Program-made: the position numbers and the translations under genes
Assembly (NCBI GenBank): GCA_046351595.1
Contig: JAXLYE010000002.1
Span: 1,304,022 to 1,368,021, forward strand
Source: Polyangia bacterium
Lineage (GTDB): Bacteria > Myxococcota_A > Polyangia > Palsa-1104 > JAEUJZ01
Length of the DNA: 64,000 nucleotides
Reading direction: 5' to 3'
Notes under the pieces: model-generated
What the model was told of the DNA's origin: nothing
The model's database searches: none
Seen by the model: only the letters and a program-made list of their open reading frames with translations
In this document: piece after piece, positions 1 through 64,000 of the stretch
Layout of the letters: every line of letters begins with the position of its first letter
Numbering within the stretch: the first letter of the stretch is position 1

Positions 1-383
1 ACAACCTGACCAACCTGCTCAGCGGCACCGTGGCGCGGGCCGTGGACGATGTGGCGCGGCAGCGGGCGCTCACCGCGGCGCTGCGCATCGAGAACCCGCT
101 GCGCCACTCGCCCGACACCATCGACTGCCTGAGCTGCCACGTCGCCATGGCGACGCGCACCTTCGGCGAGCAGCGCCTCGGGATGAGCAGCCAGGGCAAC
201 CCGGACCTGTTCACCTCGACGCAGGACCTGCGCTTCACCATGCCCGCGCAGCCGAGCCTGGAGAACATCCACGCGCTCAGCTACATGGGCACCGAGCTCG
301 GGATCAACCAGCGGACCGCGAACGACTCCGCGGTGGTGGCGCAGGCGATGACGGCGCTGTTGCGGCAGGTGGTCGGGCAGTGA
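1..383 (+). CDS. C-terminal fragment of a hypothetical protein (5' end outside the window) with a CLSCH motif that could bind c-type heme
   Basis: The frame is open from the window edge to a stop at 381-383. GC3-rich codon usage matches neighbouring genes. A CxxCH motif is seen in the translation (TIDCLSCHVAM). Confidence 0.5.
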   Translation, partial: NLTNLLSGTVARAVDDVARQRALTAALRIENPLRHSPDTIDCLSCHVAMATRTFGEQRLGMSSQGNPDLFTSTQDLRFTMPAQPSLENIHALSYMGTELGINQRTANDSAVVAQAMTALLRQVVGQ

Positions 384-725
384 GCGCAGCGCGCTGCGGG
401 CGAGCGACACGGGACCGTTCCGCACCGGCGTAGAGCGCCGCAGGCGGCGGCGGAGCGCGCGCCGGGCGACGTCAAGCCGAGTACGTTCATCCCGCCTGCG
501 CGCCGCGGCTGCGCGGGAGCTTCCGCGGGGCGCAACCAGGATGCGGACGGATTGCGGCCCGGCACCTTGCGGGGCGCGCGGTTTTGACACACCTGAGGGA
601 GACGCGCACAGCCCGGAGCCGCTTGCTGCCGTCGGGGAGCGGACGATGCCAGCGGCGCCGCGCGGATCCCGGAGTCCGCGCCGGGAGATAGCCGGAGCCG
701 GCGGAGCTCGATCGGCGCCGGGTCG

Positions 726-741
726 TGGCACCTGCCTTGCT
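726..741 (+). promoter_or_regulatory. Sigma54 (RpoN) -24/-12 promoter TGGCAC-N5-TTGCT
   Basis: tcgTGGCACctgccTTGCTgc has exact GG-N10-GC spacing, about 57 bp upstream of the ATG at 798. Confidence 0.55.
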
Positions 742-797
742 GCTCTGGGATCGCGTCGGGCGCGGCTCTGCTGAGGCATGGATGCGCCCGCAGTGAG

Positions 798-1742
798 GTG
801 CCGATGGCGAGCCTGAGCCGTGAGCTGCGACAGTCGAGCCGACTCCGCCTGGTGATGCCGGCGCTGTGTCGGCACGAGGGCGGCGTGGTCCGCGCGCTGG
901 TGCAGGACATCAGCCGCGAAGGGATCTTCCTGCGGCTCGCCGAGTACGTCCCGCCGGGCTCGATCTCGGGCGTCGAGCTGGCGCTGCCCGAGGAGGCGAC
1001 GCCGCTCGTGCTCGCGGTCTCGGCCCGCTTCGTCGGCCGCACCCCGCACGGCTTCGGCGTCGGCATGCGCATCGTCGAGCCGGCACCGGCCGAGCGGCAG
1101 CGCTGGGAGCGCTTCTACACCGCCCTGCAGCGCGGGGCCCGTTCGCGCCGCGCCACCTCGAGCGGGCGCGTGCTCGTCGCCGCGCGCGCGCTGCCGGCGG
1201 GGCTCGTCGAGCGGCTGGTCGCGCAGGGCCTGGCCGTGATCAGCGCCCGCGACAACAGCGAGGTGCTGGACCGGGTCCGGCCGAACAGCAACGACGTGGT
1301 GCTGGCCGAGCTGCATGATGCGCGGCTCAGCGGCGCGGCGCTGTGCGAGGGCCTCAAGCGCCGCCGTGCGCTCGCGCGGATCGCGGTCGTCCTGGTCACG
1401 GACAGCGGCGCCGCGTCGGACTTCCTCGCCGGCCTCGACGCGGGCGCGGACTACGTCATCGCGCGGCCGTTCAGCGCCGAGTACTGCGCATCGCGGATCC
1501 TCGCCGCCGCGCGCCAGCGTGAGCCCAGCGGACCACGCGCCGAGCCTGGGCCCGCAGCCGGTCCGCGCCTGTACACCACGGAGTCTGGGGCCAGGCTGGA
1601 GCCCCTGCGCGCGCCTTCCGCCGTGCCGGCGTGCCTGGTGCATGCCGCCGATCGCATCGCGGATGCGTGCTTCCTGTTGAAGGGCCTGGCGCGGAACCAG
1701 CTCCGCAGGCTCAAGCAGCGCTGGGACGCACCAGGCCGGTGA
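798..1742 (+). CDS. PilZ domain protein with a C-terminal pseudo-receiver (REC-like) domain
   Basis: PilZ motifs RQSSR and DISREG are near the N-terminus. The C-terminal part resembles CheY-like receivers (VVLVTDSG, AGADYVIARPF), but the phospho-acceptor position reads AELHD, Glu in place of Asp, and the acidic pair is absent. Confidence 0.75.
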   Translation: MPMASLSRELRQSSRLRLVMPALCRHEGGVVRALVQDISREGIFLRLAEYVPPGSISGVELALPEEATPLVLAVSARFVGRTPHGFGVGMRIVEPAPAERQRWERFYTALQRGARSRRATSSGRVLVAARALPAGLVERLVAQGLAVISARDNSEVLDRVRPNSNDVVLAELHDARLSGAALCEGLKRRRALARIAVVLVTDSGAASDFLAGLDAGADYVIARPFSAEYCASRILAAARQREPSGPRAEPGPAAGPRLYTTESGARLEPLRAPSAVPACLVHAADRIADACFLLKGLARNQLRRLKQRWDAPGR

Positions 1743-1898
1743 CCGGGGGGGGCCGTCGCAGCGACGGGGGCGCGCCGCGCGCGGCGGCGGCGTTGGGAGT
1801 GTCAGGAAGGAAACAGGAGGGAATCAGGAGGGAGGCGGGGGGCGCCGGCCCGCGCGGTCTAGCTGAGCCCCGCGCGGCGCCGGCGTGCGGACCGGCGG

Positions 1899-3980
1899 CT
1901 ACTTCTTCTGCTGCTGCGCGGCCGGCTTCTTCACGCCACCCGGCGCGGGCTTGTTGGGCAGGTTCTTGGGTGCGGTGTCCGTGGTGTCAGGCGACGCCAC
2001 GTCGGCCGGGTTGACCTGCTGCACGCCCTTGGCCACCGGCGGGTCGGTCACGTTGAACTCGACGCGGCGGTTGGCGGCGCGGCCCTGCTGCGTGGTGTTG
2101 GGCTTGATCGGGTGCGTCTGACCGTGGCCGTGCGGCTCCAGGCGCGACTGATCGACGCCTTCCTTGATCAGGAAGCGGACCACGCTCTTTGCGCGGCGCT
2201 CGGACAGATCCTGGTTGTGCTCCAGGCCGCCGCGGTCGTCGGTGTGACCGTCGACCGACATCTTCTTGATCATCGGCGTGTGCTTGAGCACCGTGGCCAC
2301 CGCCTTCAGCACCGGGAAGCTCTGCGGCAGGATCACGTCCTGATCCGTCGCGAAGAACACGGGCTTGAGGATCTTCAGCTCGCCGTCGGTCATCTGGATC
2401 AGGCCGCCGGGGCAGCCGTTCTTCTTCGGATCCGGATCCGGAGCGCCGGGCTTGTCGGGGCACGCGTCGGTCTTGTCGGGCACGTTGTCGTGATCGCGGT
2501 CGGGCAGCGGGCAGCCGATGCGGTCCGGATCCGGGTTCAGGCCGGCCGGGACCTCGGGGCACTTGTCCTCGGGATCGAGCACGCCGTCCTTGTCCTTGTC
2601 GCCGGCCGGGCAGCCGCGGCGCGCCGGGTCGGGCGTCTGGCCCATGTGCACGTCGGGGCACATGTCCTCGTTGTCGAGCACGCCGTCGCCGTCGCGATCG
2701 CCCATCGGGCAGCCGCGGCGCGCCGGGTCGGGCTGGTTGCCCATGTGCACGTCGGGGCACAGGTCGTCCTTGTCGAAGACGCCGTCCTTGTCGCGGTCAC
2801 TGAGCGGGCAGCCGCGGCGCTCGGGATCCGGGTTCTGGCCCATCGGCTCGTCGGGGCACAGGTCCTCGTGATCCATCACGCCGTCGCCGTCGCGGTCGGC
2901 CGGCGGGCAGCCGTTGGTGCGGCGATCGCCGGTCTTGATGCCCTTGACCGTGACGCAGGCATCGTCCTTGTCCATGATGCCGTCGCCGTCGGTGTCCTTG
3001 TCGGGCTCGCGGATCGGCGCGTAGGCCAGGCGCAAGAGCACGCGGCCGTCGGGCGTGCCGGGCTGGCGCAGCGCGCCGATGCCGCCGGCGAGGCCGACCT
3101 GCACGAGCTTGGCGATGTTGTAGTGCGCGCCCAGCAGGATCTCGAGGCTGGTGTGGTCGCGCGCGACACCCTCGGGGCCGATGACCTGCGTCGCGAGCAG
3201 GGCCTCGGGGCCGACCGCGAAGCGCTTCTCGAGGTTGGCGTAGTACAGGCCGAGGCCGAACTGCAGCTCGGAGCCGGTCTTGCTGCCGGCCGGGTTCTCG
3301 AGGTTGCCGATGGTGGCCTCGGGCCGGTAGTAGAACGCGGCGGTGAACGACCAGCGCAGCCAGTCCTTCAAGCCGCCCAGGACGATCTTGGGCATGACGC
3401 GCACGCCCTGCTCGCCGGTGGTGTTCGTGAGGACCGAGCTGTCGCCGGCGATCGCGCGCAGCGGGATCCACACGAAGGCGCCGAGGTGGACCGAGATCGG
3501 GTCGCGGTCGGCGTGCTTCCACAGCCGGACCATGCCGCCGATGCGCGGATCGCCGACGCCGGCGCCCTGCATCGGGGTGATGCCGGCGATGGGCGTATCG
3601 GTGCCGCGCTCCAGGAGCGTAATCGGCAGCGTCAGCGACAGCGTCACGCGGTCGAGGAACGAGCCGGCCAGGTCGACGTGGCCGAGCAGCTGGTGGCCGA
3701 TGACCACCTGGTTCTGCTGGAACGTGCCGTCGGGCTGCGCGGTGCCGAAGACCAGCGGCTGGTGGCCGTAGTTGAGCGTGATGCCGCCCGCGAAGTACCG
3801 CGTCGAGGAGTACCAGGGGTGGTCGACCATGAAGGACCACTCACCGGCGGCCGTGGGCTCATAGCGGTTGAGCTGGAAGCCGGTGTTCTGGGCGTGAGCG
3901 GGGCTCGCCAACGACAGCAGCGCCGCAGCGGCTACACCCAACAGGCAATGTCGTTTCAGAAGTCGCACGAGTTCCTCCAT
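1899..3980 (-). CDS. OmpA-family outer-membrane protein with thrombospondin type-3 (DxDxDGxxDxxD) calcium-binding repeats
   Basis: The signal peptide is MEELVRLLKRHCLLGVAAAALLSLASPAHAQ. There are many DRDGDGV/DKDKDGV repeats. The C-terminal OmpA_C-like domain reads GHTDDRGGLEHNQDLSERRAKSV...NRRVEF. The start is chosen at the internal Met before the signal peptide. Confidence 0.85.
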   Translation of the reverse strand: MEELVRLLKRHCLLGVAAAALLSLASPAHAQNTGFQLNRYEPTAAGEWSFMVDHPWYSSTRYFAGGITLNYGHQPLVFGTAQPDGTFQQNQVVIGHQLLGHVDLAGSFLDRVTLSLTLPITLLERGTDTPIAGITPMQGAGVGDPRIGGMVRLWKHADRDPISVHLGAFVWIPLRAIAGDSSVLTNTTGEQGVRVMPKIVLGGLKDWLRWSFTAAFYYRPEATIGNLENPAGSKTGSELQFGLGLYYANLEKRFAVGPEALLATQVIGPEGVARDHTSLEILLGAHYNIAKLVQVGLAGGIGALRQPGTPDGRVLLRLAYAPIREPDKDTDGDGIMDKDDACVTVKGIKTGDRRTNGCPPADRDGDGVMDHEDLCPDEPMGQNPDPERRGCPLSDRDKDGVFDKDDLCPDVHMGNQPDPARRGCPMGDRDGDGVLDNEDMCPDVHMGQTPDPARRGCPAGDKDKDGVLDPEDKCPEVPAGLNPDPDRIGCPLPDRDHDNVPDKTDACPDKPGAPDPDPKKNGCPGGLIQMTDGELKILKPVFFATDQDVILPQSFPVLKAVATVLKHTPMIKKMSVDGHTDDRGGLEHNQDLSERRAKSVVRFLIKEGVDQSRLEPHGHGQTHPIKPNTTQQGRAANRRVEFNVTDPPVAKGVQQVNPADVASPDTTDTAPKNLPNKPAPGGVKKPAAQQQKK

Positions 3981-4171
3981 CAGCAGGCAAATGTCAGCGC
4001 GAGCCGGCGGCTCGCATGAACTGGGCAGGGGACCGGTCGGCCCGCGCCGCACGCCGCTGCCCAGGGCAGGGCAGGCGGGTGCGGCCGGAGCCGGAGTGAG
4101 CGCCGCGAGCTCGGTGCATGGGGTGGGAGCTCAACGCAAAAAGATCCGAGCTGCGGCGCGGCTGCGGACGG

Positions 4172-6619
4172 CTAGCGCCCCTCGCCGAGGCGACGACGCC
4201 GCCACAGGCCCAGGAGCAGCACGCTGCACAGCGCGAAGAAGGTCAGGCCCTGCGCGCGCGTCGCCGCCGTGGGGCCGACGCTGCAGCTGAAGCCGCCGCC
4301 CGCGAGCTGATCCTCGCCGGTGCCGGGGCCGCCGATGAGGTCACTGCGCGTGACGACGTTGTTCTCCAGGTTCGGATCGTTGGCGCTCGGCGTGCGCACC
4401 GTCGTGTTGATGTCGACGGTCTTCTGGCCGGGGCCGGGCACGACCACGATGCTGATGTCCGGCGCCTTGCCCGGAGGGATGGGCATGTTGTACGTGCACG
4501 TGATCTGCCGATCCTTCTGGCTGCACTGCCAGTCGGGGCCGGGGTTGATCTCCTTGATCGTCCCGCCCGGCGGCACGTCGTACACGACGATGACGCCCGG
4601 AGGCGCGGTGCCGGGGCCGTTGTTGTTCACGGTGATGACGTGCGTGACCGGCTCCTCGGCGCGCGGCGGGTTGGGCTTGGTGCGCACCGTGATCGACAGG
4701 TCGACGTCGGGGATGCGGCAGCGGCTCGTGGCGGTGTCGCAGCTGTTCGACAGGCAGTCACTGTCCTTGGTGCAGCCGCACATCTTGGCCGGGGTGCAGA
4801 TCTGGCCGGTGGGGACGCCGCGGCAGTCCAGGTCGTTCGTGCAGGTGTTGGTGCACTTGAACGCGCTGACGTCGCAGCGCGGCATCATCGACGGGCAGTC
4901 GAGGTTGGTCATGCACTCGCGCACCGAGATCGAGACCGGGCGGTTGGGGAAGAAGACCGGCTTGCCCTTGTCCGGACCGTCGAGCGGCGTGGCGACGCTG
5001 CCGGTGTTCCACGAGGCCGGCGGGATGCCCTGGGTGATGCCGACCATGCCCGAGGCGGTGATGACGCCGCCGATCTGGATGTCCTTGCCGTTGGCCGACG
5101 GATCGACCGTGGTCTGGAACGAGATCGAGGGCGGCGTGTCGTTGGTCGTGACCGAGCCGCCCTTGGTCGCGGTGGCGCCGGTGCCGACGTAGACCTTGAG
5201 GGTGCGGGTCACCGGGTCGTAGACCACCTGGTCATCGCCCATGCCGTCGGTCTTGGGGCCGGCGTTGGGGCCGTTGTTGACCGTCGTCGAGTTGAACACG
5301 TAGGTCAGGCCCGGGGGCAGCTGGATCGTGACGTAGGTGTCGACGCTGGCGTCGGTGCCGGTGTTGGGCGTGGTGACCGTGAACTTGAGCTTGTCGCTCG
5401 GCCGCACGCCGCCGCCGGGGTTGGTGACGTTGGTGTAGTCGAGGCGGCTCTCCGAGAAGATCGGCGTCAGCGTCGCCACCGAGCCGGCGAGCACGCCGAC
5501 GAAGTAGGTGTCGTTGGTGGTGCTGGCCGCGACGTCGATCGACTTGTCGCCGGCCTTGACCAGCGCGGTGATGTCGACGATGTCCATGTCGACGCCGCTC
5601 AGGCTGTCGGGCTGGCCGTTGGTCTGCGGCAGGTCGCCGGTCTGGGTGACGGCGTTGCCGCCGTTGCTGCGCGTGCCGTTGAAGAAGTTGGTCGGCGGGT
5701 TCAGGCCGTTGGTCAGGTTCTGGGTGTTGACCGAGATGCGGTCGCCCGTCGAGCCGGCGTTGCCCTCGTAGGCGACGACGCCGAGCTTGGCGTCGAAGCC
5801 GGTCATCGGGACCAGGAACCCGCTCAGCTTGGCGCTGACCGTGGCACCGCCCGCGACCTGATCGAAGCCCTCGAACACGGTGAGGTTGCGCGGCGGCGCG
5901 GCCTGGGTCTGGTAGAAGACCACGACGCTCCAGGCGGCGTAGAGCAGCTGGTCGGCGCCGTTGACCGGGCTGACCGTGGCGACGTTGCTGACGCGGAAGG
6001 CGCCGGCGCCGTAGGTCTGGACCAGGTCGGTGATGTCCGCGGTCTGCTGGTAGTGCGTGCCCGAGGCGATGACGTCGAGCGACGCCGTCGAGTCGGCGGC
6101 GACCATGCGGCTGAACACGCCGGGGCGGTCGACGCCGATCTGCGCCGTCGGCGAGATCGCGCCCTTGGGCCCCTCGGCCGACCAGTACAGGCGGGCGTAC
6201 GTCACGACCGCGCCGGCCGGCAGCGACAGCACCGCGGTGCTGCGCGCCATCGGCGGCGTGATCGTGGTGCCGGCGTTGGCGGTGCCGGCATCGTCCGCGC
6301 GCCACAGCACGTCGATGTCGTTGTCATCGGTGTTCATGCCGCAGCTGGGATCGACGGTGCCCACGACCGGCTTGGGCGTGGTCGCTCGGCAGTCGTAGCC
6401 GAGCGTATTGCCGAAGATCACCATGTCGCCGCGCTGGCTGACCTGGTAGCGCAGCGACGGCGCAGCGGCAGCCGGGCGGCTCACCAGTCCGACTCCTGCA
6501 AGGAGCGCCGCAGCCAGGAACGCAGGCAGGTACGTAGCAATGCGCTTGGCCAAGTACGTAGGCCGCTCGGCCGCGACACCGAACCGCTTCGCGCGTCGCA
6601 AGGTCTCACTAGGTCTCAT
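4172..6619 (-). CDS. Secreted cell-surface protein with a MYXO-CTERM sorting signal and a Cys-rich EGF-like module
   Basis: The C-terminus GGGFSCSVG...ALCSVLLLGLWRRRRLGEGR matches the MYXO-CTERM pattern (GC motif, hydrophobic helix, Arg cluster). The start MRPSE at 6619 has a strong RBS (GGGAGGAAccaATG) and a signal-like hydrophobic segment. Internal repeat domains and a Cys-rich block CPSMMPRCDVSAFKCTNTCTNDLDC are present. Confidence 0.8.
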   Translation of the reverse strand: MRPSETLRRAKRFGVAAERPTYLAKRIATYLPAFLAAALLAGVGLVSRPAAAAPSLRYQVSQRGDMVIFGNTLGYDCRATTPKPVVGTVDPSCGMNTDDNDIDVLWRADDAGTANAGTTITPPMARSTAVLSLPAGAVVTYARLYWSAEGPKGAISPTAQIGVDRPGVFSRMVAADSTASLDVIASGTHYQQTADITDLVQTYGAGAFRVSNVATVSPVNGADQLLYAAWSVVVFYQTQAAPPRNLTVFEGFDQVAGGATVSAKLSGFLVPMTGFDAKLGVVAYEGNAGSTGDRISVNTQNLTNGLNPPTNFFNGTRSNGGNAVTQTGDLPQTNGQPDSLSGVDMDIVDITALVKAGDKSIDVAASTTNDTYFVGVLAGSVATLTPIFSESRLDYTNVTNPGGGVRPSDKLKFTVTTPNTGTDASVDTYVTIQLPPGLTYVFNSTTVNNGPNAGPKTDGMGDDQVVYDPVTRTLKVYVGTGATATKGGSVTTNDTPPSISFQTTVDPSANGKDIQIGGVITASGMVGITQGIPPASWNTGSVATPLDGPDKGKPVFFPNRPVSISVRECMTNLDCPSMMPRCDVSAFKCTNTCTNDLDCRGVPTGQICTPAKMCGCTKDSDCLSNSCDTATSRCRIPDVDLSITVRTKPNPPRAEEPVTHVITVNNNGPGTAPPGVIVVYDVPPGGTIKEINPGPDWQCSQKDRQITCTYNMPIPPGKAPDISIVVVPGPGQKTVDINTTVRTPSANDPNLENNVVTRSDLIGGPGTGEDQLAGGGFSCSVGPTAATRAQGLTFFALCSVLLLGLWRRRRLGEGR

Positions 6620-6795
6620 TGGTTCCTCCCATAGGATGAAAGCAGTGGGGACTGTGGGGGCCAGTGTGCACCGACTTGGCGGCTTGGGAGAAAAGAAATC
6701 CACGGTTTTCTCGACCTCGCTCCAGAGTCCGTCAAACACTCGGGTTCCCGCTCCCGAGCGCGCGCAGCGACGGAGGAGAGGCTGCCCGGAGGCCG

Positions 6796-6837
6796 GCTGC
6801 GCCCAGACCGCGCCAGACTGCGCCCAGACCGCGCCAG
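6796..6837. repeat. 21-bp tandem direct repeat x2 (ctgcgcccagaccgcgccaga), with further cccagaccgcgcc copies at about 6841 and 6912
   Basis: Direct reading of the sequence. It lies about 180-300 bp upstream of the MYXO-CTERM gene start. Confidence 0.8.
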
Positions 6838-7114
6838 CCGTTCCCAGACGGAGTCAATGCGGCTTCACGGTGATTTCGGACGGTTCCCAACCGGCTCTCC
6901 AAGACCGCTCCCAGACCGCGCCGCGACGGGTCCGCCCGCTCTCTGCGGGCCCGCGCACGGTCCCGCTCAGCGACGGAATGGCGGATTCAGGAATGCTTTG
7001 GTCCGGTCATGTGCCCAATGTCCGCAGTGCCCCGGTGAACGCAGGTTTCCGTCGAGGCGCCGCGGCTCTGCGCTCCCACGGCGGTGCGGAGCGGGTGCGA
7101 TGCAGAAAGAGTCC

Positions 7115-7126
7115 TCTTTAAAGAGA
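7115..7126. promoter_or_regulatory. Perfect 12-bp AT-rich palindrome CTCTTTAAAGAG in a long intergenic region
   Basis: Seen directly. The local AT island stands out against the 72% GC background. Confidence 0.4.
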
Positions 7127-7242
7127 TGCACTTCGCGCGCCCGGTAATGTAGCGGCTCTGTTGCGGGCGATCCTCGACGCGGAGCCGACGCTGGCTCCCG
7201 CGCATTCCGGATTTCATCGGGTAACTACCGTAGGGACGAGCT

Positions 7243-7252
7243 GGGAATTCCC
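7243..7252. promoter_or_regulatory. Perfect 10-bp palindrome GGGAATTCCC
   Basis: Seen directly. It shares the GGGAAT core with the 9795-9830 array and the 41402-41427 copies. Confidence 0.4.
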
Positions 7253-7498
7253 ACTGCGCTTCAGCGACGGCATGCCGCTGGCTCCCAGCAAGGGAGTGAG
7301 CCTATGAAGATGATGAATACGATGAGGACGGCGAAGCGGAAGGGGCGGGCGCGTGGAGGAAGAGGGTCAGGGAATCTCTTAGGGATAAATACAGAGAGAG
7401 CGCAGACTCCGGGAGCGGAGCGCCTCTCTTTACGCCCCCGAGAACGCGGCAGACCTGGCGACAGCGGGGGGCAGGGCCCGTCGCGGCCGCGCTCCTGC

Positions 7499-9436
7499 TC
7501 AGGGACCTGGCCCCTCGCCCGGCGCGCCCTCTTGCCGGCCGTACAGGCGGCGGCCCAGGTCGGCGAGCGCGTCCAGCCCGAGCGGCGGCGTGCCCAGCGT
7601 GACGGTCGTCAGCCGGGTCGGCGCCGCGGCGGCGGCCAGGTCCGCGAGCACCTTGCCCTCGCGCTCGCACAGCGCCGCGCACAGCCGGCAGCCCGGGCTC
7701 GCGGCCGCCGTCGCCTGGTTGACGAAGATGCGCGACAGCGCGATGCCCGCGCGCGCGCACGCGGCCAGCAGGTCCTGCGTCTCGGCGTAGGCCAGGTACG
7801 TCGGGATCGTCACCGCGCACAGGCGGGTCTGCTGCGGCGCGGCCAGCAGCCGGCGCAGCGCCTTCAGGTGCTTGGACAGCGCGATCAGCCGGTCGGTGAG
7901 GCGCGGCAGCCGCATCACGCTCTTCTGCTTCAGCAGCACCGCGAACAGCGCCCGCAGCCAGCCCTCCAGAATCGCCGGCATCTCGAGCAGCCGCAGAAGG
8001 TGCCCGGTCGGCGCGGTGTCGAGCACCACGAGCGCGTCGGGCGCCTCCTCCAGGATCTCGGTGAGCCGCGTCAGCGACACGATCTCGTCGAGGCCGGGCG
8101 GCGTCAGGTCGAGCAGCCGCTCGAGCGCGCGGCGATCGAACGCCAGGTCGGCGTTGCGCAGCTTGTGCCGCAGGACGTCCGAGAGCTCGTCCTTGTAGGC
8201 GTCGCGCCAGTCCCGCCACTGCGCCTCGGGATCTGGCGCCAGCGCGGTGAGCCGCGGCGTGATGGGTCGCGGCTCGGCGCCGACCGCGGTGCCGAGCGCC
8301 GCCGACAGCGAGTGCGCCGGATCCGTGGACAGGAGCACCACCGGGCGCTCCACCGACAGCGCCAGCGCCGTCGCGCAGGCCAGCGTGGTCTTGCCGACGC
8401 CGCCCTTGCCCGCGAACACCAGCAGCCGGCGCTCGGGCGGCGGCGGCGGCGCGGGCGCGACGACCTGCGGCGCCACCTCGGGCCCGCCGGCGCGCGGCGC
8501 GGTCGACGGCTCGGGCAGCGGCTGCGCCAGCTCCCACAGCGACACCAGCGCGGCGCGCCCGCGCACCTCCTGCGCGAGCAGCGGCAGGCCCCAGCGCTCC
8601 TGCACCGGCGCGGTCACCAGCCGCGCATCGAGAGCGCCCTGTTGCGCCGCGCGGACGCGGGCGCACTGCGCGCAGCCGCTCTCGGGGCGCAGGCGGTTGA
8701 CGACGAGCGGACCGAGGTGCAGCCGCCGCGCGTGGAGCCGCTCTAAAAACCCGAGCGTCACGTCGATGCACAGCGGCTCGGCCACGAGCGTCGTCACCAG
8801 GCAGCTGCGCTCCGAGCACAAGAGCGCCTGCGTGCGCCGCGCCGACTCTCCGAGCTCGCTGAGCAGGCGGTCCGTCTCGTCCTCGCGGTAGGCGCCGGCG
8901 AAATGCTGCGCGAGGAAGCGGTGCTTGGCCAGCAGGTCATCCAGCGCCTCGACCCAGTCGCGCAAGAGGGCCGGCACGTCGAGCAGCCGCTCGGTGTGGC
9001 CGCTCGGCGCGGTGTCGACGAGGACCGTCTGCGGCGGCGCCGCCTGCGTCCACTCGGCGATGCGCAGGAACGCCAAAAGCTCGTCGAGCCCGGGCAGCGA
9101 CAGGTCGAAGAAGCGGTCGAGGTCCGCCTCGTCGAGGAAGGTGCCGCGCCGCGCGATCTCGCGCAGCACCGCGCCCTTGTGCGCCATGAACTCGTCGAGG
9201 CACTCCTTCGCATCGAGCTCGACGACCCGCAGGTTGGCCGGCAGCGGCTCGTCACCCAGGCAGTCGCGCAGCGAGTGCGCCGGGTCGACCGAGACCAGCA
9301 GGTACGGCGCCTGCGGGTTGTGCACCGAGAGGTACAGCGCCGTCGCCGCGGCGCAGGTCGTCTTGCCGACGCCGCCCTTGCCCGCGAACAGAAGGAGCTG
9401 CAGGTCGGTGCGGCACAGGAAGCTCGGCAAGTTCAT
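7499..9436 (-). CDS. Tandem-domain Get3/TRC40-like (ArsA-family) ATPase with a CxxC motif in both halves
   Basis: Two P-loop NTPase repeats are present (LLFAGKGGVGKTTCAAATA...VDPAHSL and LLVFAGKGGVGKTTLACATA...TDPAHSL). Each half has VN(Q/R)...GCxxCA (SGCAQCARV and PGCRLCAALC), which is the Get3-type zinc/dimer motif rather than the ArsA metalloid-site Cys pattern. Confidence 0.85.
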   Translation of the reverse strand: MNLPSFLCRTDLQLLLFAGKGGVGKTTCAAATALYLSVHNPQAPYLLVSVDPAHSLRDCLGDEPLPANLRVVELDAKECLDEFMAHKGAVLREIARRGTFLDEADLDRFFDLSLPGLDELLAFLRIAEWTQAAPPQTVLVDTAPSGHTERLLDVPALLRDWVEALDDLLAKHRFLAQHFAGAYREDETDRLLSELGESARRTQALLCSERSCLVTTLVAEPLCIDVTLGFLERLHARRLHLGPLVVNRLRPESGCAQCARVRAAQQGALDARLVTAPVQERWGLPLLAQEVRGRAALVSLWELAQPLPEPSTAPRAGGPEVAPQVVAPAPPPPPERRLLVFAGKGGVGKTTLACATALALSVERPVVLLSTDPAHSLSAALGTAVGAEPRPITPRLTALAPDPEAQWRDWRDAYKDELSDVLRHKLRNADLAFDRRALERLLDLTPPGLDEIVSLTRLTEILEEAPDALVVLDTAPTGHLLRLLEMPAILEGWLRALFAVLLKQKSVMRLPRLTDRLIALSKHLKALRRLLAAPQQTRLCAVTIPTYLAYAETQDLLAACARAGIALSRIFVNQATAAASPGCRLCAALCEREGKVLADLAAAAAPTRLTTVTLGTPPLGLDALADLGRRLYGRQEGAPGEGPGP

Positions 9437-9573
9437 GGCCCGTCACCCGCGCCGCCGCGTCGGCCGCGGTGACGCCGCAGGCCACCGGCCGGGGCGATGG
9501 CGTCCAGGGACTTGTCGCCCGGCTGCTCACTGCGATCGGTCATGAAGGACCCCTGCTGCTCGAGCCGACTGAA

Positions 9574-9588
9574 GAGGGACTGTCCCTC
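9574..9588. promoter_or_regulatory. Perfect 15-bp palindrome GAGGGACtGTCCCTC upstream of the Get3-like gene, followed by an AT-rich tract
   Basis: Seen directly, about 140 bp upstream of the minus-strand start at 9436. The adjacent sequence caacataaagaaaaacgcc is unusually AT-rich. Confidence 0.45.
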
Positions 9589-9794
9589 AACATAAAGAAA
9601 AACGCCGGCACTCGGAATACTTATCTAGGTCTTGCTGCCGAGGGCGAGCTGGCGCGTGCACCCGCCGCAGCGGTATTTCTCGACGCGAGCGGCGCCCGGC
9701 GGAGAGGTGCGTGCCTGCGACCTGGGCCCACAGCCGGTGCCGATGCGCGACTCCTTTCCGTACGCGATTCCTGCGCTCCTGGAGTCACGGTGCT

Positions 9795-9830
9795 CTGATT
9801 GGGAATCTGATTGGGAATCTGATTGGGAAT
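9795..9830. repeat. 12-bp tandem repeat x3 (ctgattgggaat) in a divergent intergenic region
   Basis: Direct reading. The GGGAATC core recurs at 41402-41427 and as the palindrome at 7243-7252. Confidence 0.85.
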
Positions 9831-10329
9831 CGGGTCGCGCGCCGACGGTCGCACCGCCTAGCGGTCCGCCGATGCGCGCCGCTCTCATCGCGCTACAGAC
9901 AGCCGGTTCGCCGACTTCTCGCTCATGTCCTCGGTCTTTCCGGAGTGCGACTGAACATTCGGTTTTTTCGATGAATTCGTACAAAAGATCGGTCTTTTCA
10001 ATATGGGATGATGGCACGCGCGGGCCGCCGATCCGCAGCGTGGGCGCGACGGCGCGCGGACGGTTTCGCGCGCGGCCGCCTCGAGCGCTCCGCTGAGCCG
10101 AGTACGGTCCGCACCGAGGCCGCCGACGCGGGCGCAGATCCGTCTCGTCCCGGGGCGGCGGCGCCGTCGTCGGCAGGAGCCGGTGCGGGGGTGCGGGTGG
10201 ACAGACCGGCGGCGGGCGCGGGGGGCCGGCCGTTACCGGATCCACCTGCCGGTCACGGCCTGGTAGCGCGTGCTCAAGGCCCGATCGTCGGCTCTGTCGG
10301 GCGGCAGGCGGCGCTTGCTGGCGGGCGCG

Positions 10330-10344
10330 TGGCATGCCGGTTGC
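10330..10344 (+). promoter_or_regulatory. Possible sigma54-type -24/-12 element TGGCAT-N5-TTGC upstream of hemG
   Basis: gtGGCATgccggTTGCgc has GG-N10-GC spacing. It lies only about 14 bp before the ATG at 10358, so the leader would be very short, hence the low confidence. Confidence 0.3.
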
Positions 10345-10357
10345 GCACCCGGGCAGT

Positions 10358-11047
10358 ATGGACCCGATCCTGATCCTGTACGCGACCCGCGAGGGGCACA
10401 CCCACCGCATCGCCGACCACATCGCCGAGCTGCTCTGCGCGCACGGCCTGCCCGTCGAGCAGCGCGACGCCCGCAACATCAAGGAGCCGTTCGACTGCTC
10501 GGGCTATGCGGCGGCGATCCTGGCCGCCTCGGTGCACCTGCAGCACCACGAGCGCGAGATGGTAAGGTTCGTGAAGCGGCACCGCGACGCGCTCGAGCGC
10601 CTGCCCAGCGCCTTTCTGTCGGTCAGCCTGTCGGAGGCCGGGGCCGAGGCCGACGCGGTCAGCCCGGAGCGGCGCGCGCGGTCGGCGGCCGACGTCGATC
10701 GCATGCTCAGCGGGTTCTTCCACGAGACCGGCTGGCACCCGGATCGGGTGTCGCCGGTGGCGGGCGCGCTGCGGTACACGAAGTACGGCCTGCTGCTGCG
10801 CTGGATCATGAAGCGCAAGGCGCGCAAGGCCGGCGCCTCGACCGACACCTCGCGCGATCACGCGCTGACGGACTGGGAGGGGCTGGATCGTTTCATCACC
10901 GCGTTCATGCACCTCTTGCCGCACACCGAGGACGCGCCGGCCGCGCATTCGGACCCCGCCGCGCGGCCCGGCAGCGCCCCGAAAGAGCAGAAGGACCAGA
11001 AGGACAGACCGGACAGCGACGGGGCGAGCCGGGGGCGGCCGGCGTGA
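10358..11047 (+). CDS. hemG: Menaquinone-dependent protoporphyrinogen IX dehydrogenase (flavodoxin-like), with a low-complexity C-terminal tail
   Basis: MDPILILYATREGHTHRIADHIA...SAFLSVSL...GALRYTKYGLLLRWIMK aligns with the HemG family along its length. The start is chosen at MDPI rather than the upstream ATG at 10334. Confidence 0.85.
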   Translation: MDPILILYATREGHTHRIADHIAELLCAHGLPVEQRDARNIKEPFDCSGYAAAILAASVHLQHHEREMVRFVKRHRDALERLPSAFLSVSLSEAGAEADAVSPERRARSAADVDRMLSGFFHETGWHPDRVSPVAGALRYTKYGLLLRWIMKRKARKAGASTDTSRDHALTDWEGLDRFITAFMHLLPHTEDAPAAHSDPAARPGSAPKEQKDQKDRPDSDGASRGRPA

Positions 11048-11062
11048 GCGCGGCGCGCCGGC

Positions 11063-12397
11063 TCACAGCACCGCGTGCGCGGGCTGCCTGCGCGGCAGCG
11101 TCACCGTGAACGTCGCGCCCTTGTCCGGCACCGCGGCGGCGGTGATGGTGCCGCCGTGGCGCTCGGCGATGCGGCGGCAGATGGCCAGGCCGACGCCGCT
11201 GCCCTCGTACTCGCTGCGGCCGTGCAGGCGCTGGAACAGGCCGAAGATGCGCTCGGCGTAGCGGCCCTCGAAGCCGATGCCGTTGTCCGCGACCACGAGC
11301 TCGATGCGCTCGGTGCCGCTCGGGTCGGGCGGCAGCGGGTTGACGGTGATCCGGACGACGGGGGAGCGGCCGGGGTGGCGGAACTTCAGGGCGTTGCCGA
11401 TCAGGTTCTGCAAGAGCTGGCGCATCTGCGTGCGGTCGGCCTGCACGACGGGCAGCTCGCCGGCCTCGATGGTCGCGCCGACCTGCTCGATGCGCACCTC
11501 GAGATCGGACAGCACCTCGCGCAGGACCTCGCCGAGCGCCACCATCTTGAACGGCTGCCCGCGTGTCACGACCCGCGAGAAGGTCAAAAGGTCCTGGATC
11601 AGCGTCTGCATGCGCACCGCCGCGCTCTGCATGCGCATCAGGTAGTCCTTGGACTGATCGTCGAGGTGGGGGGTGCGGCTCTTCAGGCGCTCGCCGAACG
11701 CCTGGATCTTGCGCAGCGGCTCCTGCAGATCGTGCGAGGCGGCGAAGGCGAAGTCCTGCAGCTCGCGGTTGCTGCGCTCGAGCTGCACCGTGTACTGCGC
11801 CAAGAGCAGGTTGGCGCGCGACAGGTCCGCGGTGCGCTCCTGCACGCGCTGCTCGAGCAGGTCGTGGGCGCGGCGCAGCTCCTGCTCGGCGAGCTTGCGC
11901 TCGGTGATGTCGCGGATGATGCACAGGATCTGCTCGGGGCGGCTGTTGCGCACCGGGCCGAGCGCGACCTCGACCGCGAACTCGCTGCCGTCGGCGCGGC
12001 GGCCGTGTAGCTCGAGCGCCGAGCCCATGCGGCGGGCGCGCGGCGCCTGCGTATAGCCCTCTCGCAGGCCCACGTGCCGCTCGGCGTAGCGCGCCGGGAT
12101 CAGCGCCTCGACGGGCAGGCCGATCATCTGGCCGCTGCCGTAGCCGAATATCAGCTCGGCCTGCGGGTTGGCGCGCAGGATGCGGCCGTCGTGCGTGACC
12201 AGCAGCGTCGCGTCCGGGGCGTACTCGAACAGGCTGTCGGAGACGTCGCCCGGCTTGTCGCCCGGCTTGTCGCCCGGCTTGTCGCCCGGCTTGTCGCCCG
12301 ACTCATCGACAGACGCGTCTCGTGACTCGCGGTGCGGCTCGGCCGGTGGTGCGGGGTTCGCGGGGTCTTCGGGGGTCGTGTGCGGTTCGGGAGGCAT
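11063..12397 (-). CDS. PAS-domain sensor histidine kinase with no adjacent response regulator; N-terminal (GDKP)x4 repeat
   Basis: A PAS fold is followed by HisKA (ASHDLQEPLRKI) and HATPase_c (NLIGNALKFR...GSGVGLAICRRIAERHGG). It is the last gene downstream of the cbb3/ccoG block, with a 30-bp gap after the DsbD_2-like gene. Confidence 0.85.
   Translation of the reverse strand: MPPEPHTTPEDPANPAPPAEPHRESRDASVDESGDKPGDKPGDKPGDKPGDVSDSLFEYAPDATLLVTHDGRILRANPQAELIFGYGSGQMIGLPVEALIPARYAERHVGLREGYTQAPRARRMGSALELHGRRADGSEFAVEVALGPVRNSRPEQILCIIRDITERKLAEQELRRAHDLLEQRVQERTADLSRANLLLAQYTVQLERSNRELQDFAFAASHDLQEPLRKIQAFGERLKSRTPHLDDQSKDYLMRMQSAAVRMQTLIQDLLTFSRVVTRGQPFKMVALGEVLREVLSDLEVRIEQVGATIEAGELPVVQADRTQMRQLLQNLIGNALKFRHPGRSPVVRITVNPLPPDPSGTERIELVVADNGIGFEGRYAERIFGLFQRLHGRSEYEGSGVGLAICRRIAERHGGTITAAAVPDKGATFTVTLPRRQPAHAVL
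12245..12304. repeat. In-frame 12-bp tandem repeat x4-5 (gtcgcccggctt) encoding (GDKP)n in the PAS kinase
   Basis: Direct reading of the DNA and the translation. Confidence 0.85.
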
Positions 12398-12427
12398 GGG
12401 TTCCCTCGGCAGCAGGCGGCGCGGGGC

Positions 12428-13234
12428 TCAGAACAGCATCAGCAGCAGCGGGCGGCCGAGCACGGTCACGCCGATGTGCTGGTGCGCGATCAGACCGAGT
12501 CCGGCCGCGCCGCACAAGAGCAGCCACACGCCTGCGACGGCGGGCAGCACGCGCGCGAGCCGGGTGCGCAGGCCGCCCTGCGTGCGGAACAGCGCCAGGC
12601 GCGGCAGCGCGGTCACGGTAAGCAGCATCGGCGTCGTCATCGCGCACAGAAGCAGCATCACCAGCGCGCCGCGCAGCGCCGAGCCCGAGAGCGCGGCCAG
12701 CCCGAGCGCCCAGCCGACGAGCATGCAAGGCAACAGGCCCATCGCGGCGCCGAGCGCCAGCGGCCGCAGCGGGTGCGTGCTCTCGAGCAGCGGGCGCAAG
12801 AAGCCCTGGGCGCGCTCGACGCTGCGCAGCTGGAAGCTCTTGCCTTCGTCGGCGCTGCGGCGCAGGCGGACGAGCTCGGGCGCGGGCCGTGCCTGCTGCC
12901 CTCCGAGCTGCAGGCGCTGCAGGAGCGGTCGCAGCAGCGGCCACAGCGCCGCCACCCCGAGCGCGAGCGCGAGCAGCGAGCCGGCCGGCCGCAGGATCCG
13001 CGACAGCCCGGCGCCGAGCAGCCCGCACAGCGCGCCGAGCCAGGCGTAGGTCAGCGAGCGGCCGAGCTGGTACAGGAGCACCTGGCCCGCGCCGCGTAGG
13101 GCGCTGCGCCCGCTGCGCACGCCCGCGACGTCCAGCCCGACGAGCAGCGGTCCGCACATGCCGGCGCAGTGCGCGCTCACCCAGACCAGGCCGAGCCCGA
13201 GCAGCTGCGCGTAGGGGCTGGGCAGCGCGCTCAT
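12428..13234 (-). CDS. DsbD_2-type membrane protein, the kind usually annotated sulfite exporter TauE/SafE-like next to ccoG
   Basis: It is polytopic and hydrophobic, carries an HCAGMCGP motif in the first helix, and its ATG overlaps the ccoG stop (ATGA). Confidence 0.6.
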   Translation of the reverse strand: MSALPSPYAQLLGLGLVWVSAHCAGMCGPLLVGLDVAGVRSGRSALRGAGQVLLYQLGRSLTYAWLGALCGLLGAGLSRILRPAGSLLALALGVAALWPLLRPLLQRLQLGGQQARPAPELVRLRRSADEGKSFQLRSVERAQGFLRPLLESTHPLRPLALGAAMGLLPCMLVGWALGLAALSGSALRGALVMLLLCAMTTPMLLTVTALPRLALFRTQGGLRTRLARVLPAVAGVWLLLCGAAGLGLIAHQHIGVTVLGRPLLLMLF

Positions 13235-14667
13235 GGCGAGCGACCCGGTGCGGCAAACAGCAGCGGACCGGCAAAGGGGACCTCGAGCTCGCGCACCGCG
13301 CCGCTGCGCTCGTCCGTGATGCGCAGCGTCGCGTGACGGCCGGGGCGGAAGCCGCTCTTTTGCGCCGACAGCACGACCGTGATGGCGCGGCTCTCCAGCG
13401 GCGCCAGGCTGGCCTCGGGCTGCGGGATGAGGACCTGCAGCCCGGACGCATCGGCCGGCGGCTGCGACGCATTGGCCGGCGCGCTGATGCGCAGGGTCAC
13501 GGGCTCGGCGCGCTTGTTGATGACGTGCACGAGCACGTGGTTGCGCACGGTGTCGCCGTCGATCACGTAGGGCGCGCCGCGACCGCGCACGAGGTTGGCC
13601 TCGAACGGCTGGTAGCGCGCGAACGCGGTGGCGAGCGCCAGGAGGCCGAGCAGGCCGAGACCGGCGTAGGCGATCACGCGCGGGCGGATGAAGCGGCGCG
13701 GCTCGCCGTCGAGCGCGCGCTCGCTGTCATACCGGATGAGGCCCGGCTTGCGCCCGACCTTGAGCATGATCTCGTCGCAGGCGTCGATGCAGCCGGCGCA
13801 GCCGATGCACTCCATCTGCAGGCCGTTGCGGATGTCGATGTCGGTCGGGCACACCGCGACGCAGCGGCGGCAGTCGATGCAGTCGCCGGCGCCCGTCGCG
13901 CCGACCTTGCCGCGCGGCTCGCCGCGGCGCTTGTCGTAGCCGATGACGACGGTGTCGCGGTCCTGCATGGCCGACTGCAGGCGCCCGTACGGGCAGAGGA
14001 TCAGGCAGAACTGCTCGCGGAACCAGAAGAAGTTGAAGTAGAGGATCCCGGTCAGGCCGATGCCCCAAAGGAACGCGGTCCAGTTCGCGAGCGGGTTGTC
14101 CCGCATCATGCGCAACAGCTCGGGGATCGAGACGAAGTACGCCAAAAACAGGTGCGCGAGCACGAACGAGACGAGCAGGAACAGCGCGTGCTTCAGCACG
14201 CGGCGCGCCAGCTTGTTGAGCGTCCAGGGCGCACGCGCCAGCGCCGCGCGGGCCGTGGCCGGGCCCTCGATGAGGCGCTCGATGCGGCGGTAGATTCCCT
14301 CGAGCAGCACGGTCTGCGGGCACGCCCAGCCGCAAAAGATGCGGCCGAACAGCGCGGCCAGCACGATGAGCACGAAGCCGACGCCGCTGACCACGAAGAA
14401 CAGGTAGAAGAAGTCCTGCGCGTTGAAGACCTTGCCGAACAGGTAGAAGCGGCGCTCCAAGATGTTGATGAAGACGGCGGGGTGGCCGTTCACCGTGATC
14501 CAGGGCAGGGCCAGGTAGATCAAGAGCAGCAGCGCAAAGACACGCGGGCGCCAGCGGGTGAAGCGGCCCTGCACGTCGGCGGGGTAGATGTAGCGGCGCC
14601 CGCCGCGCTCGTCCAGGACGTGCAGCTTGTCAAGGCCGGGCGAGGAGCGGGTGCGCGACTGGGTCAT
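13231..14667 (-). CDS. ccoG: cbb3 oxidase accessory protein CcoG/FixG (polyferredoxin with a FixG_C Ig-like domain)
   Basis: FCGWACPQT and CIDCRRCVAVCP...CIGCAGCIDAC 4Fe-4S motifs are present, plus the C-terminal beta-domain. Confidence 0.9.
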   Translation of the reverse strand: MTQSRTRSSPGLDKLHVLDERGGRRYIYPADVQGRFTRWRPRVFALLLLIYLALPWITVNGHPAVFINILERRFYLFGKVFNAQDFFYLFFVVSGVGFVLIVLAALFGRIFCGWACPQTVLLEGIYRRIERLIEGPATARAALARAPWTLNKLARRVLKHALFLLVSFVLAHLFLAYFVSIPELLRMMRDNPLANWTAFLWGIGLTGILYFNFFWFREQFCLILCPYGRLQSAMQDRDTVVIGYDKRRGEPRGKVGATGAGDCIDCRRCVAVCPTDIDIRNGLQMECIGCAGCIDACDEIMLKVGRKPGLIRYDSERALDGEPRRFIRPRVIAYAGLGLLGLLALATAFARYQPFEANLVRGRGAPYVIDGDTVRNHVLVHVINKRAEPVTLRISAPANASQPPADASGLQVLIPQPEASLAPLESRAITVVLSAQKSGFRPGRHATLRITDERSGAVRELEVPFAGPLLFAAPGRSP

Positions 14668-14727
14668 GGGAGTCTCCGCGAGCTCGTTCTGGGCGGGCTC
14701 GTTCTGGGCGTTCTCAAGCGGGCGCGC

Positions 14728-15411
14728 TCAGGGCGCCACCTGCCCGGTCGCGCTCGTGCCCTGCGGCGCCTTTCCGGGGACGTTGGTGTCGCGGAGCGAG
14801 AGGACGTAGGCGACCGCCTCCTTGACCTTGGTCGCGCCGAGCACCGGCTTCCACGACGGCATGCCCTTGTCGAGGACGCCGGCGCTGACGCTGCCGTAGA
14901 TGTCGCGCGCCTTGCTGCCGTGGATCCAGTAGCCGTCGGTCAGGTTGGGGCCGACCACGCCCTGGCCGCGATCGCCGTGGCACGCGACGCAGTTCTGCTT
15001 GAACACCGCGGCGCCGCGCGCGACGGCCTCGGGATCACGGCCCAGGGCGGTGAGCTGCTCTTCGGTGACGCCCTTGCCCTGTGCCTCCAGCGCGGCCTCC
15101 AGGGCGTCCTGCTCTTCCTGGGCGCGGCGCAGCTCGTCGCGGAACGCGGCCATCGGCAGGAGGCCCGCGCCGAGCGTGTGGTAGTAGAACCAGTACACGA
15201 CCGAGAAGGCGATGGCGCCGTACAGCGTGAACAGCCACCAGCGCGGCAGCGGGTTGTCGAGCTCGCGGATGCCGTCGTAGTCGTGTCCCGTGTCGGGGGC
15301 CGTGTCCTGAACCCCGTCGTGGACCCTGTCGTGGACCCCGTCGTGGACCCTGTCGTGGACCCTGTCGTGGACCCTCTCTGGGCTCACGGTTTCCTGTGTC
15401 GTAGCGCTCAT
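14728..15411 (-). CDS. ccoP: cbb3-type cytochrome c oxidase subunit CcoP, monoheme variant with an N-terminal (RVHD)n repeat
   Basis: The family signature DGIRELDNPLPRWW and a transmembrane helix are followed by a single CVACHG heme site. No second CxxCH was found. Confidence 0.85.
   Translation of the reverse strand: MSATTQETVSPERVHDRVHDRVHDGVHDRVHDGVQDTAPDTGHDYDGIRELDNPLPRWWLFTLYGAIAFSVVYWFYYHTLGAGLLPMAAFRDELRRAQEEQDALEAALEAQGKGVTEEQLTALGRDPEAVARGAAVFKQNCVACHGDRGQGVVGPNLTDGYWIHGSKARDIYGSVSAGVLDKGMPSWKPVLGATKVKEAVAYVLSLRDTNVPGKAPQGTSATGQVAP
15304..15375. repeat. In-frame 12-bp tandem repeat x5-6 (gtcgtggaccct) encoding (D/G)RVHD repeats at the CcoP N-terminus
   Basis: Direct reading. Confidence 0.85.
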
Positions 15412-15632
15412 GGCGACTCCCTCCCTTCGCTCGGCGCGGCCGCCCTGCCCGCAGCCTGAGCAACCGCCGTGCCGTCGTCGCTGAGCGGCAGCCCGGCCAG
15501 CTCGGCGTAGGCCGCGCGCTGCGAGCCGCGCAGCGTGTACAGGACCGCAGCGACGAACGTGATCAGGAACGACAGCATCGCCACGATCGGGAGGATCAGG
15601 AGGCCGCGTCCGGAAAAGAACTCGTGGTACAT
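15408..15632 (-). CDS. ccoQ: Small single-TM cbb3 subunit CcoQ/FixQ-like
   Basis: It is 74 aa with one hydrophobic helix (LLILPIVAMLSFLITFVAAVLY), lies between ccoNO and ccoP, and its stop overlaps the ccoP start. Confidence 0.7.
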   Translation of the reverse strand: MYHEFFSGRGLLILPIVAMLSFLITFVAAVLYTLRGSQRAAYAELAGLPLSDDGTAVAQAAGRAAAPSEGRESP

Positions 15633-15660
15633 GGGAACGTCTCCAGTTGCCTGCTGGCCG

Positions 15661-15728
15661 GTTACTCTCTGGCCACTTCCTGTTACTGATTTGTTACTTC
15701 GTCGTTACCGCGGCGCCCGGCCGTTACT
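15661..15728. promoter_or_regulatory. Five direct GTTAC(T/C) repeats in the ccoNO-ccoQ intercistronic region (spacings 21, 11, 12, 18 bp)
   Basis: The pair TGTTActgattTGTTAc is 11 bp centre-to-centre, which resembles ArcA/OmpR-family direct-repeat boxes. Confidence 0.35.
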
Positions 15729-18063
15729 TCCTGGCCTCGGGCGCCGCTGCGGTCGTCGCCGCCGTCGCTGTCACCGCAGAGCCCGGGTTCTTGCCGAGGC
15801 GCTGCAGGTACGCGATGAGCGCGACCATCTCGCTGTCCCATGCAACCGGCGCGCCCTGGCTCGCGAGCTCACTGGCGATGCCCTTGGCCTGGGACTCCAG
15901 GTCGCTGTTCGCGCTCGACAGCTCCGCCGCCGAGTAGGGCACGCCGAGGGTGCGCATCGCGCTCATCTTCACCGTCGTGTCGCCGGTGTCGATCGTGCGC
16001 TGGAGCAGGAACGCGTACGGCGGCATGTTCGAGCCCACCGACGTGACCCGCGGATCGATCAGGTGCTGGTAGTGCCACAGGTGCGAGTACTTGCCGCCGA
16101 CGCGGTGCAGGTCCGGGCCGGTGCGCTTGGAGCCCCACTGGAACGGGTGGTCGTAGATGAACTCTCCCGCGGTGCTCGGCTCGCCGTAGCGCAGCTTCTC
16201 GCCCTGCAGCGGGCGCACCATCTGCGAGTGGCAGACGTAGCAGCCCTCGCGCACGTAGATGTCGCGGCCGTGCAGCTCGAGCGGGCGGTAGGGCGTCTGC
16301 ACCGGGCCGGTGCGCGGCACCGCGCGGTCGACGACCAGCGTCGGCAGGATCTCGGCGACACCGCCGACCAGCACCGCGATGAGCGCCAGCACCGAGAACA
16401 AGAGCGAGCGGCCCTCGAGCACGCGGTGCACGTCGATGCGGCCTCTGTCATCGCGCGGCACGCCGAACACGAACCACGCGGCGACCACCAGGATGACCAT
16501 GCCGGTGATCAGCAGCGTCGCGACCGGGATCTGATCGACCAGGAAGAAGGTGCCGAGGATCACGAAGGCCGCCACCGAGATCAGGATCGGCGTCGAGAAC
16601 ACCAGGCGCGTCCACGGGATCGTCGGGCGCGCCGGCTCGGGCTCGGGGTCGAGCACCTCGACCGTGGTGTCCACCGGCGTGCCGGCGGCGATGGTCTTGC
16701 CGAGGTTCCAGGCCATGAGCAGGAAGCCGACCAGGTACATCGTGCCGCCCACCGCGCGCGTCATGTACAGCGGCCGGATCGCCAGCAGCGTCTCGACGAA
16801 GCTCGGGTAAAGGAGCGCTCCCTCGGAGGTCGTGGCGCGCCACATCAGGCCCTGGGTGATGCCGCTGATCCACATCGAGATCGTGTAGAGCAGGATGCCG
16901 AACGTGCCGAGCCAGAAGTGGAAGTCGGCGGCGGCCTTGCTGTGCAGCGGGCGGTTCCACAGCCGCGGCACCAGGAAGTAGAACATGCCGGCGGCCATGA
17001 AGCCGTTCCAGCCGAGCGCCCCGGTGTGGACGTGGCCGATGATCCAGTCGGTGTAGTGGGCCAGGCCCGAGACGCTCTTGATCGAGAGCAGCGGGCCCTC
17101 GAACGTCGCCATGCCGTAGAACGTCACGCCGGCGATCAGGAACTTGAGGACCGGATCCGTGCGCAGCTTGCCCCAGGCGCCGCGCAGCGTCAGAAGTCCG
17201 TTGATCATGCCGCCCCACGACGGCGCCCACAGCATCAGCGAGAACAGCATGCCCATCGACTGCGCCCAGTCCGGGAGCGCGGTGTAGAGCAGGTGGTGCG
17301 GCCCGGCCCAGATGTACATGAAGATCAGGGCCCAGAAGTGGATGATGCTGAGCCGGTACGAGTACACCGGGCGGCCCGCGGCCTTGGGCAGGAAGTAGTA
17401 CATGATGCCGAGGATCGGGGTGGTCAGGAAGAAGGCGACCGCGTTGTGCCCGTACCACCACTGCACCAGCGCGTCCTGCACGCCGGCGAAGACCGAGTAG
17501 CTCTTGATGCCCTTGCCGATCGGCAGCGCCAGCGAGTTCACGACGTGCAGCACGGCCACGGTCAGGATGGTGGCGATGTAGAACCACAGCGCGACGAACA
17601 GGTGCTCTTCACGGCGGCGCTTCAGCGTTAAGAAAAAGTTGATGCCGAAGGTGATCCACACCAGCGCGATGGCGATGTCGATCGGCCACTCGAGCTCCGC
17701 GTACTCCTTCGACTGGGTGATGCCGAGCGGCAGGGTGATCGCGGCGGCGACGATGATGAGCTGCCAGCCCCAGAAGTGGACCGCGGACAAGAGGTCGCTG
17801 GCCATGCGCGCCTTGCACAGCCGCTGCGTCGAGTAGTAGATGCCGGCGAAGAGCATGTTGCCGACGAACGCGAAGATGACCGCGTTGGTGTGCAGCGGCC
17901 GCAGGCGCCCGAAGCTGAGCCAGGGCGCGAGGTTCAGCTGGTGGAAGGCGAGCTGGCAGGCGATGAACACGCCGACGAGCATGCCCACCGCGCCCCAGAA
18001 GACGGAGGCGAGCAGGAATCGTCTCACAGAGCGATCGTCATAGGTGATGGATACGGGCTTCAT
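15724..18063 (-). CDS. ccoNO: Fused cbb3-type cytochrome c oxidase subunits I and II (CcoN-CcoO)
   Basis: The N-terminal 12-TM heme-copper oxidase segment ([15 protein letters not shown]...) continues in one frame into a CcoO-like monoheme domain ([11 protein letters not shown]...[11 protein letters not shown]). Confidence 0.9.
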
Positions 18064-18221
18064 GGTCCTTCCTCTTGCATCGGGGGCTCCTCCTCCAGCG
18101 GGAGGAGCGAAAGTCGGTCGGAGTGCTCGTGCGTGCGCCGCAGGAACAGCGCGCCGAACAAGAGCGCGAACAGCAGCACGAGGATCAAGCTGACGAACAG
18201 CGTCAGGTAGATGGCGTTCAT
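18060..18221 (-). CDS. ccoS: cbb3 oxidase maturation protein CcoS/FixS (53 aa, single TM)
   Basis: [35 protein letters not shown] is the size and architecture of CcoS. Its stop overlaps the ccoNO start, and its ATG overlaps the ccoI stop (ATGA). Confidence 0.7.
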
Positions 18222-20737
18222 GCGGTCACCTCGGCGGGGGCTGGCAGCAAGCGCGGTGCCTGCCGGAGCGGCGCCTCGCGGGGCGCGGCCTGCGCCTCTG
18301 CGCTGCGGAACGAGCGCAGCGTCGCCAGCACGACCAGTAGGGAGCTCACCGGCATGAGCAGCGCGCAGCGCAGCGGCGTCATCATGCCGGCGAGCGCCAG
18401 CGCGACCACGGCGACGTTGTAGGCGCCGCTCAGGAGCAGGTTGCGGACGATGACGCGGCGCAAGAAGCGCGCGGTCGCGAGCGACTCGGCGATGGGGCCG
18501 AGGCCGTGGCCCAGGAAGTAGAAGTCGGCGCGCGCGGGCAGGGCCGGGCGCTCGGTCGCCGGCGTGCCCGCGCAGAGCGCGGCATGGAAGGCGAGGGCGT
18601 CGTTGATGCCGTCGCCGATCATCATCGTGTCGGGCGAATCGGGCGCGCCGATGCGCTGCACCGCGGCCGCCTTGTCCTCGGGGCGCAGGCCGCCGAGCGC
18701 CTGCTCCGCGGGGACGCCGAGCCGAGTCGCCAGCGCGCTCACCCGCTCGGGCTGATCGCCCGAGAGCAGCCACACCTTGTAGCCGGCCGCGGCGAGCGCA
18801 TCGACCTGGTCGCGCGCGTCCGGGCGCAGCTCCTCGCGGAAGCGGAAGCAGGCGCGGAGCGTGCCCGCGATGCTGAACAAAAGCGCGCCGCCGCTCCCGG
18901 GAGGAGTCGGGGACGCGGTCGTGGCGTCTGCGCCCACGAACTCGGCGGTGCCGAGGCGCACGGCCTGGCCCGCGAGCTCGGCCACGAGGCCGCGGCCCGG
19001 CTCCTCGAGCACCACGGTCGCGGTGTCGAGCACCGGCGGCGCCGCCATCATGCGCACGAGCGCGTCGAGCAGGGCGCGGCTGCGCGGGTGGTTGGAGCGC
19101 GCCACGAGCTGGTACAGGGCGCCGCGCTCGGTCACGCCAAGCGCACGGAGCGCCTCGGGGTTCTCGAGCGCCGGCTCCAGCGCGGTCAGCGTGCCGGTCT
19201 TGTCGAACAGCACCTTGCGCACGCGCAGCGCGCGGTCGAAAAACGTCACGTCGCGGACGAACAGGCCGAGGCGGCGCAGCCGGCCCTGCGCCAGCTCGTA
19301 GGCCAGCGGCGTCGCCACGCCGAGCGCGCACGGGCACGTCACCATGAGCAGCGCCGCGGTCACCTCGAGCGCGCGGGCGCCGTCACGCGGCAGCCACAGC
19401 CCGAGCCCGAGCGCGGCCAGCGCCAGCACGCCGAGCACGTAGTAGCGGCTCAGGTGGTGCCAGAAGTCGCGCCGCGGCTCGCTCGTGCTCGGGTCGCGGC
19501 GCGCGCGCAAAAGCTCGCACAGCGCCGAGGCGCGGAAGTCCTCGGTGGCGCGCAGCCGCACGGCGCGGCCGCCGGCGCTCGCCGCCAGGTTGTGGGCACC
19601 GGCGGGGGCGCGATCGCCGCGCGTGAACAGCCGCGGCTCGGCCTCGCCGCTGATCCACTCCAGCGACAGGAGCGCGCGCTCCTCCAGGCACTCGCACGCG
19701 GTCGGCAGGAGCTCGCCGGGCGCGCACAGGAGCTCTTGGCCCGCGCGCAGCTCGCTCGCCGGCAGCAGGCGCATGCGGCCGTCGCCGTCCACCGCGCGGA
19801 CCACGAAACCGGCGATGCCCTCGTCGCTGAGCAGGACGCGGCGGTTGTGGCTGGCGATGCGCCGCTGGATCAGGCGCCCCATCAGCATGAGCGCGATGAA
19901 GGTCGTCAGCGTGTCAAAGTACGCGGACTGGCCGCCGCGGCTCACAAAGGCCCAGGCGCTGCCCGCGTAGGCCAGCAGCATGCCGAGCGCGATCGGCACG
20001 TCCATGTGCAGGATGCGCCGCCGCAGCGCACCGATCGCCGAGCGGACGAAGACGCTGCCGCCGAGCAGCAGCGCGGCGGTGGCGAGCGCGAAGCTGCCGA
20101 TCGAGAAGATGCGGTACAGGCCCGAGTCCGCGCCGCCGCTGCCGCCACCGTCTTCCAGGCCGAAGTAGATGGCGAACGAAAAGATCATGCTGTTCATGGC
20201 CAGCGCCGCGCACAGGCCGAAGCGCAGCAAGAGGTCATCGCCCTCGTCATCGGGGCGCTTGCGCGGCGGCCCGGCGCGGTAGCCGAACGGCTGCAGCTCG
20301 TCGAGGAAGCGGCCGAGGATGCGGCTGCCCTCGCCGGACTGCCAGAAGACCTCGGCGCGGCCGAGCGCGGGGTTGATGGTGATCGCGCGCGCGCCCGGGA
20401 TGCGGCGGAACAGCCGCTCGATCAGCCACACGCACGCCGCGCACTGCAGGCCCTGCAGATCCAGGGTGAGGCGCGCGGTGCCGCTCTGCGCGCTCTGCTC
20501 CGCTGCCTCGATCAGCGGCGCCAGCCAGGTGCGGCTGTCTTCACCGCGCGCGGAGCCCGGGACCGCCAGCCGCTGCCCGTCGAGCAGATCGTAGAAGCGG
20601 GAGAGGCCGGCCTGCTCGATCAGCTCGTGCGCGGCGCGGCAGCCGGTGCAGCAGTAGGGCGCAGTCGCCGCACCTTTTGCGATCGGGCTGTGACAGTGCG
20701 GACACGTGCTGCGCATCAAAAAACTTCCTTCCAACAA
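18218..20737 (-). CDS. ccoI: Copper-translocating P1B-type ATPase CcoI/FixI
   Basis: An N-terminal Cys-rich metal-binding region is followed by the TM CPC motif (TCPCALGV), DKTGTLT and GDGINDA. Confidence 0.9.
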
Positions 20738-20810
20738 CTTCCCTGCAAGCTGCTTCCGTTTCTGCGCGGCCCGGGGCGCGGGCCGCAGTCCCCCCTGAAG
20801 TGCTGCGCGA

Positions 20811-21221
20811 TCAGCCGGCCAGGCGGGTGTGCAGGAGCTCCGCCAGCGCCGTCAGGCCATCGACCGCGGTGAACAGGCCGACGACCTTGTCGTTCTGCAT
20901 GACCACCGCGGAGCCGTACTTCTTGGCCGCCATCTCGCGCGCGACCTCGTCGAGCAGCGCGTCGGGAGAGACGGTGTAGACCTCGGTCGACATCGCGTCC
21001 GCGACCGTCACCTGCGCGGGGTCGACGTCCTTGAAGGCCTCGACCATCCGCAGATCCCGATCGCTCAGCAGGCCCACCAGCGTGCCGCCATCGAGCACCG
21101 GCAGGTGGCGGATGTGGTGCTGCTGCATCACCTTGTGCGCGTCGGCCAGCGTCATGCTGGGGCGGATGGTGTGCGGGGTGGTGGACATGTACTTGTGGAC
21201 TCTGGGAATCGGTTTGCTCAT
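20811..21221 (-). CDS. CBS-pair domain protein
   Basis: Two CBS repeats are present (HIRHLPVLDGGTLVGLLSDRDL and GSAVVMQNDKVVGLFTAVD). The RBS is GGAGGAG, and it lies 73 bp upstream of ccoI on the same strand. Confidence 0.8.
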   Translation of the reverse strand: MSKPIPRVHKYMSTTPHTIRPSMTLADAHKVMQQHHIRHLPVLDGGTLVGLLSDRDLRMVEAFKDVDPAQVTVADAMSTEVYTVSPDALLDEVAREMAAKKYGSAVVMQNDKVVGLFTAVDGLTALAELLHTRLAG

Positions 21222-21481
21222 GGCGTGAAGCTCCTCCGCGCCGCCTCTTGCGCATGCGCCATGCCAGCGCGCGCTCGCCGCTCCTCGACGAGCTCGTAGC
21301 GGACGCGTGCCGGAACCGTCACTCCCGCGTAACGATAGGGTGCGCGCGGTAACGCTCCGGGGCGGGAACGTGCCGCGCTCTCTCGACGGGGCGGCGTGGC
21401 CTGGCTCTTGCTTTTCTCAACAGCCATGGCCGCCGCCGTGCGGTAACGCCGGACCCGGAGCCATGCGGGCCCACAGCGCCC

Positions 21482-21517
21482 CTGCCGTGCGCAGGCCCCT
21501 GCCGTGCGCAGGCCCCT
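21482..21517. repeat. 17-19 bp tandem repeat x2 plus a partial copy (gccgtgcgcaggcccct) immediately upstream of the usp gene
   Basis: Direct reading, 20 bp before the usp RBS. The motif GCGGTAACGC also occurs twice in the same divergent region (about 21349 and 21440). Confidence 0.75.
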
Positions 21518-21537
21518 CCCGTGCTTAGGAAGGTTAG

Positions 21538-22119
21538 ATGGAAGCCGACAAGATGACCCTTTTGGTTGGTATCGACTTCAGCGCGTTCTCCGAGCGCGCG
21601 CTGGCCCTCGCCGTCGAGATCGCGGTGCGCATGCGGGCCCGCCTGATCGTCGTCCACGTCCGCGATCTCGGCGTCATCGCGCCGCCGGGTGAGTTCGTGC
21701 CGGCGCCGGTCCTGACCGCGCTGATCGAGCGCTTCAATGAAGAAGGGCTCGCGGTGCGCAACCAGTGCAACGAGATGTGCCAGCGCATCGTGAAGGACCG
21801 CGTGGACGCCACCGTGCACGTGCTGACCGGGCCGGCCGCCGAGTCGATGGTGACCGCCATCAAGGCCCTCAAGCCGGACCTGGTCGTCGTCGGCAGCCAC
21901 GGCCGCGGCGCGCTCAAGCGGCTCTTGCTCGGCAGCGTCTCGACGGCGCTGTGCCAGCGCAGCCCGGTGCCGGTGCTGGTGGTGCCGCCCGCGGAGGCGG
22001 CGCAGCCCGAGCACCTCTCGGGAACGCCGGAAGCGCCCGCGGCACCGCAGCGTGACGGCGCAGGCGGCACCGCAGCGGAACACGCGGCCGCGGTAACCGC
22101 GGACGGCCAGTCGGGATAG
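21538..22119 (+). CDS. Universal stress protein (UspA family)
   Basis: LLVGIDFS...LIVVHV...VVGSHGRGALKRLLLGSVS...PVLVV. The RBS is GGAAGG. Confidence 0.85.
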   Translation: MEADKMTLLVGIDFSAFSERALALAVEIAVRMRARLIVVHVRDLGVIAPPGEFVPAPVLTALIERFNEEGLAVRNQCNEMCQRIVKDRVDATVHVLTGPAAESMVTAIKALKPDLVVVGSHGRGALKRLLLGSVSTALCQRSPVPVLVVPPAEAAQPEHLSGTPEAPAAPQRDGAGGTAAEHAAAVTADGQSG

Positions 22120-22168
22120 GATGGAGCTCGCGCCCGCGCGGGCGCGGCGGCGCGCAGGCGACCGCTCC

Positions 22169-22267
22169 TGAAACCGGGTGAAACATCCTGAAACGAGTTC
22201 TCGACGGCGTGAAACAAGTTGAGCGATCGCTGAAACAGAAGTGAAACAGAGCGAGACAGGGTGAAAT
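22169..22267 (+). promoter_or_regulatory. Array of seven same-orientation (G/C)TGAAA(C/T) repeats in helical phase, upstream of the CoA-transferase gene
   Basis: Copies start at 22169, 22179, 22189, 22210, 22231, 22242 and 22262. The spacings are 10, 10, 21, 21, 11 and 20 bp. Confidence 0.6.
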
Positions 22268-22384
22268 AGCGTGAGCGGCCGAGCGCCCGGCGGGCCTTTT
22301 TGAGGCACCTGGGCACGCGCACGGCCTGAAGCCATGGACCGCGGCGCGGCTCTTGCCGGCGCGGCGCAGAGGAAAAAGGACAAG

Positions 22385-23698
22385 ATGAGCGAGCCCGCAG
22401 CCGCGACCCCGCCCCCGGGAGCCGCATCCAAGTACGTGAGCGCCGAGGAGGCGCTGCGCCTCGTGCGCTCGGGGATGCGCGTGTACATCCACACCGCCGC
22501 CGCGGCGCCGCACCGCCTGATCAGCGCCCTGGTCGCGCGCTCGGGCGAGCTGCACGGCGTCGAGATCGTGCACCTGCACACCGAAGGCCCGGCGCCCTAC
22601 ATCCTGCCGCAGCACCTGCAGGCGTTCCACGCCAGCGCGCTGTTCGTCGGCCCGAACCTGCGTGACGCGGTCAACGACGGGCGCGCCGACTACATCCCGG
22701 TGTTCCTCAGCGAGGTGCCGCGGCTGTTCCGGCGCGGCGTGCTGCCGCTCGACGTGGCGCTCTTGCAGGTCTCGCCGCCCGACGTGCACGGCTACTGCAC
22801 GCTCGGCATCTCGGTCGACGTCGCGCGCGCGGCCGCGGACTGTGCGCGCATCCTCATCGGCCAGGTCAACCCGCACATGCCGCGCAGCCACGGCGACGGC
22901 ATGCTGCACATGAGCCGCTTCGCCGCGCTGGTCGACTCCGACGATCCGCTGCCCGAGCACAAGCCGGCGCCGCTCAGCGAGGCCGAGCGCGCGATCGGCC
23001 GCGGCGTCGCCTCTCTGGTCGAGGACGGCGCCACCCTGCAGATGGGCATCGGCGCCATCCCCGACGCGGCGCTCGCCGCCCTCGGCTCGCACCGCCGCCT
23101 CGGCGTGCACAGCGAGATGGTCTCGGACGGCGTCATCGACCTGGTCGAGCGCGGCGTCATCACCGGCGAGAACAAGCGCACCCACCCGGGCGTCCTGGTC
23201 GCCGCCTTCGCCGTCGGCAGCCGCCGCCTGTACGACTTCATCGACGACAACCCCGGGGTCAAGATGCTCGACGTCGGCTACGTCAACGACACCGACGTCA
23301 TCCGCCGCAACCCGCAGGTCACCGCCATCAACAGCGCGCTCGAGGTCGACGTCACCGGCCAGATCTGCGCCGACTCGATCGGCGAGCGCCAGTTCTCCGG
23401 TGTCGGCGGCCAGATGGACTTCATCCGCGGCGCGGCGCTGTCCGAGAACGGCCGGCCGATCATCGCGCTGCCGTCGGTGACCTCGCGCGGCGAGTCGCGC
23501 ATCGTCGCGCACCTCAAGACCGGCGCCGGCGTGACGACGACGCGCGCGCACGTGCACTACATCGTGACCGAGTTCGGCGTCGCCTATCTGTACGGCAAGA
23601 GCCTGCGCGAGCGCGCGCGCCTGCTCATCGACATCGCCCATCCCGACCACCGCGAAGCCCTGAGCCGTGCCGCCCATGAGCGCTTTGGCCGTCTGTAA
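22385..23698 (+). CDS. Acetyl-CoA hydrolase/transferase family protein (4-hydroxybutyrate/acetate CoA-transferase-like)
   Basis: The architecture matches AcetylCoA_hydro plus its C-terminal domain over the full length (GMRVYIHTAAAAP...EVDVTGQICADSIG...). The start is chosen at the second ATG with RBS AGGAAAAAGGA; an alternative start is at 22334. Confidence 0.8.
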   Translation: MSEPAAATPPPGAASKYVSAEEALRLVRSGMRVYIHTAAAAPHRLISALVARSGELHGVEIVHLHTEGPAPYILPQHLQAFHASALFVGPNLRDAVNDGRADYIPVFLSEVPRLFRRGVLPLDVALLQVSPPDVHGYCTLGISVDVARAAADCARILIGQVNPHMPRSHGDGMLHMSRFAALVDSDDPLPEHKPAPLSEAERAIGRGVASLVEDGATLQMGIGAIPDAALAALGSHRRLGVHSEMVSDGVIDLVERGVITGENKRTHPGVLVAAFAVGSRRLYDFIDDNPGVKMLDVGYVNDTDVIRRNPQVTAINSALEVDVTGQICADSIGERQFSGVGGQMDFIRGAALSENGRPIIALPSVTSRGESRIVAHLKTGAGVTTTRAHVHYIVTEFGVAYLYGKSLRERARLLIDIAHPDHREALSRAAHERFGRL

Positions 23699-24305
23699 AG
23701 CCGGACCCCACCCGGGCGCGCGCATCGTGCTCACCGGCGGCCCCGGCGCCGGCAAGACCGCCGTGCTCGAGATCGCGCGCAAGAGCTTCTGCAGCCGCAT
23801 CGCGTTTCTGCCCGAGGCCGCGAGCATCGTCTTCGGCGGCGGCTTCTGGCGGCGGCAGACGCAGGCCGGGCGCAAGGCCGCGCAGCGCGCGATCTACTAC
23901 ATCCAGCGCGAGCAGGAGCGCATGGTGCAGGACGAGCCCGAGTTCGGATCGGTCCTGTGCGATCGCGGCACCCTCGACGGGCTGGCGTACTGGCCGGGGG
24001 AGGAGGCGACGTTCTGGCAGGAGCTCGGCACCACGCGCGAGGCGGAGCTTTCGCGCTACCACGCGGTCATCCACCTGCGCACGCCGCCGCCCGATCGCTA
24101 CAACCACCAGAACCCGCTGCGCACCGAGGACGCGGTGACCGCGCACGCCATCGATCAGCGCATCGCGCTGGCCTGGGAGGGCCACAAGAACCGCGCCTTC
24201 ATCGAGAGCAGCGCCGACTTCGTCGAGAAGGTGCAGCGCGCCATCGCCCTCATCAAGGACAACCTGCCGGAGTGCTGCCGGCAGCACCAGCTCGTCCTGC
24301 CGTAG
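23676..24305 (+). CDS. Stand-alone P-loop ATPase (AAA_28-like)
   Basis: Walker A is LTGGPGAGKT. Its start overlaps the CoA-transferase 3' end; the exact start (23667 or 23676) is uncertain. Confidence 0.65.
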   Translation: MSALAVCKAGPHPGARIVLTGGPGAGKTAVLEIARKSFCSRIAFLPEAASIVFGGGFWRRQTQAGRKAAQRAIYYIQREQERMVQDEPEFGSVLCDRGTLDGLAYWPGEEATFWQELGTTREAELSRYHAVIHLRTPPPDRYNHQNPLRTEDAVTAHAIDQRIALAWEGHKNRAFIESSADFVEKVQRAIALIKDNLPECCRQHQLVLP

Positions 24306-24345
24306 GCTGCCGAGCGCCGGCGCCTCGCGTGCGGGCCGCTAAGAC

Positions 24346-25047
24346 TTGGGCATGAAGATCCTCATCGTTGAAGACGAAGAGCGCATGGCGCGCATGCTGC
24401 GCCGCGGCCTGCTCGAAGAGGGCCACCAGGTCGATCTGTGCGCGACCGCGGACGCGGCGGCCGAGCAGGCGCTGAGCATCCCGTACGACGTGATCGTGCT
24501 CGACTGGATGCTGCCGGATCAGGACGGCGTCACGCTCCTGCGCGCGTGGCGGCAGCGCGGGCTGCGCACGCCGGTCCTGATGCTGACCGCGCGCGGCACC
24601 ACGGGCGAGAAGGTCACCGGCCTGCGCGCCGGCGCCGACGACTACCTGACCAAGCCGTTCGACTTCGACGAGCTTCTGGCGCGGCTGGAGGGCCTGCACC
24701 GCCGCGGCGGCGCGCACGAGCCCACGGCCGGCCTGGGCGCGGCCAGCCTCGATGCGCGGCGGCGGGTGCTGCGCGGCGCCGGCGGCGAGGTGGCGCTGAC
24801 CGCGCGCGAGTTCGCGCTGCTCGAGGAGCTGCTCGGGCACCGCGGCGAGGTGCTGACGCGCTCGCGCCTGCTCGGCACGGTGTGGGGCTCGGACCTCGAC
24901 GTCACGCCCAACGTGGTCGACGTGTACATCGGCTACCTGCGGGCCAAGCTCGAGCAGGTCGGCGCGCGCGGCGTGTCGCTGCAGACCGTGCGCGGCATCG
25001 GCTACCGCCTGGTCGTCGACAGCGACGAGAGGACGCAGCGCTCGTGA
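24346..25047 (+). CDS. OmpR/PhoB-family DNA-binding response regulator (heavy-metal CusR/CzcR-like)
   Basis: The receiver has ILIVEDE, DVIVLDWMLP and TKPF. The winged-helix output has LTAREFALLEEL...VYIGYLRAKL. Confidence 0.9.
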   Translation: MGMKILIVEDEERMARMLRRGLLEEGHQVDLCATADAAAEQALSIPYDVIVLDWMLPDQDGVTLLRAWRQRGLRTPVLMLTARGTTGEKVTGLRAGADDYLTKPFDFDELLARLEGLHRRGGAHEPTAGLGAASLDARRRVLRGAGGEVALTAREFALLEELLGHRGEVLTRSRLLGTVWGSDLDVTPNVVDVYIGYLRAKLEQVGARGVSLQTVRGIGYRLVVDSDERTQRS

Positions 25048-26474
25048 GGCTGGCGACGCGCATGTGGCTGCTCGGCGCGCTGGTGCCGACGCTGGGCGCG
25101 CTGCTGCTGCTGGTCGTCGCCGGCGGCTGGTTCCGCCGCCACCTCGAGGCCGCGCTCGATCGCGCGCTGCTCGCGCAGGCCGCGGTGGAGAGCGTGAGCC
25201 TGTTCGACGGTCCCGGCGGCCGCGTCCACCTGCACATGGCGACGTCGCCGCTGGTCGACAGCGTGCGGCCGTTCGCGCCGACCGGCGACCTGTTCGGGCC
25301 CGACGGGCGCCTGGTCATGAGCTACCCGCCGCGGCTGCCCGGCGCGGTGGCCGACGTGCCGCACCTGCCGGCGCAGCCGGTGCAGCCCGGCCAGCCGCCG
25401 CGCCTTGGCACCCACACCGAGCGCAGCGGCGCGCGCTTCCGCGAGCTGGTGGTGGCGGTGGCGGCGCCGCTGCAGCCGTCGTCTCCCTCGTCGCCGGGCG
25501 GCCTGTATACGCTGCGGCTCGCCGCGTCGCTCGACCAGCTCGATCGCTCGACGCGGGTGTTCTACCAGACGACGCTCAGCCTGGTGGCGCTGTTCGGCGG
25601 GCTGCTGTTCGCGCTGCAGGCGGTGCAGGCGCGGCGGCTCGGGGCGCGGCTGCGCGGCATCGGCGCGCACATGGCGGCGCTGCGCGAGGGCAACCTCGAT
25701 CAGCCGCTGGCGCCGGACCCGACGCACGACGAGGTCGGCGAGCTGCGCGCGGTGATCGCCGAGGCCACGGCCAAGCTGAGCGCCGCGCGAAAGGGGCAGG
25801 AGCGCTTCCTCGCCGACGCCGCGCACGAGCTGCGCACGCCGCTCGGGCTGATGCGCACCAGCCTGGATCTGGCGCTGCGCCGGCCGCGCTCTCCCGAGGA
25901 GCTGCGCGCGACGCTGCAGGAGGTGCGCAGCGAGGTGGTGCGCCTGGGCGCGCTGTGCCAGCGGCTGCTCGATCGCTCGGCGCTGGCGCAGGCCGACTGG
26001 GATCGGCGCGCGGTCGAGCTGCGGGCGCTGGTCGCCGAGGCGGCGCTGGCTGCGCGCGCGCAGGCCGAGGAGCGCGGCCTGCTGATCGAGATCGAGGGCC
26101 CGGACGCGCTGACCCTGCGCGGCCACGCGCCGTCGCTGCGGCAGGCGCTCGACAACCTGCTCAGCAACGCCCTGCGCTTCGCCCCCGCGGGGACGCGCAT
26201 CGTGGTGCAGCTCGCGCGGGCCGGGGCGAGCGTGGCGGTCGCGGTCTGCGACGAGGGACCGGGCGTGCCGCCGGCGCAGCGCCCGCACCTGTTCTCGCCC
26301 TTCCACCGCGGCGCGCCAAGAGGCGGTGAAGCGGGCGCCCCGAGCGAGACGTTCGGGCACGGCCTGGGCCTGAGCATCGCGCGCGAGATTGCGACGCGGC
26401 ACGGCGGGCGCCTCTACCTGGACGAGCAGGCGCCGCGCGGCGCGCGCTTCGTGCTGGAGCTGCCGAGCGGCTGA
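25044..26474 (+). CDS. Sensor histidine kinase with two TM segments and a periplasmic loop (CusS/CzcS-like)
   Basis: Its GTG start overlaps the response-regulator stop (GTGA). HisKA has ADAAHELRTPL. HATPase_c has LDNLLSNALRF...GHGLGLSIAREIATRHGG. Confidence 0.85.
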   Translation: MRLATRMWLLGALVPTLGALLLLVVAGGWFRRHLEAALDRALLAQAAVESVSLFDGPGGRVHLHMATSPLVDSVRPFAPTGDLFGPDGRLVMSYPPRLPGAVADVPHLPAQPVQPGQPPRLGTHTERSGARFRELVVAVAAPLQPSSPSSPGGLYTLRLAASLDQLDRSTRVFYQTTLSLVALFGGLLFALQAVQARRLGARLRGIGAHMAALREGNLDQPLAPDPTHDEVGELRAVIAEATAKLSAARKGQERFLADAAHELRTPLGLMRTSLDLALRRPRSPEELRATLQEVRSEVVRLGALCQRLLDRSALAQADWDRRAVELRALVAEAALAARAQAEERGLLIEIEGPDALTLRGHAPSLRQALDNLLSNALRFAPAGTRIVVQLARAGASVAVAVCDEGPGVPPAQRPHLFSPFHRGAPRGGEAGAPSETFGHGLGLSIAREIATRHGGRLYLDEQAPRGARFVLELPSG

Positions 26475-26588
26475 GCCCGTTCGCACGGGCGCCGAGCTCG
26501 CGCATTTCTCCGACGGTAGAGCCGCTGCCTGAGAGGTTTCTTATGCAGCGCTCATGCAGCCCCGGGCGGCGGCTGCCAGGCTGCAGGC

Positions 26589-27854
26589 ATGAGGTGCAGG
26601 TTCGCGCTCGGGCTGCTGCTGCTGACGCTCGCCGCCCACACCGTGGCGGTGCCCGCGCACGCGGGGCCGCCGCCGCTCACGCTCGCCGAGGCGCTGCGAC
26701 AGGCCGCGGGCGCTCCGGTGGTGCGGGCGCGCGAGGCGGCGCTGCGGGTCAAGCGCACGCTCGACGCGGAGCTCGGGACGCTCGTGCACAACCCGCAGGT
26801 CAGCGGTCAGCTCGGCTACCGGCGCGAGCAGGGCAGCGGCGGCTTCGAGGGGCAGCTGGCCGTGCAGCAGGGCTTCAGCCTGTCCGGCCACGCCGCCGCG
26901 CGCCGGCGCAGCGCCACGCGGGAAGAGGAGGTGCTCGGCGCCGAGGTCGAGGCGACGCGGCTCTTGCAGCAGCTCGCGACCGCGGCGCTGTGGGCCGAGC
27001 TGTGGGCGGCGCAGCAGGCCGAGCGTCAGGCCGAAGAAGAGGTGGCGCTCACGGCGCAGCTGCTCGAGCGCACGGAGCGGCTGGCGCGCGCCGGCGCGCT
27101 GACCCAGGTCGACGTCGCGTCTGCGCAGAGCTACCTCGCGGAGGTGCGCGCCCGGCGGCACGGCATCGAGGGCGAGGTCTTCGATCGCGGGCTCGAGCTG
27201 GCGCGCGCGCTCGGCGCCTCCGAGCCGCTGCGGGCGAGCGATGGGGCGACGGTGGTGCCGCTGCCGCCGCTCGCGGACGCGCTGCTCGAGGAGGCGCTGC
27301 GCCGGGCGCCGCTGCTGCCGGGTCCCGCGGTGCTGCAGCGCGCCGTGGCGGCGGAGCGGGCGCGCGCGGCGGAGTCGCTGGCGCAGCGCGGCACGCAGGT
27401 GTGGCTCGGGGTCCTGGGGCTGCACGAGCCCAGCACGCCGTGGGCGGCGCTCGGCACCTTCACGCTCAGCGTGCCGCTGTTCGAGCGCGGGCAGCGCGAG
27501 CGTGCCGATCAGCTCGCGGCGGCGGCACGGCTCGCGGTCGAGGCCGCGGGCGCGGGCGTGGCGGCGCAAGCAACGCTGCGCGGCGCCTTCCACGAGGTCG
27601 AGCACTACACCGCGCTCGCCCGTCACGTCGTCGAGCAGCTGGTGCCCGCGGCCGAGCGTGAGGTGGCGCTGCGCGAGCGCCTCTTGCAGGTCGGGGACGG
27701 CACGGTGCTGGAGGTGCTGGTGGCGCGGCGGGCGCTGGTCGCGGCGCGGGCGCAGGCGGCGCGCGTGCAGGCCGTGCGCATCACGAGCGAGCAGCGGCTG
27801 GCGCTGTACCTCGGCCAGCTCGGCCTGCTCGGTGAAGAAGGAGAGAAGCCATGA
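26589..27854 (+). CDS. Outer-membrane efflux protein (TolC/CzcC family)
   Basis: A signal peptide is followed by two OEP repeats rich in coiled-coil Ala/Leu/Arg. Confidence 0.8.
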   Translation: MRCRFALGLLLLTLAAHTVAVPAHAGPPPLTLAEALRQAAGAPVVRAREAALRVKRTLDAELGTLVHNPQVSGQLGYRREQGSGGFEGQLAVQQGFSLSGHAAARRRSATREEEVLGAEVEATRLLQQLATAALWAELWAAQQAERQAEEEVALTAQLLERTERLARAGALTQVDVASAQSYLAEVRARRHGIEGEVFDRGLELARALGASEPLRASDGATVVPLPPLADALLEEALRRAPLLPGPAVLQRAVAAERARAAESLAQRGTQVWLGVLGLHEPSTPWAALGTFTLSVPLFERGQRERADQLAAAARLAVEAAGAGVAAQATLRGAFHEVEHYTALARHVVEQLVPAAEREVALRERLLQVGDGTVLEVLVARRALVAARAQAARVQAVRITSEQRLALYLGQLGLLGEEGEKP

Positions 27855-29020
27855 CAGAGACGAGCGCGTTCGGCGCGCGGGGTGTGGTGCTGCGCATCGG
27901 CTTAGGGCTCGGGCTCGTGCTGTGCGGCGCGAGCGCGGCGTGCAGCTCGTCGCACGGCAGCGCGGCGCCGCTGGCCCAGAGCGCGGCGCCCCCGCCCGAG
28001 CCGCAGAGCGTGACGACCGCCTGGGTCGCGACGCAGCCGGCCGCGGGCGCGGTGCTCTCGGAGCTGCCGGCGCGGGTGCTGATCCCGCCGGGCGCGCGCG
28101 CCGAGATCATGGCGCCCTTCCGCGCCCAGGTCGCGCAGATCCTGGTCGAGCCCGGGCAGCGTGTGAGCGCCGGGACGCCGCTGGTCACGGTGCTGATGCC
28201 CGAGGTGCTGCGGGCCGCGGGCGCGCTGCAGGCGGCGGCGCTGCGCATCACCGCCTACGAGCAGCGCCGCGATCAGCTCGCGGTGCTGCGCAGCGAGGGG
28301 CTGGCCCGGCTCGCGGACGCGGCGGAGGTGGCGGCGTCGCTGGCCGATGCGCGCGCCGCGCAGCGGGAGGCGCTGGCGGTGCTGCGGGCGGCGGGCCTCG
28401 GTGCCGCGGAAGCGGCCGCGCTCGCCGAGGGCAGCGGCCGCGCCGCGCTGCGCAGCCCCATCGACGGCATCGTCACCGAGGTCGGCGCCGCCCTCGGCCA
28501 GATCCAGGAGCCGGGCGCCGCGCCGCTCGTGCGCATCGCGGGGCAGGGCGCGGCGCGGGTCGAGGCGCGGCTGCCGCCGCTCGGCACCGCCGCGCTGCGC
28601 TACGAGCTTGTGACCGCGGACGGCGGGCGCTGGCCGCTGCGGCTGCGCGAGCGCGCGCCTGTGCTCGATCCGCGCGACGGCACCGCGCTGGCGTGGCTGG
28701 AGCCGGAGGCCGGTGCGGCGCCGCTGCTGGGCGGGCAGACCGGGCGCGTGCGCGTGCTCCTGGCCGAAGACGACGCGGCCCGGGGCGCGGACGTGCCGCT
28801 GCTCTTGCCGGCGCGCGCGGTGCGCCTGAGCGCGACGCAGGCCGAGGTGCGACGGCGGCGCGGCGACGAGCCGGCGGCGTGGGTACCGGTGACGGTGCTG
28901 GCCAGCGCGGTCGGGCAGTCCGTGGTGCGCGGCCGCGAGCCGGGCGCGCTCGTGCCCAGCGATCGGGTCGCCGCCGACGCCGCGCAGGTCGATGCCGAGG
29001 GCGGCGGAGGTGCGCCGTGA
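27851..29020 (+). CDS. Efflux RND periplasmic adaptor (membrane fusion protein, CzcB/CusB-like)
   Basis: The topology is HlyD-like with a lipoyl/beta-barrel hairpin, and the gene is translationally coupled to the genes on either side. Confidence 0.8.
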   Translation: MTETSAFGARGVVLRIGLGLGLVLCGASAACSSSHGSAAPLAQSAAPPPEPQSVTTAWVATQPAAGAVLSELPARVLIPPGARAEIMAPFRAQVAQILVEPGQRVSAGTPLVTVLMPEVLRAAGALQAAALRITAYEQRRDQLAVLRSEGLARLADAAEVAASLADARAAQREALAVLRAAGLGAAEAAALAEGSGRAALRSPIDGIVTEVGAALGQIQEPGAAPLVRIAGQGAARVEARLPPLGTAALRYELVTADGGRWPLRLRERAPVLDPRDGTALAWLEPEAGAAPLLGGQTGRVRVLLAEDDAARGADVPLLLPARAVRLSATQAEVRRRRGDEPAAWVPVTVLASAVGQSVVRGREPGALVPSDRVAADAAQVDAEGGGGAP

Positions 29021-32000
29021 GCGAGCTCCCTGTGGCCGCTGATCTGGCTGAAGATGCGACCCCGGCCCGCGGCTCGGCGGTCGGCGCGCTGGTGCGGCTG
29101 GCGGTGCGGAAGCGCGGGCTGGTGCTGCTGGCGACCGCGCTCTTGATCGCCGCCGCGATCTTCGGCACAAGCCGCCTCAAGCTCGACGCGCTGCCCGACG
29201 TCACCAACAACCAGGTGCTGGTGCTGACCCGCGCGCCGGGCCTGTCTCCCGAGGAGATCGAGCGGCTCGTGACGCGCCCGCTCGAGACCGCGCTCGGCGG
29301 CATGCCCGGCCTCGTCGAGCTGCGCAGCCTCTCGCGCTACGGGATTTCGGCGCTGACCGCGATCTTTGCCGATGACGTGCCACCGCTCGCGGCGCGCCAG
29401 ATCGTGCAGGAGCGGCTGGTCACGGTGGCGCTGCCGCCCGGCGTCGACGTGCCCGCGCTCGGCCCGCTGACCGGCGGGCTGGGCGAGGTCTTCCACTTCG
29501 CGCTCGCCTCGCCGCAGCGCACGCCGGCCGAGCTGCTCGAGCTGGCGACGCTCAAGGTCGCGCCGCGGCTGCGCTCCGTCCCGGGCGTCGTCGAGGTCAA
29601 CACCTGGGGCGGCAAGGAGCGGCGGCTCGAGGTGCGCGCGGACGCGGTGGCGCTGGCGGCGCGCGGCCGGACGCTCGGTGAGCTGGAGCGGGCGCTCGCC
29701 GACGCCATCGGGTCCACCGCGGGCGCGAGCCTGGCCGCGGGCTCGGGGCAGGCGCTCCTGCGCGCGGTGTTCCGCCCGCGCACGCCGGCCGAGCTGTCGG
29801 CGCTCCTCGTGCCCGCTGACGGCGCCGCCCGCGTCCGCATCGGCGACGTCGCCACCGTCGTCGAGGGCGAGGCGCCGCGCCTGGGAGCGGCGACGCGCGA
29901 CGGCCGCGGCGAGGTCGTCTACCTGATGGCGCAGATGCTGCGCGGCGAGAACGCGCTGGAGGTGCTGCGCGGCGTCCACGCCCGCATGACCGAGCTGCGC
30001 GCCCTGCTGCCGCCCGACGTCCGCATCGAGGTCATCTACGACCGCAGCGTGCTCGTGAATGCGACGCTGCGCACCGTCGGCAAGAACCTGCTCGAGGGCG
30101 GCCTGCTGGTCGGCGCGGTGCTGCTGCTGCTCCTGGGCAGCCTGCGCGCCGGGCTCTTGGTCGCGCTGGCGATCCCGCTGTCCATGCTCGGTGCGGCGTC
30201 GGCGATGGCGCTGCTCGGCGTGCCGGGCAACCTGATGAGCCTGGGCGCCGTCGACTTCGGCCTGCTGGTCGACGGCGCGGTGGTGCTCGTCGAGCACCTG
30301 TTCCACCCCGGCCGCCCGCGCGCGCCCGGCGAGCCGCCCGTGCCCTGGGCCGCCACCCTCGCCGAGCGCGCGGCCGAGGTGGCGCAGCCGGTGCTCTTCT
30401 CGGTGCTGATCATCGTGCTGGTGTACCTGCCGGTGCTGCTGCTCGGCGGCGTCGAGGGCAAGATGTTCCGGCCGATGGCGGTGACCGTGGTGTGCGCGCT
30501 CCTGACGTCGCTGGTGCTGGCGCTGACCGCGATCCCGGCGGCGGCGGTCCTGGTGCTGCGCCCGCAGGATCTCTTGCCGCGCCGGCCGCCGCTGCTGCTG
30601 CGCGTGGCGCAGCGCGTATACCGGCCGCTGCTCGCCGCAGCGCTGGCCCGGCCGCTATACGTCGCGCTCGCGGCGGCGGCGCTGCTCGCAACAGGCGGCG
30701 CGCTGTACGTGCGCGCGGGCAGCGAGTTCATCCCGCAGCTCGACGAGGGCGACCTGGTCATTCAGACTACGCGGGCCGCCGACATCTCGCTCGACAGCGC
30801 GGTGCGCGCGGCGGGCCGGCTCGAGACCACGCTGCGCGCCGTGCCCGAGGTGCAGGCGGTGGTCTCGCGCATCGGCAGCCCCGCGGTCGCGACCGACATC
30901 ATGGGCCTGGAGCAGGCCGACGTCTTCGTCTCGCTGCGGCCGCGCAGCGGCTGGCGCCCGGGCCTCACCCGCGACGCGCTCATCGCCGAGCTGCAGCACC
31001 GCCTCGCAGCCGGCGCGCCCGGCGGCGAGCCCTCGTTCACGCAGCCGATCCAGATGCGCTTCAACGAGATCCTCGCCGGCGCCGTGACCGATGTCGTGAT
31101 CAGCGTATACGGAGAGGACCTCGCGCAGCTGCAGCGCCTCGCCGAGTCGGTGGCGCGCGCCTGCGCCGCGGAGCCCGGGGCCGCGGACGTGCGCGTGCTG
31201 GCGCCGCCGACCGTGCCGCTGATCGAGGTCAGGCCGCGCCTGCTCGATGCGGCGCAGGCAGGGCTTCTGGCCGGTGACGTGCTGGCCGCCACCGAGGCGC
31301 TGCGCAGCGGCCGCCTGGTCGGCACGAGCTTCGACGGGCCGGTGCGCCTGCCGGTGGTGCTGCGCCTGGGTGCGAGCGAGCCGGACGCGTTCGCGCTGCC
31401 GCAGGTGGCGCTGCCGCTCGGCGGAGCCGGTACCGTGTCGCTCGGGCGCGTCGCGGACATCGAGCAGAAGGACACGCCCGCGCTCATCCACCGCCACAAC
31501 GGCGAGCGGCGCCTGCTCGTCGGCTTCAACGTGCGCGGCGCGGACCTCGGCTCGCTGCTCGAGCGCGCCGAGGCGCGGGTGCAGCGCGAGGTCAAGCTGC
31601 CGCCCGGCTACCGCCTGAGCTGGGGCGGTCAGTACGAGACGCTGCAGGATGCGCGCGCCCGCCTGCGTGTGCTCATCCCGTCGGTGCTGCTGCTGATCGT
31701 GGGGATCCTGTGGCGGCTGTTCCGCAGCCTGCGCGCGGCGCTCATCCTGTTCCTGGCGGTGCCGTTCGCGGGGACCGGCGGCATGATCGCGCTCGCGTGC
31801 CGCGGCCTGCCGGTTTCGATCTCGGCGGCCGTAGGCTTCATCGCGCTCTCGGGCATCGCGGTCTTGAACGGCGTGGTGCTGATGGCGCGCCTGCTCGAGC
31901 TGGAGCGCTCCGGGCGCTCGCCGCGCGAGGCCGCGGCCGAGGCTGCGAGCACGCGCATGCGGCCGGTCCTGATGACGGCGCTGGTCGCGGCGCTGGGCTT

Positions 32001-32148
32001 CGTGCCGATGGCGCTGGCCGAGGGCGTGGGCGCCGAGGTGCAGCGGCCGCTGGCGACCGTGGTGGTCGGCGGCCTGGTCACCTCGACGGCGCTGACGCTG
32101 CTGGTGCTGCCGAGCCTGTACCCGCTGCTGGCGCGGCGCCGGCGCTGA
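29017..32148 (+). CDS. Heavy-metal efflux RND permease (CzcA/CusA, HME family)
   Basis: Its GTG start overlaps the adaptor stop. It has 12 TM helices and two large periplasmic loops. DALPDVTNNQVLVLTRAPGLSPEEIE is typical of CzcA/CusA. Confidence 0.85.
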   Translation: MSELPVAADLAEDATPARGSAVGALVRLAVRKRGLVLLATALLIAAAIFGTSRLKLDALPDVTNNQVLVLTRAPGLSPEEIERLVTRPLETALGGMPGLVELRSLSRYGISALTAIFADDVPPLAARQIVQERLVTVALPPGVDVPALGPLTGGLGEVFHFALASPQRTPAELLELATLKVAPRLRSVPGVVEVNTWGGKERRLEVRADAVALAARGRTLGELERALADAIGSTAGASLAAGSGQALLRAVFRPRTPAELSALLVPADGAARVRIGDVATVVEGEAPRLGAATRDGRGEVVYLMAQMLRGENALEVLRGVHARMTELRALLPPDVRIEVIYDRSVLVNATLRTVGKNLLEGGLLVGAVLLLLLGSLRAGLLVALAIPLSMLGAASAMALLGVPGNLMSLGAVDFGLLVDGAVVLVEHLFHPGRPRAPGEPPVPWAATLAERAAEVAQPVLFSVLIIVLVYLPVLLLGGVEGKMFRPMAVTVVCALLTSLVLALTAIPAAAVLVLRPQDLLPRRPPLLLRVAQRVYRPLLAAALARPLYVALAAAALLATGGALYVRAGSEFIPQLDEGDLVIQTTRAADISLDSAVRAAGRLETTLRAVPEVQAVVSRIGSPAVATDIMGLEQADVFVSLRPRSGWRPGLTRDALIAELQHRLAAGAPGGEPSFTQPIQMRFNEILAGAVTDVVISVYGEDLAQLQRLAESVARACAAEPGAADVRVLAPPTVPLIEVRPRLLDAAQAGLLAGDVLAATEALRSGRLVGTSFDGPVRLPVVLRLGASEPDAFALPQVALPLGGAGTVSLGRVADIEQKDTPALIHRHNGERRLLVGFNVRGADLGSLLERAEARVQREVKLPPGYRLSWGGQYETLQDARARLRVLIPSVLLLIVGILWRLFRSLRAALILFLAVPFAGTGGMIALACRGLPVSISAAVGFIALSGIAVLNGVVLMARLLELERSGRSPREAAAEAASTRMRPVLMTALVAALGFVPMALAEGVGAEVQRPLATVVVGGLVTSTALTLLVLPSLYPLLARRRR

Positions 32149-32232
32149 GCAGCGCGGTCGCGGCACCGCCGGCGTCAAAGCGATCCGCGCCCGCCCCGCG
32201 CCGCAGCAAAGAGGAGCGCCCAGCAACGGCAG

Positions 32233-35903
<3,671 letters not shown>

Positions 35904-35904
<1 letters not shown>

Positions 35905-35940
35905 GACATCGTTCTAAAATTAGAACATCGTCCTAAATCC
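35904..35940. terminator. AT-rich imperfect palindrome (AGGACatcgTTCTAAaaTTAGAAcatcGTCCT) at the convergent junction of the kinase remnant and malQ
   Basis: Seen directly, between the stop codons at 35904 and 35977. It may be a bidirectional terminator or a protein-binding site. Confidence 0.35.
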
Positions 35941-35976
35941 GGTGCGTGATCGTCGCTGAAGGCGGCCTTTGGTGCG

Positions 35977-37865
35977 CTAGCCCCGCAGCGCCGCGGCCAG
36001 GGCATCGAGCCGCGCCAGGAGCTCGGCGTGCTCGGCTGCGAACCCCGCGCCGCGCGCGCGCACGGCCAGCGCCAGGGCCAGCGGCAGGTTGAGCGCGGCG
36101 TCCTTGCGCAGGCGCGCGCGGTAGTCCGCCGCGTAGTCCGCCGGCACGCGCAGGAACCAGTTCTGCTCGTCGACGGTGCCGGGGCGGTTGTAGATCTGCT
36201 TGAGGCCGAGCAGGTCGGCGAAGAAGACCATGACGTTCTCGGCGCGGCTGGCCAGCAGATCCGCGAGCTTGGCCTGGACCAGGAGGTTCGGATCCGCGGC
36301 CAGGCGCGCGCCGAGCTCGGCGCGTGCGCCCGCATCCGGCGACAGGCGCTCGGCCAGGTACGCGGCCTGCGCGCCCGCGGCCGCCCCGGCCCGCGCCCAG
36401 CCCTCGGCCAAAAGCCAGATCGGCGGCGTGTCGTGGTTCCCCATCATGATCCAGTCCGCGGGCTCGGCGTTCTCGCTGCGGTACACGTCCTCGCGGCGGT
36501 AGAGATCGGCCTTCTGCGTCACACGGAAGCGGCCCATGCGGTGGCGCTCCATCACCCGGCGCAGCGGGTAGGGCAGGGTGCTCAGCACCTCGCACAGCAC
36601 CTCGCGCCCGGCCGCGGCCTCGACGATGGTGTCGATGAGCAGGGTGTAGCGCGCGACCTGGCCGTCGTCGAGCTCGCGCACCCAGCCGTCGTCGTAGCGC
36701 GCCACGTCGCGGCGCAGCTGCTCGGGCCGCGCGATGGCGTAGCGGCCGAGCGCGGGGTGATCCGGCAGGTCCGGCGAGTCGAACAGCCGCGCGCCGCCCT
36801 GCACCGCGCGCAGCGGGTCCGGATCCGCTGCGCGGTAGACCCACGGGCACACCAGGCCGTGCGGGTGATCGATGCGCACGCCGTCGAACTCGCCGAGCAG
36901 CTTGCCGACCCGCGCCGCGATCAGGCGCAGCGCCGGGCCGGGCGCCTGCGGCGTGCCGTACTGCTGCGGGTCGAGCACCGGGTAGCTCCACGGCTGCCCG
37001 TCGGGGTTGGTGCGGCTCGGCGGCGCGCCCATCAGGTAGTCGGTGAGGAACAGCGCGCCGTAGGCCCAGCGATCCTGCACGGACAGGCCGATCTGCAGGT
37101 CGCCGTATACGATGAGGCCGAGCCTGCGCGCGAGCGCCTGCAGGCCGCGGTGCTGCTCGTGCGCGAGGTACTGGCAGAAGGTGTAGAAGCCGATCTCGTC
37201 GGCGTGGCGCTTCGCCAGCGCCTCGCGGCGCAGCATCGCCGGCACGTCGAACCCGGGCGCCGGAAAGAACAGGCGGCGATCGAGCGGCGCCGCGGGGCCC
37301 TGCCAGTGATCGGGGTGGCGGTCGCCGTACTCGCGCAAGAGCGCCGCGAACAGCGCGTCGCGCTCGAGCCACGGCCGCGCCGCCGCGGCGAACGCCTCGA
37401 TCCTCGGGCGCAGCGACGGCTGCGACGGGAGCGCGGCGTACGCCCGGCGCAGCGCCTGCTCCTGCGCGTCGAACAGGTAGCGGTAGCCGGCGAGGCCGCT
37501 CGCGCCCGGTGGCCGGTTTGCGATCACGGACTCGAGCGCCGCGCGCTCGAGCAGCGGCTCGGCGCCGTCCACGAGCGCCGGCAGCGCGATCGACAGCAGG
37601 CTCTTTGAGAAGATCGTGCCGTCGTAGGGCGAGGGGTTCATGCGGCTGGTCTGCCCCTGCGGCCCGAGCAGGACGCCGTTGAAGCCGAGCGCCCGGGCGA
37701 AGCCGAGAAAGTCCGCGGCGCCGCGGCCGTACGGGCTGCCGCGGCCCGTGTCCTCGCCCGGCGCGCTCGGGAAGCTGGCGTCGTGGATGGCGAGCACCAG
37801 GCGGCGCTTGCCCAGCGCCGCGAGCGCGTCCGCGACCAGGCGGTCCTGCTCCGCGACGAGCTCGC

Positions 37866-37869
<4 letters not shown>
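35977..37869 (-). CDS. malQ: 4-alpha-glucanotransferase (amylomaltase, GH77)
   Basis: The length and GH77-like N-terminal pattern (SPYGRG...[15 protein letters not shown]...[11 protein letters not shown]) fit the family. Its start overlaps the treS-pep2 stop. Confidence 0.8.
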
Positions 37870-41249
<3,380 letters not shown>

Positions 41250-41465
41250 CGAGCCTCCCTGTTGTCCGCGTACTTCACCTTCATGCGATGACCGTCCGAA
41301 GAACAGTATGAAATGCGACCCGTCTGCAACCAGCCGTTTTGCAGCCCAGGGGAACGCCCGATGGGTACTCCCCGATGGCTGGTTTCGGCGCCCGCTCCCT
41401 CGGGGAATCACAGAGGGAATCCGATTGAGCGGGTCGTAGGTTGGCGCTAGCTTCTCTGCTACTTC

Positions 41466-46477
<5,012 letters not shown>

Positions 46478-46481
<4 letters not shown>

Positions 46482-48265
46482 GCGCGCGAGCCCGCCTGCC
46501 GGTCCTCGGCGCGCAGCTCGAGGACGGCGCCACTCGCTTCGGCCTGTTCTCGACGACGGCACGCAGCTGCGCGGTGCAGCTCTACGGGACCGCGGGCGAG
46601 CGCCTGGCCGCGCACGCGATGACACCGGTCGCGGACGGTCCCTTCGACGGCTACTTCGAGTGCCTGCTGCCCGGCGTCGGCCGCGGCGCGCGCTACCGGT
46701 TCGTGCTGGACGAGCGCGAGCTGCCCGATCCCTACGCGCGCTTCCTGCCGGAGGGCGTGCACGGGCCCGCGGAGGTCGTCCCGCTTGTGCACCGCTTCGT
46801 GCACCCGAACGTGGCGCGGCCGCTGCGCGAGCACGTGCTGTACGAGCTGCACGTCGGCACCTTCACTGCCGCCGGCACGTACGCCGCGGCGATGGCGAAG
46901 CTGCCGTTGCTGGTCGAGCTCGGGGTGAGCGCCGTCGAGCTTTTGCCGCTGGCCGCGTTCGCGGGGCGGCGCGGCTGGGGCTACGACGGCGTGGCGCTGT
47001 TCGCGCCGTTCGCTCCCTACGGCACGCCGGACGAGCTGTGCGCCTTCATCGACTGCGCGCACGGGCTCGGCCTGGCCGTGATCCTCGACGTCGTCTACAA
47101 CCACTTCGGCCCGGCCGGCAACTACCTGTCGGCCTACAGCCCGCAGTACTTCACTTCGGCGATCAAGAGCGCCTGGGGCGACGCGCCCGACTTCGCGCAC
47201 CCGGCGATGCGCCGGCTGGTCCTCGACAACGCGCTGTACTGGCTGCGCGACTTCCGCTTCGACGGGCTGCGCCTGGACGCGACGCACACGATCGTCGATC
47301 CGTCCTCGACGCACGTGCTGCGCGAGCTCGCCGAGCAGGCCGCGCTGCTGCGCCCGCACCGCCTGCTCATCGCCGAGGACGAGCGCAACGAGCCGGCGCT
47401 GGTCACCGAGCTGGGCCTGGACGCGATCTGGGCCGACGACTTCCACCACGCGGTGCACACCACGCTCACCGCCGAGCAGGACGGCTACTATTGCGCGTAC
47501 CCGCCCGGCGCACAGCGCATCGCCGACGCGATCACCTCCGGCTGGAGCTACCGCGGCGAGATCTTCCCGCTGACGAAGCGGCCGCGCGGCAAGCCGGCCG
47601 AGGCGCTGCCGGCCGAGGCGTTCGTCTACTGCCTGCAGAACCACGACCAGATCGGCAACCGCGCCCTCGGCGAGCGCCTGAACCAGCTCGTCCCGCCCGA
47701 GGCGTACGCGCTGGCCTCGGCGCTGCTGTTGCTGCTGCCGATGACGCCGCTCTTGTTCATGGGGCAGGAGTGGGCCGCGTCCTCGCCCTTCCGGTACTTC
47801 ACCGATCACGACAACGAGCTCGGGCGCGCGGTCTCGATCGGCCGGCGCGAGGAGTTCAAGCACTTCGCCGCGTTCGCGGATCCGGCGCTGCGCGAGCGCA
47901 TCCCCGACCCGCAGGCCGACGAGACGTTCCGCGGCTCGGCGCTGCGCTGGGACGAGCGCGAGCTTTCGCCGCACCGCCACGTGCTCGCGCTCTACACCGC
48001 GCTGATCCGGCTGCGGCGCGAGGATCCGGTGCTGCGCACGTGCACGCGCGGCGGGCTGGTGGCGCAGGCGCACGGCGAGCTTTTGGTGGTGCGGCTGCGA
48101 TGCGCGAGCGGCGAGCGCACCCTGCTCGCCAACTTCAGCGCGCAGCCGCTGCGATCGCTGCCCGCGGAGCTTGTCGATGGCCAGCGGGTGCTGTTCCGCA
48201 CCGGGCCGGCCGGCGAAGATCTGCGCGCGGGCCTCGCCGGCTACGAGGCCGCGCTGTGCGGCTGA
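46478..48265 (+). CDS. treZ: Maltooligosyl-trehalose trehalohydrolase
   Basis: GH13 TreZ pattern ([10 protein letters not shown]...GVSAVELLP...[12 protein letters not shown]...GLRLDATH). Its ATG overlaps the treX-treY stop. Confidence 0.9.
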
Positions 48266-48292
48266 GCCGCGAGCTCGGGCCGGGCGGCGCGG

Positions 48293-49378
<1,086 letters not shown>

Positions 49379-49420
49379 CCTGCTCTCCTCGCTGCGTCGC
49401 GGCTCGGCCGCGGCCGCGCG

Positions 49421-50053
<633 letters not shown>

Positions 50054-50074
50054 TGCCAGAACAGATGTCGTAAG

Positions 50075-50097
50075 GCCCCGCTCGTACGTCGCGGGGC
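50075..50097. promoter_or_regulatory. GC-rich hairpin (GCCCCGC-N9-GCGGGGC) in the ribA 5' leader, 22 nt upstream of the start codon
   Basis: Seen directly. Confidence 0.35.
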
Positions 50098-50295
50098 TTC
50101 GTTTCTTAGCACAGCCCGGCGGCGACCGTGCCGGAAACGCGCGACCGGCCCGCTGCCTGCCTCGCCGCCCCGCGAATCCGCCGCAGTGACCCCTCGCCGC
50201 GGCAACCCCTGGCCGCGGTAACCGTCGAGCGCTGCTGGATCAATCGCCGGCGGGGTTGCGGGGTCGACGGCAGGACGTTACCTTGCCGGGTAGCC

Positions 50296-50841
50296 ATGGC
50301 ACTCCGCAAGATCGTCCGCTTCCCCAATCCCTTTTTGCGCCAGCCCACGCGCGAGGTGCAGGGCATCGACAAGGCCGTACGCACGCTGATCGACGACATG
50401 ATGGAGACGATGTGCGACGTCAACGGCGCCGGCCTCGCGGCCATCCAGGTCGGCGCCTCCGAGCGCATCTTCATCATCGAGGCCACCGCCGCCGGCGGCG
50501 AGCCGACCGACCAGCCCAAGGTCTTCATCAACCCCAAGCTCGAGCTCTTCTCGTCGGAGACCGACGTCAAGGACGAGGGCTGCCTGTCCTTCCCGAGCAT
50601 CTTCATCCCGGTCAAGCGCTCGCTCAAGGTCCGGGTCAGCGCGCTCGACATCGACGGCAACCCGTTCACGCTCGACACCGAGGACTTCTACGCGCGCGCC
50701 ATCCAGCACGAGCACGATCACCTGATCAACAAGCTGCTCTTCGACTATGCCGGGCCGCTCAAGAAGCAGATGATCAAGCGCAAGCTGGACAAGATGACCG
50801 ACGAGGAAGCCTACGAGCTTTTGGCGCGCCACGGCGACTAG
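50296..50841 (+). CDS. def: Peptide deformylase
   Basis: Motifs GAGLAAIQVG, EGCLS and QHEHDH are present. Confidence 0.9.
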   Translation: MALRKIVRFPNPFLRQPTREVQGIDKAVRTLIDDMMETMCDVNGAGLAAIQVGASERIFIIEATAAGGEPTDQPKVFINPKLELFSSETDVKDEGCLSFPSIFIPVKRSLKVRVSALDIDGNPFTLDTEDFYARAIQHEHDHLINKLLFDYAGPLKKQMIKRKLDKMTDEEAYELLARHGD

Positions 50842-50871
50842 GCGCCGGGCGTCCGACGGAAGCGGCGGCGC

Positions 50872-52860
<1,989 letters not shown>

Positions 52861-53116
52861 GCTGGGTTCCGCGGTCGCCCGACGGTGCCGGCTCGGTTCG
52901 CGGAGCCGGTCGGGTCGACGCTGCCGATAAGGTGCCTTCGGGTTGCTGAATAAATACCGCGCACTTTCCGGGGCCGGCGAAAAAACACCGCGAAAAACGG
53001 CCGTGGCGGCCTGCCTGCCAGGTGTGCTGCCGTCGAACCGGACTCAGCTTCTCGACGCGACAGGTGCGCGCGAGCCTTGCACAACGCGGTTGAAGGCGCG
53101 AGGCGACCTTGCTCAA

Positions 53117-54928
53117 ATGAGCAGTAGTCCGCCCCACCCACAGATCATGCCGCTCACCCTCCTCCTCGTTGCCGATGACCCGAAGCTCGCCGGTCCGCTG
53201 ACGGGCGCGCTCACCGCCCAGGGCTACACCGTGGTGCGCGCCGCGTCGGCCGAGGCCGCGGTGCACGAGCTGCGCGCGGCCTGCTTCTCGCTGATCGTGG
53301 TCGACGCGCAGCTGAGCGGCGCCAGCGAAGCGCAGCATCGAAGCGGTGAAGCGCAGCATCGAAGCGGTGAAGCGCAGCATCGAAGCGGTGAAGCGCAGCA
53401 CCGCAGCGGTGAAGCGCAGCACCGCAGCGTCGAGGCGCGGGTGGGGATGGACACACCCCGGCGCGGGGCCGACGTCCGGCTGCGCGCGGCCGAGGTGCAG
53501 CTCCGTGGGGTCGATGCGCAGCTGCGCGGGCAGCCGGGGCTGGGGCTTTTGCAGCTGGTGCGGCCGCTGTGCCCCGCGACCGCGTGCGTGCTGCTGCTCT
53601 CGACGGCGCGACCGCCGGCGGCGGCGCGGGCGCTGCGTGACAGCGGCATCGAGTGCATCGCCTGCACCGGGCGCGGCGCGCAGCGCCAGGAGCTGCTCGC
53701 GCTGTGCCAGCAGCTGGCCGCGGACCTGCCGCTGTACCTGCCGAGCCGGCTCCTCCTATCGCCGCGGCCGCCGGTGCGCTTCGGCGGGCTTGTGGCCTGC
53801 AGCGATCGCATGCTGGGCACGATGGAGCAGGCGCGGCGCGCGGCGGCGCTCGACTGCGGCGTCTTCCTCGTCGGGGAGAAGGGCAGCGGCAAGCGGCTGC
53901 TCGGGCAGGCGCTGCACGGCCGCTCGCGGCGGGCCGGTGCGCCCTTTGTGACCTTATCGACCGAACAGTCCGCGCTGCTGCTGCTCGGCGAGGGCCGGTC
54001 CGAGCGCGGCGCGGGCCTGGAGCGTGCGGCCCTGCTTTCGCGGGTGCGCGGCGGCACCGCCTATGTGCGCACGGTCGAGGCGATCGGCGCGGCGGCGCAG
54101 GCCCGCCTGCTCGCCTGCCTCGAGGGCGAGCCGCTGCGCGGCGACGACGGCGCCCCCGTGGATCTGCGGCTGCTCGTCGGCACCACGGTCGAGCCCGAGG
54201 AGCTTTTCATGAGCGGGCTCCTGCGGCCCGAGCTCTACGACCACCTGGCCGGCTGCATGCTGCATGTGCCGCCGCTGCGCGAGCGGGAGCGCGACATCCT
54301 GCTGCTCGCGGCCGAGCAGCTGCGCGAGCTCGACGAGGCGGCTGGTGGCTCCGCGGACGGCGAGCGCGACGACCACGGCGACGAGCCGCGCCTATCGGTG
54401 GCGGCGCAGCGGCTGCTCGCGCTGTACGCCTGGCCAGGCAACGTGCGCGAGCTGCGGGCCGCGGTGCTGCACGCCTCGCAGCAGGCGGGCCGCGGCGACA
54501 TCCTGCCGGTGCACCTGCCGGGCCGTCTGCGCGAGCAGCTCCTGCAGGCGCGCTTCTTCTACATCCCGGTCAGCAGCACGCTGGCCTCGGCCGAGCGCGC
54601 CGTGGTCCTGGGGCAGCTCGCGCTCAACGACGGCAACCGCGCCACGACCGCCGAGGTGCTGGGCATCAGCCGGCGCTCGCTCTACAGCAAGCTGGCCGAG
54701 TACCAGCGCCAGGCCAGCGACAGCGCCGCCGAGGATCGGCCGTCGTGGTCGAGCTACGGCGAGGCGCCGCCCGTCCACCCGGCGCTGCTGGCGCTGCACA
54801 CCGGCGACCCGCGGCTCGACCGCTACCTGGCGCCGGCGGAGACGCTGCTCGACGAGCTGCTCGGCGACGAGGGATCCGACGAGGGCCCGCCGCGGCGCTC
54901 GTCGGCCCGCTCCGCCTCGGCGGCCTGA
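53117..54928 (+). CDS. NtrC-family-like regulator (REC + AAA+ + HTH) with a repeat insertion in the receiver and no recognisable GAFTGA motif
   Basis: The REC domain has LLLVADD and LIVVDAQL. The AAA+ domain has Walker A GEKGSGKR, GGTAYV and WPGNVRELRAAV. The C-terminus has a Fis-type HTH (TTAEVLGISRRSLYSKL). Start alternatives are 52943 or 53147. Confidence 0.75.
   Translation: MSSSPPHPQIMPLTLLLVADDPKLAGPLTGALTAQGYTVVRAASAEAAVHELRAACFSLIVVDAQLSGASEAQHRSGEAQHRSGEAQHRSGEAQHRSGEAQHRSVEARVGMDTPRRGADVRLRAAEVQLRGVDAQLRGQPGLGLLQLVRPLCPATACVLLLSTARPPAAARALRDSGIECIACTGRGAQRQELLALCQQLAADLPLYLPSRLLLSPRPPVRFGGLVACSDRMLGTMEQARRAAALDCGVFLVGEKGSGKRLLGQALHGRSRRAGAPFVTLSTEQSALLLLGEGRSERGAGLERAALLSRVRGGTAYVRTVEAIGAAAQARLLACLEGEPLRGDDGAPVDLRLLVGTTVEPEELFMSGLLRPELYDHLAGCMLHVPPLRERERDILLLAAEQLRELDEAAGGSADGERDDHGDEPRLSVAAQRLLALYAWPGNVRELRAAVLHASQQAGRGDILPVHLPGRLREQLLQARFFYIPVSSTLASAERAVVLGQLALNDGNRATTAEVLGISRRSLYSKLAEYQRQASDSAAEDRPSWSSYGEAPPVHPALLALHTGDPRLDRYLAPAETLLDELLGDEGSDEGPPRRSSARSASAA
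53326..53430. repeat. In-frame 21-bp tandem repeat x5 in two sequence variants, encoding (SGEAQHR)5 immediately after the receiver phospho-Asp strand
   Basis: Direct reading. Three copies of gaagcgcagcatcgaagcggt are followed by two copies of gaagcgcagcaccgcagcg(gt/tc). Confidence 0.9.
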
Positions 54929-55168
54929 GCGCCCGCGACCGCAGCCGCCGCGGCCCCCGACCGTGTGCGATCGGCAGCACGCGCCATGTGCACCGCGGCC
55001 CGCGCTTCCGGCTCGGCGCCGCGCAGGCGAAAGCAGCCCGGGGCGGACGGCGCTGCAGCGCGCCGCGCGAGACAACCACAGCACCGAGCGCTGCGCACCC
55101 TGTAGACCGTTCGGTCCACAGCAGATGCGCAGAGAGTCTACAGAGAGAGAAAGGTCGGAGAGGCGGGG

Positions 55169-55936
55169 CTAGTTGGCGTAGCAGCGCAGCAGGATGACGG
55201 TGATGTTGTCGACGCCGCCGTTCTTGTTGGCCTGGTCGACGAGATCGGTCACCGCCTTCTCGAGATCCTCACCCGCGTTGTTGGTGATCTCGAGGATGCG
55301 CTGATCATCGATCATGCCGGTGAGGCCGTCGCAGCACAGCATGATGATGTCTTTGTCCTGGAGGGCATCGTGGCGGATGTCGACCTGGACGGTTTCTCGC
55401 ATGCCGAGCGCGCGGGTGATGACGTTCTTGTGCGGGAAGTTGCGCTGCTCTTCCTCGGTCATGTCGGGCTTGGCTTCCTTGTAGTCCTCAAGGAGGCTGT
55501 GATCCCGAGTCATCTGCTTGATCTCGTTGCCGCGCATGCGATACGCACGCGAGTCACCGACGTGACCGAAGTAGATCTTCTCGCCGTTGACCAGGCAGGT
55601 CACGATCGTCGTACCCATCCCCTTGCACATGGGATCTTTGGTCGCCGATTCGTGGACCTTCCAGTTCGACAGCTTGATGCCGCAGACCAGCCGGTTCTCG
55701 ACGTACGAGAGCTGGCGGTCCATCTTGTACGGCCACGTCGCGTCCTCATCGCGTGTGCGGACGAAAAACTCTTTCAGCGTCTCCGCCGCGAGCTTGGACG
55801 CGACCTCGCCCTTGGCGTGGCCACCCATCCCGTCCGCAACGATGAAGAGCCGCTCCTCCTCCATTGGGAGAAAGTAGTCCTCGTTCTGTTGCCGTTTCAT
55901 CCCCGGGTCGGTCTTGGCAGCGTAGCGGATCTTCAT
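55169..55936 (-). CDS. PP2C-family Ser/Thr protein phosphatase
   Basis: [24 protein letters not shown] and LCCDGLTG...[10 protein letters not shown] are present. Gene GC is about 60%, clearly below the local mean. Confidence 0.9.
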
Positions 55937-55951
55937 GGGTAATGCGCTCAG

Positions 55952-55983
55952 AGTCCTTTATGACCGCGCAGAGTAGGACTCTA
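55952..55983. promoter_or_regulatory. Hairpin (AGAGTCCT-N16-AGGACTCT) in the PP2C 5' leader; the 3' arm overlaps the AAAGGA Shine-Dalgarno
   Basis: Seen directly. Confidence 0.35.
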
Positions 55984-56219
55984 TCAGTCCCGGGGTTAAA
56001 GTCAACGGGGCCTTTTGTCCCCATCGGTAGCAGCGACACCGTCGACAAAATCAGCGACAGCGCACCGAAAAATGGGTGCCGGCGGGCGCGGCGCGCGGCG
56101 GCAGGTGGTGGCCGGCAAGGGCCAGAAACAGGCTCGGCCGCCCGCCGCGAGCTCTGCGAGCGATTGGGTATGAGCCCGGCTTGCTTCGGCGGCGCGGGCA
56201 GCCGTAGCATCGCGCGACC

Positions 56220-57725
56220 ATGAGCGAGACGTCGAAACCCGGACCAGGCGACGGCGCGGGGGCGCCGATTCAGGCGGCGCGGGCCGTCCCGAGCGAGACC
56301 GCGCGGGCGGCGCGGCTGCGCGGCGAGATCGTCACCATCGGCGATGAGCTGAACCGCGGCGAGATCATCGACAGCAACGCGGCGTGGCTCGGCGAGCAGC
56401 TGACCGAGCTCGGCATCCACGTCCGCTACCGGCAGGGCGTAAACGACCAGCCCGATGACATCGCGGCGGCGCTGCGGCTGGCGGCGGCGCGCTCGGACGT
56501 GGTGCTGGTCTCGGGCGGGCTCGGGCCGACCTCGGATGACCTGACGGTCGACGTCGCGGCGCAGCTGTGCGGCGTCGAGCCGGTCGTCGATCCCGAGCAC
56601 GAGCAGCGCATGCGCGACCGCTTCACCGAGCGCAAGCTGCCCTTCAGCCCGAACAACCTGCGGCAGGTGCGCGTGCCCCAAGGGGCCACGGTGCTGCCCA
56701 ATCATCACGGTCTGGCCCCGGGATTCCTGATCGGTGCGGGCCTGATCGGTGCGGGCCTGACCGGTGCGGGCCTGACCGGTGCGGGCCTGACCGGTGCGGG
56801 CCTGACCGGTGCCGACTTGCTCGGTGCGGCCGGCCCGATCGGCGCAGGCCGCGGGCCCGGGGCCGCGCGCCTGTTCTTCATGCCGGGCGTGCCGCGCGAG
56901 CAGCGCCCGATGTTCCTGGCCGAGATCGCGCCGCGCCTGCGCGCGCAGGGCGGCCAGCACGTCGCCTCGCGCCGCCGCGTCTACCGCGTGATCGGGCTGG
57001 GGGAGTCGCAGGTCGATCACCGGCTCCAGGGCCTGGCCGAGCTCGTGCCCGCCGGCGCGGGCGGCGTCACCGTCCACTACCGCCTCGCCTTCCCCGAGGT
57101 GCTGGTGACGCTCGTCGCCGAGGGGACCGCGGGCGGCGACGGAGATTCGGCGCAGGCGGTGCTCGATCGGCTGCACCCCGAGGTGCTGCGGCGCCTCGGC
57201 CGCGCGGTCTACAGCGAGACGGCCGATGAGCTGCAGGTGGTGCTCGGCCGCGAGCTGCACCAGCGCGGCGCCACGCTGGTCACCGCCGAGTCCTGCACCG
57301 GCGGCCTGATCGGTCAGATCCTGACCTCGACGCGCGGCTCGTCGGCGTACTACCAGGGCGGCGTGATCGCCTATGCCAACGAGGTGAAGGTCGCGCTGCT
57401 CGGCGTCCGGCCCGAGACGATCGCGGCCCACGGCGCGGTCAGCGAGGCCTGCGTGCGCGAGATGGCCGAGGGCGCGCGGCGGCGGCTTTCGGCGACCTAC
57501 GCGATCTCGGTCTCGGGCATCGCCGGGCCCGACGGCGGCACGCCCGACAAGCCGGTCGGCACGGTCCACCTCGCGGCGGCGGGCCCCGACGAGACGCTGC
57601 ACCACAAGCTGCTGTGGCCGGGCGACCGCGAGCAGATCCGCCGCATCGCCGCGGTTGCGGCGCTGAACCTCCTTCACAAGCTGCTCAACCCCGAGCGCCG
57701 CGCCGACACCGGGCTGCGCATCTGA
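56220..57725 (+). CDS. cinA: CinA-family protein (MoCF-binding domain + nicotinamide-nucleotide amidohydrolase PncC domain) with an inserted (GAGLT)n repeat
   Basis: The N-domain has IVTIGDELNRGEIIDSNAAWL...VLVSGGLGPTSDDLT. The C-domain has LVTAESCTGGLIGQILTS...YQGGVIAYANEVK. Confidence 0.85.
   Translation: MSETSKPGPGDGAGAPIQAARAVPSETARAARLRGEIVTIGDELNRGEIIDSNAAWLGEQLTELGIHVRYRQGVNDQPDDIAAALRLAAARSDVVLVSGGLGPTSDDLTVDVAAQLCGVEPVVDPEHEQRMRDRFTERKLPFSPNNLRQVRVPQGATVLPNHHGLAPGFLIGAGLIGAGLTGAGLTGAGLTGAGLTGADLLGAAGPIGAGRGPGAARLFFMPGVPREQRPMFLAEIAPRLRAQGGQHVASRRRVYRVIGLGESQVDHRLQGLAELVPAGAGGVTVHYRLAFPEVLVTLVAEGTAGGDGDSAQAVLDRLHPEVLRRLGRAVYSETADELQVVLGRELHQRGATLVTAESCTGGLIGQILTSTRGSSAYYQGGVIAYANEVKVALLGVRPETIAAHGAVSEACVREMAEGARRRLSATYAISVSGIAGPDGGTPDKPVGTVHLAAAGPDETLHHKLLWPGDREQIRRIAAVAALNLLHKLLNPERRADTGLRI
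56734..56823. repeat. In-frame 15-bp tandem repeat x5 plus degenerate copies (ggtgcgggcctgacc) encoding GAGL(I/T) repeats in the CinA inter-domain loop
   Basis: Direct reading. Confidence 0.9.
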
Positions 57726-57753
57726 CTGCGGCGCGCGGACGCCCACGCGGGGT

Positions 57754-57795
57754 TCGCCGGAGCAGTGACGACGGAGCAGTGACGACGGAACAGCG
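57754..57795. repeat. 14-bp tandem repeat x3 (ggagcagtgacgac) in the cinA-downstream intergenic region
   Basis: Direct reading. Confidence 0.8.
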
Positions 57796-57899
57796 ACGAC
57801 CGATCAGCGGGCCGGCGGTCGCGCCGCGCCGCCCGCACCGGCCGCGGCCGACGGGTCTGCAGCTGAGACGTTCTGCTCCAGCGTGGTAGACTTCACCCC

Positions 57900-58556
57900 G
57901 TGAAGCCCAACGAGTTCGAGCAGGCGGTGCTTGACCTGGCGATGACGACGAGCGTGCCGCTCACGCGCGCGAACATCCTGTTCTACAGCGGCGCGGGCGC
58001 CCGTCAGGCCGACAAGTGGCTCGACGACATGCTGCGCAGCGGCCTGCTCGAGTTCGACAGCGACGACAGCGGCGAGATCATCTACACCGTCTGCGGCGCC
58101 AAGCGACCGCCGGCCGGGCCGACGCAGCTCACCCGCTGCAGCGCCTGCCGTCGCGCCACCGGCGTCGGCGTGCGCTGCGGGCGCTGCGGCCAGCTCCTCG
58201 ACCCGCAGCTGCGCTCGATCCGGCAGGACATCGAGCGCGCCGGCACCGCGCTCGATCTGGTGCGCGGCAAGGGCGGCAGCCTGCTGCCGCAGCGCGAGGG
58301 CGACAAGAACCTGCTGGTGGCCGGCGCGCTCGGCCTGCTCGGGCCCTTCGGCTGGTTCTACGCGGCGCCGCTGCAGGAGGCGGCCGCGGCCTCGGCGGGG
58401 TTCCTGCTGGCCTACTGGCTGCTGCCGACGATCCTCTTGGTGCCGCTGGTGTCGCTGCTGCTGCCGGTGTCGGCGGTGATCGGCGCGCTGTACGCCTACA
58501 AGCACAACCGCGTCGGCGGCCGCTCCGGCCTGTTCACCGAAGACCGGGGGAGCTGA
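57900..58556 (+). CDS. Membrane protein with an N-terminal helical (wHTH-like) module, a C4 zinc ribbon and two C-terminal TM helices
   Basis: CSACRRATGVGVRCGRCG (CxxC-N11-CxxC) is followed by two hydrophobic helices. The start codon is uncertain: GTG at 57900 or ATG at 57942. Its stop abuts the GTG of the next gene. Confidence 0.55.
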   Translation: MKPNEFEQAVLDLAMTTSVPLTRANILFYSGAGARQADKWLDDMLRSGLLEFDSDDSGEIIYTVCGAKRPPAGPTQLTRCSACRRATGVGVRCGRCGQLLDPQLRSIRQDIERAGTALDLVRGKGGSLLPQREGDKNLLVAGALGLLGPFGWFYAAPLQEAAAASAGFLLAYWLLPTILLVPLVSLLLPVSAVIGALYAYKHNRVGGRSGLFTEDRGS

Positions 58557-59576
58557 GTGGAGCAGGCGCTCGCCAGCGGGGTCGTGCTGTCGTCGGGGCT
58601 CGGGGTGCGGCCGCTGGCCGGTGCGGCGCTCGAGCGTGAGGCGGCGGCGGCGCTGCTCACCGCGGCCCTGCCGCACGACCGCATCGACGTCGTCCTCGAC
58701 GAGAAGCTGTTCGGCGGCAACGGCCGGCGGCCGAGCCAGACCCTGGGCGCCTTCTCGGGTGGCGGCGAGCTGCTCGGCGTCCTGGCCCAGGCCGGGCGCT
58801 TCATCAAGCTCCTGGCGGTGCTGCCCTCGGCGCAGCGGCGCGGCGTCGGCACGGCGCTGCTGCGAGCGGCGCGCGCGTTTGTCGCGGCTCCCGAGGCCGG
58901 CGACGGCGGCCGACCGCGACTGCGCATCGGCGATTGCGCCGGCAACTACCTCTCGCCCGGCGTCGACGAGCGCTACGCCGCGGCACGGGACTTCTTCACG
59001 GCGCGCGGCTTCGTCGAGGTCGGCCGCAACCTCAACCTGCGCGCCGCGCTCGCCGACCACCCGCTCGTCACCGCCGAGCGCGCCGAGGCCCTCGAGCACC
59101 GCGCCCGCGACGCCGGGTACCGCCTGCTCCGCGCCGGCGCCGCCGAGGCCCCGGCGCTGCTCGAGCTCGTCGAGCGCGAGTTCTCGTGGTGGTGGGCCTA
59201 CGAGCTCCGCCGCGCCCTCGGCCCGACGCTGCCGCTCGGTGGCCGGTGGGACGAGGGCGAGCCGACCGCGCACACACCCGAGCTGCCCGAGGGCTCGGGC
59301 GTGCACGTCGCGCTCGATGCCGCGGGCGCGCCCGTCGCCTTCGCGGCGCACGACGGCAACAACCGCGGCCTCGGCTGGTTCGGCCCCATGGGCACGCTGC
59401 CCGCGCACCGCGGTCACGGGCTCGGCGAGGCGCTGCTGCTGCGCTGCCTGCTCGACGTGCGCGACCGCGCTGATGGCGGCGTCATCGCCTGGGTCGGTCC
59501 CGAGGCCTTCTACGCGCGCGCTGCTGGCACGGTGCCGGACCGCCGCTTCACCGTCTACGAGGAGGCCGCAAGCTAG
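58557..59576 (+). CDS. Tandem-GNAT N-acetyltransferase
   Basis: Two acetyl-CoA-binding motifs are present (LLAVLPSAQRRGVGTALL and FGPMGTLPAHRGHGLGEALL). Its GTG start immediately follows the upstream stop. Confidence 0.75.
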   Translation: MEQALASGVVLSSGLGVRPLAGAALEREAAAALLTAALPHDRIDVVLDEKLFGGNGRRPSQTLGAFSGGGELLGVLAQAGRFIKLLAVLPSAQRRGVGTALLRAARAFVAAPEAGDGGRPRLRIGDCAGNYLSPGVDERYAAARDFFTARGFVEVGRNLNLRAALADHPLVTAERAEALEHRARDAGYRLLRAGAAEAPALLELVEREFSWWWAYELRRALGPTLPLGGRWDEGEPTAHTPELPEGSGVHVALDAAGAPVAFAAHDGNNRGLGWFGPMGTLPAHRGHGLGEALLLRCLLDVRDRADGGVIAWVGPEAFYARAAGTVPDRRFTVYEEAAS

Positions 59577-60620
59577 ATGCTGCAGGGGATGTTCGGCACG
59601 CCGCTGCGCGGCATGGTGCTGTGCGCCGGGATGGGCACCCGTCTCGGCACGCTTTCCGACGAGCTGCCCAAGCCGCTCTTGCCGGTCTGCAACCACCCGC
59701 TGGTGACCTACGCGCTCGCGCTCCTGCGCGGCCACGGCGTCACCGAGATCGGCATCAACCTGCACCACCTCGGTGAGCTCATCACCGAGGCGCTGGGCGA
59801 CGGCCAGGACTACGGCGTCGAGATCCAGTACTCGACCGAGCCGACGCTGCTCGGCACCGGCGGCGGCCTGCGCAAGCTCTACGACTTCCTGACCCACGAG
59901 GGGCGCGAGCCGTGCGTGGTCGTCAACGGCAAGCTCCTCGTCGAGGTCGACCTGGAGTCGGTGCTGGCCCTGCACCGTGTCACCGGCGCCGTCGCCACCA
60001 TGGTGCTGCGCGCGACGCCGGACGCCGAGGCCTGGGGCGCGGTCGAGGTCGACGCCGACGGCCGCGTCCACAGCATCCTCGGGCAGCGGGCCCCGATCGG
60101 CACGCCGCGCGGCGGCCTCACCCGCTGCATGTTCACCGGCGTCCACATCGTCGAGCCGCAGCTGCTCCTGCGCCTGCCCGAGGACCAGGAGTCGTGCGTC
60201 GTGCGCCAGGGCTACATCCCGGCGCTGCGCGAGGGCGAGGTGATCAGCGCCTACGTCCTGTCGGGCTACTTCCACGAGCACAGCACCCTCGAGCGCTACC
60301 TGCAGGGCAACCTGAACGCGCTGCGCGGCCACGCCCAGCTCAGCCACCTGCCTGGTCCGCTCGTCGGCATCAGCGCGCGCGCCCAGATCTCGCCGCGCGC
60401 GATCGTCCACGCGCCGGTGTGCATCGGCGCCGGGGTCGTGGTCCAGGACGGCGCCACCGTCGGCCCCGACGTCGTGCTCGGCGAGGGCGCGCGGGTCGAG
60501 CGCGGCGCCCGCATCAGCCGCTCGGTGGTCTTCGCCGGCGCCCAGGTGCGCGGCACCGTGCACAGCTCGATCGTGACGCGCAACGCCACGTATCCCATCA
60601 CGCTTCCCGGCGAGCCTTAG
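59577..60620 (+). CDS. Sugar-phosphate nucleotidyltransferase with a C-terminal left-handed beta-helix (mannose-1-phosphate guanylyltransferase-like NDP-sugar pyrophosphorylase)
   Basis: The G-rich NTP_transferase loop is LCAGMGTRLGTLSDELPKPLLPV. C-terminal hexapeptide repeats are present. Its ATG follows the GNAT stop by one nucleotide. Confidence 0.8.
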   Translation: MLQGMFGTPLRGMVLCAGMGTRLGTLSDELPKPLLPVCNHPLVTYALALLRGHGVTEIGINLHHLGELITEALGDGQDYGVEIQYSTEPTLLGTGGGLRKLYDFLTHEGREPCVVVNGKLLVEVDLESVLALHRVTGAVATMVLRATPDAEAWGAVEVDADGRVHSILGQRAPIGTPRGGLTRCMFTGVHIVEPQLLLRLPEDQESCVVRQGYIPALREGEVISAYVLSGYFHEHSTLERYLQGNLNALRGHAQLSHLPGPLVGISARAQISPRAIVHAPVCIGAGVVVQDGATVGPDVVLGEGARVERGARISRSVVFAGAQVRGTVHSSIVTRNATYPITLPGEP

Positions 60621-60644
60621 TCATAAGCTTGTGTTCATGATTGA

Positions 60645-60656
60645 ATATCAACATAA
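60645..60656. promoter_or_regulatory. AT-rich motif ATATCAACATAA (upstream copy) flanking the 60678-61190 gene
   Basis: It is a direct repeat of the motif at 61208-61219 with 11 of 12 positions identical. Both lie in AT islands in a 72% GC genome. Confidence 0.4.
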
Positions 60657-60677
60657 ACAGCGTCCAGCTGCCCAAGG

Positions 60678-61190
60678 GTGCTCATGAGCGAAAAGCTACA
60701 AGACCGCGCGCTGCAGCGACCGCAGCCGGCCTCCGCCTCGCCCGAAACCGCGACCCAGACCTCGCTCGAGGCTTCGCCCCAGACGGCGCTCACCGTCGAC
60801 CAGCGGACCGAGGCCGAGCTGGCCAAGATCGACGAGGAGATGGACCGCATCATGGCGCGGCCGGGGCAGCAGCAGGCGCTGATGAACCCGCCCGGCCAGG
60901 CGCTACAGCCGGCCGCCGGGCGCAGCCTGACACCGTCGGTGTCGGCGCCGGCCGACGCGGGCGGGCTGCAGCAGATGGTGATGAACTTCATCGTCCCGGG
61001 CGGCGGCTCGCTGATGCGCGGCGCGATCGGCACCGGCGCGCTGCAGCTCGGCATGGCGCTGGCTTCGGTGCCCGTGCTCTTCTTCGTCGCCTGGTGGCTG
61101 GGCGTGCTGATGTTCGTCACCGCCTGGGTGTGGTCGGCGTACAGCGGCGTCAGGTACTTCAATAACTCGACCACGAAGTCCTGGCGCTAA
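60678..61190 (+). CDS. Hypothetical Pro/Gln/Ala-rich protein with a C-terminal TM segment (tail-anchor-like)
   Basis: The codon bias is coherent. A C-terminal hydrophobic helix VPVLFFVAWWLGVLMFVTAWVW is present. No family was recognised. Confidence 0.5.
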   Translation: MLMSEKLQDRALQRPQPASASPETATQTSLEASPQTALTVDQRTEAELAKIDEEMDRIMARPGQQQALMNPPGQALQPAAGRSLTPSVSAPADAGGLQQMVMNFIVPGGGSLMRGAIGTGALQLGMALASVPVLFFVAWWLGVLMFVTAWVWSAYSGVRYFNNSTTKSWR

Positions 61191-61207
61191 CTATTCGCTT
61201 ATATTAT

Positions 61208-61219
61208 ATATCAATATAA
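61208..61219. promoter_or_regulatory. AT-rich motif ATATCAATATAA (downstream copy) within the imperfect palindrome cttatattatatatcaatataag
   Basis: Direct reading. It sits between the hypothetical gene and the ferredoxin gene. Confidence 0.4.
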
Positions 61220-61268
61220 GCTCGCTCTCCCGCCGCCCCGCATTCCAACACAAAACCCGAGGACTGCC

Positions 61269-61652
61269 ATGATCCCGTACGAGAAGCACGTGCTGATCTG
61301 CACCAACCGCCGTGATCCGAACAACCCCAAGGGCTCCTGCGCGCACAGCGGCTCCGAGGCCCTCTGCGAGGTGTTCAAGAAGGAGCTGCACAGCCGCGGG
61401 CTCAAGGGGCGGATGCGGGCGAACGCCTCGGGCTGCCTCGACCAGTGCGCGCACGGCCCGACGGTGGTGGTCTACCCCGATGCGGTCTGGTACCAGGTCA
61501 AGACCGCCGAGGATGCGCGCGAGATCGTCGAGCAGCACCTGTGCGGAGGCCAGCCCGTCGAGCGGCTGCGCATCGACCAGAAGGACGGCGGCACGGACGG
61601 CGCCAACGACAGCGGCGGCAAGGACAAGGCCGGCGACAAGCCGTCGGTCTGA
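61269..61652 (+). CDS. Thioredoxin-like [2Fe-2S] ferredoxin
   Basis: The Cys pattern is C12-C24...C56-x3-C60 (ICTNRRD...GSCAHSG...GCLDQCAHGP). Confidence 0.75.
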   Translation: MIPYEKHVLICTNRRDPNNPKGSCAHSGSEALCEVFKKELHSRGLKGRMRANASGCLDQCAHGPTVVVYPDAVWYQVKTAEDAREIVEQHLCGGQPVERLRIDQKDGGTDGANDSGGKDKAGDKPSV

Positions 61653-61656
61653 GCCT

Positions 61657-62727
61657 CTAGCGCGGCAGGCGCTGCGAGTACGCGAGGCCGAGGTATGCGG
61701 TGTGCCGCTGGTACGACGGGCCGGCGTCGCGGGGCAGGCTGAAGAAGCCGGTGTAGCGGGCGCTCACCGCGAAGCCGCGGCCGAGCGGGCGCTCCAGGTC
61801 GAGCAGCGCCAGCGAGCGGTTGTCATCGTCGACGTTGCCGGCGGGCACGAACAGCCCGGCGGTGCCGGACAAGAGGTTCAGCTGCCCCTTGGCCGTCACG
61901 TACAGGTCGCCGGGCAGGCGGAAGGCCAGCTTGAGCAGCGGCAGGTGGCGCTGGTAGCTCTCCTGGGCCTTGCTGCTGAAGTTGAGCTGCGCGGTGTAGC
62001 CGAGCTGCAGCAGCACCGGCCCCTGCCACGTCGCGGCGCCGCCGAGCTGCAGGAACAGGTCGGTGCGCGCGCCCATGTAGCCGCGGTACTCGAAGCGGGC
62101 GTGGCTCGTCAGGTCGAAGTCGTGGCCGAGCTCGGGGTCGCCGGCGTGCAGGTGCGCCCCGAAGCGGCCGGTCACTGACGGCGCCAGGAAGCTGAACCCG
62201 GAGTCGGGCTTGTACTGGAAGAGCTGGCCGCCGACGTCGAGGCCGCCCTCGATGCGGTGCCGCTCGCCCAGCGGTCGCGCGGCGAGCAGGCGCAGTGCCG
62301 CCTGCAGCGAGCGCAGGTCGCGGCTCTCCTCGGGCGCGGCCGGCGCCTGGAACGCGTCGTAGTAGTCGATCGCGCCGGTCAGCCGCACCCGCTCGAGCTG
62401 CGCGCCGTGCTCGTAGCCGAGCTGCACGACGCCGACGTTCTGGTCCTGCAGCGTCGGCAGGAGGTAGATCTTGCCGCCGGCGCTGAGCTGCACGCGCAGC
62501 CGCTGCCGCGGACCGGCGTAGGCAAGCGAGCCGCTGGCCAGCGCGCGCACGAGCGGCCCGGCGCGCGGCTGCAGGGTCGGCGGTGTCGTCGGCGGCGTCG
62601 TCGGCGGCTCGACCGCGACGCGGCTGGCGTTGCTGTCGTACTCGGCCCCGACGTCGGCGGTGACCGTGCCGCGCAGCGCCGCGGGCTGCAGCGCAGCGAA
62701 GACGAGCAGGCCGGCCCAGGCAGACAT
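61657..62727 (-). CDS. Putative outer-membrane beta-barrel protein
   Basis: It has a signal peptide MSAWAGLLVFAALQPAALRG, alternating beta-strand-like segments and a C-terminal aromatic-rich end. The in-frame 5' extension upstream is an (LRQR)n translation of a non-coding repeat, so the start is set at 62727. Confidence 0.55.
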   Translation of the reverse strand: MSAWAGLLVFAALQPAALRGTVTADVGAEYDSNASRVAVEPPTTPPTTPPTLQPRAGPLVRALASGSLAYAGPRQRLRVQLSAGGKIYLLPTLQDQNVGVVQLGYEHGAQLERVRLTGAIDYYDAFQAPAAPEESRDLRSLQAALRLLAARPLGERHRIEGGLDVGGQLFQYKPDSGFSFLAPSVTGRFGAHLHAGDPELGHDFDLTSHARFEYRGYMGARTDLFLQLGGAATWQGPVLLQLGYTAQLNFSSKAQESYQRHLPLLKLAFRLPGDLYVTAKGQLNLLSGTAGLFVPAGNVDDDNRSLALLDLERPLGRGFAVSARYTGFFSLPRDAGPSYQRHTAYLGLAYSQRLPR

Positions 62728-62766
62728 CGCGGCGCAGGATACCGCAAGCCCGCGCTGCCTCAGCCG

Positions 62767-62817
62767 TAGTCTCTGCCGCAGTCTCAGCCGCAGTCTCTGC
62801 CGTAGTCTCTGCCGTAG
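62767..62817. repeat. 12-bp tandem repeat x4 (yagtctcwgccg) in the divergent promoter region
   Basis: Direct reading. Confidence 0.8.
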
Positions 62818-62906
62818 CTTTGGGCACGGCTTTTGTGCCTCGCGGTCCGCGGCCCGCGCCCGCTGCCCGCTTGACACCCCGGGCCCGTCGGAACTATGAC
62901 GCGAGC

Positions 62907-64000
62907 ATGAGGCTTCCCTACGCCCCGTCGAGCCGCAAGCCCGTCCGTGCCGCCCGCCTGCTCGGTGTCCCCGGTGTTTGTGACTCGCGCGGCGGTGCCC
63001 GTCGTGGTACGGGCGCGGCCGCGGCTGCGCGGTGGCTGGTGCTCGGCGCGCTCGGGCTCGGCCTGGGCTGCTTCGCGGCCGGCTGCGGCGAGGGCGGCCG
63101 GGCGCGCTTCGGCACCAGCCTGTTCGTCGGCGCCGACTTCAACGGCTGGTCCAAGAGCGATCCGGCGGCCGAGCTGATCTGGGACGGCGAGCGCTACCGC
63201 GGCGTGGTCACGCTGCCCGGCGACGAGCTGGAGCTGCGGCTGTACGCGCCGACGACGGACCTGCTCATCGGCCACCCGCGCGGCACCGTGGCGCAGGCCG
63301 TGCCGTCGACGTCGCAGGTGGTGGCGGGCGAGGCCGACGTGGCGCTGCTGCGGCTCGCGGTGCCGCTGCTCGCGCGCTACGAGCTGTCGCTGTCCCCGCA
63401 GAGCGGCGAGCTGCACATCGACCTCGCGCCCGACGCCGAGAGCCAGCAGGGGCCGGCCGCGGCGGCGCTGGTGCAGGCGCTGCGCGGCGCCGATCGCGCG
63501 TCCCCGTCCGAGCAGAAGCAGCGCGCCGCCGACCTGCGCGACACGCTCACGCGCCTGGCCGCCGAGACGCCGCTGGTGTGGGAGGGCGGCGAGGGCACGG
63601 CGCACCGCGGCCTGACGTTTCTGCACCTGGGCGCCGTCGACCACAGCGAGCTCTCGATCGTCGGCGACTTCAACGGCTGGGGCGCCCCGAGCGACCGCAT
63701 GACCTTCGTGCTCGACGGCACCGTCGCCTACCGCGGCCGCCGCGCCGCCGGGGCGCGCCTGGAGTACCGCTTCGACCTGCACGGCCAGCGCTACGCCGAC
63801 CCGCGCAACCCCGAGGTCGCCTGGGACGGGCGCGTGCTGCCGCCGTCGCCGAGCAACATCCTGGGCGGCAACGTCGGCGAGCTGAACTCGGTCGCCTACG
63901 CGCCCGGCTACGTCGAGATGGGGCCGCGCCTGCGCCGCCTGCCGCTGCCCCCGGACGCGCCGAGCCCCGAGGTGCTGGTCCACCTGCCGGCCGGCTACGC
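62907..64000 (+). CDS. Lipoprotein with two CBM48/E-set-like glycan-binding modules followed by a putative esterase domain (3' end outside the window)
   Basis: This ORF is open to the window end and is absent from the ORF track, which lists only ORFs terminated inside the window. The lipobox is LGLGLGC. Two DFNGW modules are typical of CBM48. VLVHLPAGY is typical of the esterase-D/enterochelin-esterase family N-terminus. Confidence 0.6.
   Translation, partial: MRLPYAPSSRKPVRAARLLGVPGVCDSRGGARRGTGAAAAARWLVLGALGLGLGCFAAGCGEGGRARFGTSLFVGADFNGWSKSDPAAELIWDGERYRGVVTLPGDELELRLYAPTTDLLIGHPRGTVAQAVPSTSQVVAGEADVALLRLAVPLLARYELSLSPQSGELHIDLAPDAESQQGPAAAALVQALRGADRASPSEQKQRAADLRDTLTRLAAETPLVWEGGEGTAHRGLTFLHLGAVDHSELSIVGDFNGWGAPSDRMTFVLDGTVAYRGRRAAGARLEYRFDLHGQRYADPRNPEVAWDGRVLPPSPSNILGGNVGELNSVAYAPGYVEMGPRLRRLPLPPDAPSPEVLVHLPAGY

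Follow-up and report, generated by a model that had tools for sequence, protein, structure and literature searches.

The window analysed here is the whole 64,000-nucleotide stretch of DNA (64 kb). A gene on the + strand at positions 804–1742 encodes a 312-aa protein that joins a PilZ domain to a pseudo-receiver. The product translated from ATG 804 was identical to NCBI MFO0574833.1, a protein from a Polyangia metagenome-assembled genome (MAG) that is labelled 'response regulator', and its M1 aligned in all orthologues. The initial annotation had located the gene correctly but started it at GTG 798. This start was rejected, since the ribosome-binding site GAGG (794–797) would abut the GTG and the alignment of the orthologues begins at ATG 804. 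With ATG 804 as the start, the GC element of the promoter lies 64 nt upstream, and the predicted 5' UTR is therefore ~50 nt long (leader region 742–803, + strand, as read from the sequence). The leader is not conserved, because the promoter motif lies anywhere between 77 and 161 nt before the ATG in the orthologues (78 nt in the window). An Rfam scan of 300–2000 gave no family at threshold, and no riboswitch or leader was found in it. The sole Rfam match in this interval was a sub-threshold ybhL, inside the coding region and on the opposite strand.

The gene is monocistronic. It is preceded by an intergenic region of 420 bp and followed by a convergent gene (1899–4052), with a terminator-like hairpin at 1878–1897. 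Convergent downstream genes were found in the window, in loci L002–L005 and in L008. There was no conserved gene neighbourhood that hinted at a process, and none of the loci examined had an adjacent histidine kinase gene. All family members found came from Polyangia or from unclassified MAGs. Among the GTDB representative genomes, the sole orthologue was DAOMZC010000064 (locus L003); the other two matches were ordinary receivers.

A sigma54-type (-24/-12) promoter with the exact consensus lies at 726–741 on the + strand (TGGCACCTGCCTTGCT). It is made up of TGGCAC (726–731), the spacer CTGCC and TTGCT (737–741). The GG (727–728) and the GC (739–740) are exactly 10 nt apart, and there are 0 mismatches to TGGCAC-N5-TTGCW. 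The motif and its GG-N10-GC spacing were thus as initially described. Scanning of both strands showed it to be the only exact match in the 64-kb window, with 0.03 matches expected from shuffled sequences (any match in 3 of 100 shuffles). No sigma70-type promoter was found in a scan of 300–2000. Myxobacteria encode sigma54, and transcription is predicted to start at ~751–753.

The upstream regions of the window, L001, L049, L009, L010, L016, L003/L005, L034 and L008 were compared; P0003 was left out of this comparison. TGGYAY-N5-TTGC was present upstream of every orthologue examined, that is, in 6/6 independent lineages, with a chance probability of ≤0.0012 per lineage. The orthologous proteins have diverged to ~48% identity, the flanking genes differ and the intergenic DNA around the motif is unalignable. 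Only two conserved islands appeared in the intergenic alignment: the -24/-12 motif and an element at 575–611. The -24/-12 motif is an evolutionarily conserved promoter, and its match to the consensus suggests that it is used by sigma54. The coupling of promoter and gene that had been proposed earlier held in so far as the motif is conserved in the orthologues. The novelty it implied was overstated, because enhancer-binding proteins (EBPs), PilZ proteins, PilZ-receiver proteins and Glu/Arg pseudo-receivers have already been described. Myxobacterial genomes encode dozens of EBPs as well as many PilZ proteins.

The second island, the upstream element (UE), lies on the + strand at 575–611 (GCGCGCGGTTTTGACACACCTGAGGGAGACGCGCACAG). 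Its family consensus is gcGcgCGG-T-TGAcACa, followed ~16 nt on by GCACAG. The UE was found in 10 loci, and its TGAC was located 141–172 bp upstream of the -24 TGG. The pattern occurred once in the window (0.04 matches expected). The UE to -24 distance is fairly constant, in contrast to the promoter-to-ATG distance, and 141–172 bp from -24 is typical of enhancers of sigma54 promoters. The UE is a candidate enhancer (UAS) that may be bound by a sigma54 activator. In metagenomes, the pattern had 66 matches, close to the chance expectation (a rough estimate that assumes a collection size). Only three of them precede genes of this family, and these three also have a sigma54 motif at 141–169 bp. The UE was seen solely with this gene. 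A UE-like string 54 bp from a sigma54 motif on an unrelated 64%-GC contig (L078) was judged coincidental.

A six-frame motif search of the 64-kb window found no activator gene (no true GAFTGA, no ESELFGH) and no rpoN (no match to the RpoN box). A loose GAFSGG match at 58746 was considered as an activator and judged spurious from the surrounding sequence.

The UE could also be a second promoter or the operator of a repressor or other regulator, which would place the gene under dual control. The window, L003, L005 and L010 have a perfect TTGACA that resembles a -35 hexamer, but the other lineages have CTGACA or CTGAGA instead. Likewise, the invariant GCACAG follows the hexamer at a promoter-like spacing of ~16–17 nt, but it does not look like a -10 hexamer, and scanning for sigma70 promoters gave no hit. 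A regulator other than a sigma54 activator would also suit the symmetry and phasing of the UE: no clear dyad symmetry was common to all lineages, and no helical phasing relative to the -24 site was seen across them. The palindrome TGTGCC-N4-GGCACA was present in the L003 lineage only, and a weaker TGTGC-N6-GCACA was present in L005, L034 and L008. Against such a regulator, the UE to -24 distance has changed less than the distance from promoter to ATG and falls in the enhancer-typical range. Moreover, in the distant homologues L015, L017 and L018, sigma54-like motifs have tandem repeats upstream, at the place equivalent to the UE. Overall, a promoter or operator role of the UE appears unlikely, and we keep to the enhancer as the preferred reading.

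The PilZ domain comprises residues 8–105 (825–1118, + strand). It matched Pfam PF07238 with E = 3.5e-8 and 34.1 bits (cutoff 22.5), over profile positions 2–100 of 102. The RxxxR motif is R9-QSS-R13 and the DxSxxG motif is D35-I-S37-R-E-G40; R9, R13, D35, S37 and G40 were invariant in eight orthologues. The Pfam score and the invariant motifs support the description of a canonical PilZ domain in the initial annotation. In the AlphaFold model, a beta-barrel spans residues 14–90 (pLDDT ~76–86) and a helix residues 95–110, while the RxxxR motif is part of the flexible N-terminus. Judged by its residues, the domain is likely to bind c-di-GMP.

The pseudo-receiver comprises residues 121–238 (1164–1517, + strand) and has a (beta-alpha)5 fold. 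It was recognised by Response_reg (Pfam PF00072, E = 4.9e-8) at residues 134–227 with 33.6 bits (cutoff 30.2), and only profile positions 14–105 were matched. DSSP placed strands at 121–125, 143–147, 165–169, 194–199 and 217–220, i.e. five strand-helix units. The top Foldseek match was BeF3-activated PhoB (1zes, TM 0.79), and the TM values to PhoB and VicR receivers ranged from 0.79 to 0.83.

The substitutions in this domain were placed by profile alignment to solved receivers, by MAFFT alignment with CheY and PhoB and by the AlphaFold secondary structure, and all three agreed. The positions of CheY D12/D13, at which the acidic pair holds Mg2+, are occupied by A126/A127/R128, and there is no acidic residue after beta1. 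E169 stands at the CheY D57 position at the end of beta3. In the HMMER alignments, the Asp of PhoP (1mvo) and of RegX3 (2oqr) was aligned with this Glu. T199 at the end of beta4 corresponds to CheY T87 and is kept, and R221 after beta5 replaces the Lys at CheY K109. The receiver fold, the exchange of the acceptor Asp for Glu and the lack of the acidic pair had all been claimed beforehand and were confirmed, the CheY alignment placing no Asp at the acceptor position of the window protein. The K-to-R change and the conserved C-terminal helix described below were absent from that account. The receiver is probably not phosphorylatable, because the acidic pair that binds Mg2+ is missing and Glu and Arg stand in for the acceptor Asp and the Lys. 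It is a pseudo-receiver as defined in the literature, i.e. a domain recognised as a receiver that has no phosphotransfer residues (PMC12632262).

Three orthologues (P0005–P0007) keep Asp169, the Thr and the Lys, yet have no acidic pair. Glu is thus a state of the lineage and not a constant of the family. Apart from P0017, only the orthologues with Asp retained the Lys. Neither the orthologous group nor a table of 23 wider PilZ-receiver homologues contained a protein with an intact acidic pair.

These states also bear on whether the receiver is still phosphorylated, either at D172 or at the Asp169 of the orthologues, which would make the protein an orphan response regulator of the ordinary kind, like PixA. 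D172, three residues past E169, is invariant, and so is H171, but D172 is located in the beta3-alpha3 loop, off the catalytic position. The residues kept in P0005–P0007 would fit a working receiver, and the genetics of PixA suggest that phosphorylation matters there (PMC8316039). However, the acidic pair is incomplete throughout the orthologues and the 23 wider homologues, beta3 of the window protein ends in Glu and its Lys is replaced by Arg, and no locus has a histidine kinase gene next to it. A working receiver is therefore very improbable, and a receiver without phosphorylation is assumed below.

The C-terminal extension (1524–1739, + strand) was delimited by orthologue alignment and AlphaFold and consists of a linker (residues 241–272) and a helix (276–308). 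The linker is variable and of low confidence. The helix is conserved, with a predicted pLDDT of 52–74. The invariant residues of the C-terminal region are L268, P275, D283, R284, D287, F290, A296, R297, L300 and R301. No Pfam family covered the extension at E ≤ 1, and the family profile was matched through the C-terminal region by only ~6 representative clusters in 1.84 billion proteins. The helix is probably an output or partner-binding element. The whole AlphaFold model had a pLDDT of 72.7 and a pTM of 0.58, from an alignment of eight sequences. This whole-model confidence is moderate, which leaves both the arrangement of the domains and the C-terminal helix uncertain.

It is hardly credible that TGGCAC-N5-TTGCT is a chance match in GC-rich DNA and that the gene is read from another, unrecognised promoter: looser versions did occur in the window at chance frequency (TGGC-N7-TTGC, 3 vs 2.3 expected; one mismatch allowed, 3 vs 1.3), but the exact match was expected 0.03 times, recurred in all six independent lineages (≤0.0012 each) and forms one of the two conserved intergenic islands, and no sigma70-like site was detected.

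We consider it probable that the locus is a self-contained Polyangia cassette, in which the UE, a sigma54 promoter and a monocistronic PilZ/pseudo-receiver gene provide for two inputs. An EBP encoded elsewhere probably binds the UE (575–611), and the bound activator would switch on sigma54-RNA polymerase at 726–741. Transcription from ~752 would then yield a monocistronic mRNA and the 312-aa protein. Its N-terminal PilZ domain, in which all the known c-di-GMP contact residues are present, is the probable ligand sensor. The receiver fold, in which phosphorylation would play no part, probably acts as a fixed interaction module and may be locked in an active-like state. The C-terminal helix would be the output or partner-binding surface. 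The protein would hence respond to two inputs and no histidine kinase: the timing of its synthesis (sigma54 and activator) and the c-di-GMP level.

A wider reading is that the link between sigma54, PilZ and pseudo-receiver is ancient and family-wide. The proteins would form a myxobacterial clade of ~250–330 aa in which kinase control was replaced by EBP gating and allosteric c-di-GMP sensing. The orthologues would capture a stepwise decay, with the acidic pair lost first, followed by a correlated change of Asp/Lys to Glu/Arg. Two points support this reading, namely the sigma54-like motifs and tandem repeats in L015, L017 and L018 and the 0/23 wider homologues with an intact acidic pair. We regard it as a tentative extension that is rather doubtful at present.

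The on/off switching of pseudo-receivers has been described as largely unknown (PMC12632262). The self-contained cassette is a simple and testable case, in which the phosphorylation site is gone and the sequence reveals two inputs. One of these remaining inputs is a sigma54 promoter that depends on an activator and has a candidate enhancer, and the other is a PilZ sensor of c-di-GMP. Moreover, the occurrence of Asp/Lys and Glu/Arg states in one orthologous group would permit a natural-variant comparison of Glu as a phosphomimetic. The practical value is limited: the organisms are uncultured, and the components are all of well-described kinds.

YcgR and FlgZ are PilZ effectors in flagellar hierarchies, where a specialised sigma factor determines how much of them is made (YcgR is sigma28-dependent). 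The likeness to the window gene is that a c-di-GMP response is gated by a transcriptional programme. The difference is that the YcgR/FlgZ genes sit in known flagellar regulons, whereas the window gene is myxobacterial.

The closest characterised protein is PixA of Myxococcus xanthus (MXAN_1087), which combines PilZ with a true receiver. According to its description (PMC8316039), PixA and the window protein share the order PilZ-receiver fold, a similar size and an RxxxR motif starting at R9. Both genes are orphan, apparently monocistronic and myxobacterial, and have no adjacent kinase. In the same source, PixA binds c-di-GMP in vitro, and its phosphorylation is suggested by genetics. It keeps all phosphorylation residues including D180, while the window protein carries Ala/Ala/Arg in place of the acidic pair, Glu in place of the acceptor Asp and Arg in place of the Lys. 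The window family also differs from PixA, as far as described, in having a conserved C-terminal helix outside its PilZ and receiver regions. PixA did not need to bind c-di-GMP for its motility phenotype, and its D180E variant had no activity (PMC8316039). Glu is therefore no guarantee of an 'on' state. Nothing was found on the PixA promoter in the available part of the source. The window protein is unlikely to be a PixA orthologue, because PixA is reported there to be conserved only in close, fruiting Cystobacterineae; the two are set apart here by this description of PixA, which was not recognised among the HMMER representatives.

As a class, pseudo-receivers or aspartate-less receivers such as FrzS of M. 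xanthus have a fold recognised by PF00072 and no catalytic residues, as in the window protein (PMC12632262, PMC4395418, PMC1974792). FrzS also joins its pseudo-receiver to a C-terminal helical region (PMC12632262, PMC4395418, PMC1974792). Replacement of the Asp by Glu and of the Lys by Arg is the commonest in pseudo-receivers (PMC12632262). Unlike these examples, the window pseudo-receiver is fused to PilZ, a term that occurs 0 times in the 2025 pseudo-receiver review (PMC12632262), and its orthologous group shows both D/K and E/R states.

The best-scoring PhoB sequence in the PDB against the family profile was 2jb9, which is titled there as a constitutively active D10A/D53E mutant. As in the window protein, an acidic-pair residue is lost and the Asp is replaced by Glu. 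PhoB 2jb9 was engineered by mutating a DNA-binding regulator, whereas the window protein is natural and its active-like state is putative.

Over both strands of the 64-kb window (72% G+C), TGGCAC-N5-TTGCW matched exactly only once, at 726–741 (+ strand; TGGCACCTGCCTTGCT), with exactly ten bases between GG (727–728) and GC (739–740). In dinucleotide-preserving shuffles, 0.03 exact matches were expected, and any match appeared in 3 of 100 shuffles. Looser versions of the motif occurred in the window at chance frequency, meaning that the lone exact match is only suggestive by itself.

We compared the contigs of eight orthologues of the downstream protein (P0001–P0008), two more distant full-length relatives and three loci found via a DNA pattern. 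The orthologues were 47–82% identical in the alignment, and their hosts were uncultured Polyangia and unclassified MAGs. The motif was on the strand of the gene at every locus having upstream sequence: TGGCACCTGCCTTGCT in the window and L001, TGGCATCTGCCTTGCT in L049, TGGCACCCGGCTTGCG in L009, TGGTACTCGGCTTGCT in L010, TGGCACCGCCCTTGCT in L016, TGGTATCTGGCTTGCA in L003 and L005, TGGTATCTGCCTTGCA in L034 and TGGTATCGCTTTTGCA in L008. When the intergenic regions were aligned with MAFFT (mean column identity: 48%), the motif-like clusters of invariant columns were T-G-G-x-A and T-T-G-C of this motif, plus one island further upstream. TGGYAY-N5-TTGC was found within 400 nt upstream in six independent lineages (shuffle frequency per region ≤0.0012). 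The flanking genes varied: L002–L005 had an S41 peptidase gene upstream, L001 had an unknown one, and a divergent gas-vesicle gene lay beside the homologue in L015. Hence, the motif travels with the gene. A scan for sigma70-type promoters over 300–2000 gave no match, and no leader RNA was found at the gene with Rfam.

The initial annotation had proposed a consensus sigma54 motif with exact GG-N10-GC spacing, and this held: the motif is present, unique in the window and kept in orthologous loci. Judging from this conservation, 726–741 is with high probability a functional sigma54 promoter. As myxobacteria have sigma54 promoters and enhancer-binding proteins (EBPs) in very large numbers, it is unsurprising in itself that a signalling gene is driven by sigma54.

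A PilZ and receiver gene downstream of the motif was also correctly proposed, but its start codon had to be moved. GTG 798, used in the ORF list and the initial annotation, was rejected in favour of ATG 804 based on the ribosome-binding site (GAGG, 794–797, six bases upstream of the ATG), the NCBI product and the orthologue alignment. The 312-aa product from ATG 804 to the stop codon at 1740–1742 is identical to MFO0574833.1 ('MAG: response regulator [Polyangia bacterium]'), and its Met is the common alignment start in all orthologues. This start puts 64 nt between the GC element and the start codon and predicts a leader of ~50 nt. The gene is a monocistronic unit. It is preceded by a 420-bp intergenic region (the preceding gene ends at 383) and followed by a terminator-like hairpin (1878–1897) and a convergent gene for an OmpA-family protein with thrombospondin type 3 (TSP3) repeats (1899–4052, − strand). 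Also on the − strand are genes for a large DUF11/DUF3344 secreted-looking protein (4172–6739) and an ArsA-type ATPase (7499–9442; two matched stretches, the best being the C-terminal half, 339–634). None of these three neighbours was kept beside the orthologues.

The second island of conservation in the intergenic alignment, the upstream element (UE), spans ~37 bp at 575–611 (+ strand; GCGCGCGGTTTTGACACACCTGAGGGAGACGCGCACAG). Its parts in the window are GCGCGCGG-TTTTGACACA and, further on, GCACAG, and 141 bp separate it from the −24 site downstream. The consensus over ten loci was gcGcgCGG-T-TGAcACa, with GCACAG ~14–17 nt further on in nine of them. The distance from TGAC of the UE to TGG of the −24 site was 141 (three loci), 159, 164 (four loci), 169 or 172 bp, and the promoter-to-ATG distance was far more variable (77–161 nt). 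The UE is therefore tied to the promoter and not to the coding region. It was found in all orthologous loci, and the window held one match (0.04 expected). In a metagenome collection, the pattern had 66 matches, which is about chance level by a rough estimate with an assumed collection size. As only three of these were followed by a sigma54 motif at 141–169 bp and an orthologue of the PilZ gene, no wider regulon was seen. A UE-like string also lies in the unrelated 64%-GC contig L078 (340–400, − strand), followed 54 bp on by TGGTACGCGCTTTGCA and a small helical ORF; this was judged coincidental.

The position of the UE relative to the promoter is the usual place for an enhancer at sigma54 promoters, and the UE may be a binding site of the sigma54 activator. 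Three points weigh against this: the UE has no dyad symmetry common to all lineages and is not in helical phase with the −24 site, and no activator gene was found in the 64-kb window or adjoining the PilZ gene at any locus. It is possible that the UE is an operator or a second promoter instead; for the latter, the spacing of TTGACA-N16–17-GCACAG is promoter-like, but GCACAG is no −10 hexamer.

Sigma54-like motifs deviating at −14 were found at three distant homologues (TGGCACACGGGCTGCA in L017, TGGCGCGATCCGTGCT in L018 and TGGAACGATAGCTGCT in L015). In L018 and L015, which encode distant PilZ and degenerate-receiver proteins, tandem direct repeats lie just upstream of the motif (L018: 2242–2272 and 2342–2372, 31 nt, 100 bp apart; L015: 2161–2175 and 2194–2208, 15 nt, 33 bp apart). 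The repeats look like enhancer sites differing in sequence from the UE. This hints that the sigma54 association may be older than the orthologous group of the window.

Elsewhere in the window, the sigma54-like TGGCATGCCGGTTGC (10330–10344, + strand), of the looser class occurring at chance, precedes the ATG of a Flavodoxin_5-domain gene (10359) by only 15 nt; the mRNA of this gene would be nearly leaderless if the motif were used. Two one-mismatch motifs on the − strand, CGGCACGGCGGTTGCT (15459–15474) and AGGCACCGCGCTTGCT (18246–18261), were together at chance level; the latter is just upstream of an ORF whose 5' side ends at 18225.

In the protein, Pfam matched PilZ (residues 8–105) and Response_reg (134–227), both exceeding the gathering scores. 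The PilZ domain is canonical, as proposed: the c-di-GMP-site residues R9 and R13 (RxxxR) and D35, S37 and G40 (DxSxxG) were invariant in all eight orthologues. The Response_reg match spans profile positions 14–105 only, leaving both the acidic pair and the first strand unrecognised. When the family profile was aligned to PDB sequences, Glu of '..VVLAELHD..' fell on the phospho-acceptor Asp of PhoP (1mvo) and RegX3 (2oqr), Thr of 'LVTD' on their Thr and Arg of 'IARPF' on Lys. A MAFFT alignment with CheY and PhoB agreed: A127/R128 correspond to D12/D13, E169 to D57, T199 to T87 and R221 to K109. The AlphaFold model (pLDDT 72.7; 85–93 in most of the receiver core) folds into five strand-helix units, with beta1 at 121–125, beta3 ending at 169, beta4 ending at 199 and beta5 at 217–220, which places E169, T199 and R221 at the positions of the catalytic residues in receivers. 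The top Foldseek matches were all receivers (best: BeF3-activated PhoB, 1zes, TM 0.79). These four lines thus bear out the proposed Asp-to-Glu replacement at E169. The claimed loss of the acidic pair is also borne out, since A126, A127 and R128 after beta1 are non-acidic regardless of register. Beyond these claims, the conserved Lys is replaced (R221), and the protein fits the definition of a pseudo-receiver.

Three orthologues (P0005–P0007, loci L002–L008) keep Asp169 and Lys221, yet lack the acidic pair. The others have Glu and Arg, and Glu with Lys was found only in the divergent relative P0017. Loss of the acidic pair, and with it the Mg2+ site, seems to have come first, followed by joint replacement of Asp/Lys by Glu/Arg. 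Among 23 inspected PilZ-receiver proteins of ~250–330 aa from an exhaustive HMMER search, none had an intact acidic pair, and the acceptor position was D, E, N, A, S or T. After the receiver, a variable, low-confidence linker (241–272) leads to a conserved helix (276–308, window 1629–1727) with ten invariant residues, including D283, R284, D287, F290, R297 and R301. No Pfam family covers this helix. About six representative clusters of 1.84 billion proteins matched the profile through it; it is confined to the narrow orthologous group.

With the UE as a candidate enhancer, an unlinked EBP would switch on the promoter under some condition. The protein would then be made, its PilZ domain would read c-di-GMP, and the pseudo-receiver and C-terminal helix would relay this state to a partner. 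This logic is supported by what has been described for pseudo-receivers: D is most often replaced by Glu and K by Arg, Glu can act as a mimic of aspartyl-phosphate, and synthesis is the control point for some constitutively active pseudo-receivers (PMC12632262). The initial interpretation as a whole, a c-di-GMP effector under an EBP-controlled promoter with a receiver that is probably not phosphorylatable, is supported.

New but modest are an undescribed, narrowly distributed orthologous group joining PilZ, pseudo-receiver and conserved C-terminal helix, the sigma54 promoter and enhancer-like element conserved with it, and natural Asp/Lys and Glu/Arg variants inside one family. The annotation is clean and can be tested, and it helps with the question of pseudo-receiver control, though it is no surprise to a specialist.

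The closest characterised protein is PixA (MXAN_1087 of Myxococcus xanthus), which has PilZ followed by a receiver and RxxxR from R9, as in the window protein. According to its description (PMC8316039), PixA binds c-di-GMP, is encoded by an orphan monocistronic gene and regulates cell reversals. Its phosphorylation site is complete, and its conservation is reported there to be limited to close Cystobacterineae. As the window protein lacks this defining site, it was not filed as a PixA orthologue. The same paper reports that the D180E variant of PixA lacked activity in M. xanthus and that the motility role of PixA did not need c-di-GMP binding, which argues against a simple 'locked on' reading of the window protein. 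Among PhoB sequences, the best-scoring against the family profile was the D10A/D53E mutant (2jb9; 'constitutively active' in its PDB title), which is altered in the same two ways as the window pseudo-receiver.

Follow-up and report, generated by a model that had tools for sequence, protein, structure and literature searches.

The window, which is the whole 64-kb stretch of DNA analysed here, encodes on its reverse strand (7499–9436) a 645-aa tandem, pseudo-dimeric ATPase of the Get3/ArsA fold, recognised from its open reading frame, Pfam, TIGR00345, an AF2 model and Foldseek. Its codon bias is typical of the genome (GC3 = 0.96), and an exact look-up of the protein returned no identical entry on record. 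Pfam assigns two ArsA_ATPase domains, and both halves possess the SIMIBI P-loop, DPAHS, switch II and PG(I/L)DE motifs. The P-loop GKGGVGKT lies at aa 19–26 in the N-terminal half (9359–9382, reverse strand) and at aa 343–350 in the C-terminal half (8387–8410, reverse strand); switch I (DPAHS) occupies aa 51–55 and 372–376, and switch II (DTAP(S/T)GH) aa 141–147 and 473–479. The halves are joined by a Pro/Ala-rich linker (aa 305–334; 8435–8524, reverse strand), which has no regular secondary structure in the AF2 model (pLDDT 90.1, pTM 0.90).

Both halves also carry a cysteine motif that fits N-x(7-9)-CxxC. The VNR...GCAQC motif of the N-half, VNRLRPESGCAQC, spans aa 246–258 (8663–8701, reverse strand), and its CxxC (aa 255–258; nt 8663–8674) is a putative zinc ligand pair. 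A putative second pair is provided by the VNQ...GCRLC motif of the C-half, VNQATAAASPGCRLC, at aa 572–586 (7679–7723, reverse strand), with its CxxC at aa 583–586 (nt 7679–7690). Among 121 aligned homologues, the four cysteines are kept in 121 and 120 (N-half) and in 114 and 121 (C-half); because they are near-invariant, the CxxC pairs represent more than chance. The initial annotation had described a tandem Get3-like ATPase with one CxxC per half, and the open reading frame, the two Pfam domains and this cysteine conservation bear it out.

The ATPase gene is intact and displays no accelerated decay. The protein retains 140 of 145 family-conserved positions, and two of its five departures, E226V and C380A, are common to its closest relatives linked to gas-vesicle (gvp) genes (P0001 and P0002), the change at residue 226 being present in P0009 as well. 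Against a gvp-linked relative, dN/dS is 0.32–0.40 at a dS of ~0.12, and lineage-specific amino-acid change is symmetric (8 polarised changes derived in the window versus 6 in the relative). A pseudogene is ruled out on these grounds.

Get3-like character of the ATPase

Profile comparisons place the ATPase with Get3. It scores 283.8 bits against TIGR00345 (cut-off 135), which it passes, and 147 bits against the ArsA equivalog TIGR04291 (cut-off 650), which it fails. A profile built from its family gives 190–268 bits on single-domain Get3 and ~105 bits per domain on ArsA, so the per-domain profile scores favour Get3. The N-half CxxC matches that of Methanothermobacter thermautotrophicus Get3/TRC40 (PDB 3zq6) column for column. 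Our sequence comparisons thus support a Get3-like ATPase whose two halves each carry CxxC at the homologous position.

An ArsA driving an arsenite or antimonite pump would share the tandem architecture, names assigned automatically to homologues include 'arsenite-transporting ATPase', and ArsA is the best full-length fold match of the AF2 model in Foldseek (closed ArsA 9nbw, TM 0.77). However, CxxC is absent from ArsA, and the cysteine segments of Leptospirillum ferriphilum ArsA (sgaCttE, hsPCteE and asClgp) align with ldlTPPGLDE of the ATPase or with a gap. No conserved cysteine was found across the 121 homologues at the columns equivalent to E. coli ArsA C113, C172 and C422, and a Pfam scan covering 30 ORFs of the window found no arsB, acr3, arsD or arsR. 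Because of the TIGR04291 score, the replacement of the metalloid cysteines by PGLDE and the lack of ars genes in the window, we conclude, as the initial annotation had proposed, that the ATPase is not an arsenite pump; this alternative is effectively refuted. The name 'arsenite-transporting ATPase' is accordingly inappropriate for tandem double-CxxC proteins of this family.

Gas-vesicle linkage of the family and gene loss at the locus

We collected 120 homologues with 43–66% identity and at least 89% coverage (at least 94% in all but two). All ten homologues whose genomic contexts were sampled (44–66% identity) lie in gvp clusters and share one micro-synteny, GvpF/L – tandem ATPase – GvpJ/S-like – GvpK; one of them is L001 (66% amino-acid identity). 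In most of these relatives (for example, in L001, L086, L088, L090, L093 and L094), the GvpJ/S-like gene downstream either overlaps the ATPase gene or directly adjoins it, and the structural genes gvpA and gvpN lie no more than ~8 kb from the ATPase in every relative. The sampled clusters come from Myxococcota-like, Acidobacteriota, Rokubacteria and Chloroflexota genomes and from metagenome contigs. A scan of a genome collection with the family alignment, whose pattern was the generic P-loop, gave a mixture of ArsA and Get3 proteins and, once filtered by Gvp matches, a similar picture: of the 15 most similar GTDB loci, 13 have Gvp genes as well. This set includes 11 gvp-linked tandems, of which 8 carry CxxC in both halves and a ninth ends at a contig edge. 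Among the sampled relatives, one widespread type of gvp cluster regularly includes a tandem double-CxxC Get3-like ATPase.

The window gene has no such neighbours. It is bordered by gene-free stretches of 759 bp downstream (6740–7498) and 897 bp upstream (9437–10333), and tblastn with the Gvp proteins of four relatives found no Gvp gene across the 64 kb. The flanks had been described as long, repeat-rich and non-coding; they are indeed gene-free, but 'repeat-rich' was an overstatement, as TRF reports only a 21-bp unit in two copies (6797–6837), a 12-bp unit in 3.2 copies (9794–9831) and a few marginal repeats. No structured RNA, promoter or terminator was found in them by Rfam, a sigma-70 scan and a terminator scan.

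What the flanks do contain became visible only with two metagenome contigs, L091 and L092, as reference, in which the ATPase gene is ~93% identical to that of the window at the nucleotide level. These contigs carry two GvpF/L genes upstream of the ATPase and GvpJ, GvpJ2, GvpK and GvpG downstream. At the start of L091, an acyl-CoA-synthetase-like ORF is fused in frame with the ATPase C-half, for which reason this contig may be chimeric. Relative to both contigs, the window lacks ~690 bp upstream (the body of gvpF/L) and ~1.4 kb downstream (gvpJ, gvpJ2 and gvpK), as well as part of gvpG.

Upstream, a gvpF/L relic on the reverse strand (9441–9628) was recovered by blastn, alignment and tblastn. 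Its conserved 5' region (9541–9628) is 90% identical to L092, and its first ~21 codons (9481–9543), MTDRSEQPGDKSLDAIAPAGG, match at 14 of 21 amino acids in tblastn, with the GvpF/L hallmark YLYAI changed to SLDAI. The relic leaves an ORF of 36 codons that runs into the start codon of the ATPase (ATGA). A 15-bp perfect palindrome, GAGGGAC-A-GTCCCTC (9574–9588, reverse strand), lies in what is retained of the region upstream of gvpF/L; it occurs at one site in the window, and its core, AGGGACNGTCCCT, is found elsewhere only in L092 among 95 loci compared. The palindrome is possibly an operator or a hairpin.

Downstream, the 5' end of a gvpJ/S-like gene persists on the reverse strand (7476–7515), homology to L091 stopping at 7476; its start codon has changed from ATG to AGG (7513–7515), and the gene once overlapped the ATPase stop codon. 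Comparison with L091 also reveals a gvpG relic on the forward strand (7254–7422), consisting of a 5' piece (7254–7299) that has lost its start codon, a subsequent internal deletion of ~250 bp, and a 3' piece (7315–7422) with 51% amino-acid identity over 37 aa to L091 GvpG. Beyond it, the intergenic DNA at 6740–7253 (no strand assigned), which separates gvpG from the DUF11 gene, belongs to a 79%-identical stretch shared with L091.

The genes further downstream are likewise conserved neighbours of gvp clusters in relatives. A secreted DUF11/DUF3344 (CLIPPER-type) protein (4172–6739, reverse strand) is 40% identical to CLIPPER723 of L086 and has a counterpart at the end of L091, and an OmpA/TSP3 protein (1899–4052, reverse strand) is 54–58% identical to its OmpA counterparts in L085 and L086 and is also found in L089. 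The OmpA and DUF11 neighbours are thus common to the window and to the gvp loci L085, L086, L089 and L091.

The window ATPase is the lone survivor of a gvp cluster whose other members were removed by deletion. The loss involved at least three deletions and took the gvpF/L genes upstream and the gvpJ/S-like, gvpJ/M-like and gvpK genes and most of gvpG downstream. Because the flanking gvp genes were deleted, leaving relics of gvpF/L, gvpJ and gvpG, the isolation of the ATPase is secondary, and the functional inference that the initial annotation drew from this isolation is not supported. The locus offers a clean case of gas-vesicle cluster decay that spared one gene.

The ATPase might instead serve in trans a second or relocated gvp cluster elsewhere, as the gene is intact, its upstream region is conserved and the DNA inspected comprises 64 kb of the genome. 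We consider this quite unlikely, since the relics indicate deletion in situ rather than relocation, and the close linkage to gvpA and gvpN that holds in every relative has no counterpart in the window, which contains neither gene.

Candidate roles of the ATPase

The initial annotation had suggested a bacterial Get3-like targeting factor for tail-anchored proteins; such a factor would capture their transmembrane segments at the C-terminus and bring the proteins to the inner membrane. The Get3 fold and CxxC agree with this role, as does the top PDB sequence match, Chlamydomonas ARSA1, a tandem protein that binds tail anchors; tail-anchored proteins also tend to be predicted in larger numbers in species with tandem homologues (Farkas 2019, PMC6593721). 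The alpha7–alpha9 region, moreover, is closer in length to archaeal Get3 than to ArsA. Archaeal Get3 exceeds it by ~8 aa (measured against the N-half), and it exceeds ArsA by ~7 aa. Yet the neighbourhood contains no linked insertase or tail-anchored client gene, and all ten sampled relatives reside in gvp clusters. The helical subdomain is poor in Met (1–2 per half), and the strong conservation of its residue identities (W493, F498, L502, K503, R173 and others) speaks for specific partners and not for a groove that would accept any transmembrane segment. In E. coli, other chaperones serve tail-anchored proteins (Farkas 2019, PMC6593721). A tail-anchor role is therefore very improbable; the gvp context of the ten homologues and of 13 of the 15 GTDB loci points to gas-vesicle biogenesis instead.

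Ancestrally, as we infer from this context, the ATPase most likely served hydrophobic Gvp proteins as a chaperone or assembly factor driven by ATP. In the family, the two halves would adopt the closed state of a Get3-like pseudo-dimer in which both ATP sites are competent. The four cysteines of the two CxxC motifs may bind one zinc ion at the pseudo-twofold pivot, just as Get3 homodimers do. Opened and closed by ATP, the helical subdomains could hold and release hydrophobic, aggregation-prone Gvp proteins, presumably during vesicle nucleation or growth. The GvpJ/S-like protein, encoded by a gene that runs into or adjoins the ATPase stop codon, is the top candidate for a client. The joint reading, in which the family is standard in gvp clusters, the flanking gvp genes were lost here, the ATPase was left intact and the mechanism is that of a chaperone, appears reasonably probable to us.

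Deprived of local clients, the window ATPase would be either a recently orphaned relic or a protein kept for a client-independent chaperone role. Its intact state despite the loss of every neighbouring gvp gene could reflect a function beyond gas vesicles. One such function is that of a general holdase, possibly redox-switched through zinc release and retained after gvp loss for protection against oxidative or other stress. Oxidation turns CxxC/zinc Get3 proteins into holdases (Farkas 2019, PMC6593721; Barlow 2023), Myxococcus xanthus has an unlinked copy, and the upstream region, retained at 90% conservation, could still support expression of an ATPase that is intact and without an excess of derived changes after orphaning. 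However, a dN/dS of 0.3–0.4 at this dS is also consistent with a deletion so recent that the gene has hardly had time to decay, and although a Usp gene and a CBS-domain gene are present in the window, neither adjoins the ATPase. We judge this role unlikely.

GvpA-family proteins are very hydrophobic and need both solubility and insertion into the growing gas-vesicle shell, and current engineering work turns gas vesicles into acoustic reporters. A Get3-type ATPase that is fixed in the sampled gvp clusters represents a testable candidate for the GvpA solubility and insertion step. The ATPase is not known from the well-studied clusters that form vesicles heterologously (Anabaena, B. megaterium and Serratia), which suggests a role that is no more than accessory or is confined to certain lineages. 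We advance only tentatively, and with some doubt, the broader proposal that, in many non-cyanobacterial phyla, tandem double-CxxC Get3-like ATPases are dedicated to the hydrophobic proteins of the gas-vesicle shell and its nucleation, acting as their ATP-driven chaperone or delivery factor. If true, it would describe a 'GET-like' pathway aimed at a protein shell at a gas–water interface instead of a lipid membrane, and an intact orphan copy after gvp loss would point to a second, client-independent chaperone role.

Comparison with known systems

Each half of the window ATPase aligns end to end with archaeal Get3/TRC40 (M. thermautotrophicus 3zq6 and M. jannaschii 3ug6) at 26–28% identity, with a TM of up to 0.83 in Foldseek (halves against 3zq6), and shares the CxxC position, the switch motifs and the PGxDE motif. 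Archaeal Get3 proteins are single-domain homodimers or tetramers that bind tail-anchored proteins, whereas the window ATPase is a tandem chain. A tandem pseudo-dimer is also formed by Chlamydomonas reinhardtii ARSA1 (5zme), the best PDB sequence match (1e-47; profile 311 bits); ARSA1, however, is eukaryotic, targets tail-anchored proteins to the chloroplast and lacks CxxC in the aligned region, as Farkas 2019 also reported. With ArsA (E. coli 1f48 and L. ferriphilum 9nbw), the ATPase shares the tandem fold, superposing in the closed state, but it differs in having CxxC pairs and a Get3-type PGLDE and in lacking the metalloid cysteine triad and an ars operon.

Farkas 2019 (Traffic, PMC6593721) reported tandem CxxC Get3 homologues in Myxococcales and gave no function for them. 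The window ATPase resembles these proteins in having two Get3-like domains per chain, a CxxC in each and a Myxococcota-like host. The architecture is the same, but gas vesicles are unmentioned there, whereas the family described here is embedded in gvp clusters and the window copy is an orphan.

Castillo & Saier 2010 (PMC2963123) linked two-domain ArsA homologues of their Clusters 4 and 6 to gvp operons; Cluster 6, which lacks the ArsA metalloid cysteines, comprises the gvp-linked Aba1 (Acidobacteria Ellin345) and the unlinked Mxa1 (M. xanthus, 655 aa). The present family corresponds to these clusters in consisting of ~640-aa tandems without ArsA Cys113/172/422 that lie beside gvpF/L, gvpJ and gvpK. 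Unlike the gvp-linked members, the window ATPase is flanked only by decayed gvpF/L, gvpJ and gvpG relics, and it resembles the myxobacterial Mxa1 in not being gvp-linked. CxxC and similarity to Get3 were not noted in that study, and the unlinked copy was left unexplained; for the window copy, we trace the lack of linkage to deletions. We found no literature linking ArsA or Get3 with gas vesicles beyond Castillo & Saier 2010. The window ATPase thus belongs to an already described family, and what is new is the gvp-embedding of the double-CxxC family and the orphaning of one member by deletion, which link two literatures that we had found unjoined, on Get3 evolution and on gvp-associated 'ArsA'.

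A Get3-like tandem ATPase

The gene at 7499-9436 (-) is an uninterrupted ORF of 645 codons with a GC3 of 0.96, normal for genes of this 70%-GC window, and its product contains two ArsA_ATPase domains (Pfam). Both halves carry a P-loop GKGGVGKT, a switch I DPAHS, a PGLDE and a switch II DTAP(S/T)GH motif, and each has a cysteine motif, VNRLRPESG-CAQC at aa 246-258 in the N-half and VNQATAAASPG-CRLC at aa 572-586 in the C-half. The four cysteines are conserved in 121/121, 120/121, 114/121 and 121/121 of the aligned homologues, and a phmmer alignment places the N-half CxxC exactly on that of Methanothermobacter thermautotrophicus Get3/TRC40 (PDB 3zq6). The CxxC in both halves, as described in the initial annotation, is therefore confirmed and not a chance occurrence.

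That annotation also separated the protein from arsenic-pump ArsA and likened it to Get3, and both statements held. Arsenite-pump ArsA was rejected: the protein scores 147 bits against the ArsA equivalog (cut-off 650) and 284 bits against the broad GET3/ArsA/TRC40 model (cut-off 135; both NCBIfam), residues T-P-P-G-L-D-E or a gap face the metalloid cysteines of L. ferriphilum ArsA, and a Pfam scan of 30 window ORFs found no ars genes. Per domain, a family profile built from 121 members favoured single-domain Get3 proteins, which score 190-268 bits, over two-domain ArsAs, which total only 211-217 bits; its top match was Chlamydomonas ARSA1, a tandem Get3-type protein. The confident AF2 model (pLDDT 90.1, pTM 0.90) has the shape of a closed pseudo-dimer (TM 0.77 against closed ArsA 9nbw), and each half reaches a TM of up to 0.83 against archaeal Get3.

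Gas-vesicle remnants around the ATPase gene

The gene lies between two gene-free flanks, 6740-7498 (759 bp) and 9437-10333 (897 bp), which initially appeared to be long, repeat-rich non-coding regions. The flanks are real but not notably repeat-rich, as TRF reports one 21-bp unit in two copies, one 12-bp unit in 3.2 copies and marginal repeats. The perfect tandem repeats are TCTGATTGGGAA (x3.2) at 9794-9831 and the 21-bp unit (x2) at 6797-6837. Scans of the flanks for Rfam families, promoter consensus and terminator consensus gave no match, and Gvp (gas-vesicle) protein matches were absent throughout the 64-kb window.

A metagenome scan retrieved two contigs of one sample, L091 and L092, with ~93% nucleotide identity to the ATPase gene. 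L092 has two GvpF/L genes directly upstream of the ATPase; in L091, GvpJ-like, GvpJ2/M-like, GvpK and GvpG genes lie directly downstream, and beyond them comes the DUF11 gene that the window also has. Upstream, the window retains a gvpF/L leader (9628-9541, 90% identity to L092) and a remnant of the first 21 gvpF/L residues (9543-9481; MTDRSEQPGDKSLDAIAPAGG vs MTDRSEQQGGEYLYAIAQAEG), in which the YLYAI hallmark is altered. About 690 bp of gvpF/L are absent, and homology returns 5-15 nt ahead of the ATPase start codon. Downstream, homology extends 23 nt beyond the stop codon, the ancestral gvpJ ATG is AGG at 7513-7515, and ~1.4 kb with gvpJ, gvpJ2 and gvpK is absent. gvpG persists as two pieces on the strand opposite to the ATPase: a 5' piece without its start codon (7254-7299) and a 3' piece with 51% identity over 37 aa (7315-7422). 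These alignments identify the flanks as deletion scars of a gas-vesicle cluster; since the cluster is present in all wider relatives, we place the deletions in the window's lineage. The isolation of the gene, previously read as a clue to function, is thus a product of evolutionary deletion, and its context points to gas vesicles.

The leader is unusually AT-rich and 90% conserved, and holds a perfect 15-bp palindrome (GAGGGAC-A-GTCCCTC, 9574-9588) upstream of the gvpF/L remnant. L092 has the palindrome core at the corresponding position (4510-4522); the other 94 loci compared lack it. The palindrome may serve as a gvp-operon operator. L091 starts (1-363) inside an AMP-binding ORF resembling acyl-CoA synthetase, of which it holds the C-terminal portion; the reading frame continues into the ATPase near residue 394. 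Either the contig is a chimera assembled at low coverage, or the ATPase of this relative is truly disrupted.

The orphaned gene shows no sign of faster decay, judging from conserved positions, dN/dS and balanced derived changes. Of the 145 positions with a conservation of 95% or more across the family it retains 140; members miss 2.6 on average and up to 14. Two of the five departures (E226V, C380A) also occur in P0001 and P0002, the gvp-linked relatives nearest to it, and the homologue P0009 likewise departs at residue 226. dN/dS is 0.32 at dS 0.14 against L092 and 0.40 at dS 0.11 against L091, and outgroups polarise 8 amino-acid changes as window-derived and 6 as relative-derived. The ATPase was either recently orphaned or kept for another role. 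A 36-codon remnant ORF ends in ATGA at the ATPase start, and this ORF and the conserved gvpF/L leader could still support expression.

Gas-vesicle clusters of relatives and a possible role

Among >7,900 ArsA/Get3-type matches, the best 120 are all tandems (637-717 aa, 43-66% identity). All ten homologues whose genomic context we looked up (44-66% identity) sit in gas-vesicle gene clusters with one micro-synteny: GvpF/L (x1-3), (GvpG), tandem ATPase, GvpJ/S-like (a small Gas_vesicle-family protein), GvpK and a second Gas_vesicle-family protein, with GvpA, GvpN and often a CDC48-like AAA+ protein nearby. When GTDB was scanned unselectively, Gvp genes were likewise present at 13 of the 15 loci with the greatest similarity to the query. 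Eight of the 11 gvp-linked tandems there have CxxC in both halves (hosts: Anaerolineales, Labilithrix, Terriglobia, Rokubacteria, Candidatus Angelobacter, Vicinamibacterales, Dehalococcoidales and Terriglobales); a ninth, L006, ends at the contig end.

Several other genes recur in relatives' clusters. A two-ring CDC48-like AAA+ ATPase occurs in L001, L002, L085, L089 and L093, where the 892-aa protein of L093 also matches the GvpL_GvpF family, and a PAS histidine kinase with a response regulator in L002, L093, L094 and L095. In the gvp clusters of the green sulfur bacteria L013 and L014 (Chlorobiaceae) the ArsA/Get3-like protein has one domain (~320 aa) and no CxxC, so the gvp association covers both single-domain and tandem forms.

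The fold, two full sets of nucleotide-site motifs, a CxxC conserved in both halves and the invariable gvp context of the relatives are observed; the mechanism is a proposal. The four cysteines would bind one Zn at the pseudo-twofold pivot, and an ATP-powered open/closed cycle would hold and then release hydrophobic Gvp subunits. The best client candidate is the tightly abutting GvpJ/S-like protein, whose gene in relatives overlaps the ATPase stop codon or starts at most ~45 nt after it and whose product has a hydrophobic core segment (Kyte-Doolittle maximum ~2.0-2.15 over 19 residues). The helical-subdomain residues kept in identity differ between the halves (L168, L169, K171, R173 and D186 in the N-half; W493, F498, L502, K503, P511 and S521 in the C-half), a sequence pattern that argues for specific partners and not a generic transmembrane-segment groove. 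Instead of the tail-anchored-protein targeting suggested earlier, the relatives' genomic context points to gas vesicles.

Genomic setting and relation to known ArsA homologues

Next to the ATPase lie genes for a DUF11/DUF3344 protein (4172-6739; 40% identical to the L086 homologue) and an OmpA/TSP3 protein (1899-4052; 54-58% identity to relatives' counterparts), whose homologues flank gvp clusters in L085, L086 and L089. The large OmpA/TSP3 protein varies in position and orientation in these closest relatives; L085 and L086 encode the secreted DUF11/DUF3344 (CLIPPER) protein alongside it, and L091 has this protein too. In the window the pair (1899-6739) has outlasted the gvp genes.

At 12428-20737, all on (-), lies a cluster for the maturation and structural proteins of a cbb3-type cytochrome oxidase; it encodes a DsbD_2-like membrane protein, FixG/CcoG, FixP/CcoP, a 779-aa CcoN-CcoO fusion (COX1 + FixO) and a CcoI-like P-type ATPase. 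No ORF passes the GC3-based gene filter at 25048-26588 (1.5 kb) and 29021-32232 (3.2 kb); the window's GC maximum by kilobase (0.81) is in the adjacent 28-29 kb. The Pfam Pkinase match of the Ser/Thr kinase ORF from 32233 begins only at profile position 123, which may place the true start of this ORF inside 29021-32232. The window's Mrp/ApbC has 65-68% identity to proteins attributed by their sources to Polyangia or Myxococcales MAGs. The gene content, with a Ser/Thr kinase with AAA_16, a sigma-54 activator, the cbb3 oxidase and TreS/Mak, fits Myxococcota.

The tandem-CxxC observation and the gvp link had both been published, the former by Farkas et al. (2019; PMC6593721) and the latter by Castillo & Saier (2010; PMC2963123). 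Our literature search found no paper joining 'gas vesicle' and 'Get3', and later studies of Get3 phylogeny make no reference to gas vesicles. Our analysis combines the two views and explains an unlinked myxobacterial copy. The initial interpretation stands as to a Get3-like protein distinct from ArsA but not as to isolation, since the context is a gas-vesicle cluster lost by deletion. Castillo & Saier (2010) reported two-domain ArsA homologues (Clusters 4 and 6) that occur in gvp operons and are without the ArsA cysteines, together with an M. xanthus member not linked to gvp; the ATPase described here is an orphaned new member of this known family.

Follow-up and report, generated by a model that had tools for sequence, protein, structure and literature searches.

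The locus examined here lies within a 64-kb stretch of Polyangia DNA (hereafter the window), and on its minus strand the genes run in the order ccoI, a ccoS-like ORF, a fused ccoNO, ccoQ, a one-heme ccoP, ccoG, a gene for a DsbD_2-family membrane protein, and a gene for a PAS histidine kinase. The DNA here is 72% GC, and its nearest relatives among public genomes are Myxococcota MAGs. All of the reading frames are intact, with GC3 values of 0.88-0.96, and the genes form an intact cluster for a high-affinity cbb3 oxygen reductase, of a type that is common outside the Proteobacteria. The initial annotation had proposed this gene order, reading CcoN and CcoO as one polypeptide, assigning a single CxxCH to CcoP, and placing a DsbD_2 protein and a terminal PAS kinase at the end; domain searches and alignments upheld each of these assignments.

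The ccoI gene (18218-20716) encodes a CopA2-type Cu(I) P1B-ATPase with Pfam matches to E1-E2_ATPase, Hydrolase and ATPase-cat_bd, a CPC motif (residue 461), and a DKTGT motif (residue 505). Next is the ccoS-like ORF (18060-18221), a divergent form of 53 amino acids with a single transmembrane helix. Its match to Pfam FixS is not significant (E=4.6); its position is conserved in relatives, where TBLASTN found ORFs of 40-54% identity at the ccoS position in Myxococcota and Verrucomicrobiota loci, and it carries the clade motif that begins F(E/D). The fused ccoNO (15724-18063; 779 aa) scores above the cut-offs of both NF011053 (1188 bits, cut-off 1080) and TIGR00780 (668, cut-off 583). Its CcoN part spans residues 1-465 and its CcoO part residue 546 to about 760, joined by a linker in which the hydropathy profile shows two additional hydrophobic stretches, and followed by a short C-terminal tail. 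The CcoN part aligns with solved CcoN chains at E values of about 1e-185, the CcoO part also matches solved CcoO chains, and the heme and CuB ligand motifs are all present, with a CxxCH at residue 608.

The 74-aa product of ccoQ (15408-15632) falls just under the Pfam FixQ cut-off (E=9e-6; 25.9 bits against 29), and the same gene is found in the related contig L081. The ccoP gene (14728-15411; 227 aa) encodes a FixP_N and one Cytochrome_CBB3 domain, behind an N-terminal (HDRV)n repeat that corresponds to a tandem repeat at 15280-15375. Its only CxxCH is at residues 141-145, and alignment with two-heme CcoP covers the membrane anchor and one heme domain. CcoG, described in the literature as a cupric reductase, is encoded at 13231-14667 (478 aa; TIGR02745 399.9 bits, cut-off 316.7; Pfam Fer4_18, Fer4_5 and FixG_C), and the 268-aa DsbD_2 protein at 12428-13234 (PF13386, E=1.6e-26) retains the family-invariant HCxxMCGP and LPC motifs. 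The cluster is best explained as coding for a C-family (cbb3) heme-copper oxygen reductase of the fused-CcoNO type, complete and functional, alongside the genes for its maturation. In this reading CcoI is the Cu(I)-exporting ATPase, the ccoS-like ORF a small maturation peptide, and DsbD_2 a conserved companion.

Four junctions – ccoI/ccoS, ccoS/ccoNO, ccoQ/ccoP and ccoG/DsbD_2 – are ATGA overlaps, and the remaining gaps between ccoI and the kinase gene measure 30-91 bp and contain no terminator-like sites above the shuffled expectation. The overlaps cited initially as signs of a single operon are thus real, but the unit probably starts one gene before ccoI, at a gene for a 136-aa CBS-pair protein (20811-21221, minus strand; Pfam CBS E=3.4e-26) that is 74% identical to the CBS gene preceding ccoI in the related locus L082. 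A candidate sigma-54-type -24/-12 element, TGGCATGGCGCATGCG (21251-21266, minus strand), has its end some 30 nt ahead of the start codon of the CBS gene. Given that four junctions overlap, that the gaps are short, and that this promoter-like motif is conserved, transcription would most likely proceed as a single unit from a sigma-54-type promoter through the CBS gene to the kinase.

Two further genes flank this unit: a divergent universal stress protein gene (21538-22119, plus strand; Pfam Usp E=4e-29), which is syntenic with its counterpart in L082 at 52% identity, and a convergent Flavodoxin_5 gene (10330-11047, plus strand; Pfam E=6e-28), whose start is probably the ATG at 10358. A second sigma-54-like element, TGGCATGCCGGTTGCG, precedes the flavodoxin gene (10330-10345, plus strand) and is conserved in L081, as are GTYACC...GGTRRC sites upstream of that gene, and we infer that the flavodoxin gene belongs to the same regulon as the oxidase operon. 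In L082, TGGCATGCAGCGTGCG occurs at the equivalent place before the CBS-ccoI genes and TGGCATGTAGCGTGCG before the kinase operon. The pattern TGGCAY-N6-TGCR matches twice in the 64 kb against 0.8 expected, a count that 21 of 100 shuffles reach and that is not significant; the support for these motifs is positional conservation, in just one other locus per site.

The 316-bp spacer between the CBS and Usp genes holds other repeated elements. A 17-bp tandem unit (21478-21524, minus strand; 2.8 copies, 96% matches by Tandem Repeats Finder) carries in each copy the palindrome CCTGC-N5-GCAGG, which occurs in exact form twice in the window, both times within this repeat. The repeat, which lies some 210-260 bp upstream of the sigma-54-like element, is a candidate activator-binding site. 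The spacer also contains three GTAAC half-sites (21329-21447, minus strand) out of 15 GTTAC/GTAAC in the 64 kb. They may be degenerate versions of the perfect GTTACC-N4-GGTAAC palindromes found in L082 upstream of both the CBS-ccoI operon and the kinase operon. Five more of the 15 cluster as GTAAC repeats within 67 bp at the ccoNO-ccoQ spacer (15661-15727, minus strand), where GTARC repeats are conserved in L081.

The last gene of the operon (11063-12397) encodes a soluble PAS-HisKA-HATPase histidine kinase of 444 amino acids, as identified by Pfam and NCBIfam. Its PAS domain occupies about residues 55-170 (11888-12235), with the F-alpha histidine at His108 (codon 12074-12076) and the H-box histidine at His222. 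The nearest solved structure to the PAS domain is 10jx_A, followed by the heme-PAS domains of FixL and DosP (E down to 2.6e-12), whose proximal heme-ligand histidine aligns with His108. The residue does not vary across 17 orthologues (57-89% identity), and inspection of the sequence revealed neither the tryptophan of the FAD-type signature nor the LOV cysteine motif. The kinase resembles FixL of the rhizobial FixL-FixJ system in the full-length PAS alignment, the conserved proximal histidine, the attached kinase core, and the association with cbb3 (fixNOQP) genes. It differs in that the distal arginine used by FixL for O2 discrimination (BjFixL R220) is Leu and R206 is Gly, in an H-box of a different type (SHDLQEPL), and in having no FixJ-type partner; it scores 93 bits on the NCBIfam FixL equivalog model, for which the cut-off is 850.

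We consider it probable that His108 ligates a heme in the FixL-type PAS domain and that the domain reports on O2 or redox state. The kinase could instead be tied to the oxidase but have a heme-free PAS domain, in which case its signal might be a metabolite, a protein partner or redox state, or its main activity might be that of a phosphatase or phosphate sink. Equivalents of BjFixL R206, H214 and R220 are not conserved, 10jx_A is the PAS domain of an uncharacterised "multi-sensor" kinase, and some members of the FixL/DosP cluster use other cofactors (PMC10468136). We nonetheless regard a heme-free domain as unlikely: the F-alpha histidine is described as the primary heme determinant in that cluster (PMC10468136) and is present in 17 of 17 orthologues, the other named top structural matches are all heme-PAS proteins, and the analogous input kinase of Myxococcus xanthus, NmpU, needs heme (PMC11841059).

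The genomic contexts of the kinase orthologues bear on its connection to the oxidase. Genes for cbb3 lie within 10 kb of the kinase in six of nine contexts. The kinase is at the operon end, as here, in L081 (89% identical); L088 (73% identical) has the order ccoG-DsbD_2-kinase-receiver-hybrid; and in L082, L086, L087 and the P0014 contig a kinase module is found within 10 kb of the cbb3 genes. No cbb3 genes were found within that distance in L084, L089 or the P0011 contig. The kinase directly follows DsbD_2, with a spacer of 24-30 bp, in three contexts (this locus included). A receiver protein and a receiver-kinase hybrid are encoded directly downstream of the kinase in seven of the nine contexts, and in six of the nine an adjacent gene encodes an NtrC-type activator. 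The initial annotation had stated that no response regulator was nearby, which holds for this genome but not for these orthologues. None is present inside or adjoining the operon, and the window contains no orthologue of the receiver, the hybrid kinase or the receiver-containing NtrC protein; an OmpR-type regulator gene (24346-25047, plus strand), 3.6 kb past ccoI, has its own probable kinase directly downstream.

One might argue that the kinase gene is a passenger downstream of the oxidase, responding to an unrelated signal and without a regulatory link to cbb3. Proteins of this broad PAS-kinase type abound (8000 matches at E<1e-20), no similar kinase holds a conserved operon-end position among 80 species-representative fused-ccoNO loci, three of the nine contexts are without cbb3 genes within 10 kb, and the distal arginine of FixL is not conserved. 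Against this, the six cbb3-linked contexts span 58-89% kinase identity and several gene arrangements, including the three in which the kinase immediately follows DsbD_2; the neighbouring CBS, Usp, acetyl-CoA hydrolase and hemerythrin genes match a known hypoxia regulon (PMC11841059); and common promoter and palindrome motifs precede both the CBS-ccoI operon and the kinase operon of L082. A passenger is, in our estimation, quite improbable, and the proposal of a kinase that plausibly senses O2 or redox state and is linked to the oxidase gains support from the FixL-like PAS domain, the F-alpha histidine, the linkage of its orthologues to cbb3, and the parallel with M. xanthus described below.

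We compared the oxidase part with 80 fused-ccoNO loci, species representatives from many phyla. The locus had been called non-canonical, a description that holds only against the proteobacterial model, since loci of the fused class normally have the layout ccoI-ccoS-ccoNO-ccoQ-ccoP (one heme)-ccoG-(fixH)-DsbD_2. CcoP has one CxxCH in 66 of 69 fused-ccoNO loci, and 60 of 62 carry DsbD_2 (16/17 in clade A, of Myxococcota, Verrucomicrobiota and Planctomycetota; 44/45 in clade B). A profile derived from 37 FixH ORFs in fused-ccoNO loci (3 representatives confirmed as PF05751) found no match in any frame of the 64 kb, confirming the reported absence of a FixH/CcoH gene; FixH is present in 0 of 17 informative clade-A loci versus 42 of 45 in clade B. 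Because a one-heme CcoP and DsbD_2 are usual in fused-ccoNO loci and FixH is absent throughout the closest clade, the oxidase part is an ordinary member of a known, widespread class.

The nearest CcoNO relatives (58-65% identity) are in metagenome-assembled Myxococcota, Verrucomicrobiota and Planctomycetota clusters (L001-L023), which likewise lack FixH (0/17), keep DsbD_2 (16/17), and have a one-heme CcoP and a divergent ccoS-like ORF. L003 and L004 have the identical order up to DsbD_2, whereas several others have DsbD_2 upstream of ccoI, the Verrucomicrobiota have ccoI after DsbD_2, and none of these species-representative loci has a PAS kinase at the operon end. Outside the present locus, that arrangement was seen in just two metagenome contigs, L081 and L088. 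The Bacteroidota and Ignavibacteriota clusters (for example Flavobacterium, Pedobacter, Melioribacter roseus; NF011053) share the order ccoI-ccoS-ccoNO-ccoQ-ccoP-ccoG-...-DsbD_2, the single CcoNO polypeptide and the one-heme CcoP, but ccoG and DsbD_2 are separated there by a gene for FixH (about 148 aa; 42/45), their CcoNO is just 51-57% identical, and their CcoS has the classical SGQYDD motif; no similar kinase occupies a conserved 3'-end position in the clade-B loci. The fused CcoNO of M. roseus has been treated as a typical cbb3 oxidase, with transcription that peaks in microaerobic growth (PMC5492636). The proteobacterial ccoNOQP and ccoGHIS (fixNOQP-fixGHIS) systems share the enzyme family, catalytic residues, CcoG, CcoI, CcoQ, a CcoS-like peptide and low-O2-tied expression, the last being an expectation here. 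Unlike this locus, they have separate CcoN and CcoO, a two-heme CcoP (three in Neisseria), a CcoH that is present and essential, no DsbD_2, and control by FixLJ-FixK or Fnr rather than the sigma-54 activator proposed below. That the cluster is degenerating or non-functional, having lost CcoH and one CcoP heme domain by decay, is highly improbable: Rhodobacter capsulatus and Campylobacter jejuni cannot assemble cbb3 without CcoH (PMC8267372) and ccoS and ccoQ are under their Pfam cut-offs, but the frames are intact with high GC3, the catalytic ligands are present, and the same gene set is kept in 17 loci of several phyla.

A known parallel for the control of this locus is the experimentally studied NmpRSTU system of M. 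xanthus, in which hypoxia leads NmpR to activate nmpUTS, a CBS gene, a USP gene and a P-type ATPase-cbb3 operon, all through sigma-54 promoters (PMC11841059). Its parts are an NtrC-type activator and, ahead of it in the relay, a soluble input kinase, a receiver and a receiver-kinase hybrid (PMC11841059, PMC6211767), the series that the kinase-orthologue operons of L082, L084, L086 and L089 also encode. The NmpR regulon, in which the system's kinase operon is itself included, has its match in the genes that surround the kinase here. The sigma-54 promoters are matched by candidate motifs, and the likeness is drawn from gene order and regulon. The differences are that the sensor there is a protoglobin rather than a FixL-type PAS domain, that its receiver protein has two receiver domains versus one in the kinase-orthologue operons, and that the kinase here stands apart from its partners, embedded at the end of a target operon.

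In related genomes, the orthologous kinase heads an operon of kinase, single receiver protein, receiver-kinase hybrid and NtrC-type sigma-54 activator, beside or near cbb3 genes. Because of this layout, the kinase is likely to feed a multi-step phosphorelay like NmpU-T-S-R, with a PAS sensor replacing the globin; the relay is deduced from other genomes since the window has no orthologues of the receiver, the hybrid or the receiver-NtrC protein, and the partner regulators would have to lie outside it. At low O2, the NtrC-type activator would turn on the Usp gene, the flavodoxin gene and the CBS-ccoI...kinase operon through their sigma-54 promoters, and the kinase would be under feedback because it sits inside an operon that it helps to control. 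An intact fused-class cbb3 cluster with a FixL-like kinase acting in an NmpRSTU-like low-O2 relay is the best overall explanation of the locus, to which we assign a probability of roughly 0.65. Within the locus, the terminal kinase is of greater interest than the oxidase genes.

In the Polyangia bacterium contig, the genes of a cbb3-type oxidase lie in a run of minus-strand ORFs at 11063-21221, in which third-position GC is very high (0.88-0.96; overall G+C of the window, approximately 72%). We identified the genes from their translations and from profile searches against Pfam and NCBIfam. Read in the direction of transcription, the run opens with a CBS-pair protein (20811-21221) and the P1B-ATPase CcoI (18218-20716), which has the ATPase-cat_bd domain typical of CcoI, a CPC motif and DKTGT. 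These are followed by a ccoS-like, single-helix ORF of 53 amino acids (18060-18221), a fused CcoN-CcoO of 779 amino acids (15724-18063), CcoQ (15408-15632), and a CcoP of 227 amino acids with a FixP_N anchor and one cytochrome c domain (14728-15411). CcoG (13231-14667), which scores over its equivalog cut-off, a DsbD_2 protein (12428-13234), and a PAS-HisKA-HATPase kinase of 444 amino acids (11063-12397) complete the run. The start/stop overlaps reported in the initial annotation were found at four junctions, all of them ATGA, and the remaining gaps are 30-91 bp; terminator-like sites across the run showed no excess over the shuffled expectation. Co-transcription of the cbb3 genes with the kinase is predicted from sequence.

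Two of the encoded proteins carry in-frame 12-nt tandem repeats in their N-termini: the kinase, at 12245-12300 (GDKP repeated 4.7 times, with copies that are 100% identical), and CcoP, at 15280-15375 (eight HDRV-like units in the cytoplasmic tail). Because both proteins are longer in the window than in L081, the contig whose kinase is 89% identical (444 versus 418 amino acids for the kinase, and 227 versus 198 for CcoP), these repeats may be recent expansions.

The fusion of CcoN and CcoO into one polypeptide, which had been proposed from the initial reading, was borne out by a single ORF that scored 1188 bits against the fused subunit I/II model NF011053 (cut-off 1080), and that also exceeded the cut-offs of the ccoN equivalog TIGR00780 (668 versus 583) and the ccoO equivalog TIGR00781 (226 versus 201). 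The CcoN part aligns over its full length with solved CcoN chains (E ~1e-185) and in that alignment keeps the motifs LHTNAV (57), YGHNAV (204), YIWAGPHH (250) and GHVHTG (343), which we take, following PDB 3MK7, to supply the ligands for heme b, heme b3 and CuB, and the helix-7 tyrosine. The FixO domain of CcoO lies at residues 546-758 of the same polypeptide, with CYVCH at 608; the linker contains two additional hydrophobic segments ahead of the CcoO anchor, and with these the heme domain of CcoO would again face the periplasm. On these scores and motifs we assign the protein to the cbb3-type (C-family) heme-copper oxidases, within the fused subunit I/II subfamily NF011053; its best match among species representatives is 65% identical, and a look-up of identical CcoNO sequences in public assemblies gave no hit. 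CcoP likewise has a single CxxCH, as initially reported: its one cytochrome c domain is also the last part of the protein, and there is no second motif. Alignments to solved CcoP chains favor the anchor and the first heme domain as the parts retained, whereas the NCBIfam ccoP profile instead places the domain on the second heme domain.

Compared with the canonical proteobacterial ccoNOQP-ccoGHIS arrangement, the locus therefore has one ORF in place of separate ccoN and ccoO, a CcoP with one CxxCH in place of two hemes, and no CcoH/FixH (PF05751) within 64 kb. The CcoG, CcoI and CcoS-like maturation genes are common to both systems, with CcoS in the window identified by its position and by conservation within its clade. 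To search for FixH we built a profile from 37 FixH ORFs, three representatives of which were verified as PF05751. It gave zero matches in six frames of the entire 64 kb, in agreement with the earlier claim that the cluster lacks the gene. We rejected the idea of a FixH overlooked in a different reading frame, or joined to CcoG or to DsbD_2, given the empty six-frame search and the normal lengths of the latter two proteins.

We then asked how these features are distributed, mapping the window proteins and two profiles onto 80 loci with a fused CcoNO, drawn from one genome per species and spanning Myxococcota, Verrucomicrobiota, Planctomycetota, Bacteroidota, Ignavibacteriota, Bdellovibrionota, Acidobacteriota and others. 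The standard layout is ccoI, a small ORF, ccoNO, a small ORF, ccoP, ccoG and, further on, DsbD_2. Nearly all loci in which CcoP was called have the single-CxxCH form (66 of 69), and a DsbD_2 homolog is present in 60 of the 62 loci with sufficient flanking sequence. FixH separates two groups. Loci whose CcoNO is 51-57% identical to that of the window, mostly from Bacteroidota, encode a FixH of approximately 148 amino acids between ccoG and DsbD_2 in 42 of 45 cases, whereas none of the 17 loci at 58-65% identity (from Myxococcota, Verrucomicrobiota, Planctomycetota and one Eiseniibacteriota) has one, and there DsbD_2 lies either behind ccoG or ahead of ccoI. In Verrucomicrobiota, Planctomycetota, Acidobacteriota and SAR324 loci of the former group the profile did pick up FixH, so its absence from the latter is not simply a limit of sensitivity.

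Given these counts, having CcoN fused to CcoO, a one-heme CcoP and a DsbD_2 gene, and lacking FixH, are traits of a class or clade, not peculiarities of this genome, and the label "non-canonical" that had been attached to the locus should be dropped: within the fused-CcoNO class, where it falls in the clade that lacks FixH, the cluster is unremarkable. The fused protein itself is already known, being named in NCBIfam and discussed earlier for Melioribacter and Bacteroidetes (PMC5492636). The oxidase cluster adds little on its own, except to show that features which seem strange by proteobacterial standards are the norm across a large part of Bacteria. Both Rhodobacter and Campylobacter require CcoH, yet some purified complexes lack it (PMC8267372). 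The distribution of FixH (42 of 45 loci in one clade and 0 of 17 in its sister, with DsbD_2 in both) amounts to a natural experiment on cbb3 assembly.

Two of the accessory proteins deserve comment. The ORF ahead of ccoNO (18060-18221, and its counterparts in L001-L023 among the fused-ccoNO loci) is a clade-specific form of CcoS, in which the motif F(E/D)..., then (D/E), stands in place of SGQYDD...VRMLFDDE. This variant scores under the Pfam FixS threshold and is therefore likely to be unannotated in these genomes. The DsbD_2 protein, which the initial annotation had correctly placed in the locus, belongs to a set found beside cbb3 clusters (the window and L001-L080) with a family-invariant S-x-HC-x-x-MCGP in the first helix and LPC(G) in the fourth. 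Such an intramembrane His/Cys/Met site suggests a role in the handling of Cu(I) or thiols during oxidase maturation; a literature search on DsbD_2 together with cbb3 returned no paper.

The terminal gene does encode a PAS histidine kinase, and it had been put forward as an oxygen or redox sensor. The protein has no transmembrane segment, and consists of a low-complexity N-terminus, one PAS domain at residues ~55-170, and a complete kinase core. The best solved match of the PAS domain is 10jx_A, from an uncharacterized kinase, and the next are the heme-PAS domains of RmFixL (E=2.6e-12), BjFixL and DosP. When we looked for heme-binding residues, as had been suggested, His108 on helix F-alpha was found to align with the proximal ligand (H194 of RmFixL, H200 of BjFixL), and it is invariant in 17 orthologs of 57-89% identity. 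The distal arginine that serves in oxygen discrimination (R220 of BjFixL) is Leu in the window and Leu, Met, Gln, Asn or Ala in the orthologs, and the equivalent of FixL R206 is not conserved in this alignment. Neither the tryptophan used by FAD-type PAS domains nor a LOV cysteine motif is present in the domain. Because the distal arginine and R206 are not kept, and because the NCBIfam FixL equivalog score (92.8 bits) is far under the cut-off of 850, we call the domain FixL-like rather than a FixL; the kinase shares with FixL the F-alpha histidine but not the distal arginine or the FixJ partner, no FixJ-type gene adjoining it in the window or in the orthologous loci. We infer that the domain binds heme.

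A protein search placed the kinase in a tight group of PAS kinases of approximately 400 amino acids, and we examined nine of their contigs. L081 repeats the arrangement of the window, ccoNO-Q-P-G-DsbD_2-kinase followed by a convergent flavodoxin gene. In L088 (kinase 73% identical), ccoG, DsbD_2 and the kinase are followed by a receiver protein and a receiver-kinase hybrid. In L082, L086 and L087 the kinase, receiver and hybrid, in some cases with an NtrC-type activator, form an operon 5-8 kb from CBS/Usp/ccoI or DsbD_2/ccoG/ccoP genes. On the P0014 contig an NtrC-type gene precedes the kinase, which abuts DsbD_2 and ccoI-ccoS-ccoNO-Q-P-G. The four-gene module occurs with no cbb3 genes nearby in L084 and L089, and on the P0011 contig the kinase, receiver and hybrid, without an NtrC-type gene, are surrounded by Usp, CBS and hemerythrin genes. 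Overall, cbb3 genes lie within 10 kb of the kinase in six of nine contexts, in differing arrangements; the receiver and hybrid are directly downstream in seven of nine; and the NtrC-type gene is in the same operon in four (L082, L084, L086, L089) and adjacent upstream in L087 and on the P0014 contig.

None of these receiver, hybrid or NtrC-type partner genes is present in the 64-kb window. The initial statement that no response regulator is nearby holds for the arrangement in this genome; the only regulator in the neighborhood, of OmpR type, is encoded on the plus strand at 24346-25047, 3.6 kb beyond ccoI. We reject it as the likely partner: a probable histidine kinase of its own lies directly 3' on the same strand (~25064-26329), and orthologs of the PAS kinase have single-domain receivers and hybrids as partners.

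Divergent from the CBS-cbb3 unit, at 21538-24305, are genes for Usp, an AAA_28 protein and an acetyl-CoA hydrolase/transferase that shares 85% identity with its L082 counterpart. The same genes are found close to the PAS kinase or to cbb3 genes in L082, L086, L087 and the P0014 contig, and suggest a conserved low-oxygen gene island.

We scanned for promoters with the sigma-54 consensus TGGCAY-N6-TGCR and found only two matches in 64 kb, a count that is not significant in itself, so that support comes from positional conservation. The element at 21251-21266 ends approximately 30 nt ahead of the CBS start; in L082 it is conserved ahead of the CBS-ccoI genes, and the kinase operon there is preceded by a near-identical copy. 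The element at 10330-10345 lies just ahead of the true start of the convergent Flavodoxin_5 gene, which is probably the ATG at 10358 and not 10334 (gene 10358-11047), and is conserved in L081. Its distance from that start, only 12 nt, implies a nearly leaderless mRNA; GTYACC...GGTRRC sites upstream are also kept in L081. All of these promoter assignments are putative. A sigma-70 scan found none, versus 0.4 expected. Both L082 promoters (CBS-ccoI and kinase operon) are accompanied by perfect GTTACC-N4-GGTAAC palindromes; in the window none was found with up to two mismatches, only clusters of half-sites. A search with the NmpR consensus GCGCA-N5-TGCGC was uninformative, yielding 307 matches at up to two mismatches in this GC-rich window.

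Several other sites were noted. The 91-bp ccoNO-ccoQ spacer is filled by five GTAAC repeats (15661-15727), partly at 11-nt spacing, out of only 15 GTAAC-type half-sites in 64 kb, and GTARC repeats occur at the equivalent place in L081; they may represent a DNA site or an RNA element. Beside the Usp start codon, a 17-bp unit is repeated 2.8 times (21478-21524), each unit with the palindrome CCTGC-N5-GCAGG, whose two exact copies are unique to this site within the 64 kb; the equivalent site of L082 has a different repeat, CTGTCCCGGG, in four copies. Of all matches to the sigma-54 consensus in the window, the closest, TGGCACCTGCCTTGCT (726-741, 10/11 positions), sits approximately 57 nt upstream of a gene for a PilZ-plus-receiver protein (798-1742). 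Weaker coding-strand matches (9/11) at 18246-18261, 15841-15856 and 15459-15474 lie in the 3' ends of ccoI, ccoNO and ccoQ, each of them ahead of the following gene; they may act as internal promoters, or may have arisen by chance in coding sequence that is rich in GC.

A precedent for the module is NmpRSTU of Myxococcus xanthus, a relay switched on by hypoxia and made up of the heme-dependent, globin-coupled kinase NmpU, the receiver protein NmpT, the receiver-kinase hybrid NmpS and the NtrC-like activator NmpR; its sigma-54 targets are a CBS-protein operon, a USP gene, a P-type ATPase-cbb3 operon, hemN-hemerythrin, and nmpUTS itself (PMC11841059). NCBIfam includes no Nmp models, and we liken the two systems by gene order and domain logic, which are the same in the PAS-kinase module of the orthologous contigs. 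Among the Nmp targets, CBS, Usp and ccoI-cbb3 genes also surround the PAS kinase, and hemerythrin does so in one contig. The systems differ at the input, where the Nmp kinase is globin-coupled (protoglobin) and the window kinase has a PAS domain and no globin domain.

The most likely role for the kinase, from this analysis, is as the oxygen or redox input of an Nmp-like relay controlling the cbb3 operon and its neighbors. The relay would act through an NtrC-type activator and sigma-54 on the operon of the window and neighboring genes, and the sensor itself would be expressed from its target operon. The partner regulators and the membership of the regulon are predictions from comparative sequence, and the signaling polarity of the kinase is presumed. 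As a broader reading, to which we give a probability of roughly 0.4, a Myxococcota-like lineage may have exchanged the Nmp globin sensor for a FixL-type heme-PAS kinase. The sensor of certain members, this genome among them, would have been incorporated at the 3' end of the cbb3 operon that it controls, as a self-adjusting, sigma-54-driven unit of oxygen sensor and oxidase, and the same clade would assemble cbb3 without FixH/CcoH, relying instead on the co-occurring, uncharacterized DsbD_2 (HCxxMCGP/LPC). The kinase would join two well-studied paradigms, FixL-type heme-PAS sensing and an Nmp-type multi-kinase relay to NtrC and sigma-54. These comparisons suggest that the hypoxia regulon of M. 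xanthus (CBS protein, USP and cbb3) extends to a wider group of bacteria, in which the sensor modules are interchangeable.

Follow-up and report, generated by a model that had tools for sequence, protein, structure and literature searches.

The window, a 64-kb stretch of Polyangia DNA, is dotted with short tandem repeats, several of them lying inside conserved proteins, which raises the question of whether they exceed what chance would produce and, if so, what generates and keeps them. Our preferred explanation, with a probability of roughly 78%, is that a narrow lineage of the Polyangia (Myxococcota) undergoes tandem duplication and slippage at a high rate, with a purifying filter acting on the products and decay following later; the sample behind this explanation is small, consisting of the 64 kb of the window and ~20 kb of close relatives.

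We scanned the whole window with Tandem Repeats Finder (TRF), from which all array coordinates, copy numbers and identities were taken. Nine minisatellites had been listed earlier and the nine were recovered, as head-to-tail arrays of 2–8 copies of a 12–21 bp unit with 83–100% identity; the scan also found arrays at 62576–62608, 53461–53530, 14678–14710 and 13445–13486 (Table 1). The four longest arrays are all coding, including three that are perfect over at least 50 nt.

Table 1. Tandem arrays of the window, with their positions, strand and location
Array	Position	Strand	Basis	Location
Perfect duplication, 21 bp x2.0, 100%	6797-6837	.	TRF	Non-coding
Perfect array, 12 bp x3.2, 100%, TCTGATTGGGAA	9794-9831	.	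TRF	Non-coding
Perfect (GDKP)n array, 12 bp x4.7, 100%	12245-12300	-	TRF + translation	PAS histidine kinase
Array, 21 bp x2	13445-13486		TRF	
Array, 15 bp x2.2	14678-14710	.	TRF	ccoP-ccoG spacer
(R/G-VHD)n array, 12 bp x8.0, 83%	15280-15375	-	TRF + translation	CcoP
Array, 17 bp x2.8, 96%	21478-21524	.	TRF	Non-coding
(GEAQHRS)5 array, 21 bp x4.9, 97%	53327-53429	+	TRF + translation	NtrC-like protein
Decayed array, 21 bp x3.3, 75%, peptide ADVRLRAAEVQLRGVDAQLRG	53461-53530	+	TRF + translation	NtrC-like protein
(GAGLT)n array, 15 bp x5.8, 98%	56726-56812, degenerate copies to 56829	+	TRF + translation	CinA
Array, 14 bp x3.1-3.7	57758-57809	.	TRF	Spacer downstream of cinA
(PPTT)n array, 12 bp x2.8, in frame	62576-62608	-	TRF	Hypothetical secreted protein
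Array, 12 bp x4.9, 89%	62759-62817	.	TRF	Non-coding

Each repeat unit has a different sequence and none recurs at many loci, either in the window or in the relatives; most are GC-rich, such as GTCGCCCGGCTT and CCTGACCGGTGCGGG. Since the units share no common motif, we rejected an interspersed family of the REP/MIRU kind or a mobile element as their source, and a generic process is favoured. We also set aside the 99-bp repeats at 2494–2984 (75% identity), which encode thrombospondin type-3 domain repeats of an OmpA-family protein and are a separate, older class than the minisatellites. A scan of the entire window against Rfam at gathering thresholds gave no matches, so the non-coding arrays do not lie within any described RNA, and a tRNA scan returned a single doubtful call of 97 nt within an ORF.

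To place the repeat density of the window, we counted non-overlapping arrays at TRF scores of at least 50, 70 and 100 and obtained 28, 13 and 5, respectively. Sequences simulated with Markov models of order 1, 3 and 5 or by triplet shuffling (40 simulations each, 160 in total) contained on average 4–6, 0.2–0.5 and 0–0.02 arrays at the same scores, and the highest simulated count at a score of at least 70 was 3. These numbers bear on the simplest reading, namely that a 72% GC content and a strong codon bias throw up low-complexity sequence by chance with no special process at work. Composition alone does predict ~4–6 arrays at the lowest score, and several weak two-copy arrays of 70–85% identity in Ala/Arg/Gly-rich genes probably arose in this way, but it does not yield perfect arrays of 4–6 copies. 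Real DNA led to the same result: against a background of 697 kb of bacterial loci with at least 65% GC, from which 3.4 arrays would be expected at a score of at least 70, the window was enriched 2.5-fold at a score of at least 50, 3.8-fold at a score of at least 70 and 7-fold for "young" arrays (at least 89% identity and a score of at least 70), with a Poisson P of ~2e-5 to 6e-5 for each, although this background, drawn mostly from short-read MAG contigs, may under-represent repeats. The excess is smaller over real DNA than over the simulations and still clear. For the strong arrays, a chance origin is refuted by both comparisons, and we consider it highly improbable as an account of the whole; the window-wide excess noticed in the first-pass annotation was thus borne out. 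The contigs of the close relatives described below are likewise from short reads, yet repeat-rich.

Equally improbable is that the tandem copies were falsely introduced during assembly or polishing. The window does come from a metagenome-assembled genome, and assembly is known to go wrong at repeats. However, an independent Logan contig (L163, run SRR26348422) matches positions 57281–64000 over 6,720 bp with 100% identity and no gaps, reproducing exactly the arrays at 57758, 62576 and 62759; arrays of the same type are present in relatives from different samples, assembled with different software; and the reading frames stay intact through the arrays. In the contig index we found no independent contigs over the PAS-kinase, CcoP, NtrC-like and CinA arrays, and the confirmed span is only 57281–64000.

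Next, we examined where the coding arrays fall in their host proteins, which Pfam identified as a PAS histidine kinase, the oxidase subunit CcoP, a sigma-54-type activator and CinA, two of the four (CcoP and CinA) being housekeeping proteins. The arrays of the PAS kinase (gene 11063–12397) and CcoP (14728–15411) both occupy N-terminal tails that precede the first domain, the former ahead of a PAS domain that begins at residue 55 and the latter directly ahead of the conserved PDTGHDYDG motif. Six copies had been counted earlier in CcoP; the repeat exists, but TRF gives 8.0 copies, and the array is older and part-decayed. In CinA (56220–57725) the array occupies a turn within the MoCF-binding domain, where an alignment to PDB 6mr3 shows the insert substituting for a 5-residue turn. 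The NtrC-like protein (~53117–54928) is degenerate and no longer has the GAFTGA or the Walker B motif; alignment to PDB 4l4u places its insert (query residues 68–139) in the receiver loop between beta3 and alpha3, in place of 2 residues, with the array adjoining the phospho-acceptor Asp. The decayed array of this protein shares the loop insert with the fresh one and has the appearance of a previous cycle of that process. Only the weak PPTT array sits in a putative secreted protein (61657–62727), after its signal peptide. These placements agree with the earlier description of the coding repeats as multiples of three confined to loops and termini.

The non-coding arrays have diverse surroundings. 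The duplication at 6797 is inside a 759-bp non-coding gap, in surroundings that show no codon-position GC periodicity, and the array at 9794 falls within ~900 bp of non-coding sequence; synteny with L001 breaks 265 bp away from it. The array at 21478 is in the spacer separating divergent CBS-domain and Usp genes. Finally, the array at 62759 lies 30–90 bp upstream of the start of the secreted-protein gene at 62727; gene calls in the contigs L163 and L164 begin at the equivalent position, which makes the array non-coding and part of a promoter or 5' UTR region, and the long ORF that spans it is probably not real.

We then compared the window with its close relatives L001, L002 and L083 (87–96% protein identity, ~20 kb of sequence in all). 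Their repeat density matches that of the window, 4.4 arrays per 10 kb at a score of at least 50, and their arrays sit at other sites. Outside this group, L165 and L167–L169 (75–80% identity in CcoP) have an ordinary repeat density. The CcoP array is missing from L001, L002 and 24 of the 24 closest homologues inspected. The PAS-kinase array is likewise missing from the 87%-identical L001 orthologue, which bears a TER x3 array of its own at another place in the protein, and at the C-terminus of CcoNO L001 has a 12-bp x5.7 array that is without counterpart in the window. L083 lacks the array at 57758 as well as that of CinA (89% nucleotide identity), where it keeps an unrepeated insert of ~80 nt; more distant CinA orthologues are without the entire insert. 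At an orthologous site, the ccoP-ccoG spacer, the 15-bp unit is present in 2 copies in the window, 3 in L002 and ~1 in L001, a difference between lineages rather than strains. For the NtrC-like gene, no syntenic orthologue was found in L083, and the search of L004, L007 and L009 gave only AAA+ matches of 27–28% identity. The arrays are of slippage type, in frame, in tolerated places and variable among close relatives.

Such turnover weighs against a functional role for the repeats themselves, in which the non-coding arrays would be regulator binding sites and the His/Asp-rich CcoP repeat a metal-binding tail. The xVHD unit of CcoP does resemble the conserved TGHD motif that adjoins it and has many metal-ligand residues, and a 12-bp period recurs among the non-coding arrays of the window and the relatives. 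On the other side, the close relatives conserve none of the arrays, the units have neither a common motif nor an Rfam match, and CcoP homologues work without a tail array (most of the 956 homologues are 188–215 aa long). We therefore regard this role as very unlikely.

We also compared the distribution of the arrays between genes and spacers. While the unit was divisible by three in all 18 coding arrays, this was the case in only 6 of the 10 non-coding ones (Fisher P=0.01), and non-coding DNA, which makes up 8.8% of the window, holds 10 of the 28 arrays (36%, P=8e-5), a density per base ~6-fold greater than inside genes. Mutational input combined with a purifying filter predicts precisely such a non-coding excess, and the divisible-by-three rule shows this filter in operation. 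That the longest arrays are coding runs contrary to a pure model in which coding arrays are disfavoured, on numbers that are tiny.

The first-pass annotation had gone further, reading the in-frame repeats as consistent with selection for hypervariable segments. Under that proposal the arrays would be kept for adaptive copy-number variation in signalling proteins and promoters, in the manner of the contingency loci of Haemophilus, Neisseria and Campylobacter, whose units of 1–7 bp alter the frame or the promoter spacing, typically in surface or restriction-modification genes. The likeness is real in part: the repeats are slippage-prone in both cases, and some arrays of the window are upstream of genes. 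Signalling proteins host two of the four main coding arrays (with n=4, too few to show enrichment), one of these arrays lying next to the receiver phospho-acceptor, and the longest arrays are in genes; moreover, several non-coding arrays (21478, 62759 and 57758) are in spacers upstream of genes, and matching spacers of the relatives have acquired arrays independently. In the Usp-CBS spacer, an unrelated but perfect array (10 bp x4.3) occurs in L165 and none in L168, while the PP2C-cinA spacer carries arrays in L003 and L010. In contrast with contingency loci, however, the units of the window are 12–21 bp long and in frame inside housekeeping and regulatory genes. Because they are in frame, a change in copy number would leave the reading frame intact and switching a gene on or off is impossible. 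The hosts include a core respiratory subunit and CinA, with no surface, antigen or restriction genes among them; the arrays are missing from 87–96%-identical orthologues and from hundreds of homologues, so that none has been maintained over time; and density is greater outside genes. The motif losses of the NtrC-like protein and its absence from the syntenic site in L083 indicate weak constraint rather than a tuned function. We found no evidence that hypervariability itself is selected, and we consider the proposal unlikely.

In the explanation that we prefer, short tandem duplications of 10–21 bp would form and alter their copy number unusually often in this lineage, probably originating by replication slippage or template switching between close short direct repeats; once two perfect copies exist, slipped-strand mispairing could take over. 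This input would land everywhere in the genome. Within genes, purifying selection would eliminate any array that breaks the frame or harms the fold, and the survivors would be in-frame arrays in tails, turns and loops, encoding peptides rich in Gly, Pro, Asp, Lys, His and Ser. In non-coding DNA every unit length could persist, leaving arrays several-fold denser. Point mutations would eventually halt slippage, and the arrays would decay to fixed low-complexity inserts, lengthening loops and tails over time. The arrays form a decay series by identity (100%, 98%, 97%, 83% and 75%), and the array of CinA is flanked by degenerate copies. The data show the excess, the youth and lineage specificity of the arrays, the differing copy number at an orthologous site, the filter on frame and location, and this decay series; the slippage mechanism and the reason for the proneness of the lineage are what we infer. 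The arrays are recent duplications of the slippage type, and genome instability of this kind is already known; they do not amount to a new system.

The closest familiar counterparts are the bacterial VNTRs, the loci on which MLVA typing of Burkholderia pseudomallei, Mycobacterium tuberculosis, Yersinia pestis and Xanthomonas relies. In these, head-to-tail units of ~9–30 bp occur at many unrelated loci, coding arrays are in frame and the copy number varies between related genomes, with slipped-strand mispairing as the accepted mechanism. The window shares the high-identity head-to-tail units, the many loci, the in-frame coding arrays and the copy number that differs between lineages; unlike those loci, its arrays belong to an uncultivated Polyangia lineage.

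A more extreme case is that of the Borg elements, in which perfect tandem repeats pervade genes and spacers and make up 0.62% of the sequence (Schoelmerich et al., 2023, PMC9879509). All Borg units within ORFs are divisible by three while many intergenic ones are not, and the repeats originate independently, are missing in homologues, have partial copies at their flanks and encode disordered low-complexity peptides (PMC9879509). The divisible coding units, the independent origin, the homologues without arrays, the partial copies at the flanks, the disordered low-complexity peptides and the occurrence in genes and spacers alike are also features of the window, whose repeats are perfect or nearly so. 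By the Borg criterion (perfect, at least 50 nt, at least three units), repeats cover 0.31% of the window, a figure that comes from only three regions, compared with 0.016% of 1.26 Mb of GTDB loci; applied strictly to 20.5 kb of the close relatives, it selected no region. The two also differ in that Borg units are A-rich and those of the window mostly GC-rich, that Borg repeat proteins are mainly extracellular and the hosts here cytoplasmic or core, and that a Borg is an archaeal extrachromosomal element, whereas the window is from a 1.6-Mb bacterial contig with a cbb3 oxidase and other core genes. It could be imagined that the lineage gained a specific repeat-generating process or lost a specific safeguard, at close to Borg strength, so that core and signalling proteins would keep receiving new disordered segments, one of them next to the receiver phospho-acceptor, and promoter spacers would acquire arrays of which some are adaptive; we hold this stronger version to be unlikely.

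In-frame duplication within a folded enzyme has a precedent in the PenA beta-lactamase of Burkholderia, where tandem duplications in the omega loop are reported to arise de novo, change copy number reversibly, be selected under antibiotic pressure and alter the substrate spectrum (PMC4169377). The resemblance lies in the in-frame duplication of a loop in a GC-rich bacterium, and the difference in the selective agent and functional change, which belong to PenA and of which none is known for the arrays of the window.

A search of the literature on minisatellites and tandem repeats in Myxococcota or Sorangium brought up no account of a comparable excess, nor is one mentioned in a 2021 review covering the genomics of myxobacteria; the scope of a 2026 preprint on a repeat database is limited to repeats of at least 500 bp. 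If the density observed here holds genome-wide, the lineage would offer a natural bacterial case in which in-frame repeats are born, grow and decay rapidly. Its contrast with sister lineages of 75–80% protein identity that are without the trait could then help to reveal a difference in replication or repair that sets the slippage rate in GC-rich genomes, and could show how conserved proteins come to have longer loops and disordered tails. At a practical level, arrays of this kind can lead gene prediction astray, cause orthologue clusters to split and interrupt short-read assemblies.

We searched the whole 64-kb window (72% GC) with Tandem Repeats Finder (TRF). All nine arrays that the first-pass annotation had picked out were recovered, their boundaries shifted by a few bases at most, and TRF identified four further arrays beyond that list (table). 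Pfam confirmed the four main host proteins: the PAS kinase has a PAS/HisKA/HATPase architecture, CcoP carries FixP_N and a single cytochrome c domain, the NtrC-like protein is a sigma-54-type activator whose receiver domain matched weakly, and the product of 56220-57725 is CinA. The 99-bp repeats at 2494-2984 (4.2 copies, 75% identity) correspond to thrombospondin type-3 repeats of a 717-aa OmpA-family protein; as old domain repeats, they belong to a class distinct from the young minisatellites.

Tandem arrays in the window and in divergent-promoter spacers of relatives
Array	Position	Unit and copies	Identity	Remark
PAS kinase	12245-12300	12 bp x4.7	100%	(GDKP)n
CcoP	15280-15375	12 bp x8.0	83%	(R/G-VHD)n
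NtrC-like	53327-53429	21 bp x4.9	97%	(GEAQHRS)5
CinA	56726-56812	15 bp x5.8	98%	(GAGLT)n
Non-coding	6797-6837	21 bp x2.0	100%	
Non-coding	9794-9831	12 bp x3.2	100%	
Non-coding	21478-21524	17 bp x2.8	96%	
Non-coding	57758-57809	14 bp x3.1-3.7	89-93%	
Non-coding	62759-62817	12 bp x4.9	89%	
Added	62576-62608			in-frame, PPTT
Added	53461-53530	21 bp		decayed, adjoins fresh NtrC-like array
Added	14678-14710	15 bp		ccoP-ccoG spacer
Added	13445-13486	21 bp		duplication inside ccoG
Relative L003	9799-9869	10-12 bp		PP2C-cinA spacer
Relative L010	9763-9816; 9906-9951	10-12 bp		PP2C-cinA spacer
Relative L165	4079-4121	10-12 bp		Usp-CBS spacer

After merging overlapping TRF rows, the window held 28 arrays at a score ≥50, 13 at ≥70 and 5 at ≥100. 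Four nulls (Markov models of order 1, 3 and 5 and a triplet shuffle in 3-kb blocks, 40 simulations each) gave means of 4-6, 0.2-0.5 and 0-0.02 arrays at the same scores, and no simulation exceeded 3 arrays at ≥70. Since real genomes always exceed shuffles, we also built an empirical background from 80 loci surrounding cinA homologues of GTDB species representatives, together with 79 from metagenomes that surround a conserved PP2C gene, using the 697 kb with a GC content ≥65% as the reference for enrichment. Compared with this reference, the window had 2.5-fold more arrays at a score ≥50, 3.8-fold more at ≥70 and 7-fold more young arrays (≥89% identity, score ≥70), each with a Poisson P of ~2e-5 to 6e-5. 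The density that the first-pass annotation had proposed to compare with random expectation is therefore above all four nulls and above GC-rich DNA, and an origin of the strong arrays from base composition alone is refuted, as they exceed both the shuffles and the reference.

We assigned the arrays to coding or non-coding sequence with a gene map drawn from codon-position GC, Pfam matches and gene calls on relatives. Of the 28 arrays, 10 fall in non-coding DNA, which makes up 8.8% of the window (binomial P=8e-5). Units divisible by 3 were found in 18/18 coding arrays, as had been claimed from the sequence, vs 6/10 non-coding ones (Fisher P=0.01). The placement of the coding arrays in loops or termini was also borne out: those of the PAS kinase and CcoP lie in N-terminal tails ahead of the first domain, the CinA insert substitutes for a 5-residue turn in an alignment to structure 6mr3, and the NtrC-like insert puts 72 residues in place of 2 in the receiver beta3-alpha3 loop (alignment to 4l4u), directly after the phospho-acceptor Asp. 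In the same NtrC-like protein (53117-54928), alignment to PDB 4l4u showed RSERGA at the GAFTGA position and Arg-Thr in place of the Walker B Asp-Glu, and judging by its sequence the activator looks degenerate. No homologue was found at the syntenic site of the 89%-identical relative contig L083, where the PP2C gene is followed by 1.4 kb of unrelated sequence with a weak coding signal. The motif loss and the lack of an L083 counterpart suggest that this protein is probably under weak constraint.

Comparison with contigs of three close relatives from other samples (L001, L002 and L083; identity of 87-96% for proteins and, over aligned blocks, 85-94% for nucleotides) revealed turnover at each checkable site. 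The CcoP array is fully absent from L001 and L002, and from all 24 closest homologues inspected, among which the N-terminal tail varies in length; the window CcoP is unusually long among 956 homologues. GDKP is missing from the L001 PAS kinase, whose ATPase domain contains a separate 9-bp array (TER x3). At the CinA site, L083 has a ~80-nt unrepeated insert without the 15-bp array, while more distant orthologues lack the entire insert, their alignments to the window stopping at ~56726 and restarting at ~56871. The 14-bp array at 57758 is missing from L083, and CcoNO of L001 has a C-terminal 12-bp x5.7 array that occurs in neither the window nor L002. The 15-bp unit of the ccoP-ccoG spacer is present in 2 copies in the window, 3 in L002 and ~1 in L001, which is genuine copy-number variation between orthologous sites. 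The arrays are thus young and lineage-specific. At a score ≥50 the three close relatives contain 4.4 arrays per 10 kb, a density equal to that of the window, whereas four relatives at 75-80% CcoP identity (L165 and L167-L169; 68-70% GC) show an ordinary density; high density is therefore a trait of a narrow lineage and not merely a consequence of GC content. Separately, unrelated arrays of the relatives' own occur in the same divergent-promoter spacers (PP2C-cinA in L003 and L010, Usp-CBS in L165), where arrays seem to form repeatedly. The largest array among all fetched loci is a 266-bp one (21 bp x12.7, 93% identity) at 16495-16760 of L091, a more distant metagenomic relative.

Exact protein matches place the window on a 1.6-Mb contig of a metagenome-assembled 'Polyangia bacterium', and repeats are prone to assembly error. 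A contig of the Logan assembly of run SRR26348422 (L163) is identical to window 57281-64000 (100%, gap-free), so the arrays at 57758, 62576 and 62759 are independently reproduced; an assembly artefact is refuted for these three and unlikely for the rest. Gene calls on L163 place the start of the neighbouring gene at the equivalent of 62727, which leaves the 62759 array upstream of that gene, outside the coding part of a read-through ORF. A mechanical ORF (61657-62877) translates this 12-bp array as (LRQR)n, but its 62727-62877 extension is not real according to both the L163 gene call and the signal peptide, which starts at 62727; it exemplifies ORF inflation by repeats.

The overall pattern is consistent with a generic mutational process whose products are then filtered. 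Tandem duplications of short segments would arise everywhere; the units share no common motif, many arrays finish in partial copies, and orthologous sites in relatives often hold imperfect short repeats already, such as GPETGPDTG in the L002 CcoP and GCGACGGCGACGGCGAC at the C-terminus of the L002 CcoNO. Once two perfect copies are present, slipped-strand mispairing could alter their number (compare the counts of 2, 3 and 1 for the ccoP-ccoG spacer). Selection would purge any array that changes the reading frame or damages the fold, and the survivors would decay through point mutation. Array identities form a series of 100%, 98%, 97%, 83% and 75%; fresh and decayed arrays adjoin in the NtrC-like loop, and the CinA array is flanked by degenerate copies. 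We infer both slippage and a cause of its raised rate. The first-pass annotation had read the arrays as tolerated, slippage-prone segments selected for variability; the former part stands, while selected hypervariability is not supported, though it may hold for the promoter-region arrays. In-frame units are incapable of on/off gene switching, the host genes differ in type from those of contingency loci, none of the arrays is conserved and their density is higher outside genes, although the four longest arrays are all coding and three of them are perfect over ≥50 nt, which is unexpected under pure purging. Individual functions, as binding-site arrays or as a His/Asp metal-binding CcoP tail, are opposed by the lack of any conservation of the arrays.

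The window arrays show the structural and comparative characters of bacterial VNTR or minisatellite loci, as compared between lineages, but lack both defining features of contingency loci. With the tandem repeats of Borgs, archaeal extrachromosomal elements, they have in common the frame rule, independent origin, absence from homologues and low-complexity peptide repeats; they differ in base composition, host replicon and the kinds of affected proteins. When repeats are counted as in the Borg study (perfect, ≥50 nt, ≥3 units), they cover 0.31% of the window, from three regions only, and 0.016% of 1.26 Mb of GTDB loci, compared with 0.62% reported for Borg genomes (PMC9879509). In the searchable literature, whose coverage is incomplete, we found no report of a comparable excess for Myxococcota. 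The window arrays are a further case of a known phenomenon, and their interest would grow if a whole-genome scan confirmed Borg-like density and a genetic cause were found.

Some additional features were observed. Homologues of window 10096 and 32145 are joined directly at 7484-7605 of L001, indicating a rearrangement or indel of ~22 kb between the two lineages; this synteny breakpoint is 265 bp from the 12-bp array at 9794. The surrounding non-coding stretch (9437-10333) is unusually long (~900 bp); it includes an AT-rich patch (around 9960-10010) and showed neither codon periodicity nor an Rfam match. An AT-rich 19-bp x1.9 repeat with near-palindromic halves (TTAGAACATCGTCCTAAAA; 35901-35937) lies in the 72-bp gap separating two convergent genes. 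ARAGORN called a 97-nt tRNA-Arg(CCG) at 20492-20588 (-), probably a false positive, within an 839-aa ORF (18218-20737) that encodes a P-type ATPase by synteny with L165. Finally, a 779-aa protein with COX1 and FixO domains (15724-18063) is a fusion of CcoN and CcoO, and CcoP (14728-15411 in the window) is a ~200-aa protein with a single cytochrome c domain throughout the clade, instead of the usual dihaem form of ~300 aa.

Follow-up and report, generated by a model that had tools for sequence, protein, structure and literature searches.

A lineage-specific array of helically phased TGAAAC direct repeats between a universal stress protein gene and a CoA-transferase gene of a Polyangia bacterium, a candidate multi-site operator

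Why should the short spacer between a stress gene and a metabolic gene carry nearly the same hexamer seven times over, always in one orientation and in step with the turn of the helix? The locus that raises this question lies in a 64-kb stretch of DNA from a Polyangia bacterium, called the window here, to which all positions refer. The spacer (22120-22384; 265 bp) separates the genes of a universal stress protein (Usp) and a CoA-transferase, and the initial annotation had described in it seven similar sites, all facing the same way and spaced by multiples of one helical turn. The sequence agrees exactly with the positions and the orientation given there: TGAAAC occurs six times, at 22169, 22179, 22189, 22210, 22231, and 22242, and TGAAAT once, at 22262, all on the plus strand and each preceded by C or G. 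The site-to-site spacings are 10, 10, 21, 21, 11, and 20 bp, and the plus strand at 22160-22280 reads ccTGAAACcgggTGAAACatccTGAAACgagttctcgacggcgTGAAACaagttgagcgatcgcTGAAACagaagTGAAACagagcgagacagggTGAAATagcgtgagcgg.

The genes upstream of the Usp gene are on the minus strand and encode a cbb3 oxidase with fused CcoN-CcoO, along with its assembly genes (15724-18063), a P-type ATPase (18218-20737), and a CBS-domain protein (20811-21221). From the Usp gene onward the genes run on the plus strand. The Usp gene (21538-22119; Pfam PF00582, E = 4e-29) is 5' of the array, and its exact protein is present in NCBI as a protein of a Polyangia metagenome-assembled genome (MAG). The first gene 3' of the array (22385-23698; Pfam PF13336 and PF02550) belongs to the acetyl-CoA hydrolase/transferase family; its product resembles 4-hydroxybutyrate or butyryl-CoA:acetate CoA-transferases, with the best NCBIfam match under the cut-off, and is 100% identical to a Polyangia (Myxococcota) MAG protein on a 1.6-Mb contig. 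This CoA-transferase gene is overlapped by the gene of an AAA_28 P-loop protein (23667-24305), which is followed by an OmpR/PhoB-type response regulator with Response_reg and Trans_reg_C domains (24352-25047), a histidine kinase of HAMP-HisKA-HATPase organization (25044-26474) whose GTG start overlaps the regulator stop codon, and, 3' of the kinase, an outer-membrane factor, a probable adaptor, and an RND pump (26589-32148).

Both the number and the placement of the sites depart from chance. The window holds nine copies of TGAAAC on its two strands, compared to 5.6 in shuffled sequence; six of the nine are packed into 79 bp, and the other three all lie within coding regions. The initial annotation had named shuffling as the check on such an array, and when the local 125 bp were shuffled 20,000 times with dinucleotides preserved, a background chosen to be conservative, six or more copies of any 6-mer were seen 4 times, so that the local repeat number is non-random. 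The helical phasing is also real: at a period of 10.4 bp the phase coherence of the seven sites is R = 0.98, a value that was never equalled when seven sites were placed at random in 100 bp, 20,000 times over. A second array was not found in the 64-kb window, even with three mismatches allowed per two-site unit, and the weak resemblances at 6603 and at 6851-6878, which comprise a coding start and matches with three mismatches, were judged to be chance occurrences. The array is absent from the output of Tandem Repeats Finder, which misses it because the spacers have diverged. The GC content of the array region is 54%, compared to 72% for the window and the genome.

The seven sites are part of a longer series. 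Decayed units in the same phase fill the 21-bp gaps and the 3' end, and the whole array (22168-22277, plus strand) is therefore described as 11 head-to-tail units of 10 to 11 bp, each S-TGAAAC-A followed by three to four variable bases. Cores 1 (22169-22174), 2 (22179-22184; it contains TGAAACATC), and 3 (22189-22194) are followed by the decayed unit TCTCGAC at 22199-22205, where the relatives have TCTGCGAC at the orthologous position. Core 4 (22210-22215) is followed by the decayed unit TGAGCG at 22220-22225. Cores 5 and 6 form a two-site unit, TGAAACAGAAGTGAAAC (22231-22247), at which two of the relatives described below, L211 and L212, have an alignment gap. The series ends with CGAGAC (22252) and TGAAAT (22262), which together (22252-22267) correspond by orthology to the perfect pair CTGAAACAGGGTGAAAC but have decayed, and with a last decayed unit, TGAGCG, at 22272-22277. 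The consensus of 34 cores gives a conserved site of 8 bp, S-TGAAAC-A, and then three to four unconstrained bases; the base at position -1 is C in 17 cores, G in 15, and A and T in one each.

The array occupies the same place in five related genomes, all metagenomic and drawn from >90% protein clusters: L210, L211, L212 (the same as L213), and, with partial copies, L214 and L295. (A further match, L081, is the same organism, identical to the window and so uninformative.) Nucleotide identity of the CoA-transferase gene to that of the window, measured for two of these, is 94% in L210 and 97% in L211, with 89 to 92% identity at third codon positions. Across the six loci every core is on the plus strand and none on the minus strand. 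The four complete copies have six perfect cores each, and L295 has eight, in 10 consecutive units before the contig ends, with a spacing of 10/11 bp throughout. When orthologous positions of the window are aligned with those of L211 and L212, all 24 core columns are invariant and 20 of the 40 spacer columns vary (Fisher p = 1e-5); core 1, for instance, is invariant in L211 and L212. With the window's decayed pair counted, the figures become 3 of 36 for cores and 20 of 44 for spacers (p = 4e-4). Indels in the array spacers are of ±1 bp, compared to 12 to 21 bp in the flanking linker. Since duplication copies spacers along with cores, it does not explain invariant cores beside diverged spacers, and these alignments show purifying selection on the cores. 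Between the last core and the ATG lie 108, 115, 115, 126, or 138 bp; this range of 108 to 138 bp, with non-integral numbers of turns, means that the array and the leader of the CoA-transferase gene are in no fixed helical register. Within L210, the two sub-clusters of the array are 46 bp (4.4 turns) apart.

While the cores are maintained, individual copies come and go. The perfect pair CTGAAACAGGGTGAAAC is found in L211, L212, and L214 and has decayed in the window to the CGAGAC and TGAAAT units. Adjoining this decayed pair is the pair at 22231-22247, new in the window, which looks like a 21-bp duplication in the window's own lineage. The L295 array consists largely of a 21-bp two-site super-repeat, CTGAAACAGAGTGAAACGCYC. 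Read from these comparisons, the turnover of array copies is by duplication of a 21-bp, two-site unit, and the phasing could in part be a legacy of the tandem duplication of 10/21-bp units. Selection would then keep about six perfect sites, while single copies would be born by 21-bp duplication and later decay.

More distant relatives suggest where the array came from. In those with 84 to 85% protein identity (L083-L088 and L089), the Usp gene abuts the CoA-transferase gene with a gap of 14 to 27 bp and there is no array. L089 keeps the synteny of the cbb3, CBS, Usp, and CoA-transferase genes, and L083-L088 keep the order Usp, CoA-transferase, AAA_28; neither the regulator nor the kinase is found at the equivalent downstream positions of these loci. 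Their Usp proteins have an extra C-terminal CxxC...CxxC tail, a Zn ribbon that the window protein lacks, and homology between the window and this outgroup runs no farther than 21995, where the Usp domain ends. We considered whether the array region is a remnant of the coding sequence for the outgroup tail and rejected this, as no homology extends beyond 21995. Farther out, CoA-transferase orthologues with 61 to 71% identity had no upstream array at any of 80 genome loci and no Usp synteny either, and the three-core pattern gave, among the matches listed for viral contigs, unrelated matches. The 14- to 27-bp gap in the outgroups indicates that the Usp and CoA-transferase genes were ancestrally one operon, and the Usp sigma54 promoter, TGGCCYGSCTCTTGCT (21397-21412), which is conserved in the outgroup too, suggests that this was a single sigma54 operon; by this comparison, the ancestral pair probably formed one sigma54 operon that the spacer has interrupted. 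The array is lineage specific and would have arisen where that sigma54-driven operon was split.

The remainder of the spacer differs in character on the two sides of the array. Just 3' of the Usp stop codon are two GC-rich hairpins without a U-tract (22129-22165, plus strand), with a folding energy of -26.9 kcal/mol (z = -0.49) that is unexceptional at the local GC content; they are kept in L211 and L212 and differ in L210. They may serve to terminate the Usp transcript or to process it, and the missing U-tract means that the array may be transcribed. On the other side, the linker (22278-22329) evolves fast, with a length of 52 to 70 bp and large indels among relatives, and this least conserved part of the spacer is where a promoter abutting the array should sit. 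A scan found no intrinsic terminator after the array, and no sigma70-like promoter was detected in 21400-23000. A hairpin followed by T5 (22277-22301) was rejected as a terminator or attenuator, its -11.9 kcal/mol being no better than that of shuffles; the T5 run itself (22297-22301) is missing in L210, L211, L212, and L214 and is thus specific to the window. A sigma54-like GGCACG-N4-CGGC at 22312-22325 was likewise set aside, being specific to the window and unconserved in relatives.

The linker gives way to a conserved non-coding leader (22330-22384, plus strand), in which a hairpin or palindrome at 22340-22366 is followed by the Shine-Dalgarno region, GAGGAAAAAGGA. The hairpin has 10 invariant pairs and a loop that reads TCTT in the window and TCCG in relatives. 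The ATG at 22334 was rejected as the start of the CoA-transferase gene: L210 has no ATG there, and a 1-nt indel in an A-run breaks the frame in relatives.

We read the array as a DNA array for a regulator that binds direct repeats, and on these sequence comparisons we give this reading a probability of about 0.5. The array would be a cis-regulatory element at the DNA level, an operator or an enhancer, on which the regulator would bind the repeats as head-to-tail dimers and so occupy one face of the helix cooperatively. The binder is most likely a winged-helix protein of the OmpR/PhoB type. Among the candidates the regulator encoded at 24352-25047 comes first, and to it we assign the greater share of the probability given to the reading. 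The CoA-transferase, AAA_28, regulator, and kinase genes form an apparent single transcription unit, so that the array would give the two-component system control of its own operon and of the CoA-transferase. It may act by activation, by repression, or by blocking read-through from the Usp gene.

Several observations bear on this candidate. The regulator is 95 to 100% identical in L210 and L214, and it and the kinase have the same orientation as the upstream genes, from which they are separated by short gaps where they do not overlap. The gap of 40 to 60 bp 5' of the regulator gene is unconserved, which suggests that the regulator is cotranscribed with the CoA-transferase, probably with no promoter of its own. 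The regulator-kinase-efflux genes co-occur with the array, both being present in the clade and both missing in L083-L088 and L089, a co-occurrence that amounts to a single phylogenetic event. The initial annotation had taken the array for the site of an OmpR/PhoB-like regulator. The site format and the presence of a regulator of that family downstream agree with this; orthology of the regulator at 24352 to OmpR does not hold, as it scores 153.8 bits against the NCBIfam OmpR model, for which the cut-off is 331. Its best NCBIfam match is to the heavy-metal regulator subfamily (184.9 bits, with a cut-off of 279), its closest resemblance is to two-component pairs of the heavy-metal/efflux type, and it adjoins the RND efflux operon; it may thus act mainly on other targets. 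Among the matches listed in metagenomes, 80 loci with regulators 39 to 61% identical to this one had no GAAAC arrays; this is weak evidence, since binding specificity diverges at that level of identity. A literature search found no report tying TGAAAC direct repeats to a myxobacterial regulator.

By analogy, the array has the format of OmpR/PhoB-family operators, a class already known, and binding by such a protein is predicted from that likeness. As in the operators of ArcA, OmpR (ompF/ompC), PhoB (pho boxes), and Streptomyces PhoP, the repeats are head to tail at 10 to 11 bp, a two-site unit of about 21 bp matches a head-to-tail dimer, extra sites lie one or two turns off with strong and weak ones mixed, eight conserved base pairs alternate with two to three free ones, and a regulator of the family is encoded nearby, here 2 kb downstream. 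ArcA sites have two to five direct repeats at a spacing of 11 or 22 bp (PMC4173790), whereas this array has 6 to 10 perfect sites over 80 to 105 bp. It also differs from operators of the family in having a core that is perfectly conserved rather than degenerate and in having no recognizable sigma70 promoter adjoining it, and the neighboring regulator is not an orthologue of OmpR, ArcA, or PhoB (all matches are below the NCBIfam cut-offs). The likeness to E. coli OmpR sites pointed out in the initial annotation holds for one 9-mer, TGAAACATC (22179-22187), which is part of the ompC C1 OmpR site (PMC2586830), but does not extend to orthology of the regulator, by the scores given above.

Comparable tandem arrays with an 11-bp period are formed by the GlnR boxes of actinobacteria, in which an a-site, gTnAc, and a b-site, GaAAc, are separated by 6-nt spacers (PMC3087709). 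The b-site is the strong one of the two, and its pentamer GAAAC is identical to that of the array, and GlnR is itself an OmpR/PhoB-type binder. Unlike GlnR boxes, the array has no alternating GTnAC a-site, its weak units being TGAGCG, CGAGAC, and TCGAC, and no GlnR orthologue was identified in this myxobacterial host; the resemblance appears to be one of site format and not of homology.

There are other readings. The array might be an upstream activating sequence on which a sigma54 enhancer-binding protein assembles as an oligomer, with a -24/-12 promoter of the CoA-transferase gene itself, CGGCGCGGCTCTTGCC (22342-22357), in the leader about 100 to 200 bp downstream of the array. Activation by looping would suit the variable distance between array and leader, a clearly conserved sigma54 promoter precedes the neighboring Usp gene and has GGCTCTTGC in common with the leader element of the window, and an activator gene is present in the window (52931-54928, 30 kb from the array), with another near one outgroup locus; myxobacterial activators that bind tandem repeats are also described (PMC9765219). 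Yet the leader match reaches 9/12 for the window and 7/12 for its relatives, which have CGGC at -12 (the GG-N10-GC is kept), and a score of at least 9/12 is no more than chance at the high GC content of this window, with 47 such matches observed where 40 are expected. The only two variable bases lie in the loop of the hairpin, so the conservation of the leader is better explained by the hairpin than by a promoter. No activator gene is found in the operon or in the string of genes from Usp to RND. We regard a sigma54 enhancer as unlikely. The same hairpin, invariant and directly 5' of the Shine-Dalgarno region, enters a second reading, in which the array works at the RNA level. Usp and CoA-transferase would still be cotranscribed, and an oligomeric RNA-binding protein would be bound or titrated by UGAAAC repeats in the transcript between them; this protein would control how the downstream cistron is processed, stabilized, or translated, and the leader hairpin would be a 5' stabilizer of the processed mRNA. 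The ancestral single operon implied by the 14- to 27-bp outgroup gap, the post-Usp hairpins without a U-tract, the interval between array and leader without a conserved promoter, and the one strict orientation of all cores would suit this. The register of 10.4 to 10.6 nt, by contrast, has no rationale in single-stranded RNA; an Rfam scan of 21500-23000 at E <= 10 returned noise only; no conserved RNA structure was found, with an alifold covariation term of +1.9; and long-range pairing between the flanks of the array (inverted repeats I4 and I7 and the minimum-energy fold) was rejected, the folding energy being no better than that of shuffles (z = -0.64) and without covariation. We also know of no RNA-binding protein with a UGAAAC motif, and we consider the RNA reading distinctly improbable. 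A third possibility, which is doubtful though we rate it slightly above the sigma54 enhancer, is a tunable roadblock or insulator, in which a filament on 6 to 10 phased sites, or the RNA repeats, would gate read-through, with the copy number setting the strength. Such a module would be recently born and would have split the ancestral sigma54-driven Usp-CoA-transferase operon; the gated genes would be those of the CoA-transferase, the regulator, and the kinase, and the copy number (six in four genomes, at least 10 in one) would shift by 21-bp slippage. If this were true, the array would be an evolvable dial of the contingency type and not a classical promoter-proximal operator.

The remaining two readings involve no two-component regulator. 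Ribbon-helix-helix proteins of the partition and repressor kinds typically have arrays of 10- to 11-bp direct repeats; these arrays have many short repeats at one-turn spacing, are bound cooperatively, and can be built from 20-bp units of two 10-bp half-repeats. The array shares short, one-turn direct repeats with R1 parC/ParR, pSK41 parC, the omega heptads, and Myxococcus CdbA, and it could be a structural nucleoprotein array of a ribbon-helix-helix protein, of a ParB-type protein on half-parS sites, or of a nucleoid protein at an AT-richer island. The CdbA direct repeat has a spacing of one helical turn (PMC7156744), P. aeruginosa ParB binds GTTTCAC half-sites (PMC5961200), a half-parS variant of which GTGAAAC is the complement, and the region has 54% GC in a 72% GC genome. 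About half of the array cores have the required G at -1; C is as frequent as G before TGAAAC (17 versus 15 of 34 cores). What is conserved is therefore not the half-parS heptamer, which counts against ParB, and the direct repeats are unlike the palindromes of parS. The CdbA motif is GC-rich, and the array, unlike the ribbon-helix-helix arrays, lies on the chromosome in a spacer between genes of stress and metabolism, with no partition or ribbon-helix-helix gene adjacent (the neighbors are CBS, Usp, CoA-transferase, and AAA_28) and no similarity to plasmids or phages in BLAST searches. We think a structural array very unlikely. Lowest of all we place an array with no specific binder, be it a neutral minisatellite or curved DNA with phased A3 tracts, left over from the replacement of the Usp tail. 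The dynamic copy number and the clear recent 21-bp duplications (L295 and the window insertion) would fit such an origin, and a wedge model of curvature puts the array segment within the window's top 0.6% (37th of 6386). Against it, drift or duplication would treat spacers and cores alike, whereas the cores alone are conserved, and through all the turnover four genomes keep six perfect cores each. The curvature is also modest, at 54 degrees over 140 bp, is equalled by 16% of shuffles, and ranges from 32 to 65 degrees among relatives. These points leave the DNA array for a direct-repeat-binding regulator as our preferred reading.

The array reveals no new principle. Its notable features, as far as the compared sequences suggest, would be a lineage-specific birth at a split operon and a turnover by duplication and decay at a constant number of perfect sites. 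If the preferred reading is right, the locus is a clean natural example of the birth and maintenance of a multi-site operator: within about 5% divergence, paired duplication, decay, and replacement would have taken place while the number of perfect sites stayed constant, and the element would mark the very point at which an ancestral operon was split and gained a two-component system on its downstream side. Polyangia are an uncultured group with, to our knowledge, almost no known regulatory sites, and for them the array would provide a testable recognition sequence, S-TGAAAC-A at 10 to 11 bp, for a Polyangia regulator.

The array of phased TGAAAC direct repeats that separates the universal stress protein (Usp) gene from the CoA-transferase gene does not have a fixed length. 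In one array-bearing relative, L295, it is expanded and highly regular, with 10 consecutive units arranged as a 21-bp super-repeat (L295 803-912) that reaches the contig end. The number of copies thus varies among members of the clade of genomes that carry the array. The Usp protein also differs between this clade and the outgroup, the related loci without an array. Outgroup Usp proteins (L083 3-782; L089 7321-7986) carry a zinc-ribbon-like C-terminal tail, CxxCGH...CxxCG, which the Usp of the array clade lacks (compared for the window gene, 21538-22119); its position is taken there by a low-complexity Ala/Pro/Gly-rich tail and the spacer bearing the array.

A hairpin or palindrome with an invariant 10-bp stem (22340-22366) lies 3 nt 5' of the Shine-Dalgarno region of the CoA-transferase gene. 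The sole difference between genomes is in its loop, TCTT in the window versus TCCG in the relatives. This element could stabilize the 5' end of the mRNA, mark a site of processing, or act as the operator of a repressor.

For the OmpR/PhoB-family response regulator, the most likely start codon is ATG 24352 (MKILIVEDE), the start called in relatives, rather than TTG 24346 (region 24346-24354). Translation of the histidine kinase begins at GTG 25044, and this codon overlaps the regulator stop codon (GTGA, 25044-25047). The spacer between the kinase and the efflux genes (26504-26530) contains ATTTC and GTTTC, 22 bp apart (GAAAT and GAAAC on the minus strand), and this pair lies upstream of the efflux operon that the regulator would be expected to control. 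GTCTC replaces GTTTC in L210 (7818-7822), ATTTC is not conserved, and the pair is probably due to chance.

Elsewhere in the window, four copies of TGAAGC with exact 21-bp spacing (53347-53415) fall within the N-terminal coding portion of the gene for a sigma54 enhancer-binding protein (52931-54928), where they probably represent a 7-residue protein repeat. A tandem repeat of the GGCGCGGTCTGGGCGCAG type is found at 6800-6850 (minus strand), in the region upstream of the gene for a large DUF11 protein (4172-6853, minus strand). A single 779-amino-acid open reading frame (15724-18063) encodes CcoN and CcoO of the cbb3 oxidase as a fusion, as is also the case at the related locus L089.

The Usp leader, between promoter and start codon, has short tandem repeats, with two copies of CCCCTGCCGTGCGCAGG in the window (21480-21525) and a different repeat, four copies of CCCGGGACAG, at the same position in the outgroup (L089 7247-7286). 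The sigma54-type promoter itself, TGGCCTGGCTCTTGCT (21397-21412; score, 10/12), is kept in every clade member, and the outgroup version reads TGGCTTCGCTCTTGCA. On either side of it are GGTAACG motifs, located at 21329, 21349, and 21443 (window 21329-21447); in their place the outgroup has two palindromes, GTTACC-N4-GGTAAC (both outgroup features in the L089 7063-7241 region). The GGTAACG and palindrome sets are probably the enhancer-binding-protein sites of a hypoxia or stress operon.

Follow-up and report, generated by a model that had tools for sequence, protein, structure and literature searches.

Genes and intergenic features of the locus

The window analysed here, that is, the whole stretch of 64 kb, has a GC content of 72.1%, and the locus consists of three genes on the same strand, separated by two AT-rich gaps (Table 1). 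The sugar-1-phosphate nucleotidyltransferase carries a C-terminal left-handed beta-helix, and its NCBIfam matches, to mannose-1-P guanylyltransferase-like (3.3e-50) and MurU-like (3e-34) models, were both below cut-off. Farther upstream of it, the genome encodes a tandem-GNAT protein and a 218-aa membrane protein without a family match. The putative thioredoxin-like [2Fe-2S] ferredoxin was matched by the NCBIfam models fdxn_Azotob (9e-23) and fdxn_Clost (3e-22), both below their equivalog cut-offs, and by Pfam 2Fe-2S_thioredx (6e-4; 20.1 bits against a cut-off of 24.8). A reading of its sequence places cysteines, as candidate cluster ligands, at positions 11, 24, 33, 56, 60 and 101.

Between these two genes lies that of a small membrane protein. 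An ORF of 513 bp had been described here in the earlier note; the ORF stands, but its start is better read as ATG 60684, which gives 507 bp, than as GTG 60678, because AAGGG lies 5–9 nt 5′ of this ATG and all homologues start with MSEK. The gaps on both sides of the gene belong to the 14 AT-rich islands of the window and have a GC content of 47–56% in 100-nt windows, which agrees with the previous description of two AT islands in 72% GC DNA.

Table 1. Genes and sequence elements of the locus (positions within the 64-kb window)
Feature	Position	Strand	Remarks
Sugar-1-phosphate nucleotidyltransferase gene	59577..60620	+	347 aa; Pfam NTP_transferase 4.7e-24 and Hexapep
Upstream intergenic gap, with motif copy 1	60621..60683	+	63 nt; 49–56% GC
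Block TTGAATATCAACATAAACAGCGTCCAGCTGCC	60641..60672	+	Identical in the related locus L008 (pairwise alignment); the 20 nt 5′ of it strongly diverged
Motif copy 1, ATATCAACATAA	60645..60656	+	27 nt 5′ of the small-gene ATG
Core of motif copy 1, ATCAACATAA	60647–60656	+	
Shine-Dalgarno-like AAGGGTG for ATG 60684	60674..60680	+	Read from sequence
Small membrane protein gene	60684..61190	+	168 aa, MSEK...; 507 bp
Downstream intergenic gap, with motif copy 2	61191..61268	+	78 nt
Imperfect palindrome/hairpin GCTTATATT-ATATATC-AATATAAGC	61197..61221	+	Arms 61197–61205 and 61213–61221; loop and 3′ arm overlap motif copy 2
Motif copy 2, ATATCAATATAA	61208..61219	+	49 nt 5′ of the ferredoxin ATG
Shine-Dalgarno GAGGA of the ferredoxin gene	61259..61263	+	Read from sequence; conserved in L008
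Thioredoxin-like [2Fe-2S] ferredoxin gene	61269..61652	+	127 aa

Each gap contains one copy of a 12-nt motif. The two copies are identical at 11 of 12 positions, as noted before, lie on the same (+) strand and are the only matches at two mismatches or fewer in the 64-kb window, where 0.07 are expected from whole-window shuffles. When the null preserves the AT-richness of the local sequence, the probability of a repeat at least this good (≥11/12) is ~0.008, and of the 91 possible pairings of AT islands in the window, 3 show the same similarity. Judged from the window alone, the repeat pair is no more than suggestive.

Gene order in related loci

Related loci (~20 distinct) were gathered by an exact-protein look-up, a homology search and two collection scans; most of them are labelled Myxococcales or Polyangia MAGs. 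The order 218-aa protein, GNAT protein, nucleotidyltransferase, small protein and ferredoxin was found in every one of them. In most relatives, the gaps on either side of the small gene span 15–38 nt and the motif is absent; in these motif-less loci, the upstream gap measures ~15–35 nt and the downstream gap 22–38 nt.

A single gene bracketed by direct repeats is also what a small inserted element might leave behind, with the repeats as a target-site duplication or as terminal-repeat scars of the event that placed the gene at 60645–61219. Such an origin, proposed in the earlier note, is hardly credible here. The gene has the same two neighbours in all ~20 related loci, in which the repeats are mostly absent; none of these loci presents an empty site, and the segment whose absence from relatives was to indicate an insertion is present in every related locus found. 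That the gene occurs in synteny without the repeats, an outcome foreseen in the earlier note as adverse, thus speaks against insertion. At 69–78%, the GC content of the small ORF is the same as that of its flanks. The segment holds this single ORF, without a Pfam or NCBIfam family, and contains no transposase or integrase gene, and no terminal inverted repeats bracketing it were found. Moreover, other genes carry the motif too, as a single copy or as tandem copies. Synteny in ~20 loci refutes the idea of an inserted-element remnant and, as far as these sequence comparisons indicate, the small gene is not an insertion.

Conservation of the motif in distant relatives

With window statistics that are suggestive and no stronger, the case for the motif rests on comparative data. 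Both copies are present in L008 (95% protein identity), copy 2 being identical to that of the window. Substitutions between these two sequences cluster 5′ of the upstream motif; from TTGAAT onward, 32 nt show none. More distantly, the motif core ATCRAYATAA was found again at the same positions in relatives with 49–53% protein identity (L003 and L022). L022 (53% protein identity, 62% DNA identity in the coding sequence) carries the exact 12-mer in an orthologous upstream gap of 99 nt, inside a 23/28-nt block common to the window, and an inverted copy, ATGTCGAT, 8 nt downstream of it. In the upstream gap of L003 (52% protein identity), ATATCGACATAA lies 23 nt 5′ of the ATG, together with two further, weaker tandem copies 21 and 25 nt apart; downstream, AATCGACATAA occupies the position of copy 2 and begins within the small-gene stop codon. 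A third arrangement is found in L013 and L014, where the motif is absent at the small gene and two tandem copies, 19 nt apart, lie upstream of fdhD, 4 kb away. The proximal of these ends 6 nt 5′ of the fdhD ATG, without a Shine-Dalgarno sequence.

The consensus of these copies is approximately WATATCRACATAAA, and the ATC-A-ATAA columns are invariant in all nine aligned instances. With shuffles that preserve the composition of each gap, the best match was 12/12 in the L022 upstream gap (P<5e-5), 11/12 in the L003 upstream gap (P=5e-4), 11/12 in the gap upstream of fdhD in L014 (P=0.002) and 9/12 in the L003 downstream gap (P=0.011). Each of the nine aligned copies has the orientation of its downstream gene, the sole exception being the extra inverted copy in L022, and the copies are located 6–57 nt upstream of their start codons. 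Gaps that bear the motif are 62–99 nt long, compared with 15–38 nt for motif-less orthologous gaps. In ~250 kb of sequence (the window and the related loci), PWM and pattern scans returned strong matches only at this gene pair and at fdhD of L013/L014; the motif is therefore not a common feature of AT-rich promoters in this sequence, which was the other outcome that could have told against it.

The distribution of the motif is patchy and covers four independent lineages. In the protein tree, the motif-bearing loci do not form a single clade: the window and L008 group with L005 (83% protein identity), from which the motif is absent, with L022 as their sister, and L003 is sister to a large motif-less clade. 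The motif has thus been lost or gained several times. As for fdhD, in four other lineages it lies 10–37 nt behind an RNB-family gene without the motif, the gap being 84 nt in L013/L014. With the motif absent from these four FdhD loci, a test for an fdhD regulon showed no gene-specific association.

It is quite improbable, in our judgement, that the motif has no specific function, being either a by-product of low-complexity AT-rich spacers or the outcome of neutral descent and drift. The locally matched probability and the 3 of 91 island pairs given above would fit such an origin, as would the absence of the motif from most relatives, and the conservation between the window and L008 is uninformative because the two are too close (third codon positions 86–94% identical). 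Against it stand the exact 12-mer and the 11/12 match in orthologous gaps of loci whose coding DNA is 62–69% identical, the reappearance of the motif in front of an unrelated gene of a different lineage, the uniform orientation and the invariant core. These observations indicate that the repeats are a conserved motif, presumably cis-regulatory, whose recurrence is well beyond composition-matched chance.

A literature search on the motif strings returned primers and unrelated sequences only, and one on myxobacterial start-site mapping gave nothing usable. A partial copy of the motif, CTCAACATAAAG, lies in the window at position 9586.

A putative promoter or operator element

On balance, we consider it probable that the motif is a lineage-restricted promoter or operator element, read by a putative dedicated factor. 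In most Polyangia relatives, the tight gaps of 15–38 nt suggest that the small gene and the ferredoxin gene are co-transcribed with the nucleotidyltransferase gene. In a few lineages, including this one, gaps of 62–99 nt carry the motif, which we infer to be the core of an internal promoter or an operator overlapping one. Its reader could be an alternative sigma factor or a transcription factor, and the outcome would be that the small membrane protein gene and the ferredoxin gene are transcribed independently of the upstream gene and in coordination with each other. Action on transcription initiation is proposed because of the expansion of the gaps, the orientation towards the downstream gene and the same pattern at fdhD; the presence of the same element at two adjacent genes implies co-regulation, presumably by one factor acting on both copies. 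Of the meanings that the earlier note had considered for the repeats, that of paired operator sites or transcription signals is the one that survives, on the basis of conserved place and orientation in distant relatives, with a gene behind each copy.

Like known intra-operon promoters and operators, the motif is a short, oriented and conserved AT-rich element in a gap that relatives keep tight, and its presence at two adjacent genes is what is seen in members of a regulon. It differs from intra-operon promoters in lacking a canonical −35/−10 pair. The 3′ half, YATAAN, resembles a −10 hexamer, but the final T, which is usually essential, is absent. When the hexamers were required to be 16–18 nt apart and the −10 to have A as its second and T as its sixth base, no sigma-70 pair was detected in 59500–62000, nor on the coding strand in L003, L022 and L014. 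Registers placed by eye fail because the −10 lacks its final T or because the −35 is not conserved in L008: TTGTGT, the one −35 candidate of the window, reads CTGCGC there. A sigma-70 promoter was therefore rejected. An ECF-type promoter (AAC...CGT), considered by eye only, would have a spacing of ~8–13 nt, which is too short. The reverse complement of the motif reads TTGATA, a good −35, and the scanner gave antisense-strand matches in L022 (TCGACA-16-TATTAT) and L014 (TTGATA-18-AAAAAT); an opposite-strand promoter was rejected, given that the window has no matching −10 and that such a promoter would drive antisense transcription. The arrangement of the proximal fdhD copy in L013/L014 fits a leaderless start. 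The spacing of tandem copies by about two helical turns (19–25 nt in L003 and L013/L014) and the inverted copy of L022 point to a DNA-binding regulator more than to a promoter core.

Among the known regulator sites, the operator of the FNR/CRP family, TTGAT-N4-ATCAA, is similar in part. The motif includes ATCAA, the upstream fdhD copy in L013 (TGAT-TTTT-ATCAA) agrees with 9 of 10 FNR-box positions, and ferredoxin and FdhD genes are what we take to be plausible redox or anaerobic targets. However, TGAT and ATCA are separated by 4 nt in L013/L014, by 5 nt in the window and by 6 nt in L022, and none of the downstream copies has the left half, so that a dimer site of fixed geometry is not conserved and an FNR/CRP-type operator was rejected. 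The IHF site is WATCAANNNNTTR, and WATCAR is present in every copy of the motif, but the TTR four bases downstream is absent from all of them, AAA, AAG or AAC being found there. In comparisons by eye, none of the consensus sequences of Fur, Zur, IscR, NrdR, ArgR, DnaA, dif/Xer, LytTR, IHF and FNR fits across the copies.

A more far-reaching version, which we put forward tentatively and regard as rather unlikely, is that a putative Polyangia-specific regulator or alternative sigma factor recognises the motif, and that copies of the motif have been gained repeatedly in expanded gaps. Were this true, operon-internal genes (those of the small membrane protein, the [2Fe-2S] ferredoxin and FdhD) would have been turned into independently controlled units, as a small regulon related to redox or Fe-S functions or through a portable promoter module.

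To our knowledge, almost nothing is known about promoters or regulons in uncultured Polyangia. If the promoter or operator reading is correct, it provides a defined cis-element, WATATCRACATAAA, for these bacteria, links a conserved small membrane protein, a thioredoxin-like ferredoxin and, in one lineage, FdhD through one regulatory input, and illustrates how genes inside an operon may acquire their own control region. General concepts would be unchanged, a lineage-restricted cis-regulatory motif being a familiar kind of signal.

The downstream palindrome and RNA-level readings

The imperfect palindrome described previously at the downstream copy is indeed there, with 9-nt arms and a 7-nt loop (−8.3 kcal/mol, z = −2.1). 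It begins 7 nt past the stop codon of the small gene, where a terminator ending its transcription might be expected, and in L003 a hairpin of −23.7 kcal/mol is formed at the same place by the 5′ half of the motif and its inverted copy. We nevertheless regard a terminator as very improbable, since the stem in the window is nearly all A-U and lacks a U tract, and a scan for intrinsic terminators at 61190–61240 found none. In L008, a 1-nt deletion reduces the hairpin to −1.9 kcal/mol while the motif is kept, the L003 hairpin is no better than shuffles (z −1.3), and the upstream copies would be left unexplained. The palindrome itself is not conserved.

A role in the RNA was also considered, in which the motif would be an intercistronic element of a polycistronic mRNA: an AU-rich processing site of the RNase E/G type, a ribosome standby site or translation enhancer, or a coupled uORF with rare codons. 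Every copy lies between co-directional genes, on the sense strand, and in all six upstream copies an ATG is located 3–6 nt 5′ of the core. The short ORF opened by this ATG terminates, in the window, L008, L013 and L014, in an ATGA that overlaps the main start; in L003, the overlap is 7 nt. In the window, six consecutive codons of this ORF end in A or T, in a genome of 72% GC. These features notwithstanding, a function at the RNA level seems unlikely to us. The motif is read in three frames (IDIK in L003/L014, YQHK in the window and IST-stop in L022), so that no peptide is conserved, and the downstream copies (window, L008 and L003) have no upstream ATG at all; a conserved uORF peptide was rejected on these grounds. 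AU-richness alone would not require the core to keep its G/C positions, as it does. No conserved fold was found, and Rfam gave 0 matches at E<=1 in 59000–63000.

The small membrane protein and its C-terminal module

The 168-aa protein is composed of a disordered or helical N-terminal part followed by a C-terminal hydrophobic module of two segments, and no Pfam or NCBIfam family matches it. Of 5.8 billion clustered proteins, only six proved to be close homologues. When 1.84 billion representatives were searched with a profile, 131 matches were obtained, nearly all of them restricted to the C-terminal part (approximately profile positions 75–160), and many are stand-alone proteins of 66–130 aa. 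On its own, as a small protein, the C-terminal module is widespread. Its pattern is N-x-h-h-P-G-x-G-S/T...G....G..Q-h-G, followed by two hydrophobic segments and W-S..S-G. In this it resembles the small 'PGxG' two-helix modules, which have the pattern, the two hydrophobic segments and W-S..S-G in common. Several members of the module also show weak matches (E 0.001–0.15) to Pfam Spec3/stum (PF15795), but none of these reaches the Pfam gathering score, and the module is without a curated family.

The absence of a signal peptide, the soluble N-terminal part and the hydrophobic C-terminal end are shared with tail-anchored proteins (clients of Get3/ArsA or YidC), and the protein had indeed been suggested as a potential tail-anchored client with a single C-terminal TM helix. 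Neither proposal is borne out. In the window protein, the uncharged hydrophobic stretch spans 35 residues (122–156), with 12 residues after it. Across the homologues, the stretch is 35–44 residues long, and in 17 of 19 it is split by one K/R into parts of ~14 and 20–26 aa; stand-alone relatives show G/P/H breaks at the position of this split. Unlike tail anchors, the module also exists as a stand-alone two-segment protein of 66–100 aa. An AlphaFold (AF2) model draws one continuous helix of 50 residues (115–164), at a confidence too low to be decisive (mean pLDDT 58.7, from an alignment of seq­uences numbering seven). The length of the stretch and its split make a classical single-span tail anchor less likely than a helical hairpin or an interfacial helix combined with a single span. 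The main practical value of the analysis is a negative one, in that the locus does not represent a mobile insertion and the small protein provides no evidence for a bacterial tail-anchor pathway. The N-terminal part of the protein (MSEK...ELAKIDEEMD...ALQPPxGR) is confined to a few Polyangia clusters.

The C-terminal module of the small membrane protein

The last 74 residues of the 168-aa membrane protein whose gene lies between two copies of the AT-rich motif (core ATCRAYATAA) form a widespread membrane module: at a cut-off of E<=1e-3 it has 131 representatives, which include many stand-alone proteins of 66–130 aa. Some distant relatives are fusions to zinc ribbons or winged-helix domains, as judged from weak Pfam hits. 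No Pfam family covers the module, and only sub-threshold Spec3/stum-like matches were obtained, which makes it a candidate for the definition of a new small-membrane-protein family. The earlier note had regarded the small protein as a potential tail-anchored client; the sole candidate link to this idea within the window is an ArsA/Get3-family ATPase, by family only, whose gene is separated from the motif-flanked gene by 51 kb.

Features noted in the window and in related loci
Feature	Locus	Position	Strand	Details
ArsA/Get3-family ATPase	Window	7499-9436	-	645 aa, two-domain; Pfam ArsA_ATPase, 1.6e-83
Partial motif core	Window	9586-9595		CTCAACATAAAG; non-coding, upstream of the ArsA-like gene
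Tandem repeat	Window	9800-9836		tgggaatctgat, ~3 copies; ~200 nt beyond the partial core
Paired near-palindromic units	Window	35901-35936		TTAGGACATCGTTCTAA-AA-TTAGAACATCGTCCTAA
218-aa protein	Window	57900-58556	+	CxxC...CxxC pairs, hydrophobic C-terminus
Short ORF over motif	Window	60637-60687		Peptide MIEYQHKQRPAAQGCS
C-terminal membrane module	Window	60966-61187		74 aa of the small protein
Strong hairpin	L003	6495-6535		GAATCGAC...GTCGATTC; -23.7 kcal/mol, z -1.3
Short ORF over motif	L008	1778-1828		
Distal motif copy with 5' flank	L013	~10170-10195	-	ATGATTTTTATCAAC; upstream of fdhD
Distal motif copy	L014	10180-10200	-	ATCGAC; upstream of fdhD

Short ORFs and other elements at the motif

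Short ORFs span the motif in the window and in L008, the locus encoding a 95% identical small protein, as well as in L013 and L014, where two tandem motif copies precede fdhD. All four are 15–16 codons long; their ATG is located immediately 5' of the motif, and their stop codon overlaps the main start codon as ATGA. The window's ORF has six A/T-ending codons in succession, in a genome of 72% GC. Comparison between lineages revealed no conservation of the encoded peptide. The distal copy in L013 with its flank contains TGAT-N4-ATCAA, which agrees with an FNR-type box at 9 of 10 positions; L014 reads ATCGAC here, and the spacing of the two half-sites in L013 is not preserved in other lineages. 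In L003, whose small protein is 52% identical, the downstream motif copy forms the 5' arm of the hairpin. After the hairpin comes CCCATAAAAAG, another stretch that resembles a -10 element or the motif. The partial core near the ArsA-like gene is oriented away from that gene.

Other features of the window

One of the 14 AT-rich islands in the window is a 72-nt gap between convergent ORFs (32233-35904, forward; 35977-37869, reverse), the site of two near-palindromic units of 17 nt each. As direct repeats they are identical at 15 of 17 positions, and their outer and inner arms are complementary to each other; they could constitute an operator or a bidirectional terminator. The 218-aa protein had no match in Pfam or NCBIfam; it occupies the first position in a five-gene cluster, conserved in the relatives for which calls were available.
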